Source: a virus
Taxonomy: Duplodnaviria > Heunggongvirae > Uroviricota > Caudoviricetes
Strand: one strand, 5' to 3'
IMG/VR virus record: IMGVR_UViG_3300029998_000021
Length of the DNA: 64,000 nucleotides
Notes under the pieces: generated by a model
What the model saw: the letters and a program-made list of their open reading frames with translations, nothing else
The model's database searches: none
What the model was told of the DNA's origin: nothing
Translations under genes and position numbers: made by a program
Shown here: one piece after another, positions 1 to 64,000 of the stretch
Layout: each line of letters starts with the position of its first letter
Position numbering within the stretch: position 1 is the stretch's first letter

Positions 1-215
1 AGTTAATATAGGGCACCACAATTTATTGCCATTATAATTATAATTAATAATGTAAAATTTTCCAATCTGCATATTATTAATTGTTGTTCCTCTTACTTGA
101 TTATTAGGATCTCTTAAAATATAAGTAAATAATTCTACAGTAGATTCATTTCTTATTACTTTAATATTTTGGTTATATTGACCATATAAAGCTCTAACTT
201 CTTCTGTAAAATTCA
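1..215 (-). CDS. hypothetical protein, N-terminal fragment (gene runs off window start)
   Basis: Minus-strand ATG at 213-215 (MNFTEEVRALYGQYNQNIKV...), open to position 1. Confidence 0.3.
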
Positions 216-533
216 TTAAATATTAAATTTTTTTGCTAATAATATAGATTCTAAATCTTCTTTATTTTTAGAAACATATTTAATTTCGTCTTTATACATT
301 CCTCTCCGATGAAAATTTTTATTTTTAAGTCCTTCTGGAGCATTATTATATTTAACAATATAAGGATAGCCACAGTTCAAATCAATAACTTCACCAATAT
401 TATTTTCAATAAAAAAATTAATATCATTATCATATTCAGAGCATATTACATAATCACCTATTTCTACCTTTATAGAATTTTTGGTAATGTTTGAGTCAGG
501 GGATAAATTATCAAATTGTTTTATATATTTCAT
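216..533 (-). CDS. MKYIKTFE/KYNL small-protein family member (ends KKFNI)
   Basis: ORF track; N-term MKYIKQFDNL, C-term KKFNI; ATGA-type coupling to neighbour. Confidence 0.55.
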   Translation of the reverse strand: MKYIKQFDNLSPDSNITKNSIKVEIGDYVICSEYDNDINFFIENNIGEVIDLNCGYPYIVKYNNAPEGLKNKNFHRRGMYKDEIKYVSKNKEDLESILLAKKFNI

Positions 534-859
534 AAATTATATTTTTTTGATATTAAAAATGATTCTAAATCTTCTTTATTTTTATATTCTAATATAATTT
601 CATAACTTTTTACAAAATATGTAAGATCCTTATTTAATATAACATATAAAGGTATATCTTTCTTATTATATTGTACTACAATAAAATTTTCTGGTGAAAA
701 TATATTTTCTTCTATTCTTATTATTTGTCCAATTGTATTATTGAAAAATTTCTTTTCTTTTATAGTAATTTGAAAAAATGGATTTATGATTACATAATTT
801 CCAACTCTACTTAATTCTTCTTCAGTTGCAGCCAATTCAAATGTTTTTATATATTTCAT
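530..859 (-). CDS. MKYIKTFE/KYNL family member
   Basis: N-term MKYIKTFE, C-term KKYNL; 4-nt overlap with downstream paralog. Confidence 0.6.
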   Translation of the reverse strand: MKYIKTFELAATEEELSRVGNYVIINPFFQITIKEKKFFNNTIGQIIRIEENIFSPENFIVVQYNKKDIPLYVILNKDLTYFVKSYEIILEYKNKEDLESFLISKKYNL

Positions 860-872
860 ACAATAAATATAA

Positions 873-1397
873 TTAAGGAATAAGTCCTTTACTTCTAAGC
901 CAATCTTCTGTGATTATCTTAAAATGTAAATTTCTTTTGTCACACCATTCTTTTGTAAATGCCCATTTATGTAAATTTTTCTTAAATGTTATTTGAGCAT
1001 ATTCAAAATTCTCCAACATCTTTAATGTTTGTGTTTTTGGCTCAACAGGTTTTTCTGTTTCATGTTTTGGTTTAATTTCTATAACCAATCTATTATATGT
1101 TTCAGGATCATTAGGATTTACCGTCTCCACATAAAAATCTGGAAGATATCTATGTGTTTCTAATATTTGTGTTTTACTATTTACAAATTGATATGGAATT
1201 TCTATACCTTCAGTGCTCCATTTTATAACATTTTGATTTATATCACAAAATCTACAAAATGCAAACTCCCAAGAACTTCTATATTCTATTGGATAAGATC
1301 CTATATATTTTTCAGGATTTTGAATAACATATTTACCTTTACTGGGTAATCCGTTTTTTAATCTTTTTGTTTTAACTGTTGCTCTATTTAATCCCAT
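873..1397 (-). CDS. hypothetical protein (possible PD-(D/E)XK-like nuclease, weak)
   Basis: 174-aa ORF; motifs YRSSWEFAFCRFCD and VIEIKPK. Confidence 0.45.
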   Translation of the reverse strand: MGLNRATVKTKRLKNGLPSKGKYVIQNPEKYIGSYPIEYRSSWEFAFCRFCDINQNVIKWSTEGIEIPYQFVNSKTQILETHRYLPDFYVETVNPNDPETYNRLVIEIKPKHETEKPVEPKTQTLKMLENFEYAQITFKKNLHKWAFTKEWCDKRNLHFKIITEDWLRSKGLIP

Positions 1398-1663
1398 TAA
1401 TAATTTTTATTTCTAAAAGCATTAGGATTTGGGGGATCTTGAATAAGTTTAGTATTATCCGTAACAGCAATATAATTTTTTCCTTTATTTGCCAATGCAA
1501 CATCATATAATGTTGGAAATCTATTATATCCACCAGATTTAATATCATTAAATTGAATATCTCTTACTAGCATAATAAACTCTTCTTCCCTCTGTGTTGG
1601 AGGTGAAGGAACTGGATATGATTCAACATATCCATCATTTCTAACCCAATCTTTTAGTGCCAT
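1397..1663 (-). CDS. hypothetical protein
   Basis: 88-aa ORF, 1-nt overlap with downstream gene. Confidence 0.4.
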   Translation of the reverse strand: MALKDWVRNDGYVESYPVPSPPTQREEEFIMLVRDIQFNDIKSGGYNRFPTLYDVALANKGKNYIAVTDNTKLIQDPPNPNAFRNKNY

Positions 1664-1690
1664 AATAGTATATATAAAAATTTTATTCTA

Positions 1691-2065
1691 TTAAATATTA
1701 TGCAATCCTTTACCTTCATTTGAGTGACTTAAACTTATCATTCTTGGTGAGTCTTGGTTATTTTTCTTTTGATAAATCACATTTAAACCACCAGCAATGC
1801 CTCTTTTACAAATTTCAGAAAAATATGGAAATGCTGATGAATATTTCTTCTCATTAAATAAGGCCCAATTTTGTAGCATCATCAGTATACCGTTTTGCAT
1901 ACAATCATATTTATCATCTGATGTTTTATATTTTCTTTCAAACTTTTTTATCATCTCTTCACCTATTTTAATAATCATTTTTTCCGCATTTTTAGTTAGT
2001 TTACCGCGTCCTTTTGAAATTAGCACCTCATAGTAGAAATCCGTGTCGTTTATGTATCTCGCCAT
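1691..2065 (-). CDS. gp55-like late-transcription sigma factor (short)
   Basis: LFNEKKYSSAFPYFSEICKRGIAGG resembles T4 gp55 [22 protein letters not shown] region; N-term YYEVLISKG ~ YNYVNNKEL. Confidence 0.45.
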   Translation of the reverse strand: MARYINDTDFYYEVLISKGRGKLTKNAEKMIIKIGEEMIKKFERKYKTSDDKYDCMQNGILMMLQNWALFNEKKYSSAFPYFSEICKRGIAGGLNVIYQKKNNQDSPRMISLSHSNEGKGLHNI

Positions 2066-2139
2066 ATATTATGTTATTTTTTGAGTCTTTATTCTAAAAT
2101 GCCTTAAATATATGATATTGCCTTGAAATTTAATATGTT

Positions 2140-2170
2140 ACTATTTTAATTTAGTCTAAATTAAAATAGT
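2140..2170. promoter_or_regulatory. perfect 15-bp inverted repeat ACTATTTTAATTTAG-TC-CTAAATTAAAATAGT
   Basis: Seen in sequence about 75 nt upstream of the gp55-like gene start; AT-rich palindrome typical of an operator. Confidence 0.35.
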
Positions 2171-2237
2171 GGATTAATTGTTATATAATGTTATGAATTA
2201 AAAGTTTATGAAAAATGTAAATTTTTTTAATTTTAAA

Positions 2238-2276
2238 GTAAAAAAAGGGTCACATTTCCATATGACCCTTTTCTAA
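2238..2276. terminator. bidirectional rho-independent terminator
   Basis: GGGTCACATTTCCATATGACCC stem flanked by A-run and T-run, immediately 3' of gene 2292..3587. Confidence 0.6.
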
Positions 2277-2291
2277 ATTATTGTAAATTAA

Positions 2292-3587
2292 TTATAAAAT
2301 CATTCTTTTTGCCTTTACTTTATCATCTTTAATTTGTTTAAGGTTTTCATAAAGCTCGTGTTTTGAAATCAATAAGTCATTAAATGTTTTTTTCAATGCC
2401 TCATCTTCATTTACTAATTCTTCATGTTCTTTCAATAATGCTAAGCCTTCGTCAATTTGTTTAATTGCTTCTTTAACTTCCATTTCTTTATCTTCTAAGG
2501 TTCTCAAATGTTTAATTTCTTTTGAAAGTTTATTATCTAAAAATTTTGTTAAATCATAATCAAGTTCTCTTTGAACATCATTAATTAAATCATTTGCTGA
2601 ATTATATTCATAGAAAGCTGTACCTGTTCTTGCGTCATTATTATAAACATACATTTTATCCTTATAATTTACTACATAACATTCTAGATATGGATGTAAT
2701 ACATTTTCAACCTTCAATGCGATATCTAAATCTACAAATTTATCAATATTTTGAGCTGCTGTTGTTGATAAGACATAATAATCTTTCTTCAACCAAGGAA
2801 TAATTTTAGAATTAAATAAATTTTCCAATGTGGTCTCTTTGTCTAATTTCTCTTCGTTTAAGAAAACATCTTTATCATTCTTTGTTGAAATACTCAATAC
2901 TAAATTTTCATCTAATCTAAAAGAAATTGAATCTTCTTTAATATCACCAATAGTCATAACTTTTTCTAAAATTCTGAATTCTCTAACTTTATCAATATCC
3001 TTAATATGATCTTCTAGCAAGCACTGTTTAACTTCGTCTTGATTAATTAAAAACCAACGATCTTTCATAAATACTAAATTACCATTCTCTGTTTTTTCAA
3101 CTAATGTAAATACCTTTGAAGCCTTACCTGAATTTACTAAATTTTGTCTTTGAATTGGATTATTCATATATCCACTCATAAACAATTTAACCTCTGGAAT
3201 CCAATCGTGAATAACTAATTCATTAACAATTGATGACATTTTTGTATCATTATCATTCATATTGATAATATTAAGAATTGAATTCAATGCTGGACGATAC
3301 ATTTGTCCATAATTTTTTCTTTCAATTTTCTTGTATAAATCCTTCAAATTATAATTCAAAGGCTCACTTTTGATCTCCGCCTCTAATCCTTCAACCAATC
3401 TTTTAACTTTACTATCCCAAGCAAATGGAGTTAAAGTTTCTTTAACAGAGCTAACCAATTCTTTTTCTGAATATTTATCATAATTGCTGATAAATCTCTC
3501 AACAATGATATTTAATTCATAATCTTCAATAGGTAAATCTTTTTTAAAATTAAACAAATCATACTTTAAATTTTTCATATTTTTCAT
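2292..3587 (-). CDS. hypothetical protein with C-terminal coiled coil
   Basis: 431-aa ORF, starts MKNMKNLKYD; charged heptad-like C-terminus. Confidence 0.5.
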   Translation of the reverse strand: MKNMKNLKYDLFNFKKDLPIEDYELNIIVERFISNYDKYSEKELVSSVKETLTPFAWDSKVKRLVEGLEAEIKSEPLNYNLKDLYKKIERKNYGQMYRPALNSILNIINMNDNDTKMSSIVNELVIHDWIPEVKLFMSGYMNNPIQRQNLVNSGKASKVFTLVEKTENGNLVFMKDRWFLINQDEVKQCLLEDHIKDIDKVREFRILEKVMTIGDIKEDSISFRLDENLVLSISTKNDKDVFLNEEKLDKETTLENLFNSKIIPWLKKDYYVLSTTAAQNIDKFVDLDIALKVENVLHPYLECYVVNYKDKMYVYNNDARTGTAFYEYNSANDLINDVQRELDYDLTKFLDNKLSKEIKHLRTLEDKEMEVKEAIKQIDEGLALLKEHEELVNEDEALKKTFNDLLISKHELYENLKQIKDDKVKAKRMIL

Positions 3588-3612
3588 TATTTTTTATTTT
3601 TGTAACTGTATC

Positions 3613-3700
3613 TTACAGTTTTTTTTATTTTTTTGTTCTTTTATGAGTTTATATATAAACAAAAAAATCTCATTTTTTGTCAAAATGAGATTTTTTTATC
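3613..3700. other. two strong hairpins (AACTGTATCTTACAGTT; 12-bp AAATCTCATTTT/AAAATGAGATTT) likely within IS left end
   Basis: Perfect inverted repeats each followed by T-runs, located between the tnpB start and the 30-nt end motif. Confidence 0.4.
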
Positions 3701-3708
3701 GAAATAGA

Positions 3709-3738
3709 AAAATATGACTTTATTTTATTTATATATAC
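3709..3738 (-). repeat. 30-nt motif TATATATAAATAAAATAAAGTCATATTTTT (copy 1, minus orientation)
   Basis: Identical 30-mer also at 21828-21857 and 30437-30466, degenerate copy at 12570-12595; always just upstream of and opposite to a nuclease gene. Confidence 0.7.
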
Positions 3739-3764
3739 TTATACAAGAAAAAACAATAGTATAA

Positions 3765-5018
3765 GTGAAAGTAATTAAATATACATATAAATTTAGATTA
3801 AAACCAACAAATGACCAGAAAATTCTTTTAAATAAGCATTTTGGTTCTGTTAGATGGACTTATAATTATTTTTTAAACCAACGAAAAGAAGAATACCTTA
3901 ATAATAAAAAATCAATAACCTACAATAAACAATCAGAATATCTAACACAATTAAAGAAAAATGAAGAAACCGAATGGCTAAAAGAAATAAACAGTCAAAC
4001 ATTACAATACTCTCTTAAATGTTTAGATACTGCTTATTCAGGGTTTTTTGCTGGAAGATCAAAACTTCCAAAATTTAAATCAAGGAAAAATAGAAATTCA
4101 TTTACTGTACCGCAATTCGTGTCTGTAAATAAAAATAAATTATTTATACCAAAATTTAGAGAAATGGGTATAGAAATAATAATGAATAGAAAAATTAAAG
4201 GAACAATTAAACATTGTTCTATATCAAAAACTTCTACTGGAAAATATTTTGTATCAATTTTAACAGAGCAAGAACATCAACCAACAACAAAATCAAATCA
4301 ATCAGCAGGAATAGATTTAGGAATAAAAGACTTTTTAGTATTATCTAATGGAACGAAAATCAAGAACCATAGATTTTTAAAACACTACGAAAGGACGTTA
4401 GCACTAAATCAAAAACATCTATCAAAGAAGACTAAAGGATCAAATCGTTATGAAAAACAAAGATTAAAAGTTGCTAAAATTCATGAAAAAATAACAAACT
4501 CAAGAATGGATTTAATTCATAAAACAACTAATAATCTAATTCGTAATTTTGATGTTATTTATCTGGAAGATTTAAATATTAAAGGAATGAGCAAAAGATG
4601 TAAGTCAAAACAAGATAAAAATGGTAAATATTTACCCAATAATCAATCAGCAAAATCAGGATTGAATAAATCCATTTTAGATGTTAGTTGGGGTAAATTT
4701 ATTGAGGTTCTAGAATATAAAGCCTCTTGGAATGATAAGCAAGTCATTCATATAAATAGATTTTTTCCATCTTCTAAGGCTTGTTCTAAGTGTGGTTGTA
4801 TTAATAATAATCTAGCACTTAAAGATAGAACTTGGATTTGTCCTAAATGTGGTTCAGTTCATGATAGAGATGTGAATGCAGCAATAAATATCCTTAACGA
4901 AGGATATCGTAAAAATATATCAGATGGAACGTCTGATTACGAGCGTGGAGCAAAAATAAGACCAATTTCGGTTGGCACAAGCAATGAAACGTTTAAAGAG
5001 AAGGAACTTGTTTCCTGA
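3765..5018 (+). CDS. tnpB: TnpB (IS605 OrfB-type RNA-guided nuclease), GTG start
   Basis: RuvC motifs AGIDLGIKDF, IYLEDLNIKGM, RDVNAAINI; Zn finger CSKCGC...CPKCG; N-term KFRLKPTNDQ. Confidence 0.9.
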   Translation: MKVIKYTYKFRLKPTNDQKILLNKHFGSVRWTYNYFLNQRKEEYLNNKKSITYNKQSEYLTQLKKNEETEWLKEINSQTLQYSLKCLDTAYSGFFAGRSKLPKFKSRKNRNSFTVPQFVSVNKNKLFIPKFREMGIEIIMNRKIKGTIKHCSISKTSTGKYFVSILTEQEHQPTTKSNQSAGIDLGIKDFLVLSNGTKIKNHRFLKHYERTLALNQKHLSKKTKGSNRYEKQRLKVAKIHEKITNSRMDLIHKTTNNLIRNFDVIYLEDLNIKGMSKRCKSKQDKNGKYLPNNQSAKSGLNKSILDVSWGKFIEVLEYKASWNDKQVIHINRFFPSSKACSKCGCINNNLALKDRTWICPKCGSVHDRDVNAAINILNEGYRKNISDGTSDYERGAKIRPISVGTSNETFKEKELVS

Positions 5019-5038
5019 AACTGAAATATTAAAATATT

Positions 5039-5254
5039 TTAGTAGTTCATAGGAAATGCATAAAAACCAATTGGTGCCGGAGGCGCATGAAATGAATCTT
5101 CACCAAATCCTTTTTGTTTAGTCAAATGCATTCTACCATATCTAACAAAAGTGTTGTCAATATCTACTTTTTTAATCTTAATTCTATTTCTTCCACCAAA
5201 AATCTCATCTTTATTATCAAGAAAATATTTTTCAAATGACTTTAAATTTTTCAT
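5039..5254 (-). CDS. truncated MKNLKSFEKY family member (lacks KYNL tail), abuts tnpB 3' end
   Basis: 71 aa versus about 110 aa for paralogs; family N-terminus retained. Confidence 0.45.
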   Translation of the reverse strand: MKNLKSFEKYFLDNKDEIFGGRNRIKIKKVDIDNTFVRYGRMHLTKQKGFGEDSFHAPPAPIGFYAFPMNY

Positions 5255-5586
5255 AAATTATATTTATTTGATTGTAATTTTAATTTTAGTTCAGTTGGAG
5301 TCTTAGCAAAAGCCGCAATATTACTTAAATCAGTAGATTTTACACCATCAGAAGGAAATTGATGTTTTATATTTTTTGGTATATTATAATATTGTATTTG
5401 CACACCAATAATTTTATGCTCAAAATCAAAAATAAGACTTATAACTTTACCTATATGAGTTGATAAAAATATAATCATATCTTCATATTCAAGTCCCCAA
5501 CCACTAATATAATTTAATTGTATATAATCTCCAATTTCTGGTATATCGCTCATTGAATATTTTTCAAATGTTTTTAAATTTTTCAT
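5251..5586 (-). CDS. MKNLKTFEKY/KYNL family member
   Basis: N and C termini conserved; ATGA overlap. Confidence 0.6.
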   Translation of the reverse strand: MKNLKTFEKYSMSDIPEIGDYIQLNYISGWGLEYEDMIIFLSTHIGKVISLIFDFEHKIIGVQIQYYNIPKNIKHQFPSDGVKSTDLSNIAAFAKTPTELKLKLQSNKYNL

Positions 5587-5921
5587 AAATTATATTTATT
5601 TGCTGTTACTTTCATTATTACTTCTTCTGGGGTTTTACCAAACCCAATTACTGTATTTGCTTTTCCTATCCATATTAGCCAAGAATTATTTTCGGTATCA
5701 AAATATCTTATACGAATACTATCATCTGGTTTATTTATATATTTAACTAATATAGTATGTTCTTCGTCTTTAATAACTTGCCCAACGTTATTATTAATAA
5801 ATTGTGAAAGTTTAATTTCTTCATCTGTTTTTGATCTGTTTGGTAAATTTAAATTAATTATAACATAATCATCTACTTGTACTGAGTTATTATATTTTTT
5901 AAATGTCTTTAAATTTTTCAT
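5583..5921 (-). CDS. MKNLKTFKKY/KYNL family member
   Basis: as above. Confidence 0.6.
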   Translation of the reverse strand: MKNLKTFKKYNNSVQVDDYVIINLNLPNRSKTDEEIKLSQFINNNVGQVIKDEEHTILVKYINKPDDSIRIRYFDTENNSWLIWIGKANTVIGFGKTPEEVIMKVTANKYNL

Positions 5922-6262
5922 AAATTATATTTATTTATTGCATTTTTTAATAAAAATTCTTTTTTCTCTTGTGGCGTTGCCATTCTAATATTATCGTGTA
6001 ATATATCTATATGATAAGAATTATTATATTCAATAAAATTATTTTCAAGTTTATCTGGAATAGTATTATATTTAAGAGTATAGTAAGCATATTTAACATC
6101 TTCAATTTCGCCAACCGTATTATTTAAAAAACCTTTTAAATCATTTAAATTAAAATTTGCTCCTGTTATAAATCCAACAACTAAATCACCAACATCTGGT
6201 TTTTTAATTAATAATCTATTATCTCTTTTAGAAAATCTTTCAAATGTTTTTATCTTTTTCAT
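5918..6262 (-). CDS. MKKIKTFERF/KYNL family member
   Basis: as above. Confidence 0.6.
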   Translation of the reverse strand: MKKIKTFERFSKRDNRLLIKKPDVGDLVVGFITGANFNLNDLKGFLNNTVGEIEDVKYAYYTLKYNTIPDKLENNFIEYNNSYHIDILHDNIRMATPQEKKEFLLKNAINKYNL

Positions 6263-6531
6263 AAATTATATTTATTTATAGATATCTCCGTATCTGATGT
6301 AAACACTTCTTCATTCCAGGACCCTAGATTTTGTTTTGTATTAGGGTCTAAAATATTTAGATAATTGGCTTGAGAATCTTTATATATTTTATTTATAATA
6401 TATGGTTTTTTGTATTGTGGAATTGGTATATTATCTGTTTTTCTTAAATCTTTTCTAATGCAAATTACAATATCACCTTTTTTATATTTTGATTTTGATT
6501 CAAATAACTTTATATATTTCATAAATTTCAC
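6259..6531 (-). CDS. family member (MKFMKYIKLFES...KYNL)
   Basis: as above. Confidence 0.55.
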   Translation of the reverse strand: MKFMKYIKLFESKSKYKKGDIVICIRKDLRKTDNIPIPQYKKPYIINKIYKDSQANYLNILDPNTKQNLGSWNEEVFTSDTEISINKYNL

Positions 6532-7364
6532 TCCATATTATTTATTTCATTCTGTCTCTTATCTTCTCCCTCTGTCATTATCTTTTCTTTATTAGATTGA
6601 TCACCAAAATTATGATACCAGTAAACTCTTTTTAATACTCCAGCAGAACTTGGCAGAACTCCATCTGGTTTAGGCACACCAAGATAACTCCAATCAATAG
6701 TATTATCATTATCACAAATCTCAAAATCATCACTCATAACATCAAAAACTGGATAATAAGTATTAACTTCTAATGAAAATTTCATTGTTATTATATTATC
6801 AGAAGTCATGTTTATTTCTCTTGGAATTTCTACACCACTATCAGATGGCAATTTAAATTGTGCATCAATTTTTATTCCAAAATAACTAATATAAAAAAAT
6901 CTATAATTAAATAGAACATCCAAAATTTTAGTATAACAAATATCTGCTTCCCATTCATTATCTAATCTAATTTGAATATCATATGCTAATGTAACTGGAA
7001 CCGCCTTTGTCCTACTTACTATAACTTTAAATTCATCATTTATTTTAGTTTCTTTTGCTAAATATGTATTTGGGTTAGCAAATTCATCATCTTTTTGAGA
7101 ACCACCTTTAAATGTGACTACACCTCTTTGCTTTTGATCAGTATTCAATTCCACTCTGTTACCAACAATATCATCAACAAATGCGTCTAACATAAATCTT
7201 TCTTGTCCAGCATATGAAGTGTAAAAAGGAAGTAAAACTCTTATTTTTTTACCATCACTCCAACGATTTATCCATCTCACTTTAGTTCCTAAAACTTTAC
7301 ATAATGCTATTGTCGTCATTCTAACAAAATTATCATCATAATTGTATTCTTCATTTATGTGCAT
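6528..7364 (-). CDS. hypothetical protein (possibly virion structural; late promoter upstream)
   Basis: 278-aa ORF; TATAAATA on coding strand 17 nt upstream. Confidence 0.45.
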   Translation of the reverse strand: MHINEEYNYDDNFVRMTTIALCKVLGTKVRWINRWSDGKKIRVLLPFYTSYAGQERFMLDAFVDDIVGNRVELNTDQKQRGVVTFKGGSQKDDEFANPNTYLAKETKINDEFKVIVSRTKAVPVTLAYDIQIRLDNEWEADICYTKILDVLFNYRFFYISYFGIKIDAQFKLPSDSGVEIPREINMTSDNIITMKFSLEVNTYYPVFDVMSDDFEICDNDNTIDWSYLGVPKPDGVLPSSAGVLKRVYWYHNFGDQSNKEKIMTEGEDKRQNEINNME

Positions 7365-7381
7365 TTTAAACTTTTTTATTT

Positions 7382-7389
7382 TATTTATA
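7382..7389 (-). promoter_or_regulatory. T4-type late promoter box TATAAATA
   Basis: Plus TATTTATA is TATAAATA on the minus strand, 17 nt upstream of ATG 7364. Confidence 0.35.
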
Positions 7390-7414
7390 TATAAAAAATG
7401 GCATCAACAAAAAT

Positions 7415-7744
7415 ATGAAGTATCAGAGGAAATTTGTCATAAAAATTATTAATGCGCCATGGACGCCATGGATCAATAAAAATAAAAATCTTTATATTAA
7501 AGATTTTATTAAAAACTCAATAGGATTTCATTACACAACAACTCATATTTTAGAAAATGCAAAATTTTGGCGGTATAAAAAAACTTGTGAGAATAGTATA
7601 AACTTATTTTTAAAAAATATGGATATCACAAAAATTAAAAATATAGACAATCTTGTTTTTGAAATAATAGAAATAACTGATAATCAAACACTAAGAAATA
7701 TAAAACTTAATATAATTAATAGATTAAATAAAGATGAAAATTAA
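7415..7744 (+). CDS. hypothetical protein
   Basis: 109-aa ORF. Confidence 0.4.
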   Translation: MKYQRKFVIKIINAPWTPWINKNKNLYIKDFIKNSIGFHYTTTHILENAKFWRYKKTCENSINLFLKNMDITKIKNIDNLVFEIIEITDNQTLRNIKLNIINRLNKDEN

Positions 7745-7979
7745 AATAGGTGATAAAGTTAAAATAAATAAAAAAAAGGTTAATTTGGATTCATATAACA
7801 ATACATCATCTTGGTATTCAGATGAAATTTATACTATAAAAGATTTTGATAAAAAATGCAATATTACAACATTGGATAGAAATCTACATCATAGAAATGA
7901 TTGTAGAATCCATATACTATATTTAAAATCGCTAAAGAAAGAAAGAAAGAAAAAACTTTTAAAATTAAATTCACTATAA
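7734..7979 (+). CDS. hypothetical protein
   Basis: 81-aa ORF overlapping previous by 11 nt. Confidence 0.35.
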   Translation: MKIKIGDKVKINKKKVNLDSYNNTSSWYSDEIYTIKDFDKKCNITTLDRNLHHRNDCRIHILYLKSLKKERKKKLLKLNSL

Positions 7980-8029
7980 TATTCGGATAGAACCAAAATT
8001 AATCAATTCATAGTTATTAATTTTAAAAG

Positions 8030-8060
8030 AACACCATCTCCGGATGGTGTTTTTGTTTTT
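8030..8060 (+). terminator. rho-independent terminator
   Basis: AACACCATC-TCCG-GATGGTGTT stem followed by TTTGTTTTT. Confidence 0.6.
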
Positions 8061-8082
8061 AAAATATTTATATATAATAATT

Positions 8083-8373
8083 ATGAAATATATTAGAAAA
8101 TTTGAAAATATAGAATTTCCAACAGATGGAGATTATATTTTTTTTATAAATAAGAACAACGGCAATGGTTCATTACTTCGTTTTTTAGAAAATAATATTG
8201 GAATAATAAAATATACATATCCAAGTTATTATGAAATTAAATATAAAAATATACCTTCAAATATTGAAGCATATTTTTATAATGAGAAAATATCTTTATC
8301 AAAAGAAACAGTAAGATTTGCTACACCTGATGAAATAGAGCATTATGAAATATTAAATAAATACAATATATAA
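8083..8373 (+). CDS. family member (MKYIRKFENI...LNKYNI); ORF track start 8044 probably too early
   Basis: Internal Met gives canonical family N-terminus. Confidence 0.55.
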   Translation: MKYIRKFENIEFPTDGDYIFFINKNNGNGSLLRFLENNIGIIKYTYPSYYEIKYKNIPSNIEAYFYNEKISLSKETVRFATPDEIEHYEILNKYNI

Positions 8374-8374
8374 C

Positions 8375-8734
8375 ATGAAGCATCTTCAAGGATTTTACGA
8401 TAAAACAAATGAATCTATTTTTGATATATTTAAAAAATATAAAGATGGTGACTATGTTATAATAAAAGAAGATGGCTTTTTTTATTCAAAAACACCAGAA
8501 AAAACTGTCAAATTATCAAACACTACAATAAGAATAACTTCATCAACAATAACAAAAGATATTGAATTTAGTGATCTTAAATATGGAGAATTCAAAGAAA
8601 AACAATTTATTACAACAGATAGTAATAATGAGCGAAATTTAATATCAATAGAAAACATAAAAAGAAAAGCAACACAAAAAGAGATAGAACAATACGAATT
8701 AGAAATACAATATATAAATAAATACAATATATAA
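8375..8734 (+). CDS. family-related small protein (MKHLQGFYD...INKYNI)
   Basis: KYNI C-terminus; variant N-terminus. Confidence 0.5.
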   Translation: MKHLQGFYDKTNESIFDIFKKYKDGDYVIIKEDGFFYSKTPEKTVKLSNTTIRITSSTITKDIEFSDLKYGEFKEKQFITTDSNNERNLISIENIKRKATQKEIEQYELEIQYINKYNI

Positions 8735-8749
8735 AAATAATCAATAAAC

Positions 8750-9019
8750 ATGAAACATCTTCAAGGATTTTACGATCAAACAAATGAGCTAAATGAAGCT
8801 AAAATTACCACAAAAGAAATTAAATCAAATTTCACAAACGATACTTTAATTCAAGTGGTAGATGCAGATGATAAAAATATTGGACAAGCCAAAATTAAAA
8901 AAGGATTAAAAACTTCTTACAACGTATCGTATAAATTAAAAAATTATAAAGTTAATAAAGATGATTTATCATTAAATACTCACGGACAAATTCAAACTGA
9001 ATTAAAAAATTTAAAATGA
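8750..9019 (+). CDS. paralog of previous (same N-terminus MKHLQGFYD, no KYNI tail)
   Basis: Duplicated N-terminal segment. Confidence 0.45.
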   Translation: MKHLQGFYDQTNELNEAKITTKEIKSNFTNDTLIQVVDADDKNIGQAKIKKGLKTSYNVSYKLKNYKVNKDDLSLNTHGQIQTELKNLK

Positions 9020-9258
9020 AAAATATGAAAAACCTACACAAATTTGAAAATTATGATAATGTAGATATATCTTGGAATACTGAAGGAATTAAAGGACTAA
9101 TTAAATATTACGATGAAGAATTAAAAGAAGAACAAGAGTCAAGTCATTTTCCAGAAAGTGAGGAAGAACAGATAAATAGAAATGAAGAATGTCAAACTTT
9201 ATTAAAAGGTATGATTGATAAAAATTCTTGGTATTACAAAAAATTTAATAAAATTTAA
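9016..9258 (+). CDS. hypothetical acidic small protein (MKNMKNLHKFENYDN)
   Basis: 80-aa ORF coupled to upstream gene. Confidence 0.4.
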   Translation: MKNMKNLHKFENYDNVDISWNTEGIKGLIKYYDEELKEEQESSHFPESEEEQINRNEECQTLLKGMIDKNSWYYKKFNKI

Positions 9259-9311
9259 TAGAAGAAAAGGCGTTTCTAATTTAAACCTTTATCGTTTTTT
9301 ATCATATATTA

Positions 9312-9353
9312 TTCTAAATTAAATAAAATATTATTCTAAATTAAATAAAATAT
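9312..9353 (+). repeat. tandem direct repeat ATTCTAAATTAAATAAAATA x2
   Basis: Seen in sequence immediately upstream of the gp44 ATG. Confidence 0.5.
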
Positions 9354-18835: not shown

Positions 18836-19660
18836 TTAATTGCTCAACGAATCAGCAAAATCATCATTTTCTTTATCAATATTATCATAATAACCTTCTT
18901 TATCAGAGTCAGGAACAACTTCAATTTCTATTGGATCAGGTCTAACATCTTCTGCTCCAGTTTGTTCATCAAATTTATTAACTTTTTTAATCAAATTATC
19001 AAAATCAGCAATTAAAAATTTTTCCATTATTTCTCTATATCTCCTATAAAGAAGTTCTTCAATATTAAAATCTCTTTCTTCCATATAAATATGTGAATCT
19101 GATTGATCTTCGTCAAAGACCTCAATAGGAAAGCCAGTTTCGTTATTATAAAATGGAGTTGCTTTTACTACAACACCATCAGCCTCATCAATAAATTTAA
19201 AAATACCTTCAGATGGTTCATAATCAAATTCAAATTCACCAATTTTTTTATCTTCAAACAATTTTTTAGAAAAATAACTAAGAACGCTTGCTTTATATTG
19301 ATTTTCTACTCTAGAATCTTGAATTTTTTCAACTAAAACAAATTCAGATCCAACTTTAAATTTTTTGAGATTATCAATTTGCTCATTTAACCATTTCATA
19401 TCGAAATTTCTATAAACATTTTGTTTAACTTTTTCTAATGTTAAAATTCTTTCTTTAATTCTAACATCATCAATTAAACCCTTAATTTTTTCAACCAATT
19501 CCTCTTTACCAAAAATATCAATATCAGAATTTATCTTTTTTTCATTTGTTATTTTAAGAGCAATAGAATTGTCTATTAAAGAATAAATTTCATTTCTAAG
19601 AGAATCTTTCATTTCATATTTTGGCTTAACCTCATGTTCTAATGTACTAAATTTTTTCAT
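18836..19660 (-). CDS. hypothetical acidic protein
   Basis: 274-aa ORF; late-promoter box 17 nt upstream. Confidence 0.45.
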   Translation of the reverse strand: MKKFSTLEHEVKPKYEMKDSLRNEIYSLIDNSIALKITNEKKINSDIDIFGKEELVEKIKGLIDDVRIKERILTLEKVKQNVYRNFDMKWLNEQIDNLKKFKVGSEFVLVEKIQDSRVENQYKASVLSYFSKKLFEDKKIGEFEFDYEPSEGIFKFIDEADGVVVKATPFYNNETGFPIEVFDEDQSDSHIYMEERDFNIEELLYRRYREIMEKFLIADFDNLIKKVNKFDEQTGAEDVRPDPIEIEVVPDSDKEGYYDNIDKENDDFADSLSN

Positions 19661-19675
19661 ATTTTTATTTTATTT

Positions 19676-19951
19676 TTATTTATAAGTATAACCTGATCTA
19701 TCATTCCAAACAAGCCCAGATAATTGCAAATAAGTTACATTGCTCATTTCTATTGCTGGATATGTATTTGCTAATGTTGTTCCTGATGTATAAGGGTATT
19801 CATATTTCAAAACACCAGCAACTACACTTTTTCTTTTAATTGACCAAAATGCATCTGTATCCTGTGTACCGGCAGTTGCATAACCATAATATGTTGTTCC
19901 TGATGAAGAATCTCCATCAAAAGGATCTATTCTTTGAAGTTCTAATGCCAT
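19676..19951 (-). CDS. hypothetical protein
   Basis: 91-aa ORF. Confidence 0.4.
   Translation of the reverse strand: MALELQRIDPFDGDSSSGTTYYGYATAGTQDTDAFWSIKRKSVVAGVLKYEYPYTSGTTLANTYPAIEMSNVTYLQLSGLVWNDRSGYTYK
19677..19684 (-). promoter_or_regulatory. TATAAATA late-promoter box
   Basis: Plus TATTTATA; 17 nt upstream of ATG 19660. Confidence 0.3.
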
Positions 19952-20015
19952 AATTTTATTTTTATTTTATCTTATATATAAATTTTTTAAACTCATATTT
20001 AAAATAAAATTACAT

Positions 20016-20050
20016 AAAAAAAAGTTGATATTTACAATATCAACTTTTTT
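20016..20050. terminator. terminator hairpin AAGTTGATA-TTTACAA-TATCAACTT with A/T runs
   Basis: Directly 3' of the tmRNA gene on the minus strand. Confidence 0.55.
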
Positions 20051-20057
20051 AATAGCG

Positions 20058-20424
20058 TGGAACCGGCGGGATTCAAACCCGCGTCCAAAATAGTCTTTCG
20101 GCATCTTCTACAAGTTTAGTTTCATTTTTCTAAATAAAACAAAAATAAATAATTTTTATTTAGGTAATTATTAAATCCTATAACATTTTTATATCAGTAT
20201 AAAATAGTTTACTAAAAAAACTAGTCTGGTTTTCTTGTTTAGGCTACAGAAACTTCATTCTCAACGACAGATCCAACAACTGAAATTGTTGATTTAGAAG
20301 AAACTACGTGCGTATGTACATTGCCATTTATTGTTTGTATCCATTAATTTATTAATCGCTTATTAGATTATGCGATACTTGCTGATAACCTCATTTCACA
20401 ATCCTGTCAAATTCAGTCGATCCC
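20058..20424 (-). ncRNA. ssrA: tmRNA (ssrA), about 367 nt, CCA not encoded
   Basis: 5' GGGAUCGACUGAAUUUGACAGGAUUGUGAAAUGAGG parallels E. coli GGGGCUGAUUCUGGAUUCGACGGGAUUUGCGAAACCC; 3' GGACGCGGGUUUGAAUCCCGCCGGUUCCA versus E. coli GGACGCGGGUUCAACUCCCGCCAGCUCCA; 7-bp acceptor pairing GGGAUCG/CGGUUCC. Confidence 0.75.
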
Positions 20425-20557
20425 ATATTTTCAATGAACATTAATATTACAAAAATTATATTTGATCTGATATACTGCAACCATTAATCTCAAAATGTCC
20501 ATCAGATATTTTTCTTTATATTGAGGTCAGTAATATTAATAAAGTATATAGTAATGT

Positions 20558-21805
20558 TTATTTATGAAGTTTTACTATTTTAAAAGCTTTTTCTAAAATA
20601 GTAATTTCGTCAAAAAGATTATACTTTTTAACAACTCTTGATAAATCAAGAGGCTCGTTCATAGAAGCAATGTGATTTCCAAACCATCTGTTCAATATGT
20701 TTATAGCTGAATTTAAATCACGATCTATAATTATGGTGTCTGATAACTGAACTTTCCGATCTTCCAATTTGATCTTATTATCAAATAATTTTCCAGTTAA
20801 ACAGTTAATTTGTGTTGTCCATTTTTCATCAATTTTTTCTAAGTTTATATTTTTTGCTTGACACTTATAACCAAGAAATTGTAAAAACATTGTAATGTTT
20901 GATTTATGAAATGATTTACGAATTCCTTTTTTATTTTCATTTACTCCTTCTGTAGACATCAATCGTTTAACCGTCAGGTCACCAATTACAATTGTGTTGT
21001 AATTCATATTCACTAATTTTTTGCTTTGAATATGTAAAGCTTGTTTTACTTGTTCGTTCTTCTTATGATAACATTTATTCAATACGTTATTTAACAATAG
21101 ATTCCTATTTGATCCTTTGATAGTTTTACTTCTTTTTTTTTGTATTTTAGCAATTTGTTTTTGATAATAATCATTAATTTTTTTAGATTTATTTTTTAAT
21201 ACTATCATTTCACCATTATTATCAACACCCGTTGCCAATTTTGTTAAGCCTAAATCAATTGCAAGAATTCTGGTTTTAATATTTAAATCATTCTTATATT
21301 CTATTTTATCATCAATAACTAAATCACATAACCATTTATTCCTAATAAATTTAATTCTTATTTCCTTAATATTTAATGATTTTATATCTATTTTTGATTT
21401 ATATTCAAATGGAATTTGATTTATAAAAAATCTATTTTTCTTTATCATCCAACCAGATTGATTAAAAGATATAGTATGAAAATTATTATCCTCTATTTTT
21501 CTTGGCGGTCTAGCATTTTTATCTTTTTTGATTAAATTAAAGAATGATCTATAAGAACCATATAATTCTGTTGCTATAGTTTGTATTGCCTTTGAATTTA
21601 ATTTTTTCCAATCTGTACATTCTTCCTTTAACTGAGGAAGTAAATTATGTAAATCAAAATTATTAAATATAGTTTTGGTTGTATTGTATTTTTCTGTTTG
21701 AATATCAATCAATTTATTCCATATATCTTTACGAATATCAGACAATTTTTGTAATTCAAAAATTTGGTCTTTTTCTGGAAATAATCTTATTTGATATGTT
21801 TTCAT
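20558..21805 (-). CDS. tnpB: TnpB-like nuclease with degenerate zinc finger
   Basis: N-term QIRLFPEKDQ, RuvC motifs AIDLGLTK, VIGDLTVKRL, DRDLNSAINI; CxxC pairs absent (INCLTGK only). Confidence 0.7.
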   Translation of the reverse strand: MKTYQIRLFPEKDQIFELQKLSDIRKDIWNKLIDIQTEKYNTTKTIFNNFDLHNLLPQLKEECTDWKKLNSKAIQTIATELYGSYRSFFNLIKKDKNARPPRKIEDNNFHTISFNQSGWMIKKNRFFINQIPFEYKSKIDIKSLNIKEIRIKFIRNKWLCDLVIDDKIEYKNDLNIKTRILAIDLGLTKLATGVDNNGEMIVLKNKSKKINDYYQKQIAKIQKKRSKTIKGSNRNLLLNNVLNKCYHKKNEQVKQALHIQSKKLVNMNYNTIVIGDLTVKRLMSTEGVNENKKGIRKSFHKSNITMFLQFLGYKCQAKNINLEKIDEKWTTQINCLTGKLFDNKIKLEDRKVQLSDTIIIDRDLNSAINILNRWFGNHIASMNEPLDLSRVVKKYNLFDEITILEKAFKIVKLHK

Positions 21806-21827
21806 TACTATTTTTAGTTTATAACAC

Positions 21828-21857
21828 TATATATAAATAAAATAAAGTCATATTTTT
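21828..21857 (+). repeat. 30-nt motif copy 2
   Basis: Identical to 3709-3738 (reverse complement) and 30437-30466; 23 nt upstream of tnpB-like ATG. Confidence 0.7.
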
Positions 21858-21994
21858 ATATTTCCATAAAAATATCCAAAAAATTAATTTATTGAATTTT
21901 ATTCATTTTTAACTTTATTCAAAATTTCTTTTAATTTTATACATCTATAATTTCTTGAATTTTATTCATTTATAACTATTTCCTATTTTAGATT

Positions 21995-22450
21995 TCATTT
22001 CTTTAAATATAATATAGAATTTTCATAATCTATTATAGCATTTCTAGATAATAAATAATCAGAGCCAATTAATCCAGCAACAACAAAATTATCTTTTTTA
22101 AAATATGGATTTAATTCTTCTAAATCAATACCAAGAAATGGTATATGTAATTCTTTTATATTATAGTCAAATATTATATAAATATTTTGCAAGCCACCAA
22201 TACCAACATATCTTTCTATTGGTTGATTAATATAAGAAAAATTATATTTTTTATATTTATTTATATCTAAAAATGATTTACTAGAACCACTATCAATCAA
22301 AAATAAAGTTGATTTATCATTTAGAGTCAATTTAATAAATAATATATTATTTTGCCTTATTATATTATATTTATCATATTGTGCATAAAAGTTTTTAGAA
22401 CTTACGCAACCAAATAACAACAATACTAATATAATAATAATTTTTTTCAT
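21995..22450 (-). CDS. lipoprotein with retropepsin-like aspartic protease domain
   Basis: Lipobox LLFGC; LFLIDSGSSKSFLD (D-S-G-S active-site-like), GIGG flap-like motif. Confidence 0.45.
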   Translation of the reverse strand: MKKIIIILVLLLFGCVSSKNFYAQYDKYNIIRQNNILFIKLTLNDKSTLFLIDSGSSKSFLDINKYKKYNFSYINQPIERYVGIGGLQNIYIIFDYNIKELHIPFLGIDLEELNPYFKKDNFVVAGLIGSDYLLSRNAIIDYENSILYLKK

Positions 22451-22452
22451 TT

Positions 22453-22824
22453 TTATTCATCAACTCTTGACATTATATCTTTTTCTATTTCTTCTTGTGT
22501 AATATTAGGATATTTCTCCTTTATTGCCAAATATAATCTATCTTTATCATTTTTTAAAGCTTCTATTTTATCATAATATGGTCTAACTATATCTTGTATA
22601 ATTTTAATTTCTTTTTCCAGAACAATCAACTTATTATTAAGCTCTAATGTTTTTCTAATTTCATTTAAATCTGATTTAACTGTTGTCTCCATATCATCTT
22701 TGATTTTTTCAAATATTTTCTTTCTCTCAAAAATAAATGGTTCCTGTTTTAAGATTTCTTTCAAATTTTGAATATAAATCTTTCTTATTCTTACTCCTTC
22801 ATTAATATATTGTTCGGCTATCAT
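22453..22824 (-). CDS. hypothetical coiled-coil protein
   Basis: 123-aa ORF. Confidence 0.4.
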   Translation of the reverse strand: MIAEQYINEGVRIRKIYIQNLKEILKQEPFIFERKKIFEKIKDDMETTVKSDLNEIRKTLELNNKLIVLEKEIKIIQDIVRPYYDKIEALKNDKDRLYLAIKEKYPNITQEEIEKDIMSRVDE

Positions 22825-23189
22825 CCTTCGATTTCTTTTTTTCTTTTTTCAATCATATATTGAATATATTCTTCTTCACCCATTTTATTAATTTTAATAT
22901 CCTCTTCTGATAATGGCATCACATTATGATCACTTTCATATTTAGCCTTATACCAATCATCCATATTAAAATCAATATCTTCAATCTTCTCATTTAAACC
23001 ATATTCATCATATTTAGAAACTAAATATCCAACATCGTAAGGAACGCCAGAAGGTCCTGAAAAATAATCAATTAAAAAGCTAGAAATATCAGAGTAATCA
23101 TCAGATTCTATTGCTCTATCAATATAATAATCAGACAAATATCCAGCCATCTTTGTTATCTTCATTTCATATTCTCTATATTTTCCCAT
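22821..23189 (-). CDS. hypothetical acidic protein
   Basis: 122-aa ORF. Confidence 0.4.
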   Translation of the reverse strand: MGKYREYEMKITKMAGYLSDYYIDRAIESDDYSDISSFLIDYFSGPSGVPYDVGYLVSKYDEYGLNEKIEDIDFNMDDWYKAKYESDHNVMPLSEEDIKINKMGEEEYIQYMIEKRKKEIEG

Positions 23190-23998
23190 TATTCTTCTTC
23201 TTTTTTTTCTTCTTCAACACCCAATTCTTTATTTATTATTCTTTTAAGTTGATTATAAATTTCTTCCTTGAGTTTAGAAGGGTCTTTTAATATTTTATTT
23301 GATATTAAATTTGCATAATATTCAACAGCATCAGCTTCAACATTTTCTTGAACCATTCCAATAAAAGTTGGATTTGGAATATTCTCTTCTATTTCAACAT
23401 TTAATTTTACTGGATAATTATTCTTAAACATCTTAAACATCATTTGAATTGGATCTACTACTGTAGCTGGCTTAGATTTAGGCTTAGAAGATTGTGCCTG
23501 AATTTCAAAAGGATCTTGTGAATTTTCTATTTCACCATTTAAAAGTTTGTCTTCTTCAGCGTCCCAATCTTTTTGTTCTGATGGCATTTGAGCACCTGGC
23601 ATACTTTGTCTCCATTGGGCTATCATAGCATCTTTTTCTTCTCTCGATAAATTAATTTGACCTTCCATTTGAGGTTGTTTTATAACTCCACCTGGTGGTA
23701 ATGAAGTATCAGAAAGAACAACTGGAGCTTGAACAAATTTTACACTAGCACCACCTTGATTTTCATTTACTTTACTACTATCTATATTTCTAATTTGATT
23801 GGCGATATTTAACAATGGATCAGTTGAATAATTAGTATTAAAAAATGTATTTGGATCAACTTCGGCTTGGATATCATAATTTCTTTTAAAAACATCTTTC
23901 TTAATACTAATACTATTATTTAACACATAAAAATCTGCATTTTCATTCATTATTGAAACCTGCTCACCAGTTGCTTTATTTACATAATTATTTGACAT
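23189..23998 (-). CDS. hypothetical protein
   Basis: 269-aa ORF. Confidence 0.45.
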   Translation of the reverse strand: MSNNYVNKATGEQVSIMNENADFYVLNNSISIKKDVFKRNYDIQAEVDPNTFFNTNYSTDPLLNIANQIRNIDSSKVNENQGGASVKFVQAPVVLSDTSLPPGGVIKQPQMEGQINLSREEKDAMIAQWRQSMPGAQMPSEQKDWDAEEDKLLNGEIENSQDPFEIQAQSSKPKSKPATVVDPIQMMFKMFKNNYPVKLNVEIEENIPNPTFIGMVQENVEADAVEYYANLISNKILKDPSKLKEEIYNQLKRIINKELGVEEEKKEEE

Positions 23999-24079
23999 GA
24001 CAAAATTATTATTTTTATGATATATATAATAACGTATAGGTTCTATTTAAAAAGTTTTTTAAAATTTAATATATATAAT

Positions 24080-24415
24080 ATGATAACAAAATTTGAAATA
24101 TTTGAAAGTTCTATATCAGCAAACGGGGTTGGTGGTAAATCTTATCCAGATCATAATACTCCAAAATTTAAAATTGGAGATGAAGTTATGGTTATTTATG
24201 ATTTAAAACAATTTGGATATCCATATGGTATAGTAAAAGGTGATTTAGTTAATATTATAGATTTTTGGATAAATGGCAATGGAAATATTAGTTATACAAT
24301 AGATAGTCCTAAATTACGTGAAATAAAAAAAGGTATAGATATTAGAAATGACGATTTTGATGAATTTAATTTTGAATATGAATGGAAAATAAATGCAAAT
24401 AAATATAATATATGA
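24080..24415 (+). CDS. family variant (MITKFEIFES...NANKYNI); ORF track start 24017 probably too early
   Basis: Identical N-terminus MITKFEIFE in next gene. Confidence 0.5.
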   Translation: MITKFEIFESSISANGVGGKSYPDHNTPKFKIGDEVMVIYDLKQFGYPYGIVKGDLVNIIDFWINGNGNISYTIDSPKLREIKKGIDIRNDDFDEFNFEYEWKINANKYNI

Positions 24416-24843
24416 TAACAAAATTTGAAATATTTGAAAATATTATTTTAGACACATCTGGTTCTATGAATGATTATAAACATACAAAAAATAATAAATA
24501 TAATGAATATTCTTGCAGAGATGAATATTATATTATAATAGATTCTGATATAGTAAATACTAGCACATGGTTAAAAATTGAAAAATCAGAAAAAATTAAA
24601 AATTTTATAGAAAATAATATAGGGCAAATTCACAAACATCTTAGTTGTGGTCTAACAATTTACGATATATACATAAAATATAAAAATATACCAAAAGATA
24701 TTAAATTTTATTTTGAAAATTTCAAAATTGACCTAACCAGCAATCAACGTGAAAATATAAAATATGTTGAATTTGTCTCAAAATATAAAGAAGCTTGCGA
24801 AAAATATTTAATGAATAAAATAAGTACAAAATATAATTTATAA
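24412..24843 (+). CDS. family variant (MITKFEIFEN...ISTKYNL)
   Basis: as above. Confidence 0.55.
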   Translation: MITKFEIFENIILDTSGSMNDYKHTKNNKYNEYSCRDEYYIIIDSDIVNTSTWLKIEKSEKIKNFIENNIGQIHKHLSCGLTIYDIYIKYKNIPKDIKFYFENFKIDLTSNQRENIKYVEFVSKYKEACEKYLMNKISTKYNL

Positions 24844-24860
24844 AATTTATATATAAACAA

Positions 24861-26027
24861 ATGGCAGAGTTAAGGTATACAGAGTTAAAATTCGAAGGAA
24901 AAATTTACAATGAGCAATGGAAAATTGATGAAATTCTAATTAAGAACAAATTCAATTGGATGGTTAATGCTGAAATAAAAAATGCTAGACTTGAAATTTT
25001 TGAAAACACATTAGTCTGGAATGCTGGCATTTGGTACAATGGTTCTTGGTATTTTGGTGTTTGGAGAGATGGTGAATGGAGATATGGAACATGGCAAAAT
25101 GGTGTATGGTATAATGGGGTTTGGAGAGATGGTACATTTAAATCAGGTATTATATATAAAGGTAAATTTTTTAAAGGTAAAATAGAAAGTGGAGAAATTC
25201 GTGGTGGTCAATTTATTGACGTACAAATAGATCCTAAAGTTGTCGAATATACTGATGACGAATATCAAGTAAAAAAAGAAGAAGAAAAAAAACAAACACA
25301 AGTAGCAACTGCAACTGCGGAACCTACTACTGTACCACAAACAAATGTAGTTAAAGTTCATAGTACACAACCACCATCTCAACAACCTGTTGCACAACCA
25401 AAAATACAACAAGAAAAAAAAGAATATAAAAATATGAAAAAAATAAAAACATTTGAATCTTTTTCAAATAATTCAGAATTTGTAGAATTTAAAGTTGGTG
25501 ATATTGTTAGGTTAAAAAAGTTCACTATTACCGGAAGGGACATACCCCGCATAAAAGACGAATGCTTTAGGATAGATAAGATAAATTCAAATTATGATGA
25601 TCATGGTCAAAAAAGTGAAGATAGATTAGATGGAAAATATCATTTAATTCTAATCGGAAATGAAAATGATTCTGTAACTACTTGGAAAAATAGTACAGAT
25701 ATAGAATTAGCACCAGAAATAATACAACAAATGAATAAAAAAGAATATGAAAATAAAAATATGAAAAAAATAAAAACATTCGGAAAATTTGTAGAATCCG
25801 TAGGTGAATATGAAGATAGTTTTGTTAAAGTTAATAGAGATGAAACTGAATTAGAAACATCTGATAGACCAAATTTAGGTAAACTAAAACAAAAACCTGG
25901 CAAAATAGTCATTGAAACACCTAGTAAAACAGATGCTTATAATGCAAAAATGAGATTGGGAGGAGATATTATTCAAGAACCTGGATTTTCTGACAAACAA
26001 ATCCACACAGTTAAAGACACAAAATAA
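24861..26027 (+). CDS. three-module fusion: WxxGxW (MORN-like) repeat domain, T/P/Q linker, then two family-type modules starting at in-frame MKKIKTFE (25434, 25761)
   Basis: Repeats GIWYNGSWYFGVWRDGEWRYGTWQNGVWYNGVWRDG; internal KKEYENKN-MKKIKTF junction resembles KKYNL*-MK with the stop lost. Confidence 0.5.
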   Translation: MAELRYTELKFEGKIYNEQWKIDEILIKNKFNWMVNAEIKNARLEIFENTLVWNAGIWYNGSWYFGVWRDGEWRYGTWQNGVWYNGVWRDGTFKSGIIYKGKFFKGKIESGEIRGGQFIDVQIDPKVVEYTDDEYQVKKEEEKKQTQVATATAEPTTVPQTNVVKVHSTQPPSQQPVAQPKIQQEKKEYKNMKKIKTFESFSNNSEFVEFKVGDIVRLKKFTITGRDIPRIKDECFRIDKINSNYDDHGQKSEDRLDGKYHLILIGNENDSVTTWKNSTDIELAPEIIQQMNKKEYENKNMKKIKTFGKFVESVGEYEDSFVKVNRDETELETSDRPNLGKLKQKPGKIVIETPSKTDAYNAKMRLGGDIIQEPGFSDKQIHTVKDTK

Positions 26028-26028
26028 G

Positions 26029-26580
26029 ATGAAATCTTATATTAATTTTATTAAAGAATCAGCTAATAGTCATGATGATTTTGTTAAAATTTTACAAGAC
26101 ATCATAATAAAAGACGACAAAACTATTAATGGATTTGAGTTTAATGAAGATTCCAGAAGTGGAGCATTTGAATGGTATAATGGGGATTATATTATATATT
26201 CCACACCATATTGGGACGGAAATATGGATTTACCAATTGATATAACTAATAAAAATGGAGATGAAATAGATGAACAATTTTTTGACTTGATAGAATTAAA
26301 AAACGTCAATGATGTTAATTCAATTATTAAATTTTATTATGAAAAAATAGATGAAATAACATATCAATTAAGCAAAAGAACCGAATTAAAAAAAGATTTA
26401 GAATTAATATTAAAAAGTGTCAATTCAATAAATATTGAAGGTTATTTTACTATAGGTAGACACAATAAAGTTTGGTCAAAAATATTAGATCCTCTTCTTG
26501 ATGATGATATTATTGATATATTAAATATAATAAATAAAAAATACTCAGATATTATATTAGCAAATAAATATAATATATAA
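26029..26580 (+). CDS. family-related protein (...LANKYNI)
   Basis: KYNI C-terminus. Confidence 0.45.
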   Translation: MKSYINFIKESANSHDDFVKILQDIIIKDDKTINGFEFNEDSRSGAFEWYNGDYIIYSTPYWDGNMDLPIDITNKNGDEIDEQFFDLIELKNVNDVNSIIKFYYEKIDEITYQLSKRTELKKDLELILKSVNSINIEGYFTIGRHNKVWSKILDPLLDDDIIDILNIINKKYSDIILANKYNI

Positions 26581-26596
26581 AAAGTAAACCCATAAT

Positions 26597-26604
26597 TATA
26601 AATA
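26597..26604 (+). promoter_or_regulatory. TATAAATA late-promoter box
   Basis: 25 nt upstream of ATG 26629. Confidence 0.3.
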
Positions 26605-26628
26605 TATAATATAAAATTATTTATAATT

Positions 26629-26946
26629 ATGGATTTTGTTTATCTATTAGAAAACACAAATGAATCAAACACAGTATATAAAATTGGTTTCACCAAAAAA
26701 ACAATACGAAGTAGAATACGTCCATTACAAACTGGAAATGCTTACGAAATAACAGAATTATATAAATTTCCAACAAAATATAACCGCCGTCTTGAGACAT
26801 CCCTTCATCGTCACTATAAAATAGATAGAATGAATGGAGAATGGTTCAAATTATCAGAAACTGATGTTGAAAATTTTCTTGCAATTTGTGAAAGATTAGA
26901 AAAAGGATTTGATGCTTTAAAAGATAATCCATTTTTTAAATATTAA
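26629..26946 (+). CDS. T5orf172/GIY-YIG-like domain protein
   Basis: YVYLLEN...YKIGFTKKTIRSRIRPLQTGNAYE...LHRHY...GEWFKL pattern. Confidence 0.55.
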   Translation: MDFVYLLENTNESNTVYKIGFTKKTIRSRIRPLQTGNAYEITELYKFPTKYNRRLETSLHRHYKIDRMNGEWFKLSETDVENFLAICERLEKGFDALKDNPFFKY

Positions 26947-26963
26947 ATAGAAATTGTATTTTT

Positions 26964-27335
26964 TTATTTGGAACAACTATCAATATAATTCTGCAAATCT
27001 TTCAATATTTCTTTATCTATTTCTTTTGCCATTTCTTCACTAAGTTTACAGGTAAAAAGTTCTCCAATATCAGCAGTTGTTGAATTATCAATTATTTTTT
27101 GAATTATTTCATATATTACATCCTGATTAATTTTAAAGAGTTTTATTTTTCTCATTATTTTAATATTTATTGAATAATATATTTTATTAGTGCCAATATA
27201 TTCTACATTAAAATATCTTTCAATAATTTTTTTGTCATTAGCATCTTTAAATTTATATTCAAAAATACTATTAGATACAAAATATTTCAAATCTTCCGCC
27301 ATTTGCCTTGTCCAAATTGATTTCAATACTCTCAC
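26964..27335 (-). CDS. hypothetical protein
   Basis: 123-aa ORF, overlaps dut by 4 nt. Confidence 0.4.
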   Translation of the reverse strand: MRVLKSIWTRQMAEDLKYFVSNSIFEYKFKDANDKKIIERYFNVEYIGTNKIYYSINIKIMRKIKLFKINQDVIYEIIQKIIDNSTTADIGELFTCKLSEEMAKEIDKEILKDLQNYIDSCSK

Positions 27336-27769
27336 TTAACTCCTGTATGTCCAAAACCACCCAATCTATCAGTTTTTTCCAAATCTTCAACTATATCCCA
27401 TTCACACGTCTCATATTTATTAATTACCATCTGAGCAATTCTATCACCATTATTTATCATAAATGTTTTAAGAGACAAATTAACTAGCAACACACAAACT
27501 TCCAAACGATAATCCGAATCAATTGTACCTGGAGTATTTATAACAGTAACACCATTTTTAATGGCAAGTCCACTTCTTGGTCTTACTTGCACTTCATATC
27601 CTTCTGGCAATTGAATATAAATCCCAGTGTGTATCATTATTCTTTCCATAGGATCTAATTCTATTTCTTTACCATTCTCAATATATGCTCTTATATCCAT
27701 TCCCGCTGAGCCTGAAGTAGCATATTCCGGCAATTCATTATTTGATTTATTTACAATTTTAACTTTCAT
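27332..27769 (-). CDS. dut: dUTP diphosphatase (trimeric dUTPase)
   Basis: All five motifs: YATSGSAGMDIRA, RPRSGLA, GTIDSDYRLEVCV, GDRIAQMV, RLGGFGHTG. Confidence 0.92.
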   Translation of the reverse strand: MKVKIVNKSNNELPEYATSGSAGMDIRAYIENGKEIELDPMERIMIHTGIYIQLPEGYEVQVRPRSGLAIKNGVTVINTPGTIDSDYRLEVCVLLVNLSLKTFMINNGDRIAQMVINKYETCEWDIVEDLEKTDRLGGFGHTGVK

Positions 27770-27815
27770 ATTTTTCTTTTATTTTTTTTAATTTTATTTC
27801 TATAATCTCCAACTT

Positions 27816-28253
27816 TCATAAAACCGAAAGTTTTTTTAATTTTAATTGTCTCTCTTCTTTAAGTGTGTAAAAATATTCAGATATAAAGTCTTCTGTCACT
27901 GGCACACCATTTACACTATAATTATTCCAACTATAATTAGATGAATATGTCGTAGATGTTGTTGATGTACAAGCAGTTGTTGTTGATGTTGTGTTTGAAT
28001 TAAATGTAGATCCTGAATATGGTGGATTATATATTATCGTAGATCCTGAAAGTCCTGAAACTGATGGTGATAAACATGATGACCAATATGTGCCTGGCAC
28101 ACCATATGTCTTAATAGTCTCTTTTATAACTTTATACTTTTGTCCTTTTACAAACATAACATTCTTAAACGGATTAATTAAATTAATAAAAGATTTATTA
28201 CTAGTATAGTAATTCTTTTTACACAACAAAAAATATTCTGTTTTCATAACCAA
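27816..28253 (-). CDS. hypothetical Ser/Thr-rich protein
   Basis: 145 aa, low-complexity S/T/N core. Confidence 0.35.
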   Translation of the reverse strand: MVMKTEYFLLCKKNYYTSNKSFINLINPFKNVMFVKGQKYKVIKETIKTYGVPGTYWSSCLSPSVSGLSGSTIIYNPPYSGSTFNSNTTSTTTACTSTTSTTYSSNYSWNNYSVNGVPVTEDFISEYFYTLKEERQLKLKKLSVL

Positions 28254-29329
28254 AAATCGTCTATATTATCTTTTTTAACTTCTACTTCCTCAATCTCTTT
28301 CTTAATTTCCACAGAAACTTGTTTTTTAATTTTTTCTTTTTTTATTGGCGCGATAAATGCGCCATCATTCAAATCTTCAATTTCATCTACTAATTTTTCA
28401 GAAATAGATGTATAACTACTAATATGATTTGGATCATAATTTAAAATCAACAATTCAGTACCCTTTGTGTCTTTATTATCAGAAAAAGATGCAGATGATC
28501 TAAAAAAATCTCTTTCCAACCAAGTATATTTATCTTTAGGTAGATGCTGAGACAATGCTGGAAAATCATAATATGATAAAGCCCATCTAGATTTCGTTGT
28601 TTTTAGTAATTCTAATAATCTCATATGAGTTTGTTGATTAAAACTATCCTTAACACCATACCAAGATGCTCTCATTCCAGTATCGTTACCATCTTTATCG
28701 TTACTGAAATAAGGAGGATCTAAATAAAAAAATGTATCTTCCGAATCATACATTTTTATCAATTCTTCAAAATCTAAACTATGAACATTCGTAATTTTAG
28801 ATAATTTAACTTGATATTCTTTCTTTTTTAATTTATTAATAAGAGCATATAATTTAATTTTATTATTTCCTCCCATTCCACTATAACCACCGCTTCTTGG
28901 AAACACCCCATTAAAAGTTGATGTTAATAAAAATGCATATTTTACACCAGCATCAAAATCAGGAATATTAGTTGGTGGATTATCTAAAAAATTTGTAGCA
29001 CTTTTATCGTGTTTATAAGAATAAAATATATCTTTATGAAATTGTTTATATTCCTCACCAGTTTTATCAGTTTTTAAAAATCCATTATTTATTTCATTTT
29101 CAATTTTAGATAAAAATATTTTATGTTCTTTTAAACAGGCAAATAAATTAGCCATATGTTTATTATAATCATTGTATATTATATTTTTAACATTAGAATA
29201 GTCTAATCCTATTGTTGTATATACCCACATTGCGCCAGAAAATGGTTCCGCAAAAGTTTTTATATTTTTTGGTATATAATCGTATATCCAATTAGACATT
29301 TTGCTCTTCGCGCCAAAGTATGAAATCAT
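28244..29329 (-). CDS. dam: DNA N6-adenine methyltransferase (Dam-like) with Lys/Glu-rich C-terminal extension
   Basis: Motif I FAEPFSGAMWV, motif IV FYLDPPYF. Confidence 0.8.
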   Translation of the reverse strand: MISYFGAKSKMSNWIYDYIPKNIKTFAEPFSGAMWVYTTIGLDYSNVKNIIYNDYNKHMANLFACLKEHKIFLSKIENEINNGFLKTDKTGEEYKQFHKDIFYSYKHDKSATNFLDNPPTNIPDFDAGVKYAFLLTSTFNGVFPRSGGYSGMGGNNKIKLYALINKLKKKEYQVKLSKITNVHSLDFEELIKMYDSEDTFFYLDPPYFSNDKDGNDTGMRASWYGVKDSFNQQTHMRLLELLKTTKSRWALSYYDFPALSQHLPKDKYTWLERDFFRSSASFSDNKDTKGTELLILNYDPNHISSYTSISEKLVDEIEDLNDGAFIAPIKKEKIKKQVSVEIKKEIEEVEVKKDNIDDFWL

Positions 29330-29351
29330 ATTAATTATATTTTTTATTTAT

Positions 29352-30284
29352 TTAGTTATATTTTTTTCCTTTGTTTAGATTTCCTTCATAAAAAATATCA
29401 TCAACATATCTATTAGTTGACCACATTGGATTTAGATTAGATAAAGCATTAACTACTGATGGTAAATCAATAGAATCAAAAGTTCCAACACTACGGATAT
29501 GATCAACATACCACTCACCATAATTTTCCCAATTCATACCTTCTATCCAATTTTTTTCTATATGTTCTTTTAATTCCATAGCAGAATAACCAAGTGAATT
29601 TAATGTTGTGTCAAATTTTTCTTGTTTTAATTGTACAATTGTTCTTCTTAATAATGACCGCCATAATACAATATGTTTATTTTTAGAATTATACTCGTTA
29701 CACCATTTCCTTTTCGATTCTTTACCTTTTTCAGACTGGCTATATTCTTTTTTCTTTTGCTTGAAATATTCCTTATGATTATTATAATATATCTTAAAAT
29801 TTTCACTTACTTCTTCTATATGGCTTTCACGTCTATTTTTATTTTTTAGTTGATAATATTCTTTATTATCGTTATAATTTTGTAATATTTTATCATGTTT
29901 TTCTTCTCTATATTTTTTTGTTTTCTCTTTATATCTCTCTTTATTCAAAATATAATATTTTTTCTGATTTTCTTTAATCAATTCCTTATTATTTTCTCTA
30001 TAAATTTTCTGTTTTTCTTTAATCTGTTCTTTATTTTCAATATTATATTCTTTTACATGGTTTTTTATATATTCTTTATTTTCTTCATAATAAATTCTAC
30101 ACTTATCTGAAACTTGCTTCTTATTTTTTAAATAATTATTTCTTTTATTTTCAGAATAGCATATTTTGCAAATATTTCTTCTATTATTATTTGAATGTAA
30201 CAAAAATTCTTCAACATCTTTCTCTTCCCCACACTTTTTACATATTTTTCTCATAACTGTAATATTCTTTTTTCTCAATTGCAT
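29352..30284 (-). CDS. HNH-type endonuclease with N-terminal CxxC zinc finger and K/E/N/Y-rich repeats
   Basis: CKKCG...CKIC; C-term GYSAMELKEHIE...GMNWENYGEWYVDHIRSV...NLNPMW (His-Me finger); paralog of 57823..58524. Confidence 0.55.
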   Translation of the reverse strand: MQLRKKNITVMRKICKKCGEEKDVEEFLLHSNNNRRNICKICYSENKRNNYLKNKKQVSDKCRIYYEENKEYIKNHVKEYNIENKEQIKEKQKIYRENNKELIKENQKKYYILNKERYKEKTKKYREEKHDKILQNYNDNKEYYQLKNKNRRESHIEEVSENFKIYYNNHKEYFKQKKKEYSQSEKGKESKRKWCNEYNSKNKHIVLWRSLLRRTIVQLKQEKFDTTLNSLGYSAMELKEHIEKNWIEGMNWENYGEWYVDHIRSVGTFDSIDLPSVVNALSNLNPMWSTNRYVDDIFYEGNLNKGKKYN

Positions 30285-30417
30285 TATTTTTAATTAAATC
30301 ATCATAAATTAAATATTCAATATATTTTGAACAATTTTCAATATTACTTTTTAAGTATTCTCTAATTTCAATGCTTAAAGCAACTGAAATCTTTTCTTTT
30401 GTTTTTATCTTTTTCAT
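30238..30417 (-). CDS. small ORF (59 aa), possible ribbon-helix-helix protein
   Basis: MKKIKTKEKISVALSIEIREYLKSN...; not in ORF track (<60 aa); preceded by 30-nt motif. Confidence 0.3.
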   Translation of the reverse strand: MKKIKTKEKISVALSIEIREYLKSNIENCSKYIEYLIYDDLIKNNAIEKKEYYSYEKNM

Positions 30418-30436
30418 AAAATAGGTATTTTATAGG

Positions 30437-30466
30437 TATATATAAATAAAATAAAGTCATATTTTT
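30437..30466 (+). repeat. 30-nt motif copy 3 (contains TATAAATA at 30441-30448)
   Basis: Identical 30-mer; lies between divergent small RHH-like ORFs. Confidence 0.7.
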
Positions 30467-30512
30467 CCATTTTTAAATATTTTTTTGACTATAATTAAAA
30501 AAACATTTTTAT

Positions 30513-30650
30513 ATGATAAAACCTAAAAAAAAATCTATTGGAATAACAATAGATAAAGAACTTAATGAAAAACTTGAAAAATATTTAAAAGAAAAAAAAT
30601 TAAGTAAATCTGAGTATATAGAATTTCTAATAAAAAAAGATAAAGAGTAA
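30513..30650 (+). CDS. ribbon-helix-helix (CopG/Arc-like) small DNA-binding protein, 45 aa
   Basis: MIKPKKKSIGITIDKELNEKLEKYLKEKKLSKSEYIEFLIKKDKE: beta-strand then two helices; not in ORF track. Confidence 0.45.
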   Translation: MIKPKKKSIGITIDKELNEKLEKYLKEKKLSKSEYIEFLIKKDKE

Positions 30651-30714
30651 TTTTTGCAGATTTGCAAATAAGCATATTTTATTTTTTATTTTTTTTTAAT
30701 ATATAGAATAAAAA

Positions 30715-31473
30715 ATGCTTATGAGAAAAAATTACGGATGGAGTCCAGACCTCCCAGATCAAAGAGACTACGTTTACACAATGTCTCATATTACAACTTT
30801 ACCAACTAAAATTGATTTAAGACCATTATGTCCGCCAGTTTATGATCAAGGTCAACTTGGGTCATGTACGGGGAATGCAATTGCTGGTTCAATAGAATAT
30901 GAACAAATAAAGAAAAAAATACTAAAACCTTTTGTTCCATCTAGATTATTTATCTATTATAACGAACGAGTTATTGAAAATACTGTCAATCAAGATTCTG
31001 GTGCTATGATACGTGATGGAATGAAAGCAGTAAGCACACAAGGTGCTTGCAATGAAACAACTTGGCCATATATTATTTCAAAATTCAAAACAAAACCAAA
31101 CGCAACAGCATTTAAAGAAGGATTAAAATATGAAGCAAAAGTTTATTCAAGAGTTACACAAGACTTAAATTCTTTAAAACAGTGCCTTGCTTCTGGTGAT
31201 CCTTTTGTATTTGGATTTACAGTTTATTCAAGTTTTGAATCAGCCACTGTTACAAAAACAGGAATTGTACCAATGCCAGCATCTAATGAATCAGTACTAG
31301 GTGGACATGCTGTACTATGTGTAGGCTATGATGATTCTATTCAAAGATTTATTGTTAGAAATAGTTGGGGACCTACTTGGGGGATGAAAGGTTACTTCAC
31401 TATGCCTTATGCTTATTTAACAAATAATAATTTAGCAGATGATATTTGGGTTATAAAAGACGTTAATATTTAA
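30715..31473 (+). CDS. papain-like cysteine protease (C1 family)
   Basis: QGQLGSCTGNA (Gln/Cys), GGHAVLCVGYD (His), RNSWGPTWG (Asn-Ser-Trp). Confidence 0.85.
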   Translation: MLMRKNYGWSPDLPDQRDYVYTMSHITTLPTKIDLRPLCPPVYDQGQLGSCTGNAIAGSIEYEQIKKKILKPFVPSRLFIYYNERVIENTVNQDSGAMIRDGMKAVSTQGACNETTWPYIISKFKTKPNATAFKEGLKYEAKVYSRVTQDLNSLKQCLASGDPFVFGFTVYSSFESATVTKTGIVPMPASNESVLGGHAVLCVGYDDSIQRFIVRNSWGPTWGMKGYFTMPYAYLTNNNLADDIWVIKDVNI

Positions 31474-31481
31474 TAAGGAAG

Positions 31482-31512
31482 AAAATCCAGAGAAATCTGG
31501 ATTTTTTATTTT
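31482..31512 (+). terminator. rho-independent terminator AAAATCCAGA-GAAA-TCTGGATTTT
   Basis: 10-bp stem plus T-run; near-identical copy at 32447-32480. Confidence 0.65.
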
Positions 31513-31597
31513 TAAAATATTTTTTATTTAAAAAAATTTGTTTTATATTTGTAGTCATTCTTATTATAAACATTAATTCATAAAAAATTCAAAAAAC

Positions 31598-32428
31598 ATG
31601 AAAAAAATTAAATTTTTATTTCTATCATTGGTAGTAGCATTGTTATTTTCAAGTTGTTATCAAGTTCAACCAGATGCTGGTGTAGAATCTGTACTCATTT
31701 ACAAACCAGCTATTTTCGGACATGGTGGCGTGGACAAAACACCAATTTCAACAGGATCTACGTGGTGTGTATTCACTACAGAGCATAAAGAATTCACTAT
31801 CACACCTGAAACAATTACAGAAGATTTCGTAAACATGATTCCATCTGATAACACACCAGTTTCATTCAGTGCTTATTTGAAAGTTCAAGTTCAAAGCGGA
31901 AAAACACCAATACTTTATGATAAATTTTCTAATGAATGGTATAAACACAGTTTACAAGCGTCATTTAGAACAATGGTACGAGATAAAGCATGTGCATTTA
32001 AAATGTTTGATTTAGCAAGCAAACGGGAAATTTCAGCTAAACTTGAACGAGATATTTTCACTGACATAACAACATATGCAAAGAACTTAAATTTACCTGT
32101 TGATATTCTTCAAGTATCAATTGGAGCAATCACACCTCCAGAACAAGTTTTAACTGAAACTAAATTAACAGCAGCCCAAAACCAAAGTATTTTAACACAA
32201 AATGCAAGAGCCGATGCAGAATTTGCCAGAAAACAAGCTGAAATTAATAAAGCTATTGCTGATAAAGCATACAAAAATGAAATGGGTATGTCAGTATCAG
32301 AGTATCTTAGTTTAAGGCATCTTGAAATTGAAAAGGAAAAAGTTGAACTTGTTAAAGATAAAAAAGATGCAAATTTAACATTTATCTTTGGTAGTGCAAC
32401 ACCAGTTTATAACGCCGGAGGTAAATAA
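31598..32428 (+). CDS. SPFH/band-7 domain lipoprotein
   Basis: Lipobox LLFSSC; SPFH-like core and Ala/Gln-rich helical C-terminus (TAAQNQSILTQNARADAEFARKQAEINKAIADKA). Confidence 0.65.
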   Translation: MKKIKFLFLSLVVALLFSSCYQVQPDAGVESVLIYKPAIFGHGGVDKTPISTGSTWCVFTTEHKEFTITPETITEDFVNMIPSDNTPVSFSAYLKVQVQSGKTPILYDKFSNEWYKHSLQASFRTMVRDKACAFKMFDLASKREISAKLERDIFTDITTYAKNLNLPVDILQVSIGAITPPEQVLTETKLTAAQNQSILTQNARADAEFARKQAEINKAIADKAYKNEMGMSVSEYLSLRHLEIEKEKVELVKDKKDANLTFIFGSATPVYNAGGK

Positions 32429-32446
32429 AAACTTATAAATCATAAT

Positions 32447-32480
32447 AAAAAATCCAGATAAATCTGGATTTTTTTATTTT
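32447..32480 (+). terminator. rho-independent terminator (repeat of 31482 hairpin)
   Basis: AAAAATCCAGATAAATCTGGATTTTTTTATTTT. Confidence 0.65.
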
Positions 32481-32555
32481 AAAAAATTCCATACATTAGT
32501 AAAGTATAAAAACTTTTAATAATATTTATCATATAAAATAAAATAAATAAAACAC

Positions 32556-33572
32556 ATGTCAGTTAAAATTTTTTCAAGTTCAAAATCAATTTATTTAGCC
32601 AAAAAAATTGCAGATTCATATGGTATTGAATTAAGTAAAAGTGATTTTAAAGTATTTTCAGATGGTGAATTTTGTCATGGACTAGATGAAAGTGTAAGAG
32701 GCGATAAAGTTTTTATTGTTTCTTCATTATACTCATCTTATAATGAAGCAGAAAAGATTATACAACTTATTCCAGAAGAAAAACAAGAAGAAGCAAAAAA
32801 ATATCTAAAATATTTAATATCTTCTTCTGATAGTGTTTTTGAACTTTTACAAATGATAGATGCTGCTAAAAGAGCATCAGCAAAAGATATTGTCGCGGTT
32901 ATTCCTTATTTTGGCTGGGCTCGTCAAGATAGAAAAGATAAAGGACGGGTACCAATTACCGCAAAATTATTAGCAAATATTATTACAAACGCTGGCGCAA
33001 CAAGAATCATCACAATGGATCTTCATGCAGATCAAATTCAAGGATTCTTTGATATTCCAGTTGATGCATTAAGAAGCTCTTATATTTTCGCACCATATAT
33101 TGAATCGTTAAACCTTAAAAATCTTATTATTGGATCACCAGATGAAGGTGGCGGCAAAAGAGCAAAAACATATGCAGAACATTTCAAAACTCGTATGATT
33201 TTTATGTATAAAGAAAGAAGTACAGCAAATATGATTGATAAAATGGAACTTATTGGTGATGTTAATGGTTGTAATGTTGTATTTATTGATGATATTATTG
33301 ATACTGCTGGTACAATAACAACAGCGGCTGATATTTTAATCAACAAAAAAGGTGCAAAAAGTGTCAGAGCATGTATTCCACATGCAGTTTTATCAGGCCC
33401 AGCATACGAAAGAATTGAAAATTCAAAAATAACAGAAATTATAATAACAGATACAATTCCGTTAAATATGAAATCAAATAAAATAAAAGTTTTAAGTGTT
33501 TGTGATTTATTTTCAAAAGCTATTTATAGAATGAATAATCATGAATCAATTTCAACTTTATTTAAAAAATAA
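32556..33572 (+). CDS. prs: ribose-phosphate pyrophosphokinase (PRPP synthetase)
   Basis: VIPYFGWARQDRK, DLHADQIQGFFDIPVD, VVFIDDIIDTAGTI (PRPP-binding), TDTIPL. Confidence 0.9.
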   Translation: MSVKIFSSSKSIYLAKKIADSYGIELSKSDFKVFSDGEFCHGLDESVRGDKVFIVSSLYSSYNEAEKIIQLIPEEKQEEAKKYLKYLISSSDSVFELLQMIDAAKRASAKDIVAVIPYFGWARQDRKDKGRVPITAKLLANIITNAGATRIITMDLHADQIQGFFDIPVDALRSSYIFAPYIESLNLKNLIIGSPDEGGGKRAKTYAEHFKTRMIFMYKERSTANMIDKMELIGDVNGCNVVFIDDIIDTAGTITTAADILINKKGAKSVRACIPHAVLSGPAYERIENSKITEIIITDTIPLNMKSNKIKVLSVCDLFSKAIYRMNNHESISTLFKK

Positions 33573-33581
33573 TAAAATAAT

Positions 33582-33845
33582 ATGAAAAGAAAAACATTCT
33601 ACACTTCACAAAATATAGACGTGGATTGTGAATATGACATTGATTTTAATGACTTATTACAACTTGTTGAAAGTTGTAATAAAAAAGAATTAGAAAAAAT
33701 AAGAGAATTAACTGATAATAATTCTGATATAAACACAAATAATTTATACGACGAAAACAAATTAAGAGTATTAAAAGTAGCCTTCGACAAATATACTCTT
33801 GAAGAATTACAAAAAATATTAAATATTAAAAACAACGAGTATTAA
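33582..33845 (+). CDS. hypothetical protein
   Basis: 87-aa ORF. Confidence 0.35.
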   Translation: MKRKTFYTSQNIDVDCEYDIDFNDLLQLVESCNKKELEKIRELTDNNSDINTNNLYDENKLRVLKVAFDKYTLEELQKILNIKNNEY

Positions 33846-34051
33846 TGTCAATCAATCAAGAAATATATTCAAAATATTACAATGATCGCTTTAAATTAAA
33901 TCAAGAAGCATATTCAAAATATTACAATGATTACTTTGACAAATCTCCATTAACATTTAATACCTGGTACGGAACAGAAATATATATAAAATATATCACT
34001 ATATTGTCAAGAAAAAGAAAATTACAAAAAATATGTCAGCAATCTCATTAA
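33845..34051 (+). CDS. hypothetical small protein with internal repeat (EIYSKYYNDRF / EAYSKYYNDYF)
   Basis: 68-aa ORF. Confidence 0.3.
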   Translation: MSINQEIYSKYYNDRFKLNQEAYSKYYNDYFDKSPLTFNTWYGTEIYIKYITILSRKRKLQKICQQSH

Positions 34052-34117
34052 TTTTAATTCTATACACAATTATATTATTTATAATGGATAGAGTCAATAA
34101 AAATAAAATAAATAATT

Positions 34118-34822
34118 ATGATCACTAAAGTAACGATTACAGGACCAGATGATAGTATAGATCCATCAGAATTAATATCACTAAACAACAAATATCCTTT
34201 CGTAGAATGGGGTATTTTAGTTTCTCAAAAACATTTTGGAGCAAATAGATTTCCAAGTATGGAATGGATTAAAAAACTGGAATTAGTAAAAAAAGACCAT
34301 CCAGAAATTAAACTTTCATGTCATTTATGCGGGAAATATGTAAAGGATTTATGTTTAGGCTCTGACTTAGCAATAAAAGAACTTGGCGAACTTTGGAATA
34401 TGTTTGACCGTGTTCAGATTAATTTTCATGGCATATCACATAACAAAAGCATTGATTTCATACACTTGCTTTTAGAACAGAAAGGTAAAGAATTTATTTT
34501 TCAATTCGATGATGTAAATAATGGAATAATTGAATCTGTTTCAAAATCTGGTGTTAATTGTTCTGCATTATTTGACACTTCAGGAGGGGCAGGAATCTTA
34601 CCAAATGAGTGGCCAGAACCATTACAAAACATAAAATGTGGATATGCTGGTGGTATTTCACCAGAAAATATTGAGGCACAAATTAAACTTATTGAATCTA
34701 AAGTTGGAGAAACTAAAATTTGGATTGATATGGAAACACATATAAGATCAAATAATGACTACCAATTTGATTTAAACAAAGTCGAAAAATGCTTAGAAAT
34801 TTCGTGTAAGTATGTTTCTTGA
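34118..34822 (+). CDS. TrpF (phosphoribosylanthranilate isomerase)-like TIM-barrel protein
   Basis: VQINFHGISHNK, LFDTSGGAGILPNEW, CGYAGGISPENI, IWIDMETHIRSNNDYQFDLNKV parallel PRAI motifs (QLHGdE, GGtGk.fdW, LAGGL.p.NV, GVDvsSGvE). Confidence 0.4.
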   Translation: MITKVTITGPDDSIDPSELISLNNKYPFVEWGILVSQKHFGANRFPSMEWIKKLELVKKDHPEIKLSCHLCGKYVKDLCLGSDLAIKELGELWNMFDRVQINFHGISHNKSIDFIHLLLEQKGKEFIFQFDDVNNGIIESVSKSGVNCSALFDTSGGAGILPNEWPEPLQNIKCGYAGGISPENIEAQIKLIESKVGETKIWIDMETHIRSNNDYQFDLNKVEKCLEISCKYVS

Positions 34823-34848
34823 AGAATAAATATTAAAAATTAAAAAAT

Positions 34849-34980
34849 AAAAAAGCCGATGATTAATCGGCTTTTTTTATTTTCTATAAATTCACAGTAC
34901 CATCAATAAAAAAAGCCGATGATTAATCGGCTTTTTTATTTTATTCTTTACAACCATTATAAATTCACAGTACCATCAAT
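34849..34980. repeat. about 60-bp tandem duplication: [terminator AAAAAGCCGATGATTAATCGGCTTTTTT + gene-end fragment] x2
   Basis: Hairpin at 34851-34878 and again at 34911-34937; TATAAATTCACAGTACCATCAAT at 34885-34907 and again at 34958-34980 (encodes ...IDGTVNL* on minus). Confidence 0.6.
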
Positions 34981-36015
34981 ATTATCATTAAATGTTAATG
35001 TACCTATAAAGCATCCTTGACCTAAATTAGTAGGATCCGCAACAGTAAAAGTAATATTAAAATTATATCCTGCCTGTAACCAATTCATAGGAATAAAAGT
35101 AGTTGGAATTGTCGGAGATGTTACTGTTATAGCAGTAATTGCTTTTGTTGCAGATGCAACATAACCATCTTTTCTAACAATACTATATGTAACTGTAAAA
35201 GATGATGCACCTTTTGCAAATAATTCAAAAACATTACTCAAATCTGTAACAACAACACCATCTATTTTATAAGTTGGTGTTCCACCGCCATTTGCAGCGC
35301 CAGATCCAATAACATCAACATTTTTTGTAAAAGATGTAAGATTTGTATTTTTTAATGGCACAGAATTAAAACTTCTATTATTCTTTGCATTATTTATTAG
35401 CCAATAGGAAGGCATTTGAACAATTTTATCATAATCAACATCTGCAATATTACCAGAAAAAGTAAAATGAAAATCATAATTCGTATTCTTAATTAAATCG
35501 TCAACATTCATTTTCAATCTAGAATCTATTTCATAGAGGTTAATTGTTATCGTTGGAATATTCACATCAGTCCATCCTAATACACCGCTATCATAAATAC
35601 CATAATATTTAATTTTACCATCAGAATCAAGACCCTTTACAACAACACGGGTTCTCATATTTAATGGCACCTCTATAAAACAAGTTGTACAAGTATTAGG
35701 ATAATCTACTGTCCAAATAGGAGAATTGTGTGATTGTGGATCAGTACCATCTTTAAATAATCCATTTTTAGCAAGTACCCAAGTAGTAGATGTACTTCCT
35801 GCATTACCACCAGTAACCCAAAACTCATATTGTAGTTTTGTAATTTGATTACCTGGAATTTGGTCTAAACTTTTTGTCACAAGTTCAGAACCTTGAACCA
35901 ATGTCACCTGAGGATACAGCATTTTACCTGTTGTAGTAGGAATAACATTATTTTTTTTACAAGACATAAATGCTAAAATAAATAGCATCATTGAAAATAA
36001 TAAAAATTTCTTCAT
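34957..36015 (-). CDS. lipoprotein, beta-rich (function unknown)
   Basis: Signal plus lipobox ILAFMSC; 352 aa. Confidence 0.5.
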   Translation of the reverse strand: MKKFLLFSMMLFILAFMSCKKNNVIPTTTGKMLYPQVTLVQGSELVTKSLDQIPGNQITKLQYEFWVTGGNAGSTSTTWVLAKNGLFKDGTDPQSHNSPIWTVDYPNTCTTCFIEVPLNMRTRVVVKGLDSDGKIKYYGIYDSGVLGWTDVNIPTITINLYEIDSRLKMNVDDLIKNTNYDFHFTFSGNIADVDYDKIVQMPSYWLINNAKNNRSFNSVPLKNTNLTSFTKNVDVIGSGAANGGGTPTYKIDGVVVTDLSNVFELFAKGASSFTVTYSIVRKDGYVASATKAITAITVTSPTIPTTFIPMNWLQAGYNFNITFTVADPTNLGQGCFIGTLTFNDNIDGTVNL

Positions 36016-36064
36016 AATTGTTTTTTTTGTTTTTTGTTGTAGTACCTTTTTGTTTGTTTGTTTA

Positions 36065-36520
36065 TTAATTTATTTTTTCATTAACTTCTGATTTATCTTC
36101 TTCTGTCTCTGTTTTAACTTCTGGCGTAACTTTTTCAATATTGGTTTCTTCTATTTTAACCTCAGCATTTTCAGATTTTTCAATCAAATCAAAAGGCATA
36201 TTATCAAATTTCTTCAAGCTCTTAGATATTTTAATAGAATCTTTAGTCTCTTTAATTTTATATTTAAAATATTTTTTAATAGCTTTCCTAACTTTTTTTG
36301 AAAATTTAGCTTTATTTTTTGTCATCTTTTTATAAGCTGAAATTTCTTTAAGAGTTAATTCTCCTTTTTCAATTTTAATTCCATTCTTTTCCAAAATTTC
36401 TTCACATTTCATCATTCTCTCATATTCAATATGAGCTTTCAATTCTTTTTTAATAAATTTTTTGATCTGTTTTTTTTTCATCTTTTTAGTTTTCATATTT
36501 AATTTTTTAATTATTTCCAT
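36065..36520 (-). CDS. Lys-rich hypothetical protein
   Basis: 151 aa, K-rich. Confidence 0.35.
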   Translation of the reverse strand: MEIIKKLNMKTKKMKKKQIKKFIKKELKAHIEYERMMKCEEILEKNGIKIEKGELTLKEISAYKKMTKNKAKFSKKVRKAIKKYFKYKIKETKDSIKISKSLKKFDNMPFDLIEKSENAEVKIEETNIEKVTPEVKTETEEDKSEVNEKIN

Positions 36521-36957
36521 TCGTTTTCAAACTCTTCACGCATTTTCTCATATTTCGTATACATCTCTATAAATCTTTTTGTGTCACTTATAGAAACAAT
36601 ATTACAACTCATAAACATTGGAAAACCATTAATTGCTCTCGGTCCAGCCTTACTATTATCTTCATAAAGCATACCAATAGTTTTTAAAAATTCTTCACGC
36701 TTAGGCGTATCTTCTTCATATTCGATCATATCAGCAATATACTGAAGTTTATTTTTTCTATTTATTTGATTGTTAGTTGAATTTGATGGTTTTGAAGGTG
36801 ACGCACCCATAAACATTGATGGCATAAATACAGAGTCAATCAAATAATCATCACACTGTAAGGATGTAAATATTTTACAATCATACACAGCTCGAACTAA
36901 TTCTTTTAATTCTTCTTCCGTTCTTATTTTATGTTCCCAGTTTGCCATTTTTAACAT
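36511..36957 (-). CDS. hypothetical protein
   Basis: 148-aa ORF. Confidence 0.4.
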   Translation of the reverse strand: MLKMANWEHKIRTEEELKELVRAVYDCKIFTSLQCDDYLIDSVFMPSMFMGASPSKPSNSTNNQINRKNKLQYIADMIEYEEDTPKREEFLKTIGMLYEDNSKAGPRAINGFPMFMSCNIVSISDTKRFIEMYTKYEKMREEFENEWK

Positions 36958-37214
36958 CCAAATTCAGGTATTGATACTATTGCTTTAATTTTATATTTTT
37001 CAAAAATCCAAGGCTCTACACAATATGTTTGTATAAAAAATGAAAGTGTTTTATTTTTATAACAAAATTCTAAAAATTCTTCAGCTTCACTCCAATCACG
37101 ATTAGCAAATTTATCACGACCTGCTATTACTTTATCATATAATAACATATCCATTATCATAAAATGAATTTCATCTGAACTCTCTGTATATACAATTAAA
37201 AAATACTCTGTCAT
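36951..37214 (-). CDS. hypothetical protein
   Basis: 87-aa ORF. Confidence 0.35.
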   Translation of the reverse strand: MTEYFLIVYTESSDEIHFMIMDMLLYDKVIAGRDKFANRDWSEAEEFLEFCYKNKTLSFFIQTYCVEPWIFEKYKIKAIVSIPEFGC

Positions 37215-37215
37215 G

Positions 37216-37452
37216 TTAAAATAAATTTTCTTCGTTACTATTTAATTCAATTCTATTTAATTTTCGTAATCTAATTTCTTGTTTTATATTATGTTTTGTT
37301 TCCTTAATTTTCTTTTTACCACATCTTGATTCATATGTATCAATGTTAATATCAATATATTTAATAACATTAACTAAATGATCAGAAGACATATTTCTAA
37401 TTTTTGCACTTTTACCTTCACGTGTCGTCCATATCATATCTCTATTGTGCAT
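37216..37452 (-). CDS. hypothetical protein
   Basis: 78-aa ORF. Confidence 0.35.
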   Translation of the reverse strand: MHNRDMIWTTREGKSAKIRNMSSDHLVNVIKYIDINIDTYESRCGKKKIKETKHNIKQEIRLRKLNRIELNSNEENLF

Positions 37453-37696
37453 TGCAAATTCTTTTAATTAAAAATCTTTTATAATTTGGATTAGTATATT
37501 CTAAAATATACCAAAGATTTTGATTTAGATCATTAAATTTAAAATCCAAAATATGCTTCCATTTCTTTTTAAATTTCCTTGGTACTCTGTTGCCTTTTTT
37601 ATATGTGAAAAAAGAACTAATTACTTTCGGCGCAGTAAAACATTTATCTAATTTTTCGTATGGAATTTTATAATTTTGCATAATACAAATATACAA
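37442..37696 (-). CDS. hypothetical protein
   Basis: 84-aa ORF. Confidence 0.35.
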   Translation of the reverse strand: MYICIMQNYKIPYEKLDKCFTAPKVISSFFTYKKGNRVPRKFKKKWKHILDFKFNDLNQNLWYILEYTNPNYKRFLIKRICNAQ

Positions 37697-37711
37697 AATT
37701 TATTTAAAATA

Positions 37712-37738
37712 AAAAAACCTCAAAAGAGGTTTTTTTAT
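37712..37738. terminator. bidirectional terminator AAACCTC-AAAA-GAGGTTT
   Basis: Flanked by A7 and T7 runs, just 3' of the Ro60-like gene. Confidence 0.6.
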
Positions 37739-37741
37739 TTT

Positions 37742-39127
37742 TTACGCGGTAATTGATTTATACCTTTCACTATTTATAGTTTTCAACATCAAACTAGCTG
37801 GAGTATCAATACTTCCTGATAATACAGATTTTAATATTGCTGGACTGAAACCTGAAACTAATCCTACATTCTTTGCTTTAAAGTTTGCAGGCACATTACC
37901 AAGTCTACCATTAACATTCCAGAAAACAATATCTGGCATTTTATAACCAGCAGTTGAATACATTCTCTGAATCATACTCAATGCAGTATCAGAATTATTC
38001 TGAACGCAACCATTAAATTCCATATCTGATATTATCAAAATTTTAGTTGGCATTTCACTTTCTGGAATATTGTTTTGAGTTGCTTTATTCAAAATCAACT
38101 TATATACAGATTCTAGATTAGTGCTCATACCCCATTCAGCACGTTCCAACTGTTTTAATCTTTCATACAATGATCCTTTCAAATACTGCATTTGTGGATT
38201 ACTTGAAAATGTAATAAAAGCGTCTTTAAAAATACTTTTATTCCTTTCAGAAATATACACACCCAATGCAACTGACACAGACATTGGAAGTCCTGACATA
38301 CTTCCTGATACATCGCAAACTGGAATGACTCTCTCATTCGAATCTGCCATAAAATCAGGAAGATTAATCCATTGTGCTTCAACTGCTCTCTTATCTTCAT
38401 TTCTCTTCCAAGCGTCATATAACATATGTGGAAACAAAACACCAGCTTTAATTTCTTCCTTACCTTCGTGAACCAATTCAATAAACTCATTAAAACGATT
38501 CATATCATTCTTTAAGAATGCTTTTCTATACTTATTCATAGCAACTGAAGGCACATGAGAGTAAGTAATTTCTTCCCAATCCTTTGCGCACATTTTTTGC
38601 TCTACCGTGTTTGATAACCCAACAACAAGTTGTCTGTATTCCTTTGGGGTCAATCCCATATACTTTCTAACCTTATTAGCAAAACCATCTTGTCTTGGAA
38701 GCCATTTTGCAAGCAAACCATTTTCTTTATCCAAACCTTCTTTAATCAAAGGAAGAACAAGTTTTTCATCTAACTCAAAAATATCATCCCAACGACCATA
38801 TTCTGGTACATATTTGATATTTTTTTCAAGATATGATAAATAATTTTTATTCAAAAATTTTGAGCAAACTCTAAAGAATCTTCTTTCTCCAGCTCCACCT
38901 CTTGGATCACGAGCCCAAAACATAAGTTTTAATGCCACTGTTGGATCTTCCACAATTGCTTTTTGAAAAAGCAATTCAATATCATTATCTGACATTTTCC
39001 TTGAAGCACCAGCTAAAAAGAACATATCAACATTTGAATTCAAACTAGTTGAATTTGTTACCATACCATTTGCTGTTGAAGCATCTTCTTGTCTTACAGC
39101 ATTTACCAATTTTGATTTAGATTCCAT
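37742..39127 (-). CDS. rsr: Ro60/Rsr orthologue (TROVE plus vWA domains); true start probably ATG 39127 (ORF track used TTG 39169)
   Basis: WARDPRGGAGERRFF, VLFPHMLYDAW (Ro HPFHIL-like), MIDAS VCDVSGSMSG, ILIISDMEFNG, GLVSGFSPAIL all parallel Ro60. Confidence 0.7.
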   Translation of the reverse strand: MESKSKLVNAVRQEDASTANGMVTNSTSLNSNVDMFFLAGASRKMSDNDIELLFQKAIVEDPTVALKLMFWARDPRGGAGERRFFRVCSKFLNKNYLSYLEKNIKYVPEYGRWDDIFELDEKLVLPLIKEGLDKENGLLAKWLPRQDGFANKVRKYMGLTPKEYRQLVVGLSNTVEQKMCAKDWEEITYSHVPSVAMNKYRKAFLKNDMNRFNEFIELVHEGKEEIKAGVLFPHMLYDAWKRNEDKRAVEAQWINLPDFMADSNERVIPVCDVSGSMSGLPMSVSVALGVYISERNKSIFKDAFITFSSNPQMQYLKGSLYERLKQLERAEWGMSTNLESVYKLILNKATQNNIPESEMPTKILIISDMEFNGCVQNNSDTALSMIQRMYSTAGYKMPDIVFWNVNGRLGNVPANFKAKNVGLVSGFSPAILKSVLSGSIDTPASLMLKTINSERYKSITA

Positions 39128-39159
39128 AATTATTTGTTTTGTTTTTGTTATTAAAAATA

Positions 39160-39193
39160 AAAATCCCAACTAAAATTCATTAGTTGGGATTTT
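39160..39193 (-). terminator. 13-bp hairpin AAAATCCCAACTA/TAGTTGGGATTTT followed by a U-run on the minus strand
   Basis: Would terminate a minus-strand transcript immediately upstream of rsr. Confidence 0.5.
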
Positions 39194-39195
39194 AA

Positions 39196-39420
39196 AAATG
39201 ACCTGATAGCAGTTCTTACGGTATTATCCATATTGGTATGCACACAAGTACGTTAAATTAAAATCTCAACAGAATACAAGAGTTTTTCTCAAAAACTCAG
39301 GGAAAACTTTCTTTTCAAAATTTTTTTATTTTGTCTTGTCTTTAATATGATGTGTCGGCCAAGTGAAAACTTTAGAAAAGTTTTAAAACACTCTTCACAT
39401 CATGACTTTCTGTTTATAAT
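39196..39420 (-). ncRNA. candidate ncRNA upstream of rsr (Y-RNA-like?); boundaries speculative
   Basis: No ORF; extended imperfect stem-loop 39338-39397 on minus (AUGAUGUG...CACAUCAU closing, inner 8-bp AAAACUUU/AAAGUUUU, asymmetric loop UGGCCGA); ends at terminator 39160-39193. Confidence 0.25.
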
Positions 39421-39485
39421 TGTTTAGTTTATAATTGCAGAATGTATTCTTTATGAGTATTGTTTATAAAAATTAACAGAATACG

Positions 39486-39535
39486 CTTTTTTTCTTATCC
39501 ATAGAAGTTTTTTTATCGCTGTATGTATTCTTCAA
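39486..39535 (+). repeat. about 50-nt repeat TTTTTTTCTTATCCATAGAAGTTTTTTTATCGCTGTATGTATTCTT (second copy 45744-45797)
   Basis: Near-identical segment in the tRNA island; submotif GCTGTATGTAWTCTTCAA also at about 45697. Confidence 0.55.
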
Positions 39536-39792
39536 TAATCTTTATTGTTTGTAAGAACGAATATATTGTTATTTCAAAAAAATTAAAAAGTTTAAGAAAT
39601 TTTCAACATTATTATATATTTCTTAAAAAATGTCGTTTTTTTCTATTTCTAACGACTATTATTCTTTTCAGAAAAATGTAATAAGTGTATAGTTTAAGAA
39701 AAATAAAAAGTTTAATTTATTTTCAAATATTTTTAAAATATTTTTATCTAAACTAATTAATAGATTATTAATATAAAAAAGAAAAAAAGTTT

Positions 39793-40158
39793 ATGTATTT
39801 TACTATTAAAATTTCTCAAGAAAATATAATATTTAATAATTTAAATATTAAGAATTTTTTTCTCACTTTTCCTGAGATTGAAATTGTAGAACAAACAATA
39901 GGAAGTACTATTATTCAAGAATATTATTATTTATCATCACAAAATATAAGAAAATTCAAATTATTAAATATTAATAATAATAATTATTACCGGAATAAAA
40001 TAATTGATCTATTCAAAATATTATATGATAAAAATTTGATTAATAATTATGGTAATGAAAAACCAACTGTAACAGGCTATTATTATTCCGGAACAGACTC
40101 ACGGTACATCCAGAACCTCAGGACTCTCAGGATTCAAAAAAATAACAAAGAAATTTGA
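39793..40158 (+). CDS. hypothetical (low complexity; may be spurious)
   Basis: 121-aa ORF in an AT-rich repeat-laden region. Confidence 0.2.
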   Translation: MYFTIKISQENIIFNNLNIKNFFLTFPEIEIVEQTIGSTIIQEYYYLSSQNIRKFKLLNINNNNYYRNKIIDLFKILYDKNLINNYGNEKPTVTGYYYSGTDSRYIQNLRTLRIQKNNKEI

Positions 40159-40588
40159 TCCTCATAAAGTCATAAAAAAATGTATAAAAACAAAAAAAAG
40201 ATTCAAATTTTGAATCTTTTTTTAATATATAGTATATGAAATATATCAAAGAATTTAATAATTATGAAAAAATAAATGAAAAAATAAAATTCTAGGATAT
40301 TGCATTATATCTTTCTATTCTATTTCTTGGTCATAGCACATATAACACATTTAATAATTACAAAGAGATAAATAAATTATACACCATAGTCAATTCGGCA
40401 TCATATGATGGCACATCTGAGCAAAAACAGTTAATTTATAACCTAAAAAAAGATATAATAGAGCAAGTAAGAATTTCCCCAAGATTTAATAAAGATATTA
40501 AATCATATATTCATTACAAAATGTAACCATAAAATTTGCAAATACTACTGGTAAAAACATTGTTAAAGAAAAAACTGGAGCATTATAT

Positions 40589-41155
40589 ATGAACTTTGGT
40601 AAACTTAAAAACGCACTAAGTAATACTTTAATTTATTATCCTATATTTAAAATGAATAGCACCTCAGTAGAAAATATAATTATTGTTAATAAAAAATATG
40701 AAAATGATGAAGATTTACCAAATATGTTAGTTCATGAAATTTATCATTATGTTGATGCGTTATTAGGACAAAAAAATGATTTGAGCAAAGAATTAAATTT
40801 ATCTCAGTTTATTGATAAAAATGTAGATAATCAAGCAAGAAAATATTCATCTATTTATGGCAGAAAATTTAGTGAAACTAGCCCAGATATTAAAAAATTA
40901 CTTAAAGAATTATCTATAAAAACAATAAGTAATATTGAATATTTAAAATCATCAGAAGAAATATTTGCCCGATGGAAAACATTTAAAAGTTATATGATAA
41001 AAAAAGGGTATATTAAAGATATGAATAGTCCTGTTGATAATGAATTATTTATGAAATATATAACAAATATCAAATCTATAAATAGTGAGGATCTTGAATT
41101 TTTATTAGTAATAGATTGGAGCACAATACCAGAACTAGATAAATTAAGTTTATAA
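40589..41155 (+). CDS. hypothetical protein
   Basis: 188-aa ORF. Confidence 0.4.
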   Translation: MNFGKLKNALSNTLIYYPIFKMNSTSVENIIIVNKKYENDEDLPNMLVHEIYHYVDALLGQKNDLSKELNLSQFIDKNVDNQARKYSSIYGRKFSETSPDIKKLLKELSIKTISNIEYLKSSEEIFARWKTFKSYMIKKGYIKDMNSPVDNELFMKYITNIKSINSEDLEFLLVIDWSTIPELDKLSL

Positions 41156-41863
41156 ATTTTTAAGTAATTCTAAAGACTCTATATAAAAATTATCTCTTTT
41201 TTTTGTTAACAACTCTATTATTTCTTTATTATATTCAATAAATTCTTTTAATCTCTCAATAGTCACATCATGATCATGCCACAAACCAATTGTTTCCTGA
41301 ATGTTATTTATATTTTCAATATTTTCATTTTCATCCAACATTAAAAGAGTATAATACACTCTTTTCAATCTTATCCTTATTTCGTGTAAATTAGTTGTCG
41401 TAATAGATATATTACGAATGTCAGACAATCCAATATCAATTCTAGTTCTAACATTGGCGAGTATCTGTTCATCAATATGATATTCTTCTATTCTATCTAA
41501 TTTATCATTAATATATTGAAACTCTTCTTGAAAACTATCTTTAATATTAAAACAATAAAGTTTTTGTTCAAGCATCTCAGATAGATATAATTGATATGGA
41601 TCTCTATATTCTGTTAAAATTTTTTGCTGAATTTGAATATCACGAATTTCACCTGATAATTTAAATAAATTTGTAAATCCTGATGGAAAATCTTTATCTC
41701 TAAAAAGTAAGCCATCTAAAAGAATATTAAAATTCTTCAGCCGTTTAAGTGTGGTTCTTATCTTATGAATATCGTCCTCAGTTACATCTATAAGTAATCT
41801 GGAATGATGTTCATTAAAAATTTTCTTTTGATCTTCAAAGTATTCCTGTAGTCTTGTCATCAT
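41150..41863 (-). CDS. hypothetical protein
   Basis: 237-aa ORF. Confidence 0.4.
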   Translation of the reverse strand: MMTRLQEYFEDQKKIFNEHHSRLLIDVTEDDIHKIRTTLKRLKNFNILLDGLLFRDKDFPSGFTNLFKLSGEIRDIQIQQKILTEYRDPYQLYLSEMLEQKLYCFNIKDSFQEEFQYINDKLDRIEEYHIDEQILANVRTRIDIGLSDIRNISITTTNLHEIRIRLKRVYYTLLMLDENENIENINNIQETIGLWHDHDVTIERLKEFIEYNKEIIELLTKKRDNFYIESLELLKNL

Positions 41864-41996
41864 ACTGCAAATGTAATCATTTTTTTATACAATAAAAATT
41901 ATATATAGATATTATATGAAATATATCAAATTGTTTGAAAATATAGAACGGAAATATAATGCAAAAAATTATACATCAAAATTTAATATTTAAAAA

Positions 41997-42152
41997 ATGA
42001 AGCATATTAAAAAATATGAAGGTGTGGCCGATAAATATGCTAAAAAGAAATGGGCATGGAAAAATGATTTTGAATATTGTTACACTTTATATACGAATGA
42101 ATTTGATAAAGCAACACCAGAAGAAATAGCAAGAGACAAATATAATTTATGA
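41997..42152 (+). CDS. miniature family member (MKHIKKYEG...RDKYNL, 51 aa)
   Basis: Has family KYNL end; not in ORF track; degenerate 19- and 25-aa relics at 40236 and 41916. Confidence 0.35.
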   Translation: MKHIKKYEGVADKYAKKKWAWKNDFEYCYTLYTNEFDKATPEEIARDKYNL

Positions 42153-42812
42153 TATAAACATTTTATATTCAGCTAATCTTCTCTCTTTTAAACCAGGGAA
42201 ATTATCACTAATACCAGTTTTTAATATTATTTTGGCGGCTTTATCTAATTCATTTTGTTTTATTTTTTGAATAAATTCAGATTTTCTCAAACCATCAATA
42301 CCCATATTAAATGCAAGTGAGATTAATACGTTATATTGTCTTTGTGATAATTTAATATTTATATTTTGATCTCTCCATTCATCAAAAATTCGTCTAACTC
42401 CATCTGCAGCATAATTTATATCAATAATAAATAATTCATTTGCTTTTTTTCTTGAAATTTTTTGACCTATTTTATAATTTGAATCATTTATAGGCTCACT
42501 ATGGCCAAATCCTATTGTTATTCTACCATCATGTAAATCATACGCCTTCGCACTAAATTTTTCCTCATTTCTTATATGATCCCAACCCTCTTGTGATAAT
42601 CTTAATTTATTATTTTTTTTTATAGAATTTAATTCAGAATGTAATATAATTTTTTCTCTTTCACCTATATTTCTTGTATTAATAATATGGGAAATTTCTG
42701 AAAATGAATATATTGACAATAAACTAATTATTATTGACTTTGCAATATTATTATTTAAAATATTTTTAAAATTTATTTTTTCTAAAATATAATCATCATA
42801 ATCTTTAATCAT
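42147..42812 (-). CDS. e: endolysin, T4-type lysozyme (GH24) with N-terminal signal-anchor (SAR-type)
   Basis: EGWDHIRNEEK...DGRITIGFGH (catalytic Glu...TIGxG), ANELFIIDINYAADGVRRI, YNVLISLAFNMG align with T4 lysozyme; hydrophobic N-term NIAKSIIISLLSIYSF. Confidence 0.8.
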   Translation of the reverse strand: MIKDYDDYILEKINFKNILNNNIAKSIIISLLSIYSFSEISHIINTRNIGEREKIILHSELNSIKKNNKLRLSQEGWDHIRNEEKFSAKAYDLHDGRITIGFGHSEPINDSNYKIGQKISRKKANELFIIDINYAADGVRRIFDEWRDQNINIKLSQRQYNVLISLAFNMGIDGLRKSEFIQKIKQNELDKAAKIILKTGISDNFPGLKERRLAEYKMFIS

Positions 42813-42865
42813 AACGTATATATATTTAATATTAAAATCATAAATATATAGGTGATTATAAGATA

Positions 42866-43864
42866 ATGATAGAAAATGATTTTTTATTATTTATATATAG
42901 AATAAAAAACATTATGAAAAAAATAACAACTGATCAAGCAAAAGAAAGAATATTATTAAATAATTCTAATATTATATTCCTAAGTGATTTTTTAGGCACA
43001 TATAATAAAAGTAAATTTAAATGCTTAATTTGTAACCATGAATGGACAACTACCGCAAAATATGTAATAAATGGTGATAGTGGCTGTCCTGAGTGTGGAA
43101 AGAAAAAAGCAAAAGAAACCATTAAATATAATCTAACTACTGAAGATTTTAAAAAAAAAGTGTATAAAAAATACGGAGATAATATAAATATCATTGGAAA
43201 ATATATTAATGCTATAACTAGAATAGAATCTCAATGTAACATTTGTGATCATATATGGAAACCATATGCAAAAAACTTAATAGCAGGAACAGCAGGTTGC
43301 TATAAATGTAGATGTAAAAATACAGGTGTAAAAATAAGAAAATCACCTGAAAAATTTTTAAATGAAATAAATAAAATACACAATGATAGAATATCTATAT
43401 TAGGAGAATATAAAACCTGTAATAGTAAAATGAATGTTAAATGTAATGTTTGCGGTAATTTATGGACAAGTAATACTGCAAGAGAATTATTAAGAAGAGG
43501 TTGCCCAAAATGCAATTTATCAAAAGGTGAATTATTAATATCAGATATATTAAAAAAATTAAAAATAAATTATAATGATCAACATATTATTAATGGATTA
43601 AAAACTGAAGATAATGGTACACCATCTTTTGATTTTGTGTTATATGATGAGTACAATAATGTAAAAACTATTATAGAATATGATGGTCTTCAGCATTTTA
43701 AAGCAGTAAAAAGATGGGGAGGTATTAAAAGGCTTGAAAGACAACAAAAAATAGACAAATTTAAAAATAATTATTGTGGCGAAAACAATATAAAAATGAT
43801 CAGAGTGCCATATACAGATTTAAAAAAAATAAATATTGAATACATTAAAAATTTATTAAAATAA
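42866..43864 (+). CDS. homing-endonuclease-like protein: three Zn-ribbon repeats plus C-terminal Vsr/DUF559-like PD-(D/E)XK domain
   Basis: Repeats FKCLICNHEWTTTAKYVINGDSGCPECG / CNICDHIWKPYAKNLIAGTAGCYKC / CNVCGNLWTSNTARELLRRGCPKC; C-term FDFVLYDEYNNVKTIIEYDGLQHF; paralog of 53542..54450. Confidence 0.6.
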   Translation: MIENDFLLFIYRIKNIMKKITTDQAKERILLNNSNIIFLSDFLGTYNKSKFKCLICNHEWTTTAKYVINGDSGCPECGKKKAKETIKYNLTTEDFKKKVYKKYGDNINIIGKYINAITRIESQCNICDHIWKPYAKNLIAGTAGCYKCRCKNTGVKIRKSPEKFLNEINKIHNDRISILGEYKTCNSKMNVKCNVCGNLWTSNTARELLRRGCPKCNLSKGELLISDILKKLKINYNDQHIINGLKTEDNGTPSFDFVLYDEYNNVKTIIEYDGLQHFKAVKRWGGIKRLERQQKIDKFKNNYCGENNIKMIRVPYTDLKKINIEYIKNLLK

Positions 43865-43880
43865 AAAATAATATCTAAGA

Positions 43881-44010
43881 TTTAGAAAAGGGCACCAGAT
43901 GGGATTCGAACCCACATTTTTCATTCCGTTATGCACATAGAGTTTAGGAAACTCCGCCATTACAGGTGCGTGGTGCACGGCGGGCGGCTCGCCAGCCGTG
44001 CGTTCCCTAT
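43881..44010 (-). ncRNA. non-canonical tRNA-like RNA 'B' (T-arm plus acceptor stem, no D-arm) with GC-rich 5' hairpin
   Basis: 3' GUGGGUUCGAAUCCCAUCUGGUGC; acceptor GCACCUG/CUGGUGC (one U-U); internal GGAGU-UUCCUAA-ACUCU arm; GC hairpin GCACGGC...GCCGUGC in a 25%-GC genome. Confidence 0.35.
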
Positions 44011-44115
44011 CCGTGCATATATTGTAAAAAAAATGGACTTCGGACTTGTAAAATACCGAAATGAGATCCTTTAACCCGGTCACTAACTTAAAATGTAATC
44101 TATCCATTTTTTTTG

Positions 44116-44189
44116 AGCAGAAGACGGGATTCGAACCCGCTGCCTGAAGATTGGAAATCTCCTACTCGACCTAAATGAGCTTCTTCTGC
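44116..44189 (-). tRNA. tRNA-Gly(UCC)
   Basis: Hand-folded: 7-bp acceptor GCAGAAG/CUUCUGC, D 4 bp, anticodon stem GGAGA/UCUUC with loop UUUCCAA, T-loop UUCGAAU. Confidence 0.75.
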
Positions 44190-44431
44190 AATATTTGTGC
44201 TAATTTTTTCTTTCTTATTAATTTTTTTTCATCTTGATAACAAACTCGTTCATAAAGGATATTCTTATCACTATCAAAAAGCCACCCTGTATTGAAATTA
44301 TATTGGTCGGCATCTTCAATATCATAAATTTCATAATGATGTGGATTAGAATACCCTAAATTCATATCATAAACATCTATAGTTTTTATATATTTCCCGT
44401 TTATTTTATTCTTATAAATGTACTGATTCAT
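44171..44431 (-). CDS. hypothetical small protein (3' end overlaps tRNA-Gly by 19 nt)
   Basis: 86-aa ORF. Confidence 0.3.
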   Translation of the reverse strand: MNQYIYKNKINGKYIKTIDVYDMNLGYSNPHHYEIYDIEDADQYNFNTGWLFDSDKNILYERVCYQDEKKLIRKKKLAQILQKKLI

Positions 44432-44447
44432 TGATATTGTAAGTTAG

Positions 44448-44521
44448 TGATCCTGATGAGACTCGAACTCATAACCTACAGATTAGAAATCTGTTGCTCT
44501 ATCCAATTGAGCTACAAGACC
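44448..44521 (-). tRNA. tRNA-Arg(UCU)
   Basis: GGUCUUGUAGCUCAAUUGGAUAGAGCAACAGAUUUCUAAUCUGUAGGUUAUGAGUUCGAGUCUCAUCAGGAUCA; canonical cloverleaf. Confidence 0.8.
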
Positions 44522-44526
44522 TTATG

Positions 44527-44600
44527 AGCACCCAGACGGACTCGAACCGCCAACATCCTGATTACAAGTCAGGCACTCTACCAATTAAAGCTATGGGTGC
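44527..44600 (-). tRNA. tRNA-Thr(UGU)
   Basis: Acceptor GCACCCA/UGGGUGC perfect; anticodon arm CCUGA-CUUGUAA-UCAGG; T-loop UUCGAGU. Confidence 0.8.
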
Positions 44601-45056
44601 AATAATTCTATTTCCTTTACAATGCGTGTCTAATGTTGCATTACAATTAGGACACACTATTCTTAAATTATCTAATCTATGATCATCATGAACACCATTT
44701 ATATGATCTAATATTAAACTCATTTTTTTACCTTGCCAATTTTCATCTTGACCACACAATTCACATTTTCTTTCTTTAATTCCTTCATTATATAATCTTT
44801 CTTTCAAATATGTTGTCCCAAAAGTAGAATTCTCAACCAATATTTCTAATAAACATTTTTTATTAAAATTATCCATCTTCTTATCTTTATTAATATTAAG
44901 ATGTGCAATATCTATTTCAAATAAATTAGCGTATTTTAATATAGTTCTATAATTTGCGCCTTGATGTGTTAATTCTAATTTATTAATAACCTCTATTTTT
45001 GTTGCCGAATTTTTTATTATATTTTCTAAATTTTCTTTATTCCATCTCTTATTCAT
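44562..45056 (-). CDS. HNH homing endonuclease (free-standing, in tRNA island)
   Basis: CELCGQ...HINGVHDDHRLDNLRIVCPNCN; 3' 39 nt overlap the tRNA-Thr 5' half. Confidence 0.6.
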   Translation of the reverse strand: MNKRWNKENLENIIKNSATKIEVINKLELTHQGANYRTILKYANLFEIDIAHLNINKDKKMDNFNKKCLLEILVENSTFGTTYLKERLYNEGIKERKCELCGQDENWQGKKMSLILDHINGVHDDHRLDNLRIVCPNCNATLDTHCKGNRIIAPIALIGRVPDL

Positions 45057-45079
45057 ACTTTATATATAATACTTTAATT

Positions 45080-45150
45080 AAAAAGTTTGAGCTTCTGATA
45101 GGTCTCGAACCTACATTCTCCGAGTTACGAATTCGGTATTCTACGTTGAA
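45080..45150 (-). tRNA. tRNA-like, anticodon loop UUCGUAA (CGU, Thr?) with imperfect anticodon stem
   Basis: Acceptor GCUUCUG/CAGAAGC perfect; T-arm GUAGG-UUCGAGA-CCUAU; A-C mismatch in anticodon stem. Confidence 0.4.
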
Positions 45151-45290
45151 TTACAGAAGCAAAAAATTAATTGAGGCTCATTTCGGTAACGATCCGATTT
45201 CCCTGCGATACAACGGCAGACATCATCCACTAAATGCTTAAGAGCCAAAATATTAAACTTAATCTTGTACAATAAACTTGATAGGTTTAT

Positions 45291-45365
45291 TATTCAATTG
45301 TACACTTACAGGGAGTCGAACCCTGGATCTTCTGTGTGTTGGACAGACGCTTTGAACCAACTAAG
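45291..45365 (-). tRNA. tRNA with unusual anticodon loop CCAACAC (AAC?); scaffold paralogous to tRNA-Val
   Basis: 75 nt; acceptor GCACUUA/UAAGUGU; D and T arms almost identical to neighbouring Val tRNA; no U33. Confidence 0.45.
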
Positions 45366-45368
45366 CGA

Positions 45369-45444
45369 TAAGTGCATGTGCCCCCACAAGGAGTCGAACC
45401 TTGGATCTTATGGATGTAAACCATACGCTTTAAAACCAACTAAG
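45369..45444 (-). tRNA. tRNA-Val(UAC)
   Basis: GCCCUUAUCGCUUAGUUGGUUUUAAAGCGUAUGGUUUACAUCCAUAAGAUCCAAGGUUCGACUCCUUGUGGGGGC. Confidence 0.75.
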
Positions 45445-45462
45445 CGATAAGGGCATTAAAAG

Positions 45463-45547
45463 AGCGATAGGTGGGAGTCGAACCCACGACGCGTTTTCAC
45501 TAACCTGCTTGGAGGGCAGGTACCATCGACCGCTAGGAGACTATCGC
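45463..45547 (-). tRNA. 84-nt class-II-like tRNA-like gene, anticodon loop CCUCCAA (UCC?) with 15-nt variable arm
   Basis: Acceptor GCGAUAG/CUAUCGC perfect; T-arm GUGGG-UUCGACU-CCCAC; anticodon stem ACCUGC/GCAGGU; long variable arm not expected for Gly. Confidence 0.4.
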
Positions 45548-45552
45548 AAATA

Positions 45553-45626
45553 CTTAATACTGAGCGAATAATGGGACTTGAACCCACAACTTCCACCTTG
45601 GCAAGGTGGCACTCTAACCAATTGAG
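45553..45626 (-). tRNA. tRNA-Gly(GCC)
   Basis: Anticodon arm CCACC-UUGCCAA-GGUGG; T-loop UUCAAGU. Confidence 0.75.
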
Positions 45627-45743
45627 CTACATTCGCATTATTAAATCACAGATTACATTTTTTAGAATTTACAATTTACAAGTTTGTTTCTTTTTTGAAT
45701 TGCTGTATGTAATCTTCAAGATTTATTTTTTAAGAACAGAATA

Positions 45744-45797
45744 CTATTTTTTTTCTTTTCCATAGAAGTTTTTTTAATTTGCTGTTAGTATTCTTTA
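45744..45797 (+). repeat. second copy of the 50-nt repeat (see 39486)
   Basis: TTTTTTTCTTTTCCATAGAAGTTTTTTTAATTTGCTGTTAGTATTCTT. Confidence 0.55.
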
Positions 45798-45805
45798 TCA
45801 GAGCA

Positions 45806-45885
45806 ACACGGTGGGATTCGAACCCACGACATCATCTATACCACAGATGCATTCTACCTACTGAATTACAATTGCATTTCGATTT
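45806..45885 (-). ncRNA. tRNA-like 3' fragment (T-arm GUGGGUUCGAAUCCCAC) without a clean acceptor pairing; possible pseudo-tRNA
   Basis: T-arm clear, acceptor 3' CGUGUUG has no matching 5' strand. Confidence 0.25.
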
Positions 45886-45899
45886 TTCTTTCTCAACTA

Positions 45900-45999
45900 T
45901 AAAAGTTTCAAGGAAATATAAAATCGTAAAACCCTACATCGTGGATCGTGTGAGATTTCGACTCCTCTTAAACATTGCAAGTGTTTCGTGCTAAGCAGG
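45900..45999 (-). repeat. structured element X (shares AACACUUGCAAUGUU...GAGG...UCGAAAU...CCACG..GGGUU with element Y at 46940-47045)
   Basis: About 70% identical copies flanking the HNH gene 46000..46902. Confidence 0.35.
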
Positions 46000-46902
46000 T
46001 TACACTACACAACCCATATAAATTTCTTTTAATTCTTCCAAATCTATATATGTTTTAATATCTTTTTCATAATATTTTCCATATTTATCTTCAAATATTT
46101 CTATTTTTTCTAACAATTCTTCAATTGTCAATGAACAATCATCAGATTTACTTTGATTTTTCTTATTCACAATCAATTCACAATTTGCTGGATGTGCAAG
46201 TAATAATGGATTTATTAATTTTCGAAATCCTCCTTTTACTGACAACATATGATCTCGACTCACACCATCAACATTATCACCATTATTTTTAGCCTTATAC
46301 CAGCCAAATTTTTCAATCAATGTAAAATCAAATTCAGTATTAAAATCTTTCAAATTGAATTTAAATTTTGATAACACATAATATAACTCAAACTCTGTTT
46401 TATTTTTAGAATGATATTCGTTTTTACATTTTATATTACAAAAAATTCTATTTCTATATCTAAATTCTAATACCGAATCACAATTAAAACATAATTTAGA
46501 ATTTTCATAATATAATTCCTTTTCTTTAACGTATTTAATTTTTTCCGAATTTAATAAATTTTTATAAGCAGATTCTATTAAACTTTTTCTTCCATCTTCA
46601 CTTAAATTATGCTTTATACCCTTTCTTAATTTGTTATTAAATTTTGCTGAACAAGAATGATCACAAAAGTCCGAATTTAACAATCTTTTTTCAAAGGATA
46701 TTATTTCACCACAAAATTTACAGATATTAGGATTTTTCAAATATTCTTTTTCAGCCAAAACACTTTTATTTTTAAAAATTTCTTTAACCTTACTATAATC
46801 TCTTAAATTTTTATTAACATATATATTTCTACATTTCAGAGAACAATACACTCTTTTATCATCTATTAAATTTTCACACTCATCGTTTTTACACTTTTTC
46901 AT
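46000..46902 (-). CDS. HNH endonuclease with multiple N-terminal CxxC zinc fingers
   Basis: CKNDEC...CSLKC, CKFCG, CFNCD; C-term GVSRDHMLSVKGGF...NCELIVNKKN (HNH: H, N, N). Confidence 0.55.
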   Translation of the reverse strand: MKKCKNDECENLIDDKRVYCSLKCRNIYVNKNLRDYSKVKEIFKNKSVLAEKEYLKNPNICKFCGEIISFEKRLLNSDFCDHSCSAKFNNKLRKGIKHNLSEDGRKSLIESAYKNLLNSEKIKYVKEKELYYENSKLCFNCDSVLEFRYRNRIFCNIKCKNEYHSKNKTEFELYYVLSKFKFNLKDFNTEFDFTLIEKFGWYKAKNNGDNVDGVSRDHMLSVKGGFRKLINPLLLAHPANCELIVNKKNQSKSDDCSLTIEELLEKIEIFEDKYGKYYEKDIKTYIDLEELKEIYMGCVV

Positions 46903-46939
46903 TTATAATACTTATTTTTAATTATATAGTAATAAAAAT

Positions 46940-47045
46940 GTGGAAAGTTTATTTTATGAACCCTGTGGAGACGAGGATAATCGAAATCCCCTCACGAACA
47001 TTGCAAGTGTTCATCGCCTTAGCCTTGGAACATGCGCCCCCATTT
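46940..47045 (-). repeat. structured element Y (homolog of X), T-arm-like GGGGAU-UUCGAUU-AUCCUC
   Basis: See X. Confidence 0.35.
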
Positions 47046-47111
47046 GTGAAGATTCACATCTTCACTTTATTCTAAATCTTAAATATGTCAAATAACTCTT
47101 TATTGTGATCC

Positions 47112-47260
47112 AGAAGGGATTCGAACCCTCATTTTCATTTCCGTTATGCACATCTCGCTTAGAAGGCGTAGCCATTACAGGACCAATATAATGTGTGTCT
47201 ATCCACACCTGTCGCAGTCGATTAACTAAAACTTTTCACAGTTTCGATACACATATTCAA
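47112..47260 (-). ncRNA. non-canonical tRNA-like RNA 'A' (paralog of B) with 5' hairpin GUGUG-GAUAGA-CACAC
   Basis: Acceptor GGUCCUG/CUGGAUC pairs with the same U-U as B but compensatory changes at two other positions; conserved CUGUAAUGGC...AUGUGCAUAACGGAAAUGAAAAUG...GGGUUCGAAUCCC. Confidence 0.35.
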
Positions 47261-47278
47261 CTGTCTAATATGCTGCTG

Positions 47279-47353
47279 TCTGAGTGGTGGGATTCGAACC
47301 CACGGACCGATGTTTCCAGAACACCGTAGTATAACCATCTGCAATACACCCAG
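47279..47353 (-). tRNA. tRNA-Pro(UGG)? with 6-bp anticodon stem or 9-nt loop UUCUGGAAA
   Basis: Acceptor CUGGGUG/CACUCAG; T-arm GUGGG-UUCGAAU-CCCAC; anticodon region CGGUG-UUCUGGAAA-CAUCG. Confidence 0.5.
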
Positions 47354-47379
47354 ATAAATGAATTTCTACGCTTCCTCTC

Positions 47380-47465
47380 TATCGGTACTATGAAATTCTA
47401 ACAGTCTCCTACTCGTCGGGTATGTACGATTTGAACGTCTCCCCAAAATCCCAAATTTTGGATGC
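47380..47465 (-). ncRNA. degenerate tRNA-like element (acceptor CGGGUAU/AUACCCG, weak T-arm)
   Basis: Acceptor pairing perfect but T-stem only 3 bp. Confidence 0.2.
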
Positions 47466-47503
47466 AACCAAGTTACACCTCATACCCGTTTTTTTTATTA
47501 AAC

Positions 47504-47541
47504 AAAAAAATCCGAAAATTTTGAAACTCTCGGATTTTTTA
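47504..47541. terminator. hairpin AAATCCGA...TCGGATTT flanked by A/T runs (upstream boundary of RNA island)
   Basis: 8-bp stem, 14-16-nt loop. Confidence 0.4.
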
Positions 47542-47584
47542 TATTCTAGTTAATCTATATTATTTAGATTAGGTATAATACATC

Positions 47585-47645
47585 CGAGCGTAGTCTGACT
47601 GGTCTGCCTCCTACGGGAGCAGTTGTCGTTGCCACTGTCGCTGTA
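47585..47645. other. GC-rich 60-nt island with CUCC-UACG-GGAG tetraloop hairpin
   Basis: CCGAGCGTAGTCTGACTGGTCTGCCTCCTACGGGAGCAGTTGTCGTTGCCACTGTCGCTG in otherwise 20-25% GC DNA. Confidence 0.3.
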
Positions 47646-47818
47646 TTTGTCCTAAAATTTTTCATTATTTCTATTTATTTCTTATTTTGTTTTATTATTT
47701 CTTAATTTCTCTACAAAGATAAAGACTTTTTCCGAATAAAAAAATATATTTTATATATTTATTAAAAAAAGTCGTTTTTTTCTGTTTTTAGTATATAATG
47801 AATAACTTAAAAAGTTTA

Positions 47819-48082
47819 TTAATTATTGTGATAAAGTTGCACATCACCAATATATTCAATAACCTCACCTTTTTTAATTTTTAAATCTAATTTATTTTTT
47901 CTTTCATATTCCATTAAAAATTGTAAACCTTGTTCATAGATGTCACACTCTACACTTTGATCATCATCACTCAAAGCAATATTAACAACAGACATAACAG
48001 GTACTGGCAACAAATCATAATCATATAAAAGACCAAATGATCCTTCGTCACAAGTTTCTAGTATAAATATTCCTCTTTTCAT
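47819..48082 (-). CDS. hypothetical protein
   Basis: 87-aa ORF. Confidence 0.4.
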   Translation of the reverse strand: MKRGIFILETCDEGSFGLLYDYDLLPVPVMSVVNIALSDDDQSVECDIYEQGLQFLMEYERKNKLDLKIKKGEVIEYIGDVQLYHNN

Positions 48083-48085
48083 AAA

Positions 48086-48295
48086 TTATATTATTTTTAA
48101 AGCTGATTCGTAAATTCCACACAAAAATCCATCCTCAAATTTTATAGTTGTATACCATCTTTTATAATTGTATGATATAACAACTGCTGTCATTCCATTT
48201 TTTGTTCTTTCAATAATCTCGTTATAATTTCCAAATTCTTTTACTTTGTCAAATTCATCAAGATCAACTACAACGTAGTCTCCTTTTTTAATCAT
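48086..48295 (-). CDS. hypothetical protein
   Basis: 69-aa ORF. Confidence 0.35.
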   Translation of the reverse strand: MIKKGDYVVVDLDEFDKVKEFGNYNEIIERTKNGMTAVVISYNYKRWYTTIKFEDGFLCGIYESALKII

Positions 48296-48319
48296 TTATT
48301 TTTTATTTTTATATTACTT

Positions 48320-48568
48320 TTAATATTGGGATCTCCAATTTAATCTAACTAATTCGTTCATTTTCATAGTATCTTCATATGAATATTCAACATTTAAATA
48401 TTTGAACCAATCTTCAATCATATTATTACCAAGTTTATCAGTTCTTAAAAATATTCCAGGCGCACCAGGATATCCTGTATATCCAGAATAAATAGTTTTG
48501 AACCAATCATTAAAATTTTCAACATTAAATTTTTTCTTAAAAAAAGATTTAAAATTTGATATTTTCAT
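48320..48568 (-). CDS. hypothetical protein
   Basis: 82-aa ORF. Confidence 0.4.
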   Translation of the reverse strand: MKISNFKSFFKKKFNVENFNDWFKTIYSGYTGYPGAPGIFLRTDKLGNNMIEDWFKYLNVEYSYEDTMKMNELVRLNWRSQY

Positions 48569-48584
48569 TTTAATATATTAATTT

Positions 48585-48730
48585 TTAATATTCCCAGCCA
48601 TTATATTTTATATGAGGAACATCATCTTGTTTAACTCTACGAATCTTACGATTACGTTGTCTTTTCCATTCTTTACGAGAATGTGATTTACGACCATTAA
48701 GATGTTCTATTTGTTCTATTTTAAGACTCA
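48585..48730 (-). CDS. small basic protein (48 aa), possible nucleic-acid binder
   Basis: MSLKIEQIEHLNGRKSHSRKEWKRQRNRKIRRVKQDDVPHIKYNGWEY; not in ORF track. Confidence 0.3.
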
Positions 48731-48783
48731 TTGGTTAATTTGATTTAAATACAAAGATAATAATAAAATTGAAATAAAAAATT

Positions 48784-49155
48784 TTAAATATTAAATTTAT
48801 TCAAAGTGGTTTTATATGATTTCATTTTTTTAATAGAATCTGTGTCTAAATTTATTTCTGGTATAAATCCATCTTCTTCAGTTTTGTCATCCCAAGTAGT
48901 TTTTCCAATCTCTATGCCCATATCCGAAAAATCTAGTTTTAATGCTTTATAATCAACACTCTTACCATCAACTATTTTATCAAGATATAACATCACCCAC
49001 TCTTCATTTATATTATAAGACGAGCCATTACATTCATAACCACCAAAATTACCATTAGTTAGATTATCTATAAGTTGTTCAATAACCTCTTTTCTTGTTA
49101 ATTTTAACAAAGTTGGTCCTTTATACGTATATGCTTCAAATTTTTGTATTTCCAT
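48784..49155 (-). CDS. hypothetical protein
   Basis: 123-aa ORF. Confidence 0.4.
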   Translation of the reverse strand: MEIQKFEAYTYKGPTLLKLTRKEVIEQLIDNLTNGNFGGYECNGSSYNINEEWVMLYLDKIVDGKSVDYKALKLDFSDMGIEIGKTTWDDKTEEDGFIPEINLDTDSIKKMKSYKTTLNKFNI

Positions 49156-49168
49156 GTTTTTATAATTT

Positions 49169-50041
49169 TTACAATTGACCTAATTCTTCTGTTTTTAATC
49201 CTATTGATGTTGCCAAGTTTTGTAATTCTTCTTTATTCATATTCATAATTTTATTAAGAATCATTTTCTTAGCATTATCATTGTTTGTGCCTTTCATCTG
49301 TTTTGAGAGTTGATCAACACTATTGCTTGTGCTGGCACCTAATTGATTTAATAATTGAAATTTAGACTTTAATAACTCAAATAATGACATGTTAACCCAT
49401 TGAATTGCACTTTTTTTATAACTTAACAAATCAGCAGCGGTATTAATTGTAGTTGCTTGATTCGGAGCATCAGCTTCTAATATCTTATAAATATTATACA
49501 TTATACCTTCTGTTGTTGTTTGAGGTGTAGATTGCTGTGGAACTGCTTGTGTAGTTGTTTGAGGGCTATCTAATCCTGCAGATTTTTTAATTTCTGGTAA
49601 AATTAAATTTATATATTCTTGTATAGAATTTGCAAATTGATCTTCTGGATAACTCATTAATTTCATTAATCTTTTATCTTTTGATCTTTCAAATATTTTT
49701 TCCATTGTAAATTCAGCATTCTGAAGTTTATTAACAATAGGTTTAAGAGAAAAATAAAAATATTTTATTTCATCTGATAATAATTTATTAACTACATCAA
49801 TAGTTTCCGCACTATTTATTTCATTTTGCATTGTAGTTTGACTAGATCTAATATATCTTTCATATAAATTTGCAACATTTTTCTCAGTATCTACTTTTTT
49901 TGTAAAATCAGTAAATAAATTATTTAAATTTTGATTTGGATTATTAAATATATTATTATATTGAGCTTTCAAAAAAGTGGATACTGAAGAAGATATTGTT
50001 CCTTCTGTTAAAAATTCATTATATGATGTTAAATTATTCAT
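49169..50041 (-). CDS. hypothetical protein, paralog pair A (N-term MNNLTSYNEFLT; Q/T/P-rich segment)
   Basis: Shares YNEFLT N-terminus and low-complexity linker with 50047..51219. Confidence 0.45.
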   Translation of the reverse strand: MNNLTSYNEFLTEGTISSSVSTFLKAQYNNIFNNPNQNLNNLFTDFTKKVDTEKNVANLYERYIRSSQTTMQNEINSAETIDVVNKLLSDEIKYFYFSLKPIVNKLQNAEFTMEKIFERSKDKRLMKLMSYPEDQFANSIQEYINLILPEIKKSAGLDSPQTTTQAVPQQSTPQTTTEGIMYNIYKILEADAPNQATTINTAADLLSYKKSAIQWVNMSLFELLKSKFQLLNQLGASTSNSVDQLSKQMKGTNNDNAKKMILNKIMNMNKEELQNLATSIGLKTEELGQL

Positions 50042-50046
50042 AAAAA

Positions 50047-51219
50047 TTATTTTATCGGATTTAATATATTAATACCAATAGGATGAACGCCAGGTTTAGC
50101 AACAGTAGTTACAAAAACTAGTTTTCCGTCATCACTAACAACTTTTCCATCTTTATTAGCTTTAACTGTAGCAATAACAGCTTTACCTTCTTTATTTTTA
50201 AACGAATATGTATTATTAGCTTTAATATCTTCTTTCTTAATAGCCGAAACAGTCGTTCCAGCAACTGGAGTTTTTACTTCAGCTTTAAGAGCAGATGGCG
50301 CTACCCAAAATTCACCCTTATCACTTTTAACTTTCCACATACCTTTATGCTCTGGTTTTGTAGTATCAGGAGCACCATTTTCATCTTGACCTATTGCTTT
50401 ACCTAAAACTGTCACTTCAATTTCTTTTCCTTGTGTTGTACTATCATATTTATATTTAGTGCCAGATGTTACTGTTACTTGTGTAGATTTTTCACCCAAT
50501 TTTGTATTTAACGCATCAACAGCTTGTTTAAATTTCAATTCATTTTCTTTTTTTGTTTTTGTAAGTTCAGTCAATTTCTTCTGATCGCCAGCTTTTTGAT
50601 AAATTCCCCACCATTGATCAAATACATATGTATTAAATTGATTTTTCATAACAGTTGAATATGCAGTCAATTTATCTGATGAATAATCAGGATTTTTTGA
50701 CAATCTTTTTACAATTGCATCTATTTCACCATTAAATTGAGTTCTTAATTTCTCTATTTGGTCCTCAGTTAATTTTGCAACTTTTGCAATTTTCTCTGGC
50801 GTTAAATTTACAAGATTTTTTTGCTCTGTAGTATTTTGCTTTTTTTGATCTGCTGTTTCAACTGGTGGTGTTGTTGCAGGATTTGCTGTTGCTGTAGCTT
50901 CATTTAATTTATTACCAACAAAATTAAAACTAGAATTTTGTGTTGTGCCAGATGCAGGAGTAGTTATCGGCGTACTTGGCGCAACATTAGATACAGTTTC
51001 AGCAGCACCGACATTTGCAACTTTTGCAAATGTCGTATCTATATTTTTTTTATACTTATCATAAACAGCATTTATTTCTTTAGAACCTTTGACTTTATTA
51101 GCAAGTTTTATTACACTATTCAATAATCCTTTGAACATTTTACCAATAAAATTTTCGTTTAATATCTCACCATCTTTGTGAATAGTCAAAAATTCATTTT
51201 TTGAATATAAGTTTTTCAT
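50047..51219 (-). CDS. hypothetical protein, paralog pair B (N-term MKNLYSKNEFLT; T/P/A-rich linker; possibly structural)
   Basis: Late-promoter box 18 nt upstream. Confidence 0.45.
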   Translation of the reverse strand: MKNLYSKNEFLTIHKDGEILNENFIGKMFKGLLNSVIKLANKVKGSKEINAVYDKYKKNIDTTFAKVANVGAAETVSNVAPSTPITTPASGTTQNSSFNFVGNKLNEATATANPATTPPVETADQKKQNTTEQKNLVNLTPEKIAKVAKLTEDQIEKLRTQFNGEIDAIVKRLSKNPDYSSDKLTAYSTVMKNQFNTYVFDQWWGIYQKAGDQKKLTELTKTKKENELKFKQAVDALNTKLGEKSTQVTVTSGTKYKYDSTTQGKEIEVTVLGKAIGQDENGAPDTTKPEHKGMWKVKSDKGEFWVAPSALKAEVKTPVAGTTVSAIKKEDIKANNTYSFKNKEGKAVIATVKANKDGKVVSDDGKLVFVTTVAKPGVHPIGINILNPIK

Positions 51220-51236
51220 ATCTATCCTTTATTTTT

Positions 51237-51244
51237 TATTTATA
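51237..51244 (-). promoter_or_regulatory. TATAAATA late-promoter box (minus)
   Basis: Plus TATTTATA, 18 nt upstream of ATG 51219. Confidence 0.35.
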
Positions 51245-51288
51245 TATTAAAATTTGAAAATCATTTTTAAGAATGACCTTTTTTTATA

Positions 51289-51296
51289 TATAAATA
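51289..51296 (+). promoter_or_regulatory. TATAAATA late-promoter box (plus)
   Basis: 17 nt upstream of ATG 51313; divergent pair with 51237. Confidence 0.35.
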
Positions 51297-51312
51297 AAAT
51301 AAAATATTTTTT

Positions 51313-52668
51313 ATGACATATGTATATGATATTTTTATAATAAGTAAAAATAAAACTGAAATAACGGTATATGAAATTCAACCAAATGGAAATGAAAATC
51401 AAATCTATTCAGATACTGAAGATAATATAAATACAGCAATAGCACAAACACTTACAGACTTATTATCAGAGTACACAAATATTAATCAAATGACGTTAAG
51501 GCATAAAATAGATCAAACCGCACCAACAATAACGGCAACACAATCAGTTAATTCAGTTGTCACATCTAATAGTGGCTCAACATTTAATACTGCATCAACA
51601 TCTGAATTAACAAAATCTATAGATAATTTGCAAAATAAAATAACAACAGTACAAAGTATTGGATTACCACCAATATCTACTATGCCAAAAAATATTTGGG
51701 ATAAATCTATTAAGCCAAATTTATTAACTCAAAGACAAATAGCTAAAAAAATGATAATACTACAAGGTGCATCATATAATCCTCCAATATCAGAAGAAGA
51801 TGCTCAATTATGTGTTTATGGTAAAATTTATTATAAAAATAATAAATTATATGATAATGATAAATTAGATCCAGCGTGTATCTCACAACCAGGAGATGAT
51901 GATTATCAACCACCAATTAATGAAAATCATCCTATATGGAAAAAAATAGACAAACAAATAAAAGACTTAGAAAACGATTTAATACAATTAGGTATTAAAT
52001 TAGGAGAATTTACAATCGCGATACCAGCAGCAACATTAACAATAACAATATCATTAGCAGCATTAGTTTCATCAGCAGTTATTTTACCATTTGGATCAGG
52101 AATACCAACTGCTATGACAGCGACACAAACAATGATGACAGTCATAAGAAATTTACAACAAAAAACAGCAGAAATATTACCTCTATTAGCAATAATAGAT
52201 ACTATTGGATTATTATTACCTAAAGAATCACAATCAGTTATATCACAAATTAATACAATATTTGCAATTTTTATTACAATTTTAGCATCACTTACTATAC
52301 TAATAGGATTATTAAATAAAGTAACATCATCATTAAGTAAATCAACAAATAAAATGAATAGTATTGGATTAACGATAAAAGCTAAAGCAGAGCCATCAAA
52401 AATTTCAAAAGGTGATGAAGTCACATTATCAGTTGATGCATCTGGTAGTGATTATCAATTTAAATATGAATGGACAGATATAAATGGAAATATAATACCA
52501 AGAACTAATTTAGATGGGGATGATGATGGATATAGAGTAATAACGCCAAATATTCCATATGTTATTAATTCATTTAATTCAATAGTACCATCAGCAACAT
52601 ACACATGTAAAGTAACGGACGGAAAAGGAACAATAAAAACATCATCAGTTAAAGTTTTTAGAACTTAA
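51313..52668 (+). CDS. polytopic membrane protein with C-terminal Ig-like domain
   Basis: Hydrophobic segments (AIPAATLTITISLAALVSSAVILPF; ILPLLAIIDTIGLLLP; IFAIFITILASLTILIGLL); C-term ...SATYTCKVTDGKGTIKTSSVKVF. Confidence 0.45.
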   Translation: MTYVYDIFIISKNKTEITVYEIQPNGNENQIYSDTEDNINTAIAQTLTDLLSEYTNINQMTLRHKIDQTAPTITATQSVNSVVTSNSGSTFNTASTSELTKSIDNLQNKITTVQSIGLPPISTMPKNIWDKSIKPNLLTQRQIAKKMIILQGASYNPPISEEDAQLCVYGKIYYKNNKLYDNDKLDPACISQPGDDDYQPPINENHPIWKKIDKQIKDLENDLIQLGIKLGEFTIAIPAATLTITISLAALVSSAVILPFGSGIPTAMTATQTMMTVIRNLQQKTAEILPLLAIIDTIGLLLPKESQSVISQINTIFAIFITILASLTILIGLLNKVTSSLSKSTNKMNSIGLTIKAKAEPSKISKGDEVTLSVDASGSDYQFKYEWTDINGNIIPRTNLDGDDDGYRVITPNIPYVINSFNSIVPSATYTCKVTDGKGTIKTSSVKVFRT

Positions 52669-53549
52669 TATTTTCTAAAATTTTCAAACTTCACTGTAAG
52701 TTTTTTATCCTGAACTTTTATTGGATATTTAACTGGTGTCATCAATTTAATTACATTAGTCTCAAATGGATTTATTTCATTATTAGTTATAAGATTATTA
52801 ACTAAAATTAATTCAGTATTATCAAGTCTATTATTTATAAATTCAACACACTCACTATCACTATTTCTAACTAAATAATCAAAATAATCCTGTAAATTGT
52901 TAAGATTTGCTGTATTAGATTTAACATCATCATAAAAATAAATTTTATCATAAGCATCCATTTTAACTGGCATAAATCTATCATTATCAACACTCAACCC
53001 AACTAAATGACTTAAAAGAACTTTATTTTTATCATAAAACACTCTATCTTGATGACCAGTTATTCTAATAGATTCAGAGACAAAATATATTTTATCTATC
53101 TCCAAACCATACTCTTTTAATTTAACTCTTAACTTATTAAGTAAAGGCGCATGTTTTTTCCTATCACTTCTAGCGGTCAAAAGACCAATTTCTATATTTT
53201 TTCCTATTAAATGCTTAACATTATTAAGTAATAATTGAACATCTTTTTTATTTAAAATATCATCATCAAAAAATTCACTATACGAAATTCCTAAATTACC
53301 AAATCTAATATTTTTATTCTTTCTTAATATACGCTCCATTATATCTTTAGAAATATAAAACTTTTCATTATTATATTCAATCAAAATATCATCTTTAACA
53401 TAAATACCACTTTTAATCAATGCAAATTCTATTTGAGATATTTTTAAAATTGGAACTCCTGGTTTATTTTTATCAATAATCCATATATCACTCTTTATGT
53501 ACCATAAAGTGTTGTCCAGATCGAACATCGCTAACTCTTTATTAATCAT
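52665..53549 (-). CDS. HAD-superfamily hydrolase/phosphatase
   Basis: Motif I MFDLDNTLW; motif II IGLLTARSD. Confidence 0.5.
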   Translation of the reverse strand: MINKELAMFDLDNTLWYIKSDIWIIDKNKPGVPILKISQIEFALIKSGIYVKDDILIEYNNEKFYISKDIMERILRKNKNIRFGNLGISYSEFFDDDILNKKDVQLLLNNVKHLIGKNIEIGLLTARSDRKKHAPLLNKLRVKLKEYGLEIDKIYFVSESIRITGHQDRVFYDKNKVLLSHLVGLSVDNDRFMPVKMDAYDKIYFYDDVKSNTANLNNLQDYFDYLVRNSDSECVEFINNRLDNTELILVNNLITNNEINPFETNVIKLMTPVKYPIKVQDKKLTVKFENFRKY

Positions 53550-54450
53550 AACAATATATTTTTTCTAAAATATCAGAATCTTTTAATTTTCTATTATATT
53601 TAATTCTAATCAATTTAATATCATTATCTACACAAAAATCAGTTTTAATTTGATCGTGTTTTTGTATATATTCTAAATTTTCAACACCACCCCAAAACTC
53701 AATTGGTTCAAAATGTTGTAAACCATCATATTCAATACATAAATTATGATCTGGTAAATAAAAATCATAATATAACGCATTTTTATCCTTACAATCTTCA
53801 AATTCTTTTTGTTGTACAAATAAAATTTTATTTTCATTTAATGTTTTAATTATCTGAAGTTCACCTTTACTTTTTCTACATTTTGGACACCCATGTCTTC
53901 TATTTGTATGTATATCTGGTTTTTGTTCAAAAATGCCATGTTTTTTACATATGATTTTAACTTTTATATTACCTGAAACATAATCAACTAAACTATAATC
54001 ATATAAATCAACATGAACACTCTTAGCAAATGAAATAAATTCTTCTGTTGTTTTTGTGTTTTTTCCTGAACATTTTAAACATCCACTTTTTTGTATTAAA
54101 TGTCCATTTGGTTTTTGCTCAAATATTCCATGTTCTGGGCATATTATTTTTACTTTTGTAAAATTATTTTTATAATCAACTAAACTATAATCATATTTAT
54201 CATCATGTATAATAGCCGCAGTTTTTATAAATTCATCTAATGTTATTTTTTTATTTCCATAGCACTTAGGACAACCTTGTTTTGAATGTATATGATTAGA
54301 TGGGGTTTGCTCAAATATTCCATGCTCTGAACATATAATTTTTACCTTAGTAAAATTATTTTTATAACAAACCAGGCTATAATCATATTTATTATTATGA
54401 ATTTCGTTTGATTTTTCTATAAACTGCTCAAATGTCAATCTTCTACCCAT
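53542..54450 (-). CDS. homing-endonuclease-like protein: 3x (YDYSLVxY...KVKIIC..HGIFEQ.P..H....GCPKC) repeats plus DUF559/Vsr-like domain
   Basis: Three near-identical about 60-aa repeats; C-term YYDFYLPDHNLCIEYDGLQHF; paralog of 42866..43864. Confidence 0.6.
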   Translation of the reverse strand: MGRRLTFEQFIEKSNEIHNNKYDYSLVCYKNNFTKVKIICSEHGIFEQTPSNHIHSKQGCPKCYGNKKITLDEFIKTAAIIHDDKYDYSLVDYKNNFTKVKIICPEHGIFEQKPNGHLIQKSGCLKCSGKNTKTTEEFISFAKSVHVDLYDYSLVDYVSGNIKVKIICKKHGIFEQKPDIHTNRRHGCPKCRKSKGELQIIKTLNENKILFVQQKEFEDCKDKNALYYDFYLPDHNLCIEYDGLQHFEPIEFWGGVENLEYIQKHDQIKTDFCVDNDIKLIRIKYNRKLKDSDILEKIYCYD

Positions 54451-54453
54451 ATA

Positions 54454-64000: not shown

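Follow-up and report, generated by a model that had tools for sequence, protein, structure and literature searches.

Free-standing homing endonuclease genes of phage T4 (seg, mob, I-TevI) are driven by middle or late promoters of their own, and I-TevI is autorepressed. These mobile genes bring a phage-type promoter with them and are expressed at a low level, in one case under an operator that overlaps the promoter. T4-type phages also carry PeSL cassettes, near-identical short regulatory cassettes that are scattered over a large genome, flank variable, non-essential genes and undergo modular exchange (PMC2839356, PMC4122927). A PeSL combines a sigma-70-like promoter with a terminator stem-loop and can flank all sorts of ORFan genes. 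On a bacterial chromosome, the ribbon-helix-helix (RHH) protein Arc binds to the native tnpB promoters of IS605 and represses them, and it also adjoins homing endonucleases (Moon, Zedaveinyte, Wiegand, Sternberg; bioRxiv 2026, 10.64898/2026.09.24.754181). The small RHH gene there is located next to a tnpB or homing endonuclease gene, and the repressed promoter is intergenic, often between divergent genes.

The window, by which we mean the whole 64,000-nucleotide stretch analysed here, comes from an AT-rich huge phage, kin of the 735-kb "Mahaphage" genomes. It shares features with each of these systems and differs from all of them. The T4 promoters are separate instances of a general class with no invariant sequence in common, whereas a single sequence of ~38 bp is common here to TnpB genes of at least five clades, an element of the IS607 type and at least five endonuclease families that are unrelated to one another. 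In T4 the endonuclease acts as its own repressor, and no separate RHH protein is involved; in the window's phage, binding by an RHH protein is suggested by analogy with Arc. In contrast to the Arc system, the invariant sequence spans many phage genomes, many of its carriers contain no RHH gene themselves, and the promoter-like module is not sigma-70-like. The promoter type also differs from that of the PeSLs, and the exact version is confined to nuclease cassettes.

Copies of the motif in the window

The motif reads AAAAATATGACTTTATTTTATTTATATATA in gene orientation. The earlier note had described three identical 30-mers, and we find three copies with 0 mismatches, at 3708-3737 (-), 21828-21857 (+) and 30437-30466 (+); the 30-mer is absent from 100 dinucleotide-preserving shuffles of the window. 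The positions of the latter two copies agree with that description, and the first, given as 3709-3738, was one base off. The orientation opposite to the genes, also reported, results simply from the strand chosen for writing the motif. A fourth, degenerate copy had been proposed and is indeed present. It has TATGACTT + 7 nt + TTTATATATAC in common with the exact copies, and its 5 mismatches over the 25-nt core are confined to the spacer. A search of the window with the loose pattern TGACTT...TATA[TA]A gives four places, the three exact copies and the degenerate one. Table 1 lists these copies and the features around them.

Table 1. Positions of module copies, neighbouring genes and associated elements in the window
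Feature	Position	Strand	Basis or remark
Promoter-like site (general class) of divergent conserved 431-aa gene	3649..3679	-	
Module copy 1, AAATAGAAAAA + TATGACTTTATTTTATTTATATATA + C, towards tnpB1	3701..3738	+	exact 30-mer; limits from conservation profile of 22 contexts
Leader hairpin CTTATAC...GTATAAG, between module and tnpB1 GTG	3738..3765	+	by eye
tnpB1, 417 aa	3765..5018	+	Pfam; RuvC D/E/D motifs and zinc-finger cysteines present
IS605-type right end, hairpin then TAGTTCAT	5019..5050	+	15 relatives
DUF7487 homing endonuclease, split, decaying	11408..12522 (ORFs 11836-12522, 11408-11731)	-	Pfam, PHROGs
Module copy 4, degenerate	12568..12598	-	loose-pattern match
tnpB2, 415 aa	20558..21805	-	Pfam
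Module copy 2, towards tnpB2	21827..21864	-	exact 30-mer
HNH/EndoVII-like endonuclease, 310 aa	29352..30284	-	PHROGs 'endonuclease', 'endonuclease VII'
RHH-B, 59-aa Arc-like RHH candidate, leads cassette	30238..30417	-	family alignment
Module copy 3, towards 59-aa RHH gene	30436..30473	-	exact 30-mer
RHH-A, 45-aa divergent candidate RHH gene	30513..30650	+	Pfam RHH_3, E = 4e-4
Weak fifth copy, 7 mismatches	42870..42900	+	13 nt 5' of DUF4379/CapR/DUF2726 nuclease-like gene
DUF4379/CapR/DUF2726 nuclease-like gene	42914-43864		beyond the range of the earlier note (3600-30470)

A sharply delimited module of ~38 bp, with the 30-mer at its core, has the formula aAAAAT(a/g)G(a/c)AAAA-TATGACTTTATTTTATTTATATATA-(C/G). 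In a profile of 22 contexts, conservation is at background level beyond -12 to +25 relative to the 25-mer. Each of the four copies has a nuclease gene downstream, as the earlier note had stated, with start codons 19-45 nt away: 27 nt for tnpB1 (GTG 3765), 22 nt for tnpB2 (ATG 21805), 19 nt for the 59-aa ORF (ATG 30417) and 45 nt for the DUF7487 endonuclease fragment (ATG 12522). Three other nuclease-like genes in the window are without the motif (TnsA-like, 873-1397; T5orf172, 26629-26946; DUF723, 53542-54450).

The TnpB assignments were confirmed. Both TnpB proteins match Pfam OrfB_IS605, Cas12f1-like_TNB and HTH_OrfB_IS605, and their identity to each other is 26%. Both ORFs of the split gene match PHROGs 'homing endonuclease' and represent pieces of a gene that relatives have in intact form; intact DUF7487 homologues are 354-377 aa long and in L004 and L008 stand behind the motif and an RHH gene.

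Exact copies in public contigs and the RHH family

Scans of public viral and metagenome contigs for the exact 25-mer returned 26 viral and 68 metagenome stretches, which correspond to 57 non-redundant contexts; the counts cover exact matches only, not near-exact variants. All but one of these copies (56/57) precede a nuclease cassette, in a single orientation, with the start codon 4-51 nt downstream, or farther in one decayed copy. The contexts comprise 26 RHH-led cassettes, 27 TnpB-only cassettes, one IS607 tnpA+tnpB pair, two Cys-rich 336-aa genes and one chance match in a bacterium. In 25 of the RHH-led contexts an endonuclease follows, of HNH, GIY-YIG, DUF7487, DUF723 or Cys-rich type, and in the remaining one a TnpB. 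The TnpB-only carriers fall into at least four TnpB clades, and a fifth clade occurs behind a small RHH gene. Apart from the bacterial match, the public scan contains no exact copy at a non-nuclease gene, a result that would have told against the earlier note, and the association of the exact motif with nuclease cassettes is exclusive. A motif limited to IS ends is ruled out, as 26 of the 57 exact copies precede an RHH gene and two the Cys-rich gene.

The small leading ORFs (48-62 aa, in 26 of the 56 cassettes) all belong to one family, and these putative RHH genes adjoin the nuclease gene as at Arc-repressed transposon promoters. RHH-B overlaps the endonuclease ORF by 47 nt, and RHH-A lies on the other side of the motif, 47 nt past the 30-mer and 51 nt from the 25-nt core. 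A homologous divergent RHH gene is present at ~8 of 12 inspected RHH-led cassettes. Pfam RHH_3/RHH_1 is detected in two members of the family only, RHH-A of the window and L008, with marginal E-values of 4e-4 to 7e-5. An AF2 model of RHH-B has an extended N-terminus followed by two helices (pLDDT 66); profile searches gave no significant PDB match, and a Foldseek search with this model gave no hits. The RHH beta-strand residues are variable, in contrast to the invariant motif.

Promoter-like architecture and proposed control

The module is an invariant subtype of a general promoter-like architecture in this phage, composed of an A-tract, YGAY, a T-rich spacer and TTATATATA. The looser version occurs at 12 sites in the window, compared with 0.2 in shuffles, and non-nuclease genes are among those downstream. 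In 808 kb of related loci, an ORF starts 5-40 nt downstream of 48 of 60 general-class sites, compared with 19% of random positions. By sequence and orientation, the module belongs to this putative promoter class of the clade, as the class is defined in this analysis. Within the window, TATATATA is enriched 5' of genes (24/50). The module does not correspond to sigma-70: promoter prediction gave no such site for copies 1 and 3, and ATGACT and TATATA are just 12 nt apart in the module, compared with 16-18 nt for TTGACA/TATAAT. The module also does not match the Bacteroidetes TAnnTTTG element.

We consider it fairly probable that the 30-mer is the core of a portable ~38-bp promoter module that moves along with selfish nuclease cassettes within one clade of huge, AT-rich phages. 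The motif most likely acts as a promoter, and it is probably also an operator for Arc-like RHH proteins. The module reads towards the nuclease gene, and a homing endonuclease or TnpB that carries it would be expressed at any landing site. In about half of the cassettes the leading gene encodes an Arc-like RHH candidate, and another such gene often points the opposite way. The analogy of Arc in IS605 makes it probable that these proteins use the module as their operator, which would keep nuclease expression low. TnpB-only cassettes with the identical module would be controlled in trans. The comparative data favour the dedicated promoter/operator that the earlier note had listed as one of two alternatives. 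Against it speak the mismatch with the sigma-70 and TAnnTTTG consensus sequences, the marginal profile matches of the RHH family, its variable beta-strand residues and the nuclease-like genes of the window that have no motif.

Homing endonucleases and TnpB are usually viewed as independent selfish genes, separately regulated. In this phage clade, unrelated nuclease families have a single invariant putative control sequence in common, often together with a small RHH gene. If it is a promoter-operator, the repression described for Arc and IS605 would extend to phages and to classical homing endonucleases, and the sequence would serve as a simple tag for discovering new mobile nuclease cassettes in huge-phage metagenomes, even where they are unannotated. 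It would also supply a model, open to testing, of how a phage of 0.5 Mb copes with dozens of parasites that cut DNA. The analysis further describes a promoter-like architecture, distinct from sigma-70, in phages with unstudied transcription. Tentatively, the huge phages of this clade might run a nuclease regulon, in which one invariant promoter-operator serves about a dozen unrelated selfish families (RNA-guided TnpB, IS607 elements, and HNH, GIY-YIG, DUF7487 and DUF723 endonucleases). Pairs of Arc-like RHH repressors would then hold all nucleases silent together and release them together, for example on co-infection, as a co-ordinated arsenal or a truce between the giant phage and its mobile elements, and TnpB cassettes that lack the transposon left end would persist in the manner of homing endonuclease genes.

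The module within the inserted cassettes and alternative readings

In most of 45 loci that have the 431-aa core gene, homology is lost at 3693-3699, just 5' of the module. The promoter-like site of that gene, which overlaps a hairpin at ~3656-3692, is conserved backbone outside the cassette. The inspected loci without tnpB1 are without the motif too, and the motif is therefore part of the inserted cassette; the empty-site comparison proposed in the earlier note leaves it inside the insert. The module edge is within ~5 nt of the end of backbone homology, as would be expected if the motif belonged to the recipient genome as a nuclease target or a site of insertion, whether a homing site or a TAM with its target. 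This reading is very unlikely, given that the tnpB1-less loci do not have the sequence, that one target would have to be common to at least 10 unrelated nuclease families, that the right-end flanks, where guide regions are expected, are unlike the motif, and that backbone homology at the tnpB2 locus stops 109 nt from the module. Recognition of the motif as an IS200/IS605 left end by TnpA supplied in trans, the other alternative of the earlier note, has in its favour that both TnpB families are of one IS type (IS1341-type, tnpB-only) with common end sequences, that the motif is inside the element, upstream of tnpB, and that the window ORFs match no Y1 transposase family. However, in intact relatives, whichever of the two TnpB families they belong to, there is a canonical left-end hairpin in subterminal position with compensatory changes, 50-70 nt upstream of the motif and 87-134 nt before the start codon (loop TCTTTAG, then ATGAATTT; for example CACAGAAG-TCTTTAG-CTTCTGTG + ATGAATTT), and a matching right-end hairpin with terminus (G)TAGTTCAT. 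The motif itself occupies the position of a tnpB promoter, contains a single G and a single C and is unable to form a stem, and it also precedes HNH, GIY-YIG, DUF7487 and DUF723 genes and an IS607 serine-recombinase gene. We regard a left end as highly improbable. The left-end hairpin is missing from all six copies with an exact motif or 1 mismatch, and the exact-motif copies, including those of the window, look like fixed or homing-type cassettes. Equally improbable is a T4-type late promoter (TATAAATA) firing away from the nuclease gene, as the earlier note had raised. The octamer does occur on the other strand, and divergent neighbours are frequent, but TATAAATA is not enriched upstream of same-strand starts in the window (13/54, equal to control octamers). 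The divergent neighbours begin at variable distances of 42-121 nt and have their own -10-like elements, with no gene at a consistent far-side position; at copy 1 the transcript would enter a hairpin, and the divergent gene there has a conserved promoter-like site of its own.

A more serious alternative, though still rather unlikely, is that identity is kept mainly by recombination in the manner of PeSLs, the motif being a short homology block for cassette exchange or gene conversion and otherwise an ordinary promoter with no dedicated repressor. Several observations are consistent with such exchange. A homologous unit of divergent RHH-A and RHH-B around the motif carries different cargos, HNH in the window and L050, DUF7487 in L004 and TnpB in L056. 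Mismatch counts 5' of TnpB1 and TnpB2 homologues are bimodal (0-1 in six, at least 5 in nineteen, 2-4 in none), and the exact copies are those without the left-end hairpin, as though their upstream part came from an exchange. The tmRNA-adjacent site of tnpB2 is occupied by a TnpB of another clade in the related phage L195, and the PeSLs themselves are a precedent (PMC2839356, PMC4122927). On the other hand, 38 bp is short for homologous recombination, and a significantly stable structure (z < -2) that could represent the stem-loop half of a PeSL is found in the upstream 70 nt of 5/22 contexts only. Recombination would also leave unexplained why the exact version occurs at nuclease cassettes alone. 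Because the identity spans phages whose TnpBs are just 70-83% identical, as well as unrelated gene families, selection would be needed besides recombination.

The two tnpB genes show further features of their families. The stem of the tnpB1 leader hairpin has compensatory changes in relatives, identified by eye (for example TTATACC/GGTATAA and TTATGTTA/TAACATAA). Throughout the tnpB2 family, IV(V/I)GDL replaces the LEDL of tnpB1 and the zinc-finger cysteines are missing. The 3' ends of 15 relatives all coincide at (G)TAGTTCAT and diverge beyond it, and the last ~130 nt of the tnpB1 ORF are conserved at the nucleotide level, resembling an omega-RNA.

Copies of the motif ahead of nuclease genes

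The 30-mer TATATATAAATAAAATAAAGTCATATTTTT occurs three times in the window without mismatch and not once in 100 dinucleotide-preserving shuffles of the window. In the orientation of the adjacent gene it reads AAAAATATGACTTTATTTTATTTATATATA. A fourth, degenerate copy retains TATGACTT and TTTATATATAC at unchanged spacing. Pfam confirmed both TnpB calls (their proteins, TnpB1 and TnpB2, are 26% identical), and PHROGs gave endonuclease and endonuclease VII families for the 310-aa protein and homing endonuclease families for both DUF7487 ORFs. Thus, the earlier note was right that the motif stands upstream of four nuclease loci; its positions hold for the two plus-strand copies, and that of the minus-strand copy was one base off. 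TTTATATATAC also occurs at 1668-1678, ahead of a small ORF and a TnsA-like nuclease; this site was not counted because it has no A-tract/GAC part and lies at an operon junction. Four nuclease-like genes have no motif copy; therefore, not every nuclease gene in the window is marked by the module, the conserved unit around the motif.

Positions of the motif copies, associated genes and other features in the window
Feature	Position	Strand	Remarks
Motif, exact	3708-3737	-	27 nt from motif end to GTG of tnpB1
tnpB1	3765-5018	+	
tnpB1 right end	5019-5050		
Motif, exact	21828-21857	+	22 nt from motif end to ATG of tnpB2
tnpB2	20558-21805	-	
Motif, exact	30437-30466	+	19 nt from motif end to ATG of 59-aa ORF
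59-aa ORF	30238-30417	-	RHH family; overlaps 310-aa endonuclease ORF
310-aa endonuclease ORF	29352-30284	-	
Divergent RHH gene	30513-30650	+	
Motif, degenerate	~12568-12598	-	45 nt ahead of DUF7487 homing-endonuclease fragment
Nuclease-like, no motif copy	873-1397	-	TnsA-like
Nuclease-like, no motif copy	26629-26946	+	T5orf172/MUG113
Nuclease-like, no motif copy	53542-54450	-	DUF723/DUF4379
Nuclease-like, no motif copy	57823-58524	-	Paralogue of C-terminal part of 310-aa endonuclease
General-class site	3649-3679	-	Ahead of conserved 431-aa gene
General-class site	39612-39642	-	
General-class site	47751-47781	-	
General-class site	51240-51270	-	
General-class site	55703-55733	-	
tmRNA gene	20055-20424	-	Directly downstream of tnpB2; predicted tag GNVHTHVVSSKSTISVVGSVVENEVSVA unusual
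tRNA cluster	44115-47353	-	10-12 genes; two extra weak Rfam calls, 45805-45875 and 45943-46014
Tandem repeat, in frame	14814-15143		66-nt unit, within ORF 14667-15245
Tandem repeat, in frame	53980-54363		192-nt unit, within DUF723-like ORF
GC-containing hairpin (AAAAAGCCGATGATTAATCGGCTTTTTT)	34826-34960		Two inverted copies; intergenic, convergent genes either side

We searched viral contigs, metagenome contigs and 185,579 prokaryotic genomes for the exact 25-mer core of the motif, TATGACTTTATTTTATTTATATATA. It is present in 26 stretches of viral contigs and 68 of metagenome contigs. The sole match in the prokaryotic genomes lies within an unrelated gene, in a Eubacteriaceae MAG, and we take it as chance; the exact motif thus does not come from the host, and a host promoter was rejected on the same ground. 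Removing near-identical contexts left 57, namely 56 from phages and the bacterial chance match. A TnpB gene alone follows the motif in 27 contexts, with at least four clades represented and non-ATG starts in three copies. In another 26, an RHH-family ORF of 48-62 aa is followed directly by an ORF of 245-457 aa; the latter belongs to NUMOD/GIY-YIG, DUF7487, DUF723/treble-clef, HNH or, once, TnpB (a fifth clade), and some match no family. The remaining phage contexts hold a Cys-rich 336-aa protein (two) and an IS607-type serine recombinase followed by tnpB (one). The motif is oriented towards the gene in each of the 56 phage contexts, with the start codon 4-51 nt downstream (124 nt in a decayed copy); at one related locus, L004, the motif spacer is 1 nt longer. 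The association of motif and nuclease extends far beyond what is seen in the window.

The IS607-type locus, L126 (Ga0172381_10017233, 5946-6650), has the exact motif 4 nt ahead of the serine-recombinase tnpA and is the sole carrier found with its own transposase gene. At L090, L104 and L147 the exact motif precedes a TnpB of the MKLVERHII clade with no in-frame ATG, GTG or TTG near the expected start, which may reflect unusual start codons or decay.

Limits of the module and its promoter-like architecture

A profile of 22 non-redundant contexts shows conserved sequence for 12 nt ahead of the 25-mer (AAAAT in 20-21, G in 16 and AAAA in 19-22 contexts) and for a single base after it (C in 14 and chiefly G otherwise), beyond which the sequence is at background. 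The conserved unit is thus about 38 bp long. In our reading, its A5T, TGAC and ATTTT elements would be roughly symmetric about TGAC.

A weight matrix derived from both the exact and the degenerate copies, with a cut-off of 14 bits or more, finds 12 sites in the window, compared with 0.2 in shuffles. Sites also lie ahead of non-nuclease genes, including a conserved 431-aa gene and a possible tRNA operon. Across 808 kb of related loci, an ORF starts 5-40 nt downstream of 48 of 60 sites, versus 19% for random positions. The general version is AAAAAAA(T/C)GA(C/T)-T7-..TTAATATATAA, from which the nuclease version differs in three respects: it has ATATGAC, its spacer is TTTATTTTATTT and it ends in C or G. 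The nuclease motif is one particular form of this general promoter-like architecture. TATATATA is over-represented ahead of gene starts on its own strand (24/50). Among the general-class sites (A-tract, YGAY, T7, TTAATATATAA), the one at 47781 is about 400 nt upstream of a tRNA, and the one at 39642, with no ORF downstream, may drive a non-coding RNA.

The 431-aa gene adjoining tnpB1 is a core gene, for which we compared 45 related loci. In most of them, homology to the window stops at 3693-3699, past a conserved hairpin and 2-8 nt short of the module. Beyond this point the contents differ in each inspected locus and none has the motif there, indicating that the motif is part of the cassette. 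ORF 5039-5254, compared as a possible paralogue cut by the tnpB1 insertion, aligns over just 18 N-terminal residues. At the tnpB2 site, a search for an empty counterpart in the related phage L195 found the position occupied by a TnpB from a different clade, whose promoter is degenerate; the neighbour gene and the tmRNA on either side are the same. Because of this different occupant, the site by the tmRNA may be an insertion hot spot. Backbone homology to L195 stops 109 nt from the module; therefore, the module edge is not always the insertion boundary. The tmRNA gene was also considered as an omega RNA, a reading rejected because the Rfam tmRNA match is full-length (63.5 bits).

Ends of the TnpB elements and alternative readings of the motif

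Viral contigs supplied homologues of TnpB2 (70-83% amino acid identity) and of TnpB1 (43-82%); those of TnpB2 lie in contexts without synteny to the window. In both families the right end consists of a hairpin followed by (G)TAGTTCAT, beyond which the sequences diverge. The 3' region of tnpB1 (4890-5070, plus strand) is conserved among relatives at the nucleotide level as far as TAGTTCAT at 5050 and contains internal stems; it is likely an omega-RNA scaffold, in which case 5051-5070 would be the guide. At the left end, a hairpin of this type recurs in many relatives, 87-134 nt ahead of the start codon; its loop is TCTTTAG, its stem shows compensatory changes, and ATGAATTT comes after it.

These ends bear on the earlier proposal that the motif is an IS605 left end. 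The motif lies internally, with the left-end hairpin on one side and tnpB on the other, a position expected of a promoter. Where the left-end hairpin is present, the copy differs from the motif by 5-13 mismatches; the six with 0-1 mismatches (tnpB1 and tnpB2 of the window, L008, L014, L017 and L018) all lack the hairpin, and no TnpB copy has 2-4. With the real hairpin elsewhere in relatives and missing from these six copies, the left-end proposal is rejected. No Y1 transposase family matched any of 96 window ORFs, and no guide-like match was found between the motif and the right-end flanks of TnpB elements. The same note had seen a T4 late-promoter box pointing away from the genes; this was discarded because TATAAATA lies upstream of same-strand gene starts in 13/54 cases, equal to control octamers. 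The Bacteroidetes element TAnnTTTG is likewise not enriched there. The module is not a sigma-70 site. A composite of terminator and promoter was rejected, since stable structure upstream of the module is found in just 5/22 contexts. The remaining proposal, a dedicated nuclease promoter, is well supported by the comparative data.

In the TnpB1 family (window 3738-3765, L014-L028) a leader hairpin, its stem kept by compensatory changes, lies between module and start codon; by analogy with IS200, it may control translation. The whole TnpB2 family (window, L006-L013, L054, L064) has Gly at the expected RuvC-II glutamate, IV(V/I)GDL versus LEDL, and lacks the zinc-finger cysteines; relatives nonetheless retain intact left-end and right-end hairpins. 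It could be nuclease-dead, or its active site could be rearranged.

RHH genes, known systems and origin of the window

The small ORFs behind the motif form one family with the pattern K-x-S/T-x-S/T-L...N-K-S-K-Y-I-E-Y-L-I. Only two members matched Pfam RHH_3 and RHH_1, marginally, and Foldseek and a PDB profile search gave no matches. The AF2 model of the 59-aa ORF of the window, RHH-B, has an extended N-terminus and two helices (pLDDT 66), compatible with an RHH monomer, though not proof of one. A second, divergent RHH gene (RHH-A in the window) starts 45-115 nt past the motif in about 8 of 12 inspected RHH-led cassettes; these genes carry -10-like elements of their own, which are not conserved. 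The RHH-B proteins of the window, L056 and L004 share 61-67% identity. Homologous RHH-A/motif/RHH-B units precede different cargo, which is HNH for the window and L050, DUF7487 for L004 and TnpB for L056.

The nearest known system is repression by Arc, an RHH protein of some IS605 elements that binds and represses the native tnpB promoter; Arc-related proteins also adjoin homing endonuclease genes (preprint 10.64898/2026.09.24.754181). In its distribution the module resembles the PeSL cassettes of T4-type phages, near-identical promoter-terminator units that mediate modular exchange (PMC2839356, PMC4122927), but it mostly lacks a stem-loop and is limited to nucleases. Unlike in these two systems, one invariant sequence is common to about a dozen unrelated nuclease families in many phage genomes, and many of its carriers have no RHH gene of their own. 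Taken together, a promoter function of the module is well supported by sequence comparison, an additional role as operator is plausible by analogy with Arc, and recombination at the module probably adds to its sequence identity.

The same phage population is represented by contigs in several JGI, ENA and Logan metagenomes. It is known solely from such contigs. The source sites include the Trout Bog hypolimnion and the peat and fen samples behind contigs Ga0311360, Ga0302284 and Ga0114951. Megablast with 21 kb of window sequence as query gave no match among GenBank phages. The tail sheath (1233 aa) shares 52% identity with its counterpart in the 735-kb uncultured phage LR756501. This phage belongs to the Mahaphage clade, and Bacteroidetes are the predicted hosts of the largest phages in that clade (PMC7162821). 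The window has a GC content of about 24% and carries 10-12 tRNA genes besides the full-length tmRNA. The inverted hairpin pair at 34826-34960 looks like bidirectional terminators. Small paralogous genes form arrays at 216-859, 5039-6531 (-), 8044-8373 and 13731-14670 (+), in which both the N-termini (MKYIKxFE..., MKNLKxFEKY...) and the stop-start junctions (AAATATAATTTATGAAATATAT) are conserved.

Follow-up and report, generated by a model that had tools for sequence, protein, structure and literature searches.

Huge bacteriophages have been reported to encode both tmRNAs and SmpB, with ARAGORN serving for detection, and Bacteroidetes hosts have been predicted for those whose genomes exceed 634 kb (PMC7162821). 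In keeping with that survey, the original prediction had stated that most reports of virus-encoded tmRNAs concern very large phages. Across tmRNAs in general, a database of 97,179 sequences gave 10 aa as the commonest tag length (PMC11915505). Here we describe a tmRNA gene found in a 64,000-nt stretch of phage DNA, hereafter the window, and compare it with its homologues in related phages.

Genomic context of the window

The window derives from a very large, AT-rich phage (G+C of the window about 25%), a huge myovirus of the Mahaphage type. Its tail sheath protein (1233 aa; phrog_34521, E = 7e-72) found its best matches in LR756501/LR756503 (735,411 bp), with 51.8% identity over 95%; LR745206 and LR756504 were matched as well, and the Lak phages were more distant. 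The metagenomic huge phages matched by the sheath are Mahaphage-clade genomes of Al-Shayeb et al. 2020 (PMC7162821). The phage origin originally proposed for this DNA is confirmed by the sheath together with an HNH homing endonuclease, a lysozyme, a Dam methylase and a tRNA cluster of 9-11 genes, located at 44.1-47.4 kb on the strand of the tmRNA gene. The window also encodes a Ro/TROVE-like RNA-binding protein, a PRPP synthetase, a deoxynucleoside kinase, an HSP20 protein and a second TnpB.

A tblastn search with E. coli SmpB as query revealed no SmpB in the 64-kb window. SmpB homologues are encoded in LR756501/503 (199,506-199,925, far from the tmRNA gene), in LR745206, in LR756504 and in the Lak phages.

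The tmRNA gene and its flanks

ARAGORN called a single tmRNA, 20057..20424 on the minus strand of the window, and placed its tag ORF at gene positions 100-186. The RF00023 covariance model aligned over its full length (model positions 1-374) to 20055..20424(-), with a score of 63.5 bits (E = 2e-22) against a gathering threshold of 47 bits; the posterior probability was low in the middle of this alignment. The two methods thus agree with the original prediction of a complete tmRNA gene at 20058-20424, whose coordinates correspond exactly to nucleotide 1 to A73, and correct its strand to minus. The same prediction had proposed the covariance score and the tag-pseudoknot architecture as a test: besides the score above threshold, covarying pseudoknots and a tag were found. 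The features of the gene and its immediate flanks are as follows.

20058..20424, minus strand: one-piece tmRNA (ssrA) gene, 367 nt from G1 to the discriminator A73, called by ARAGORN and RF00023
20418..20424 with 20059-20065, minus strand: acceptor stem of 7 bp, GGGAUCG/CGGUUCC, G3.U70 included
20066..20082, minus strand: T-arm GCGGG-UUUGAAU-CCCGC, helix 14 of the consensus, with 4/5 pairs compensatory and 99% of cells paired
20339..20376, minus strand: pseudoknot 1, with stems nt 49-53/66-70 and nt 57-60/83-86, 96-100% paired and covarying
20239..20325, minus strand: tag frame of 28 codons, with resume codon GGC at 20325-20323 (nt 100-102) and stop codon UAA at 20241-20239 (nt 184-186)
20120..20229, minus strand: tag-end helix (CUGG/CCAG) and pseudoknot 2-4 region, helices 7-13 of the consensus
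20425..20439, minus strand: conserved 15-nt leader GTTCATTGAAAATAT, adjoining the mature tmRNA 5' end
20010..20050, minus strand: intrinsic terminator, a perfect 15-bp inverted repeat (20018-20032/20036-20050) followed by U8

The 7-bp acceptor stem with a G-U pair, anticipated in the original prediction, is present as described. The 3' "CCA" that it reported proved to be C71-C72-A73: the discriminator A at 20058 is followed by CGC, and the CCA tail is not encoded. Since CCA is encoded neither in the tmRNA gene nor in any of the nine phage tRNAs called by ARAGORN, maturation calls for a CCA-adding enzyme; in several relatives the CCA is part of the tmRNA gene. The T-loop, UUUGAAU, carries a U where C56 is usual, as in two of the relatives (L007 and L029), and the G+C content of the tmRNA is 31%.

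Every relative has the leader (consensus GTTCTTTGAAAATAT), and we infer that it acts as a core promoter or as a processing signal. On the other side of the gene, the terminator hairpin begins 7 nt beyond the discriminator, and the inverted repeat with its U-run bears out the earlier suggestion that the gene has its own terminator. A consensus terminator scan did not call the hairpin at 20018-20050, because its stem contains fewer than three G-C pairs. In the relatives, the terminator position is occupied by non-homologous hairpin and T-run sequences.

Relatives and conserved gene order

Relatives were sought through P269 (window 23189-23998) in viral contigs and with a two-anchor pattern in metagenome contigs, which yielded about 24 distinct homologous tmRNA genes in related phage contigs (designated by L numbers where they must be told apart). 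They were reachable only by protein or 'distant' DNA searches, and a megablast of 19000-23000 against the INPHARED phages gave no match. A 19-mer, TAAACTTGTAGAAGATGCC, was also tried as a probe of viral contigs; it matched mostly an unrelated coding sequence and was replaced by the two-anchor pattern. All 17 of the 17 intron-less metagenomic copies tested passed RF00023, at 51-92 bits, and ARAGORN called 14 of 21 relatives, agreeing on the resume codon with one exception.

The gene order P269-P122-P123-slot-tmRNA-slot-P91-P274 forms the conserved backbone of the family, in which the two slots are the positions immediately on either side of the tmRNA gene. Searches against PHROGs and Pfam assigned no function to the neighbours P269, P122, P123, P91 and P274. 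In 185,579 species-representative genomes, the exact two-anchor pattern retrieved no tmRNA of the window type. The lone match, in a Bacteroidota MAG, was considered as a host counterpart and rejected as a chance match, with no tmRNA and no synteny.

Covariation of the fold

A consensus structure was derived from an alignment of 20 distinct intron-less tmRNA sequences by RNAalifold, combined with a scan for crossing helices. RNAalifold recovered the acceptor stem, the long helix 2, one stem per pseudoknot and the T-arm, with compensatory changes in 34 of 54 pairs, and the crossing-helix scan added second stems to pseudoknots 1, 3 and 4. The full pseudoknotted structure comprises 66 pairs in 14 helices, with 95.0% of cells paired and changes on both sides in 38 pairs; the window tmRNA forms 63 of the 66. 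Sliding the 3' partners by 1-3 columns lowered the paired fraction to 38-48%, and none of 500 shuffles reached any of five structure measures.

Analysis of the individual helices revealed where the changes fall. First, the acceptor stems covary at positions 4-7 (GGGGGUG/CACCUCC, GGGUCCG/CGGAUCC, GGGGACG/CGUCUCC and others), and G3.U70 is found in every acceptor stem compared; the automatic alignment shows it in 19 of 20 rows, the exception being a one-column misalignment. Secondly, pseudoknot 3 shows compensatory changes in both stems, and the main stem of pseudoknot 2 in 5/5 pairs, together with an inner hairpin; the crossing stem of pseudoknot 2 was not established by the crossing-helix scan of the 20-sequence alignment. 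Thirdly, one stem of pseudoknot 4 covaries and the second is nearly invariant. The tmRNA family is thus under selection for the canonical tmRNA fold, and the window copy is an intact member of it.

The tag reading frame

The tag encoded in the window is (A)GNVHTHVVSSKSTISVVGSVVENEVSVA*, a peptide of 28 residues with the C-terminal end ...AGNVHTHVVSSKSTISVVGSVVENEVSVA. Its resume codon, GGC, sits directly 3' of pseudoknot 1, in the usual place. The original prediction had put the resume codon at about nt 151, and ARAGORN moves it to nt 100. Of the tag proposed at that time, ...GSVVENEVSVA* with its stop at 20239-20241, the stop codon stands and the length does not, the 11 residues being the C-terminus of the 28-residue tag.

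Comparison among the relatives distinguished two types of tag. The 28-aa type, G.AHTHIVTS.ST.SVAGTVVE.EV[SF]VA, has the window tag as its most divergent member, and the 33-aa type, G[DN]YK[MI]NAEDMMSIPTSLTGKVATESFVEDLVLA, is found in LR756501 and its kin. Every tag ends in Ala, with V, L, M or A in the penultimate position; that of the window has VA, against the canonical AA. Both the resume-codon context AACAATAAAUGGC and the AACAAUAAAU-GGC context are invariant across the tmRNA alignment.

All 15 of the 15 type-A sequences have exactly 28 tag codons with zero indels, and the pseudoknot region has indels. Pairwise codon differences in the called tag frame of these sequences amounted to 350 synonymous and 672 non-synonymous (34% synonymous), as against 12-14% synonymous in the other two frames of the region, which contain 28 and 32 stops. 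The tag frame thus evolves like a translated ORF, under protein-level constraint. Because the long tags are conserved, the sequence of the peptide itself probably matters. With 28 or 33 aa these conserved tags are unusually long compared with the commonest 10 aa, and they might, though with low probability, have a phage-specific role, for example escape from or redirection of host proteolysis, instead of acting as a simple degradation signal.

The atypical length and ending of the window tag could also be read as those of a decoy or inhibitor RNA, which would bind SmpB, AlaRS or ribosomes and shut down host trans-translation. Such an action has been reported for the tag-less tmRNA-like gene of mycobacteriophage DS6A, and PMC11915505 cites a phage form lacking the CDS by which the endogenous tmRNA is inhibited in E. 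coli. For the window gene this is very unlikely: a translated, conserved tag would be needless in a decoy, and here the tag ORF has exactly 28 codons throughout and shows a synonymous excess, the context of its resume codon does not vary and all pseudoknots are maintained.

The TnpB gene and the upstream slot

The slot upstream of the tmRNA gene contains the following features in the window.

20558..21805, minus strand: TnpB of 415 aa, of the IS200/IS605 OrfB-type RNA-guided nuclease family (Pfam, phrog_506)
20539..20596, minus strand: ancestral tmRNA-upstream box, made of the 3' remnant of a small ORF and the promoter-like ACTATATAC (20552-20544)
20440..20540: insert of about 99-101 nt between the box and the leader, with perfect 11-bp terminal inverted repeats ATTAATATTAC/GTAATATTAAT
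21827..21863, minus strand: promoter-like motif AAAATATGACTTTATTTTATTTATATATAG, upstream of TnpB
21995..22450, minus strand: predicted lipoprotein of 151 aa, with a weak retropepsin-like DSGS motif (Asp_protease_2 E = 0.0023, below the Pfam cutoff)

A TnpB gene 133 nt from the tmRNA 5' end had been recognized at the outset, and both parts of that claim hold: the stop codon lies at that distance, and the domains PF12323, PF01385 and PF07282 (HTH_OrfB_IS605, OrfB_IS605 and Cas12f1-like_TNB) score above the Pfam cutoffs, with phrog_506 matched at E = 7e-57. Inspection by eye placed the RuvC residues in AIDLG (Asp I) and DRDLN (Asp III), with IGDL replacing the usual EDL and a possible relocated Glu in DEKWTTQ. 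Neither a TnpA nor zinc-finger cysteines accompany this TnpB in the window.

Eight TnpB1 relatives from other phage contigs (70-83% identity) align to residues 1 to ~402 only. These eight share their ends, namely an upstream motif and, on the 3' side, a covarying hairpin with GTAGTTCAT, beyond which the flanks are unrelated. The canonical right end GTAGTTCAT is not present in the window, where TnpB continues instead into the tmRNA-upstream box, which overlaps its last 11 codons and its stop codon; the last ~13 codons and the right-end terminus have been replaced by, or fused to, the box. The left end could not be defined, and intact transposon ends were not found for the window TnpB. A 37-nt match upstream of TnpB, considered as a transposon left end, turned out to be a motif of promoter type that precedes many genes, both in the window and in the relatives.

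The box itself is 88-95% identical to the tmRNA-upstream sequence of four TnpB-less relatives (L032, L038, L027 and L039). In TnpB-less relatives it reads ...AAAATAGAAAAACTTTATAAATAAACATTACTATATAG, about 6 nt, and GTTCTTTGAAAATAT followed by GGG. In L027, L038 and L039 the first part of the box is formed by the final stretch of a small ORF (...KIEKLYK*), and the window TnpB ORF enters the box (20596-20539) in frame (...KIVKLHK*). The right end of TnpB is either truncated and fused to the box, or a diverged right end stopping at TTCAT (20564). A right boundary at 20446, drawn from the comparison of the window with L002, was rejected because the TnpB-less relatives show 20596-20539 to be ancestral and 20440-20540 to be a separate insert. 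That insert is absent from all relatives and is single-copy in the window and the loci. As a candidate structured RNA it gave no significant fold (z = 0.28). It parts the conserved box from the tmRNA gene and might impair the promoter.

A lipoprotein gene (151/154 aa) and a TnpB gene stand between P123 and the tmRNA gene only in the window and in L002, and because the two TnpBs share only 23% identity they are different elements in one slot. In L006, L032, L054 and L007 the upstream slot measures 67-122 nt and lacks TnpB, and most relatives have no TnpB beside the tmRNA gene. The window TnpB is a lineage-specific insertion, an unrelated selfish element in a permissive, variable slot.

The shared strand and the 133-nt distance, together with the second, unrelated TnpB in the same slot of L002, might instead reflect a functional coupling, in which the TnpB guide would target the upstream box and home into TnpB-less alleles, or the tmRNA would be co-transcribed with a TnpB/omega-RNA unit. 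With TTCAT at 20564 taken as the right end, the next 20 nt, AAATAAACATTACTATATAC (20563-20544), match the box of L032 and L038 at 19/20 positions; the guide-adjacent flank would then coincide with the promoter box of the tmRNA, and the homing idea is built on this reading. Coupling is nevertheless most improbable, given that TnpB is missing beside the tmRNA gene of most relatives, that the window lacks the terminus shared by the eight TnpB1 relatives, that the L002-type element ends at its stop codon with a flank other than conserved tmRNA-proximal sequence, and that no TAM or omega-RNA could be defined. The idea that the guides of both TnpB types point to conserved tmRNA-proximal sequence is, given this flank, not supported for the L002 element. 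A broader proposal, in which the tmRNA locus would be a selfish-DNA battleground and TnpB an RNA-guided homing element, using the promoter box 20563-20544 as guide and cutting the TnpB-less alleles of co-infecting relatives, is doubtful. If true, TnpB homing would parallel the T-loop group I introns and the free-standing homing endonucleases present at the same locus in other lineages. We retain insertion of an unrelated selfish element as the preferred reading of the TnpB gene.

Selfish elements at the locus in related phages

In LR756501 (L001) and in L046/L052, a group I intron splits the T-loop of the tmRNA gene, with RF00028 scores of 96-98 bits (L001, L046). The inserts of L035/L037/L055 and of L050 are 84% identical to the L001 intron; cmscan left the introns of L035 and L050 uncalled even at E <= 0.01, and their homology rests on this 84% alignment. 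By comparison with intron-less relatives, the insert of about 230 nt lies between T-loop nucleotides 2 and 3 (UU/CGAAN, the slash marking the site). Insertion at this 'position 3' of the T-loop has been reported only from class Bacteroidia (PMC11915505), so the phage introns fit the predicted host phylum.

Directly downstream of the tmRNA gene, a 257-aa ORF matching homing-endonuclease PHROGs is found in L001, L046, L028 and L035, and an HNH gene in L007, L053 and L057. The phage introns have no internal ORF, the free-standing endonuclease gene being located 81-94 nt downstream. The combination of an ORF-less intron with a free-standing endonuclease resembles the 'collaborative homing' of T4-like phages and cyanophages. 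The window tmRNA gene has no intron and none of the downstream endonuclease elements of its relatives.

Selfish elements, then, make the tmRNA locus a hot-spot, in a looser sense, throughout the phage family. The original prediction had invoked the classic ssrA integration hot-spot, that is, integrase-mediated insertion at the 3' end of a bacterial ssrA gene, leaving a duplicated att copy. This does not describe the window: only one copy of the tmRNA 3'-terminal 17-29 nt occurs in it, no integrase was found among the flanking ORFs scanned with Pfam and PHROGs, and TnpB lies upstream of the promoter region.

The view of the gene as a host ssrA copy captured by the phage, or as a remnant of attP type left by integration into a host tmRNA gene, now in decay, is scarcely tenable on the same grounds. 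Islands and prophages commonly integrate at tmRNA genes (PMC11915505), and defects do occur in relatives (the tag of L034 is frameshifted, the acceptor stem of L038 mismatched and the T-loop of L002 odd), but the window gene is full length and not a 3' fragment, its syntenic position is fixed in many phage lineages, purifying selection acts on structure and tag, and the species-representative genomes contained, by the exact pattern, a single chance match.

Discussion

In all likelihood this huge myovirus of the Mahaphage type encodes a functional one-piece tmRNA of the standard form, engaged in ordinary trans-translation with a long phage-specific tag. The observations behind this reading are the gene and its fold, the selection on fold and tag frame, the terminator, the synteny and the SmpB genes of the relatives; expression, processing, charging, trans-translation and the fate of the tagged proteins are steps that we infer from them. 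Transcription of the minus strand would start from the ACTATATAC box and/or the GTTCATTGAAAATAT leader and end at the hairpin-U8 terminator. The 5' leader would be removed as for tRNAs and the 3' trailer trimmed, and CCA would be added enzymatically, as the lack of an encoded CCA in the tmRNA and the nine tRNAs implies. G3.U70 would direct charging with alanine. The partner SmpB is very probably phage- or host-encoded, and the RNA would enter stalled ribosomes together with this protein, whether its gene lies elsewhere in the phage genome, as in the closest relatives, or in the host. Translation would then resume at GGC (nt 100), append (A)GNVHTHVVSSKSTISVVGSVVENEVSVA and end at UAA, so that the ribosome would be freed and the truncated protein marked.

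The presence of tmRNAs in huge phages was already published in 2020, and the window gene adds a clean, intact example of a kind that is not new. The combination of phage tmRNA and SmpB suggests that huge phages run their own ribosome rescue during infection. The tags fall into two conserved sequence types, of 28 or 33 aa, and the probable importance of their peptide sequence is a testable point on the use that phages make of tagged proteins. ARAGORN, the tool of the 2020 survey, misses a third of this tmRNA family, including all intron-containing copies and the copy of the largest known phage genome, and the numbers of phage tmRNAs are for this reason likely to be underestimates. Finally, TnpB, homing endonucleases and group I introns have landed repeatedly at the locus, and this makes it a convenient natural system for the study of selfish-element competition between related phages.

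Among described systems, TnpB-only IS200/IS605 elements (IS1341-like) have the same set of HTH, OrfB_IS605 and Cas12f1-like TNB domains as the window TnpB. With intron-form tmRNA genes (PMC11915505), it is the relatives that share the T-loop 'position 3' site, the window gene being intron-less.

The closest counterpart of the tmRNA gene is that of LR756501 (735 kb), which occupies the same syntenic position, after homologues of P269 and P123, and has a 5' domain homologous to that of the window (73-74% DNA identity). The two are alike in their long tag, with a Gly start after AACAAUAAAU and a hydrophobic-Ala end, and LR756501 encodes SmpB elsewhere in its genome. They differ in that the LR756501 tag has 33 aa and is of the other sequence type, GDYKMNAEDMMSIPTSLTGKVATESFVEDLVLA, that its tmRNA gene is split by the T-loop group I intron and followed by a homing-endonuclease gene, with no TnpB upstream, and that this tmRNA goes undetected by ARAGORN. 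A Gly (GGC) resume codon is also typical of Bacteroidota tags, such as GETNYALAA.

Set against the standard one-piece tmRNA (RF00023, with E. coli SsrA as reference), the window tmRNA stands apart by its 28-aa tag where 10 is the commonest length, its VA end, its 31% G+C and its unencoded CCA. It shares with this standard form the acceptor stem with G3.U70, the T-arm, the long helix 2 and a pseudoknot 1 placed before the resume codon, as well as a tag ending in Ala followed by UAA, a helix enclosing the stop codon and three more pseudoknots.

Genes and repeated elements around the tmRNA locus

Between the conserved box upstream of the tmRNA gene and the leader directly 5′ of it, the window carries an insert of its own, approximately 99-101 nt long (20440-20540), whose 11-bp terminal inverted repeats (ATTAATATTAC/GTAATATTAAT) match perfectly. 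This insert, which is single-copy and for which no stable fold was found, looks like a MITE-like element. Further upstream, a predicted lipoprotein gene with an LFGC lipobox and a retropepsin-like DSGS motif occupies this position only in the two TnpB-bearing lineages, the window (21995-22450, minus strand) and L002 (11545-12009, plus strand), a relative with a different TnpB in the same slot. The window also encodes a second TnpB (3765-5018, plus strand; 417 aa, CxxC zinc-finger motifs), sharing 26% identity with the tmRNA-adjacent TnpB and having close relatives (72-80%) in the related contigs L054 and L050. Both TnpB genes are among the many genes preceded by the repeated motif AAAATATGACTTTATTTTATTTATATATAG, which probably represents a phage-specific promoter class.

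Copies of the motif
21827-21863, minus strand, window
3689-3752, plus strand, window
30437-30472, minus strand, window
51285-51311, minus strand, window
55704-55738, minus strand, window
19957-20020, minus strand, window
9892-9936, L002
2498-2533, L002

Runs of small paralogous ORFs are present in the window and in the tmRNA-locus contigs of two relatives, L006 and L007. Their products start with MK(Y/I)IK.FE and end with KYN(L/I), and the stop and start codons overlap as ATGA. The conserved C-terminal KYNL appears to be imposed by the conserved translation-initiation region of the next gene; the KKYNL motif also occurs near the TnpB C-terminus.

Runs of small ORFs
13731-17416, plus strand, window
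24017-26580, plus strand, window
7817-8308, L006
9426-9905 and 13143-13648, L007

tRNA cluster and Ro/TROVE-like gene

A tRNA gene cluster (44115-47353, minus strand, including 45805-45875 and 45943-46014, both minus) comprises 9 (ARAGORN) to 11 (Rfam) genes and adjoins a homing-endonuclease-like gene (42866-43864); none of the nine ARAGORN-called genes encodes the CCA tail. Besides tmRNA, the window phage has a further RNA-quality-control-type gene (37742-39169, minus strand), whose 475-aa product is Ro/TROVE-like (phrog_850 'RNA-binding protein', DUF2828 and DUF7788).

tmRNA alleles of the relatives

Some relatives apparently carry damaged tmRNA copies.

L038 1066-1434, minus strand: acceptor 3′ strand unpaired with the 5′ strand
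L034 4503-4866, plus strand: 1-nt deletion causing a tag frameshift
L002 13411-13775, plus strand: aberrant T-loop, missed by ARAGORN

In one relative, L032, a stretch some 25 nt past the tmRNA gene (2040-2075, plus strand) matched the abiF RNA motif (RF03085; 40.3 bits, threshold 37), which could be a terminator-like chance match.

Directly 3′ of the tmRNA, L001, from a 735-kb phage, harbors a free-standing homing-endonuclease gene (6723-7496, plus strand) with homologues in L046, L028 and L035, spaced 81-94 nt from the tmRNA. HNH genes occupy the directly downstream position in L007 (12114-12827, minus strand), L053 and L057. In several lineages, the tmRNA-adjacent endonuclease genes match phrog_559, phrog_9084, phrog_7140 and PF01844, and such genes adjoin both intron-containing and intron-less alleles. 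This endonuclease/intron arrangement suggests collaborative homing at the relatives' tmRNA locus.

A roughly 230-nt group I intron interrupts the tmRNA T-loop in L001 (6016-6630; LR756501 712649-724763, reverse complement), L046, L052, L035, L037, L055 and L050, and ARAGORN misses these split genes. At the position that aligns with the terminal G of the intron, L001 has an A. The insertion point, between UU and CGAAN, corresponds to 'position 3', a tmRNA intron site for which the class Bacteroidia is the sole source reported so far (PMC11915505).

What the first reader, a model, noticed from the sequence alone, without database searches (positions are those of the whole stretch)
37742..39480. 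Phage-borne Ro60/Rsr (TROVE+vWA) gene with an upstream terminator-bounded ncRNA locus: a candidate viral Ro-Y RNA module
ORF 37742..39127 carries the Ro60 signature set (ARDPRGGAGERRFF, LFPHMLYDAW, MIDAS DVSGSMSG, ISDMEFNG, GFSPAIL). Ro60 proteins function as RNPs with Y RNAs; in bacteria the partner RNAs (Y RNA/YrlA) are encoded next to rsr and are partly tRNA-like. Directly upstream on the same strand is a 600-nt ORF-free region whose proximal about 230 nt (39196-39420) end in a strong 13-bp terminator hairpin (39160-39193). It contains a long imperfect stem-loop (39338-39397 minus strand) with an asymmetric loop UGGCCGA that is reminiscent of, but not identical to, the Ro-binding GGUCCGA helix. 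The same window holds a tRNA island with two non-canonical tRNA-like RNAs (A, B) that could equally be the YrlA-type partners. A Ro60-Y RNA system in a T4-like phage appears unusual and could be an RNA-quality-control or anti-defence module.
Basis: partly seen in the sequence, partly recalled or inferred. Interest (0 to 1): 0.85.

Follow-up and report, generated by a model that had tools for sequence, protein, structure and literature searches.

The report
Ro60-like phage gene with partner RNAs
A phage gene for a ring-shaped Ro60-like RNA-binding protein sits next to small RNA genes of an apparently undescribed family that accompanies this gene in many different phages, probably as its partner RNA, and that looks like "Class I" RNAs so far known only from social amoebae.

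Summary

The upstream ORF-free region is a real ncRNA locus, but not the one proposed. UGGCCGA is not conserved, and no Rfam Y RNA or YrlA model matches in the window. The region holds two members of an RNA family that I could not find in Rfam or the papers searched:
- E1: 39477-39531, about 55 nt.
- E2: 39270-39450, about 180 nt.
- Two more copies, E3 and E4, lie in the tRNA island.

The family signature is (A)AG-start, a 7-bp terminal stem, NNN-C(A/U)GCAA, a variable interior, then a CU-GU end.

A covariance model found 99 copies in 590 kb of DUF2828 loci, all on the gene strand. Control phage DNA (871 kb) gave none outside DUF2828 contigs. The stem covaries strongly. Mid-sized relatives carry a YrlA-type tRNA-like module, and short ones resemble Dictyostelium Class I RNAs.

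The best reading is Y-RNA-like partners of a divergent Ro60 clade. Binding is inferred, not shown.

The parts
37742..39127 (-). Gene for a 461-aa Ro60-like protein: an N-terminal alpha-helical (HEAT-like) ring region (Pfam DUF2828) and a C-terminal vWA domain (Pfam DUF7788). The MIDAS residues are D272-x-S274-x-S276, T336 and D368.
39160..39193 (-). Intrinsic-terminator hairpin (14 pairs, then a U-run). It lies between the RNA genes and the start codon, 28 nt before the ATG.
   Evidence: Terminator scan. Conserved in L001, L004, L003, L085 and L143; displaced but present in L002.
39194..39269 (-). Variable spacer or 3' tail between E2 and the terminator.
   Evidence: Poorly conserved in relatives. 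Function not determined.
39270..39450 (-). E2, a long-form member (about 180 nt) of the stem+C(A/U)GCAA RNA family. Layout: AGAAUAC | AUU | CUGCAA ... interior hairpins ... GUAUUCU | GUU.
   Evidence: Same closing stem, flanks and motif position as E1/E3. Conserved in 7 relatives; the central hairpin GUGAUG/CAUCAC shows some compensatory changes. Not detected by the short-form model R1.
39477..39531 (-). E1, a short-form member (about 55 nt): AGAAUAC | AUA | CAGCGA | A-rich interior with a small hairpin | GUAUUCU | GUU.
   Evidence: R1 covariance model 53.3 bits, E 4e-13. Rfam Dicty_Class_I_RNA 23.5 bits. Orthologous copies in L002, L003, L004 and L085.
45737..45794 (-). E3, a short-form member and near-duplicate of E1. 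It occupies a 'tRNA slot' about 10 nt after the tRNA at 45805-45875.
   Evidence: R1 56.3 bits, E 4e-14. Rfam Dicty_Class_I_RNA 32 bits, aligned full length. It is the only RF01414 match in the whole window at E <= 0.3.
45649..45715 (-). E4, a short-form member with a covarying stem (AGAUUAC/GUAAUCU). It lies 12 nt before tRNA-Gly(GCC) at 45562-45636.
   Evidence: R1 38.8 bits, E 2e-8. Rfam Dicty_Class_I_RNA 27 bits.

Best explanation
The ORF encodes a divergent member of the Ro60 structural family: a closed alpha-helical ring fused to a vWA/MIDAS domain. This clade is filed in Pfam as DUF2828+DUF7788 and in PHROGs as family 850.

Directly upstream, on the same strand, lie two genes (E1 short, E2 long) of a non-coding RNA family whose hallmark is:
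- a 7-bp helix formed by the 5' and 3' ends, with an A-U pair, then an invariant G-C pair, then five freely covarying pairs;
- three nucleotides, then the single-stranded motif C(A/U)GCAA;
- a variable interior;
- the 3' end ...CU-GU.

I propose these RNAs are the functional equivalent of Y RNAs for this Ro60 clade. The protein would recognise the terminal helix plus the CAGCAA motif. The variable interior would give each RNA its own partner or target. That interior is A-rich with an anticodon-loop-like hairpin in short forms, a YrlA-type T-arm/D-arm module in mid-sized forms, and larger folds in long forms such as E2.

In the window, E1 and E2 are most likely transcribed from a promoter upstream of 39531. 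Most transcripts would end at the 39193-39160 terminator. The protein gene, which has no room for a promoter of its own, would be expressed by read-through, giving excess RNA over protein.

By analogy with Ro60/Y RNA/PNPase and the rsr-yrlBA-rtcBA operon, and given the constant company of tRNA arrays, tmRNA and RtcB/RNA-ligase genes, the likely role is RNA surveillance or repair during infection. This could include protecting or clearing tRNAs damaged by host nucleases.

Shown: the fold of the protein, the existence of the RNA family, its covariation, and its strand-specific linkage to the gene.
Inferred: physical binding, transcription and processing pattern, and biological role.
For: Protein:
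- AF2 model pLDDT 91.8.
- Foldseek top seven hits are all Ro60/TROVE structures, aligned full length.
- MIDAS residues are invariant.
- UniRef labels eukaryotic proteins with the same two Pfam domains 'TROVE domain-containing protein'.

RNA family:
- Unbiased motif test: N7-N3-CAGCAA is followed within 25-100 nt by the exact reverse complement of N7 in 62/236 cases on the gene strand of DUF2828 loci. The figures are 1/134 on the other strand and 9/905 in control loci. Internal controls gave 5/236 and 1/236.
- Covariance model R1: 99 hits at E < 0.1 in 590 kb, all on the gene strand. 62 lie upstream and 34 downstream of the gene, mostly within 600 nt, and none inside it.
- In 871 kb of unrelated viral loci, the only hits below E 0.09 fall on three contigs that themselves carry the DUF2828 gene.
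- Stem statistics: 99% of cells paired against 30-45% when the partner columns are slid, 210 cells changed on both sides, 6 of 7 pairs covary, 0/500 shuffles as good.
- 42 of 57 loci with 1 kb or more on both flanks carry an element.

Linkage is to the gene, not to tRNA islands:
- In the complete 75.8-kb genome of mycobacteriophage Wilder, the only two hits lie 39 and 234 nt after the Ro-like gene. None lies in its tRNA cluster 20 kb away.
- In 50 kb of Listeria phage LMTA-148, the only significant hits are three tandem copies just upstream of the gene.
- Elements are also next to the gene in E. coli Felix-O1-like phage HK3, Synechococcus phage BUCT-ZZ01 and the 735-kb phage LR756501.

Link to Y RNAs:
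- A 108-nt member in L006 matches Rfam YrlA at 37.7 bits (E 8e-7 locally) through a T-arm, stem-loop, D-arm module.
- The same module is seen in six more members, including those of HK3, Wilder and Cronobacter phage S13.

Minimal 33-nt versions:
- These keep only the stem and CAGCAA. They sit in the 5' UTR, between the terminator and the ribosome-binding site, in L001, L002, L004, L143, L144, L156 and L227, with a weaker ~43-nt hit at the same place in L145.
- This points to stem+motif as the recognition unit.

Precedent: phage phiLo Ro60 binds two Y-like RNAs encoded upstream of its gene (PMC12135203).
Against: - No experiment or transcript data for these RNAs were available. Expression, ends and binding are all inferred.
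- The protein is not recognised by Pfam TROVE or by HMMER against Ro60 sequences.
- The canonical Ro-binding motifs (GGUCCGA, GNCGAA) are absent, so the analogy to Y RNA recognition is not a homology of binding sites.
- E2 shows only modest interior covariation. Its closing stem does not vary within its own clade.
- 15 of 57 well-flanked loci show no element with my models. KVP40 has none within 3 kb.
- Seed selection and model fitting favour pairing (caveat). The independent test does not share this bias.
Confidence: 0.62

Rival explanations
1. E1/E2 plus the terminator are a cis-acting 5' leader (attenuator or protein-binding operator) that only controls expression of the Ro60-like gene, rather than genes for stand-alone RNAs.
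For: - A conserved structured region followed by an intrinsic terminator lies 28 nt before the start codon, with no room for a separate promoter.
- In relatives, a minimal stem+CAGCAA hairpin sits in the 5' UTR next to the ribosome-binding site.
Against: - The same elements occur downstream of the gene in 34 cases and in up to five tandem copies.
- They sit between tRNA genes 6 kb from the gene in this window (E3, E4).
- They occur after the gene in Wilder and HK3.
- A leader function may coexist with a trans function, but it cannot be the whole story.
Confidence: 0.12
2. The elements are processing or spacer modules of phage tRNA arrays, for example acceptor-stem-like minihelices that guide RNase P/E/Z cleavage, or degenerate tRNA remnants. 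On this view they sit near DUF2828 only because both reside in tRNA islands.
For: - Many copies occupy 'tRNA slots' 7-12 nt from neighbouring tRNAs. Examples are L006 at 1050-1112, 1285-1346 and 1871-1937, and window E3/E4.
- The stem is 7 bp, like an acceptor stem.
- Some interiors have anticodon-loop-like 7-nt loops.
Against: - Wilder has a cluster of about 14 tRNA genes with no element, yet two elements lie beside its Ro-like gene.
- In the window, Listeria phages and the E2 clade, elements abut the gene rather than tRNAs.
- 871 kb of other viral DNA has none.
- The conserved single-stranded CAGCAA is not a tRNA feature.
Confidence: 0.12
3. The elements are DNA-level features, such as miniature inverted-repeat mobile elements, recombination or homing sites, or hairpin promoters, rather than RNAs.
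For: - Terminal inverted repeats are present.
- Copies are multiple, with duplicated ones (E1 and E3 are nearly identical).
- Homing endonuclease genes and IS200/IS605-type transposase genes lie in the window.
Against: - The inverted-repeat sequence differs in almost every copy while complementarity is kept, including G-U pairs. This is the signature of selection on RNA pairing, not of a transposase binding site.
- Orientation is strictly that of the neighbouring gene: 99 of 99 hits.
- An asymmetric motif lies on one side only.
Confidence: 0.04

Closest known systems
Ro60/Rsr with Y RNAs (bacterial YrlA/YrlB, Deinococcus Yrn1; phage phiLo Ro60 with Yrl1/Yrl2)
   Same: - RNA genes lie next to the protein gene on the same strand, often several per locus, in short and long versions.
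- The RNA is closed by a helix of its 5' and 3' ends, with a conserved motif near the 5' strand.
- Mid-sized members carry the YrlA-type T-arm/D-arm module.
- RtcB/RNA ligase and tRNA genes are nearby.
   Different: - The protein is not matched by Pfam TROVE or by HMMER against Ro60 sequences.
- The RNA motif is C(A/U)GCAA after a 7-bp stem, not GGUCCGA or GNCGAA(N)G in a bulged helix.
- Window elements score nothing with the Y_RNA and YrlA models.
- Short forms (about 55 nt) are smaller than any described Y RNA.
Dictyostelium Class I RNAs (Rfam RF01414)
   Same: - Similar size: 42-65 nt against about 48-70 nt.
- A short 5'/3' terminal stem whose sequence varies with compensatory changes.
- An invariant G-C pair near the 5' end of the stem.
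- A conserved single-stranded motif immediately 3' of the 5' stem half, containing UACAGCAA.
- An A/U-rich variable remainder, conserved termini AAG...CUGU, and many gene copies.
- The Rfam model aligns full length to 10 phage elements at 23.5-32.5 bits and to nothing else in the sequences scanned.
- Family features are taken from PMC7919456.
   Different: - All scores are below the Rfam threshold of 41.5.
- The stem is 7 bp, not 6 bp.
- No DUSE promoter. The setting is phage rather than nuclear.
- The only named direct binder of Class I RNAs is the RRM protein Rnp1A.
- I could not establish whether Dictyostelium has a DUF2828 protein.
- The resemblance may be convergence or chance in A/T-rich sequence.
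DUF2828/DUF7788 proteins (PHROG 850; 'Ro-like RNA binding protein' of actinobacteriophage annotation)
   Same: The window protein is a full-length member, 36-53% identical to those of catalogued phages, including the 735-kb metagenomic phage.
   Different: Nothing differs in the protein. What is added here is the linked RNA family, which the annotations and papers I could search do not mention.

Membership tests
Ro60 / TROVE (Pfam PF05731) | Significant match to the TROVE sequence profile | tested here: not met
   Pfam scan at E <= 1 lists DUF7788, DUF2828, VWA_CoxE (weak) and HTH_AraC (weak), but no TROVE. phmmer and profile hmmsearch against PDB sequences find no Ro60. Indirect support only: UniRef names eukaryotic DUF2828+DUF7788 proteins 'TROVE domain-containing protein'.
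Ro60 / TROVE (Pfam PF05731) | Alpha-helical (HEAT-like) ring followed by a vWA domain, superposable on solved Ro60 | tested here: met
   [not shown]
Ro60 / TROVE (Pfam PF05731) | MIDAS motif (DxSxS...T...D) in the vWA domain | tested here: met
   D272, S274, S276, T336 and D368 are invariant in 43 homologues.
Ro60 / TROVE (Pfam PF05731) | Binds Y RNA on the ring surface and misfolded RNA ends in the cavity | not testable with these tools
   Needs biochemistry or a complex structure.
DUF2828 + DUF7788 (PHROG 850) | Profile matches above the curated thresholds | tested here: met
   PF25043 168.7 bits (cut-off 27.1), PF11443 112.9 bits (cut-off 29). phrog_850 458 bits over residues 8-457.
Bacterial Y RNA (Rfam YrlA RF02553) / Y_RNA RF00019 | Covariance-model score at or above the gathering threshold | tested here: not met
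   No match upstream of the gene at E <= 10. The only YrlA match in the window (24.3 bits against 69) overlaps two tRNAs. The best relative, L006, reaches 37.7 bits.
Bacterial Y RNA (Rfam YrlA RF02553) / Y_RNA RF00019 | Encoded within a few kb of the Ro60 gene on the same strand | tested here: met
   E1/E2 lie 140-400 nt upstream on the same strand. 99 of 99 model hits are on the gene strand, and 96 of them lie in the flanks of the gene, mostly within 600 nt.
Bacterial Y RNA (Rfam YrlA RF02553) / Y_RNA RF00019 | Helix formed by the 5' and 3' ends | tested here: met
   7-bp terminal helix, 99% paired, 6 of 7 pairs covary. Unbiased complement test.
Bacterial Y RNA (Rfam YrlA RF02553) / Y_RNA RF00019 | Ro-binding motif GGUCCGA / GNCGAA(N)G | tested here: not met
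   UGGCCGA in E2 is not conserved in 6 relatives. The conserved motif is C(A/U)GCAA.
Bacterial Y RNA (Rfam YrlA RF02553) / Y_RNA RF00019 | tRNA-like domain (T arm before D arm) | tested here: not met
   Absent from E1-E4 of the window. Present in seven mid-sized members elsewhere.
Dictyostelium Class I RNA (Rfam RF01414) | Covariance-model score at or above the gathering threshold (41.5 bits) | tested here: not met
   Best scores are 32.5, 32.5 and 32.0 bits. No match reached the threshold in 20 loci or in the window.
Dictyostelium Class I RNA (Rfam RF01414) | Short 5'/3' stem with compensatory changes, a conserved motif adjacent to the 5' stem half, and termini AAG...CUGU (PMC7919456) | tested here: met
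   Consensus of 44 elements: AAAGGATnCnTACAGCAA...GnATCCTGTT. Covariation. Full-length alignment to the Rfam consensus sharing UACAGCAA and the CUG end.
Dictyostelium Class I RNA (Rfam RF01414) | Upstream DUSE promoter element; nuclear genes of Dictyostelia | tested here: not met
   These are phage loci, so a eukaryotic promoter element does not apply.
Intrinsic (rho-independent) terminator | Stable hairpin followed by a U-run, on the transcribed strand | tested here: met
   39193-39160(-): 14 pairs, 6-nt loop, then TATTTTT. Conserved in relatives. Termination itself was not measured.

The most novel reading that the evidence does not exclude
The short phage RNAs and the Class I RNAs of Dictyostelium are the same kind of RNA: a terminal helix plus a UACAGCAA platform recognised by a Ro60-like (DUF2828/TROVE-type) protein.

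Class I RNAs are abundant, developmentally regulated, of unknown mechanism, and reported to be unique to social amoebae. On this reading they would be a Y-RNA-like class with relatives in bacteriophages. Their missing partner would be a ring-shaped Ro-like protein.

More broadly, Ro-type RNPs would comprise at least two co-evolving protein/RNA lineages: TROVE with GNCGAA-type Y RNAs, and DUF2828 with CAGCAA-type RNAs.
Probability: 0.2. Interest if true: 0.9.

Novelty: new variant of a known kind. Interest (0 to 1): 0.72.

Why it matters
- DUF2828/PHROG 850 proteins are encoded by hundreds of well-studied phages, including Felix O1-like, Listeria A511/P100-like, Staphylococcus, Campylobacter, Enterococcus and KVP40-like phages, cluster mycobacteriophages and huge phages. 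They have no known function or ligand.
- A specific, easily synthesised candidate ligand (a 33-60 nt RNA with a defined stem and CAGCAA motif) makes the function directly testable.
- It extends the Ro60-Y RNA principle to a second, sequence-unrecognisable protein clade with a different RNA code.
- It explains unannotated gaps and some dubious 'tRNA' calls in phage tRNA regions.
- It offers an unexpected lead on the mechanism of Dictyostelium Class I RNAs.
- The neighbourhood (tRNA arrays, tmRNA, RtcB, RNA ligase, polynucleotide kinase) suggests a role in the RNA-damage arms race between phages and host nucleases.

Tried and rejected
1. Pfam TROVE, NCBIfam and PADLOC scans of the protein gave nothing beyond DUF2828/DUF7788.
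2. HMMER searches of PDB sequences, with a single sequence and a 43-sequence profile, found no Ro60.
3. Rfam Y_RNA/YrlA at permissive thresholds over the upstream region and the tRNA island gave only a spurious YrlA match across two tRNAs.
4. The 15-mer TTGTATTCTGTTGRG as a probe of viral contigs gave mostly chance matches. These loci were reused as a negative control.
5. I considered GTATTCTGTT as a phage promoter or repeat motif. It is not enriched in the window (10 found, 6.4 expected). It is the 3' half of the element's stem.
6. I tested whether the three very abundant RNAs reported upstream of the homologue in Listeria phage CKA15 are these elements. They are not. That region (CKA15_059-061) matches ROOL RNA, and the elements lie closer to the gene.
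7. I looked for a Dictyostelium DUF2828 protein. Two protein searches reached oomycetes, chytrids, other fungi and the amoeba Vannella, but not Dictyostelium.
8. The elements are not found within 10 kb of eukaryotic DUF2828 genes in Saprolegnia and Obelidium.
9. The supplementary phage list of Chen et al. 2014 is not held.
10. RNAalifold on the 8-sequence E2 alignment recovered only part of the interior, and the 3' hairpin was misaligned.
Full report
**1. The observation**

The minus-strand ORF runs from ATG 39127 to the stop at 37742 and encodes 461 aa. All five quoted motifs are present, in columns that are invariant or nearly so among 43 homologues.

Upstream there is no minus-strand ORF of 40 aa or more as far as 40127. 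A 14-pair hairpin followed by a U-run lies at 39193-39160. The region folds better than shuffled sequence (z = -3.3). UGGCCGA is at 39361-39355. So the sequence-level observation is confirmed.

**2. The protein**

Sequence searches do not support the TROVE assignment:
- Pfam does not report TROVE. It reports DUF7788 (1.4e-49) and DUF2828 (2.2e-32).
- PHROGs places the protein in family 850, 'RNA-binding protein'.
- NCBIfam and PADLOC give nothing.
- HMMER against all PDB sequences finds no Ro60, either with the single protein or with a 43-sequence profile.

Structure comparison does support it:
- The AlphaFold2 model is confident (pLDDT 91.8, pTM 0.90).
- Foldseek's seven best PDB matches are all Ro60/TROVE structures aligned over the full length.
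- The MIDAS residues are invariant.
- UniRef labels eukaryotic proteins with the same two Pfam domains (oomycetes, chytrids, the amoeba Vannella) as 'TROVE domain-containing protein'.

So the protein works like, and very probably descends from, Ro60. It belongs to a clade that the TROVE sequence model does not reach.

**3. How common the protein is**

A tblastn search finds the protein in 709 catalogued phage genomes. These include Felix-O1-like coliphages, Listeria P100/A511-like phages, Staphylococcus, Campylobacter and Enterococcus phages, KVP40-like vibriophages, mycobacteriophages and huge phages. Some records annotate it 'RNA-binding protein', 'Ro-like RNA binding protein' or 'putative Ro sixty-related protein'.

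The closest catalogued relative, at 53% identity, is in a 735-kb metagenomic phage. Metagenomes hold thousands more homologues.

Ro60 with Y RNAs in phages is published:
- YrlA-type RNAs lie next to TROVE-annotated Ro60 in 22 phages (PMC4201824).
- phiLo Ro60 binds two Y-like RNAs encoded upstream of its gene and joins host PNPase (PMC12135203).
- For the Listeria phage CKA15 homologue, a Y RNA partnership was suggested (PMC12282133).

A phage Ro-like gene is therefore not unusual in itself.

**4. The upstream region**

Viral contigs whose protein is 78-88% identical conserve the region in blocks. The UGGCCGA site is different in every relative.

What is conserved is a frame that appears four times in the window, always on the minus strand:
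- 5'-AGAWUAC, three nucleotides, then C(A/U)GC(A/G)A;
- an interior;
- GUAWUCU-G(U)-3'.

The stem halves covary between copies: GAAUAC/GUAUUC against GAUUAC/GUAAUC.

The four copies are:
- E1: 39531-39477, interior about 30 nt.
- E2: 39450-39270, interior about 150 nt.
- E3 and E4: 45794-45737 and 45715-45649, between tRNA genes.

**5. Is this a family, and is it tied to the gene?**

I collected 99 loci encoding relatives of the protein at 27-88% identity, from viral contigs and metagenomes.

A test based on sequence alone:
- I took every N7-N3-CAGCAA and asked whether the exact reverse complement of N7 lies 25-100 nt downstream.
- The answer was yes in 62 of 236 cases on the gene strand, 1 of 134 on the opposite strand, and 9 of 905 in 1.06 Mb of unrelated viral loci.
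- Two internal controls gave 5 of 236 (complement upstream instead) and 1 of 236 (plain reverse instead).

A test with a covariance model:
- Model R1 was built from 44 short elements with only the 7-bp helix specified.
- It found 99 matches at E < 0.1 in 590 kb. All were on the gene strand: 62 upstream and 34 downstream of the gene, none inside, with up to five in tandem.
- In 871 kb of control loci, the only matches below E 0.09 were on three contigs that turned out to be DUF2828 contigs.

Stem covariation:
- On the 99 matches, 99% of cells form standard pairs, against 30-45% when the partner columns are slid.
- 210 cells are changed on both sides and 6 of 7 pairs covary. The second pair is G-C in 96 of 96 sequences.
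- That count is favoured by how the set was assembled. The test is not.

Among 57 non-redundant loci with at least 1 kb on both sides, 42 carry at least one element on the gene strand. A regex for long forms gave 27 loci on the gene strand and 0 on the other strand.

**6. Cultured phages, and the tRNA-island alternative**

Many elements sit between tRNA genes, at the spacing of tRNA genes. So the elements and the gene might merely share a preference for tRNA islands. Complete or near-complete genomes argue against this:
- Mycobacteriophage Wilder (75.8 kb) has a cluster of about 14 tRNA genes at 62.8-66.4 kb. Its only two R1 matches lie 39 and 234 nt after its Ro-like gene at 40.5-42.0 kb.
- In 50 kb of Listeria phage LMTA-148, the only significant matches are three tandem copies in the unannotated gap directly upstream of the gene.

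Elements also flank the gene in coliphage HK3 (Felix-O1-like), Synechococcus phage BUCT-ZZ01 and the 735-kb phage. A weak match is seen in Cronobacter phage S13. KVP40 has none within 3 kb.

**7. Three size classes**

The same frame closes three kinds of interior:
- Short interiors (elements of about 48-70 nt).
- Mid-sized interiors (about 105-135 nt).
- Long interiors (about 150-270 nt; E2 belongs here, often with CUGCAA).

The mid-sized class links the family to genuine Y RNAs. The L006 member matches Rfam YrlA at 37.7 bits (E 8e-7 in a local search; threshold 69) through a T-arm, a stem-loop and a D-arm in the permuted order typical of YrlA. Six further members show the same module, including those of HK3, Wilder and S13.

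In Wilder, the annotated tRNA-Asn lies inside such an element.

Relatives of the window phage also have a 33-nt minimal version, consisting of the stem and CAGCAA only. It lies between the terminator and the ribosome-binding site. This suggests that stem plus motif is the recognised unit and that the protein may regulate its own translation. That is inference.

**8. Resemblance to Dictyostelium Class I RNAs**

The only Rfam family that responds to the short elements is RF01414:
- It gives ten matches at 23.5-32.5 bits.
- Every match coincides with an R1 element on the gene strand, and there are none elsewhere in the 137 kb scanned at permissive thresholds.
- All are below the curated threshold of 41.5 bits.

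The shared features are those that define the class in PMC7919456:
- length;
- a short terminal stem that varies by compensatory change;
- a conserved G at the start of the stem;
- a single-stranded motif next to the 5' stem half (consensus CCUUACAGCAA against nUACAGCAA);
- a variable A/U-rich remainder;
- termini AAG and CUGU.

That paper reports the class as unique to dictyostelids.

I could not determine whether Dictyostelium has a DUF2828 protein. No element lies near the gene in an oomycete or a chytrid. I treat this as a lead with about 20% probability of reflecting a real shared mechanism.

**9. Mechanism proposed for the window**

These steps are inferred:
- Transcription starts upstream of 39531 and runs through E1 and E2 to the terminator at 39193-39160.
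- Only 28 nt separate the terminator from the ATG, and no promoter-like site is found there. The protein gene therefore probably depends on read-through, giving more RNA than protein.
- E3 and E4 are made with the tRNA array.
- The protein binds the terminal helix and the CAGCAA motif. The interiors provide specificity.

Context points to RNA surveillance or repair during infection, as for Ro60/Y RNA/PNPase and the rsr-yrlBA-rtcBA operon:
- tRNA arrays and tmRNA lie next to the gene in many loci.
- RtcB and RNA ligase genes are nearby in Listeria phages.
- Polynucleotide kinase and RNA ligase genes are present in Wilder.
- The CKA15 homologue was detected in purified virions (PMC12282133), so early action after injection is possible.

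**10. Verdict**

The flagged gene is an ordinary and already annotated kind of phage gene.

The locus does contain genuine RNA genes. They belong to a widespread family that I could not find in Rfam 15 or in the papers searched. The family is tightly linked to this protein clade and bridges to YrlA.

I rate this as a new variant of a known kind (Ro60-Y RNA systems). Interest is fairly high because it gives a large orphan phage protein family a testable ligand.

Noticed in passing
L223 1966-2517 (Listeria phage LMTA-148); equivalent to L230 about 1860-2420 (phage CKA15, ORFs CKA15_059-061): This region matches ROOL RNA (Rfam RF03087) at 90 bits, E 9e-17, just under the threshold of 99.1. In CKA15 it carries three tiny ORFs. 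They are reported as by far the most abundant phage transcripts (up to 67% of phage transcripts) and of unknown nature (PMC12282133). They are probably one ROOL RNA.
   Followed up: partly
L003 / L014 1742-3993: In a close relative, the Ro60-like gene is split into a 144-aa N-part and a 327-aa C-part by a 291-aa ORF with two LAGLIDADG homing-endonuclease motifs. Many 324-334-aa C-terminal-only proteins in the database (P0055, P0056, P0060 and others) suggest the split form is common. I did not examine whether it is an intron, an intein or a true split.
   Followed up: partly
L225 4521-4642 (= KX580962 42058-42179, mycobacteriophage Wilder): The annotated tRNA-Asn (SEA_WILDER_56) lies inside a 122-nt element. 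That element is closed by TGGACTC/GAGTCCA, carries CAGCAA, and has a T-arm followed by a D-arm. It may be a Y-like RNA rather than a working tRNA.
   Followed up: partly
Interiors of short elements, e.g. window 39505-39490 and 45766-45751; L006 1050-1112: The commonest interior hairpin has a 5-bp stem and a 7-nt loop. Among 21 such loops, position 2 is U in 18 and position 6 is A in 18 (examples: CUGUUAA, CUUGAAA, CUUUUAC, CUUCUAA). This is the pattern of an anticodon loop. It could be tRNA anticodon-arm mimicry, or an effect of A/U-rich composition.
   Followed up: partly
L001 2938-2970, L002 2946-2978, L004 2939-2972, L143 2440-2472, L144 191-223, L156 2435-2468, L227 3915-3952: A 33-nt minimal version of the element (7-bp stem plus UAACAGCAA and a short A-rich loop) sits in the 5' UTR, between the terminator and the ribosome-binding site of the Ro60-like gene. 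L145 has a weaker, about 43-nt R1 hit at the same place. The window lacks it. It is a candidate autoregulatory operator.
   Followed up: no
window 20055-20424 (-): A phage-encoded tmRNA (Rfam 63.5 bits; ARAGORN tag peptide GNVHTHVVSSKSTISVVGSVVENEVSVA). Next to it lies an IS200/IS605-type (PHROG 506) transposase-like ORF at 20558-21805, and a second one lies at 3765-5018. tmRNA genes also adjoin the Ro60-like gene in L147, L148 and L190.
   Followed up: no
They lack the stem+CAGCAA frame. A further tRNA match that ARAGORN missed is at 47417-47487 (31.7 bits).
   Followed up: partly
window 42866-43864 (+) and 46000-46902 (-): HNH-type homing endonuclease genes lie beside or inside the tRNA island. 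The second overlaps a low-scoring tRNA match at 45943-46014.
   Followed up: no
L158 1415-1476: A full match to the 'freshwater-1' RNA motif (Rfam RF02979, 74.3 bits, above threshold) sits inside a phage tRNA array next to a DUF2828 gene. It is a different RNA from the family described here.
   Followed up: no
window 60078-63779 (-): A 1233-aa ORF whose C-terminal third matches tail-sheath families. This is unusually long for a sheath protein. It is consistent with a large myovirus rather than a typical T4-like phage.
   Followed up: no
Paper PMC12282133 (Listeria phage CKA15): The DUF2828 homologue CKA15_055 was detected by mass spectrometry in purified virions (20 peptides, 57% coverage). 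The Ro60-like protein may therefore be packaged and delivered with the genome.
   Followed up: no

Follow-up and report, generated by a model that had tools for sequence, protein, structure and literature searches.

The tRNA array of a huge, AT-rich phage contains two elements, here called A and B, that are probably functional arginine tRNA genes and belong to a widespread phage family, in which a three-way junction would take the place of the cloverleaf. Within the 64,000-nucleotide stretch of phage DNA that we analysed (the window), A lies at 47106-47184 and B at 43891-43969, both on the minus strand, and each spans 79 nt rather than the 149 and 130 nt assigned to A and B in an earlier note on this DNA. 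Judged by their anticodons, A (UCU) most likely reads AGA and AGG codons and B (CCU) most likely reads AGG. The analysis directly supports the sequence family, the covariation of its helices and of a 15-48-like pair, the identity nucleotides and the genomic setting.

Elements A and B and their place in the tRNA array

Read in the direction of the RNA, B (43969 to 43891) is GCACCUG-UAAUGGC-GGAGU-UUCCUAA-ACUCU-AUGUGCAUAACGGAAUGAAAAAU-GUGGG-UUCGAAU-CCCAU-CUGGUGC-C and A (47184 to 47106) is GGUCCUG-UAAUGGC-UACGC-CUUCUAA-GCGAG-AUGUGCAUAACGGAAAUGAAAAU-GAGGG-UUCGAAU-CCCUU-CUGGAUC-A. The motifs that the earlier note had described as common to both are present, on the minus strand, and the 15-mer ATGTGCATAACGGAA has exactly two occurrences within the window; the base before GGG, given there as G or U, is in fact U in B and A in A. 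GC-rich 5' hairpins had also been described. They exist, but not as a family feature: the hairpin of B (43974-44017) is common only to the nearest relatives, the viral contigs L003 and L013, in which the identical 79-nt sequence of B also occurs, and that of A (47193-47208) is absent even from these two contigs. The 5' hairpins are lineage-specific spacers that lie outside the conserved element.

Element A, a putative non-cloverleaf tRNA-Arg(UCU) gene, runs from G1 at 47184 to the discriminator A at 47106. Its acceptor 5' strand GGUCCUG (47178-47184) pairs with CUGGAUC (47107-47113) around a U6-U67 mismatch and is followed by the 5' connector U8 A9 A-UGG-C (47171-47177), which holds the 5' side of a short helix, helix X, that covaries across the family. 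The anticodon arm UACGC-CUUCUAA-GCGAG (47154-47170) has UCU at 47161-47163 and one A-A mismatch in its stem. Beyond it lie the 3' strand of helix X, GCA (47147-47149), and a D-loop-like strand, UAACGGA (47140-47146), which together occupy 47140-47149; the latter contains the equivalents of A14, R15, G18, G19 and A20. In helix X of A, U11-A38 and G12-C37 are paired and G13 stands opposite G36 as a mismatch. The linker AAUGAAAAU (47131-47139) ends in the Y48 equivalent, a U at 47131, and the T arm GAGGG-UUCGAAU-CCCUU (47114-47130) with the acceptor 3' strand completes the element (47107-47130).

Element B, a putative non-cloverleaf tRNA-Arg(CCU) gene with G1 at 43969 and discriminator C at 43891, is built in the same order. 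The acceptor strand GCACCUG (43963-43969) pairs with CUGGUGC (43892-43898), again with a U6-U67 mismatch, and leads into the connector U8 A9 A-UGG-C (43956-43962), which holds the 5' strand of helix X and its family covariation. The anticodon arm GGAGU-UUCCUAA-ACUCU (43939-43955), with CCU at 43946-43948, precedes the helix X 3' strand GCA (43932-43934) and the D-loop-like UAACGGA (43925-43931), which span 43925-43934; then come the linker AUGAAAAAU (43916-43924), whose final U is the Y48 equivalent, and the T arm GUGGG-UUCGAAU-CCCAU (43899-43915), which forms with the acceptor 3' strand the segment 43892-43915. Compared to B, the acceptor stem of A carries two-sided changes at 2:71 (C-G in B, G-U in A) and at 3:70 (A-U in B, U-A in A). 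The 7-bp acceptor stem with a U-U mismatch and compensatory changes at two positions was thus correctly read from the sequence, as were the 7-nt connector and the anticodon-like arms, with CCU in B and UCU in A.

The minus-strand tRNA array ends with B. Neither A nor B encodes CCA. Homing-endonuclease genes are scattered through the array, and several other tRNA genes of the window have poor scores. The window also holds a canonical tRNA-Arg(UCU) gene at 44448-44521 (70.7 bits), and AGA and AGG account for 79% and 8%, respectively, of the Arg codons in its long ORFs. The gene at 37742-39169 encodes an 'RNA-binding protein' of PHROG 850 (DUF2828/DUF7788) that has a vWA-like motif and a Ro-like architecture.

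Standard tools register the two elements poorly. ARAGORN called neither A nor B with default settings, which agrees with the earlier description of both as non-canonical, nor did it call them with -mt at the default threshold. At a lowered threshold (-ps90), B was returned as a 93-nt tRNA-Arg(cct) starting upstream of G1; this upstream sequence is not conserved in L003, and the call was rejected. With the Rfam tRNA model (RF00005), A scored 24.9 bits against a gathering score of 29, and the sole Rfam match at B was tRNA-Sec with 20.3 bits. A covariance model of the family (R1) found only A (76.2 bits) and B (73.0 bits) in the window, the canonical tRNAs of which scored 33 bits or less.

Extent of the family in phages

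The family was collected by pattern scans of IMG/VR and comprises 188 distinct members from 154 fetched loci, nearly all of them phage contigs. The scan patterns fix the T loop (GGTTCGA required) and one motif at a time, and the members are phylogenetically related, so that counts of members are not counts of independent events. Members are 73-83 nt long, have an element GC of about 39-63%, lie inside tRNA arrays (median of 8 ARAGORN tRNAs per locus) and come from phages of very different genome sizes; the proposed non-cloverleaf fold is spread over very different tailed phages. In some phage loci, three Arg isoacceptors of this form were found within the fetched stretch. Cultured carriers are Pseudomonas phage PAK_P2, Streptomyces phages Gilson, Mildred21 and Jay2Jay, Agrobacterium phage Atu_ph04, Stenotrophomonas phage SOVA965, Vibrio phage D260, Microbacterium phage Zooman and the crAss-like Kehishuvirus tikkala. 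The PAK_P2 member is located at about 89782-89856 of NC_022967. Almost none of the members in cultured phages are annotated in GenBank, and one in Mildred21 is mislabelled 'tRNA-Phe'. With default settings, ARAGORN called 6 of 120 family members and missed the other 114. In open-access text, we found no description of such phage tRNAs.

A scan of genome_contigs was swamped by the variable arms of class II tRNAs (CCCGUAAGGGA); it returned four members, on the MAG contigs L320, L323, L368 and L415, and is uninformative on presence or absence in cellular chromosomes. Among about 540 fetched loci, 4 contained homologs of the PHROG 850 protein of the window. In Streptomyces phage Gilson, a gene annotated as 'RNA-binding protein' lies 1.5 kb away from the family member, and its product is barely similar to the protein of the window. 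A link between the family and the Ro-like PHROG 850 protein was rejected, there being no general co-occurrence.

Shared architecture and covariation

All members have a 7-bp acceptor stem, a normal anticodon arm and a normal T arm, and none has a D hairpin. Only 7-8 nt separate the acceptor from the anticodon stem, and the D hairpin of the cloverleaf (positions 9-26) is missing at its usual place, as had been claimed for A and B. The 5' half consists of the acceptor strand, U8-A9-N, the 3-nt strand of helix X, 1-2 nt, the anticodon arm and 3-8 nt; the 3' half consists of the second 3-nt strand of helix X, U-A-R-Y-(N)-G-G-A, a linker of 4-11 nt ending in Y, the T arm, the acceptor strand and N73. 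Helix X is therefore formed by three bases of the 5' connector and three bases 3' of the anticodon arm, and it is followed by a D-loop-like strand U-A-R-Y-G-G-A/U, in which every member has the U-A-R..GG motif. Equivalents of the tertiary core of tRNA (U8, A14, the R15-Y48 Levitt pair and G18-G19) can be recognized by sequence.

The distance between anticodon arm and T arm is 17-26 nt across the family. The 23-nt region seen before the T arm in A and B is real, but it is not 'extra', since it carries the covarying 3' strand of helix X and the D-loop-like motif. Such a region does look like an insertion, and introns are possible in phage and bacterial tRNA genes, so the transcripts could be imagined as precursors that are turned into a standard cloverleaf by intron-like excision or by RNA rearrangement. 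We consider this very improbable. The intron search of ARAGORN gave nothing at A or B, the supposed insert is conserved more strongly than the rest of the element and both pairs and covaries with the 5' connector, and, with the D-loop-like motif located 3' of the anticodon arm, no simple excision could create a D hairpin on the 5' side of that arm.

To quantify pairing in the putative non-cloverleaf tRNAs, we used a MAFFT alignment of 116 distinct members. In this alignment, 94.5% of cells pair, compared to 61.9% in shuffles (0 of 500 reached this value) and 34-44% in a control with slid partners. Two-sided changes were seen at 20 of the 21 pairs, and an alignment made with the covariance model agrees. 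The acceptor stem is paired in 97.8% of cells with covariation at all 7 pairs, including 6:67 and 7:66; the anticodon stem in 93.8%, with covariation at 5/5 pairs; and the T stem in 99%, with covariation at 4/5 pairs, its loop being UUCGAAU in A and B. U33 and A37 are invariant columns, and the A-A on the 3' side of the anticodon loop is invariant or nearly so. Across 58 distinct connector combinations, helix X forms 155 of 174 possible pairs, against 106.5 ± 4.6 when partners are permuted (0/20000), and its pair types include CGG/CCG, CAG/CUG, CAC/GUG, CUC/GAG, CGC/GCG, CGA/UCG, CCC/GGG and ACC/GGU. In the subfamily of the window (UGG/GCA), it comprises two standard pairs and a G-G mismatch. 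The R of U-A-R and the last linker base, equivalents of R15 and Y48, are A-U in 171 and G-C in 12 of the 188 members, with 5 exceptions; the tool count on the alignment was 102 AU and 11 GC.

These results bear out the earlier view that A and B have a conserved structure and are not decayed tRNAs: the acceptor stem covaries across the family, and the proposed helices do so in homologous loci, which was the check that had been suggested. Decay, whether as pseudogenes or as fragments duplicated by recombination or homing-endonuclease activity in the array, would fit the interspersed homing-endonuclease genes and the poor scores of other tRNA genes in the window. It is nevertheless scarcely credible for a single architecture that is maintained over 188 distinct sequences, about 39-63% element GC and varied genome sizes, with compensatory changes in every helix.

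Folding programs give a partial view of this structure. RNAalifold recovered the acceptor, anticodon and T helices and not the 3-bp helix X, and the support for helix X therefore comes from the covariation counts by themselves. For A and B, the proposed folds lie 2.2-3.1 kcal/mol above the minimum free energy (MFE). In the single-sequence MFE folds, a CUGU/ACGG pairing intrudes on the acceptor stem; we rejected these folds on account of the family-wide covariation of pairs 6:67 and 7:66. The upstream strand GCACCA, which serves as acceptor in the MFE fold of B, is not conserved in L003. A CAU-AUG variable-arm hairpin before the T stem, considered early, was dropped: in the wider family, the 5' connector is the partner of the three bases that precede U-A-R, and the 'AU' just ahead of the T stem corresponds to the Y48-like position.

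Anticodons, identity nucleotides and CCA

Arg anticodons predominate in the family (UCU 112, ACG 19, CCU 14, UCG 13 and GCG 1), followed by Ile-type anticodons (UAU 14, GAU 10 and CAU 5) and one UAC. A scan blind to the anticodon left the isotypes unchanged. The fold seems to be restricted to class Ia isotypes, namely Arg, Ile and possibly Met/Ile2 and Val. The base after GG is A in 157/159 Arg types and U in 27/29 Ile types. N73 is A in all 29 Ile types and G (73), A (51), U (33) or C (2) in Arg types, all of which have C35 and U/G36. According to Giege and Eriani 2023 (PMC9976931), the bacterial identity determinants for Arg are A20, C35, U/G36 and A/G73, and those for Ile are U20 and A73. 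As far as sequence equivalents can be assigned, the family matches A20, C35 and U/G36 in its Arg types and U20 and A73 in its Ile types. A has the full Arg set (A20 equivalent, C35, U36 and A73), while the discriminator C73 of B is outside the A/G73 determinant and rare (2/159 Arg types). In 76 of the 188 members, N73 is followed by an encoded CCA.

These identity features bear on whether the RNAs act in translation at all. The RNAs could be tRNA mimics, serving as decoys or sponges for tRNA-targeting nucleases or modification enzymes, or as YrlA-like ligands of a Ro-like protein. The canonical tRNA-Arg(UCU) at 44448-44521 makes A redundant for decoding and therefore leaves room for a non-translational role; the PHROG 850 gene at 37742-39169 and the 'RNA-binding protein' gene near the Gilson member would offer a protein partner; and a decoy for an anticodon nuclease likewise needs an authentic anticodon loop. 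We nonetheless judge such a role unlikely. It is synthetases and the translation apparatus, not a nuclease, that read the isotype-linked A/U switch at position 20, A73 in the Ile types and CCA in 76/188 members, which argues against mimicry. For most members, the fetched locus contains no canonical tRNA of matching anticodon: ARAGORN reported one for 21 of 120 members, and about 5 of these 21 are calls of the member itself. The protein of the window is seldom found in the other loci, and the Gilson protein hardly resembles it. The Rfam YrlA model has no match at A or B, even at E ≤ 10, and neither element has a Ro-binding helix, its termini being paired as a plain 7-bp acceptor stem. The earlier note had likened A and B to YrlA or to the T4 species 1/2 RNAs more than to functional tRNAs. 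The evidence points the opposite way, with a standard 7-nt anticodon loop, almost only Arg/Ile anticodons, an isotype-specific position 20 and the encoded CCA all speaking for functional tRNAs.

Proposed structure and function

On balance, we lean towards the view that these phage genes encode translationally active tRNAs of a natural non-cloverleaf form, with the 5' strand of the D stem and the D loop placed 3' of the anticodon arm. The three-dimensional fold, processing, aminoacylation and ribosomal use of the family RNAs are inferred from sequence and would be as follows. Helix X may stack on the anticodon stem as a surrogate of the D stem, and the strand after it may supply the equivalents of A14 (to U8), R15 (to Y48), G18-G19 (docking on the T loop) and position 20, segment 10-21 having in effect been relocated from the 5' to the 3' side of the anticodon arm. 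With these surrogate contacts, the core of the L-shape would be kept. A and B would be co-transcribed with the other genes of the minus-strand tRNA array, after which their two ends would be processed and CCA would be added post-transcriptionally to these window copies. Host ArgRS could then charge both through the A20 equivalent, C35 and U36, and the charged RNAs would decode AGR codons, which dominate in the genes of this phage. Speculatively, the fold may have been retained as an escape from tRNA-targeting defence nucleases or other host factors that read the canonical D arm.

A large natural phage family thus apparently reaches the tRNA L-shape via a different secondary structure, which, if true, would be the first such fold outside organelles. 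The covariation of helix X and of the 15-48-like pair makes the non-cloverleaf claim directly testable, and cultured phages with tractable hosts carry members: PAK_P2 (P. aeruginosa), BE-type phages of Streptomyces and Atu_ph04 (Agrobacterium). Because ARAGORN misses most members, both window copies score below the Rfam tRNA threshold and GenBank labels are absent or wrong, the Arg and Ile tRNA repertoires of phages are under-counted, and codon-usage analyses built on them are likewise affected. A natural tRNA scaffold with a rearranged core would also be of interest as an orthogonal tRNA chassis.

Comparison with known systems

Canonical bacterial and phage tRNA-Arg, such as T4 tRNA-Arg(UCU) and the gene at 44448-44521 of the window, share with the family the 7-bp acceptor, the 5-bp/7-nt anticodon arm, C35 and U/G36, the GUUCGAAUC-type T arm and the setting in a phage tRNA array, as well as U8, the A14-R15...G18-G19-A20-like motif and a covarying R15-Y48-like pair. 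The family differs in having no D hairpin between positions 9 and 26 and, as surrogate of the D stem, a long-range helix of 3 bp around the anticodon arm. Since the D-loop-like strand occupies the usual site of the variable loop, the predicted junction is three-way and not four-way.

Mitochondrial tRNAs that lack the D arm, including metazoan tRNA-Ser(AGY), are treated in PMC4013460. Like the phage family, they have no D hairpin and a short acceptor-anticodon connector, and metazoan tRNA-Ser(AGY) likewise decodes AGN codons. They are, however, shortened, have lost the contacts between G18-G19 and the T loop, and need adapted partner proteins, whereas the phage RNAs are full length, keep D-loop-like, T-loop and Levitt-like elements and presumably use standard bacterial enzymes.

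Allo-tRNAs with 8/4 or 9/3 acceptor branches (Mukai et al., PMC5389517) are non-standard tRNA shapes that came out of metagenome mining. Extra nucleotides between the anticodon and T arms are common to allo-tRNAs, class II tRNAs (Leu, Ser and Tyr) and the phage family. In class II tRNAs and allo-tRNAs, the D arm is normal and the extra region is a self-contained hairpin. The corresponding phage region forms no hairpin of its own: its pairing partner is the 5' connector, and it contains the D-loop motif. The acceptor/T branch of the phage RNAs is a standard 7/5, unlike that of allo-tRNAs.

YrlA (RF02553), which is sometimes phage encoded, shares a tRNA-like T arm and an acceptor-like stem with A and B, and the window too has a gene for a protein of Ro-like architecture. 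YrlA has no anticodon arm and a long Ro-binding helix in its place, while A and B have an authentic anticodon arm and a plain terminal acceptor stem. The T4 species 1/2 RNAs (rnaC and rnaD) are small stable RNAs from the end of a phage tRNA cluster, and the 3' T arm of rnaC is tRNA-like, but they are 119-139 nt long compared to 73-83 nt for the family. As relatives they were rejected: with R1 run on the T4 locus with filters off, rnaC scored 19.0 bits and rnaD gave no match, while family members score at least 53 bits. In the red alga Cyanidioschyzon merolae, tRNA genes are permuted at the level of the gene, and processing restores a normal cloverleaf. The order of segments is permuted in both systems, but the phage RNAs have normal termini and would still be permuted when mature.

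A and B belong to a family of non-cloverleaf tRNA-like genes

The window has a GC content of ~25%, is closest among public sequences to huge phages of the LR7565xx series (the 735-kb phage and related ones), and carries on its minus strand a tRNA array (~43.9-47.5 kb) with 9 tRNAs called by ARAGORN at default settings and 11 Rfam tRNA matches at or above the gathering score. Element A (47184->47106, minus strand) reads GGUCCUG UAAUGGC UACGC-CUUCUAA-GCGAG AUGUGCAUAACGGAAAUGAAAAU GAGGG-UUCGAAU-CCCUU CUGGAUC A, and element B (43969->43891, minus strand) reads GCACCUG UAAUGGC GGAGU-UUCCUAA-ACUCU AUGUGCAUAACGGAAUGAAAAAU GUGGG-UUCGAAU-CCCAU CUGGUGC C, with the unusual discriminator C73. These sequences bear out the shared motifs described in the earlier note, including the 5′ connector of 7 nt, a stretch of 23 nt ahead of the T arm, the U6-U67 acceptor mismatch, and compensatory acceptor changes, which are two-sided at pairs 2:71 and 3:70. 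Pair 3:70 is A-U in B, U-A in A, and C-G in a copy in the 735-kb phage LR756501 (locus L001, 6004-6080). ARAGORN called neither element in the window at default settings, and its intron and organellar modes also failed to recover them. The Rfam tRNA model gave A 24.9 bits, under the gathering score of 29, and the sole Rfam match of B was tRNA-Sec (20.3 bits).

IMG/VR was scanned for relatives with five patterns that all specified the T loop and differed in the one further motif they required, which yielded several hundred loci. A rule-based parser identified 188 distinct members, spread over 154 of the fetched loci; these sequences are related by descent, and member counts are not independent events. 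A covariance model built from 116 distinct members (R1) scored A at 76.2 and B at 73.0 bits, the sole high scorers in the window, where canonical tRNAs reached at most 33 bits. In 100 loci fetched through a pattern that constrained neither the anticodon nor the 3′ connector, members scored at least 53 bits and all else at most 40 bits. Members sit in tRNA arrays (median of 8 ARAGORN tRNAs per locus), and ARAGORN at default settings called only 6 of 120, with wrong boundaries or, once, a wrong anticodon.

BLAST against GenBank phages revealed members in Pseudomonas PAK_P2, phiPsa397 and P. putida phages, Streptomyces phages including Gilson, Mildred21 and Jay2Jay, Agrobacterium Atu_ph04, Stenotrophomonas SOVA965, Limnohabitans DC31, Vibrio D260, Microbacterium Zooman and Pumpernickel, and the crAss-like Kehishuvirus tikkala, almost all lacking GenBank annotation. 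The Mildred21 'tRNA-Phe(gaa)' (NC_042008: 91367-91442; L318 1495-1570) is a family member (73.4 bits) with loop CUUCGAA and anticodon UCG (Arg), which the gene finder probably mis-folded. A 14.9-kb contig with a giant-virus MAG label, GVMAG (L485), holds one UCU member and may come from a phage and have been mis-binned. Several viral contigs (L107, L120, L134, and L161) share another type of odd tRNA-like gene, in which the D arm is normal and ~37 nt (GGCACCAGUCUGAGGGCAUAAGGAUUUUUGGUGCAGG) replace the anticodon arm.

The extra region pairs with the 5′ connector

What the earlier note had called an extra region is the key part of the family molecule. The 3 bases directly before the conserved motif U-A-R-Y-(N)-G-G complement connector bases 4-6 (or 5-7), and the 2 strands of this helix X covary, as in UAUCGGA/CCG, UAUCAGA/CUG, UACCACA/GUG, UAUCUCA/GAG, UACCGCC/GCG, UAUCGAC/UCG, UAUCCCC/GGG, and UAUACCC/GGU. 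In a permutation test on 58 distinct connector combinations, 155 of the 174 positions were paired compared to 106.5 ± 4.6 after permutation (0/20000), and 39 combinations were fully paired (10.3 expected). Covariation, which had been proposed for the acceptor stems, held across the MAFFT alignment, where 94.5% of cells were paired compared to 61.9% in shuffled sets (0/500) and 34-44% with slid partners, with two-sided change in 20 of 21 pairs; a model-based alignment gave the same picture. In the manner of the 15-48 pair, the R in U-A-R varies together with the base that directly precedes the T stem (A-U in 171 members, G-C in 12, 5 exceptions; tool count, AU 102 and GC 11), which makes them a putative Levitt-like pair.

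Given helix X and its covariation, members are predicted to fold as a three-way junction of the acceptor stem, helix X running into the anticodon stem, and the T arm. The strand from helix X to the T arm would bear equivalents of A14, R15, G18-G19, position 20, and Y48, so that, compared to the cloverleaf, segment 10-21 (D-stem 5′ strand plus D loop) appears to lie 3′ of the anticodon arm. Helix X is weak in the subfamily to which the window's copies belong (UAAUGGC ... GCA-UAACGG), with 2 standard pairs and a G-G mismatch; C14-G34 and G13-U35 are also pairable (bulged G), an option that covariation does not support. Judged from sequence comparison, which supplies all the evidence, the family may represent tRNAs whose secondary structure has a new topology. 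We found no description of such phage tRNAs in open-access full text, and a prior report elsewhere is possible.

Isotype, identity signals, and possible role

Among the 188 members, Arg anticodons were UCU (112), ACG (19), CCU (14), UCG (13), and GCG (1), and Ile-type anticodons were UAU (14), GAU (10), and CAU (5). One UAC (Val) member had the same architecture (L511 7364 (+)), and the scan with the anticodon unconstrained gave the same isotype picture. GG was followed by A in 157 of 159 Arg types; in the 29 Ile/CAU types it was followed by U in 27, and N73 was A in all 29. Of the 188 members, 76 encode CCA after N73. Bacterial Arg identity determinants are A20, C35, U/G36, and A/G73, and those of Ile include U20 and A73 (Giege and Eriani, PMC9976931). 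The bases seen in the members match these determinants, a pattern expected from selection by ArgRS and IleRS and of no use to a decoy for nucleases or to an RNA of the Y-RNA type. The isotypes seen are all those of class Ia synthetases; we speculate that this restriction reflects the added strand lying on the variable-loop face, left exposed by class I enzymes.

Of the Arg codons in the 32 long ORFs of the window, 79% are AGA and 8% AGG, and the main Arg codons are therefore those that A (UCU) and B (CCU) would address. The window also has a canonical tRNA-Arg(UCU) (44448-44521), making A redundant for decoding there; in most other fetched loci a same-anticodon canonical tRNA was not seen, and some carry three Arg isoacceptors of the rearranged form within the fetched stretch. 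Speculatively, the rearranged core is kept as an escape from tRNA-directed host nucleases.

Hairpins and neighboring genes

The hairpins reported farther upstream of A and B exist; such 5′ hairpins do not characterize the family. The hairpin of A and its 93-nt spacer are absent from the nearest relative. Directly 5′ of B, in the 25% GC genome, lies a GC-rich nested hairpin of ~44 nt (43974-44017 (-)) comprising an outer stem, a GGG/CCC pairing, and an inner 5-bp hairpin. Its fold is common only to relative loci L003 and L013, with compensatory changes (GCACGG/CCGUGC versus GUCGG/CCGAC; GGC/GCC versus UGC/GCA), and other members lack it. It matched no Rfam family and may serve as a processing signal or act as a small RNA. 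Between tRNA-Gly and this element, an 85-nt hairpin with an A run on one side and a U run on the other (44028-44112 (-)) is missing from the matching L003 spacer and looks like a small inserted element.

HNH-type homing-endonuclease genes lie within and adjoining the array (42866-43864 (+), 44562-45056 (-), and 46000-46902 (-)); the PAK_P2 and Mildred21 members likewise adjoin HNH genes. Deviant tRNA-like genes at 46965-47041 (-), 45173-45246 (-), and 47415-47488 (-) were called by ARAGORN at a lowered threshold only, and the array may contain further non-standard tRNA classes. The first is Ala-like (G3-U70, anticodon UGC, oversized T loop), and a sequence resembling it comes after a family member in loci L002 and L014. 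Elsewhere in the window, a phage-encoded tmRNA gene (20055-20424 (-); 63.5 bits) directly adjoins a TnpB/IS605 OrfB-type gene (20558-21805 (-)); another gene of TnpB type is found at 3765-5018 (+).

Comparison with known RNAs

The window encodes a PHROG 850 'RNA-binding protein' (37742-39169 (-); E 7e-137) with Pfam DUF2828 and DUF7788 and a vWA-like DVSGSMS motif, homologs of which were found in only 4 of ~540 fetched loci. In Gilson, an annotated 'RNA-binding protein' adjoins the tRNA-Arg genes; it is barely similar to the window protein. The earlier note had likened A and B to YrlA-type RNAs or to the T4 species 1/2 RNAs. Neither likeness was supported: the YrlA model gave no match at A or B, and with R1, T4 rnaC reached 19 bits and rnaD gave no score, which sets the T4 RNAs apart from the family.
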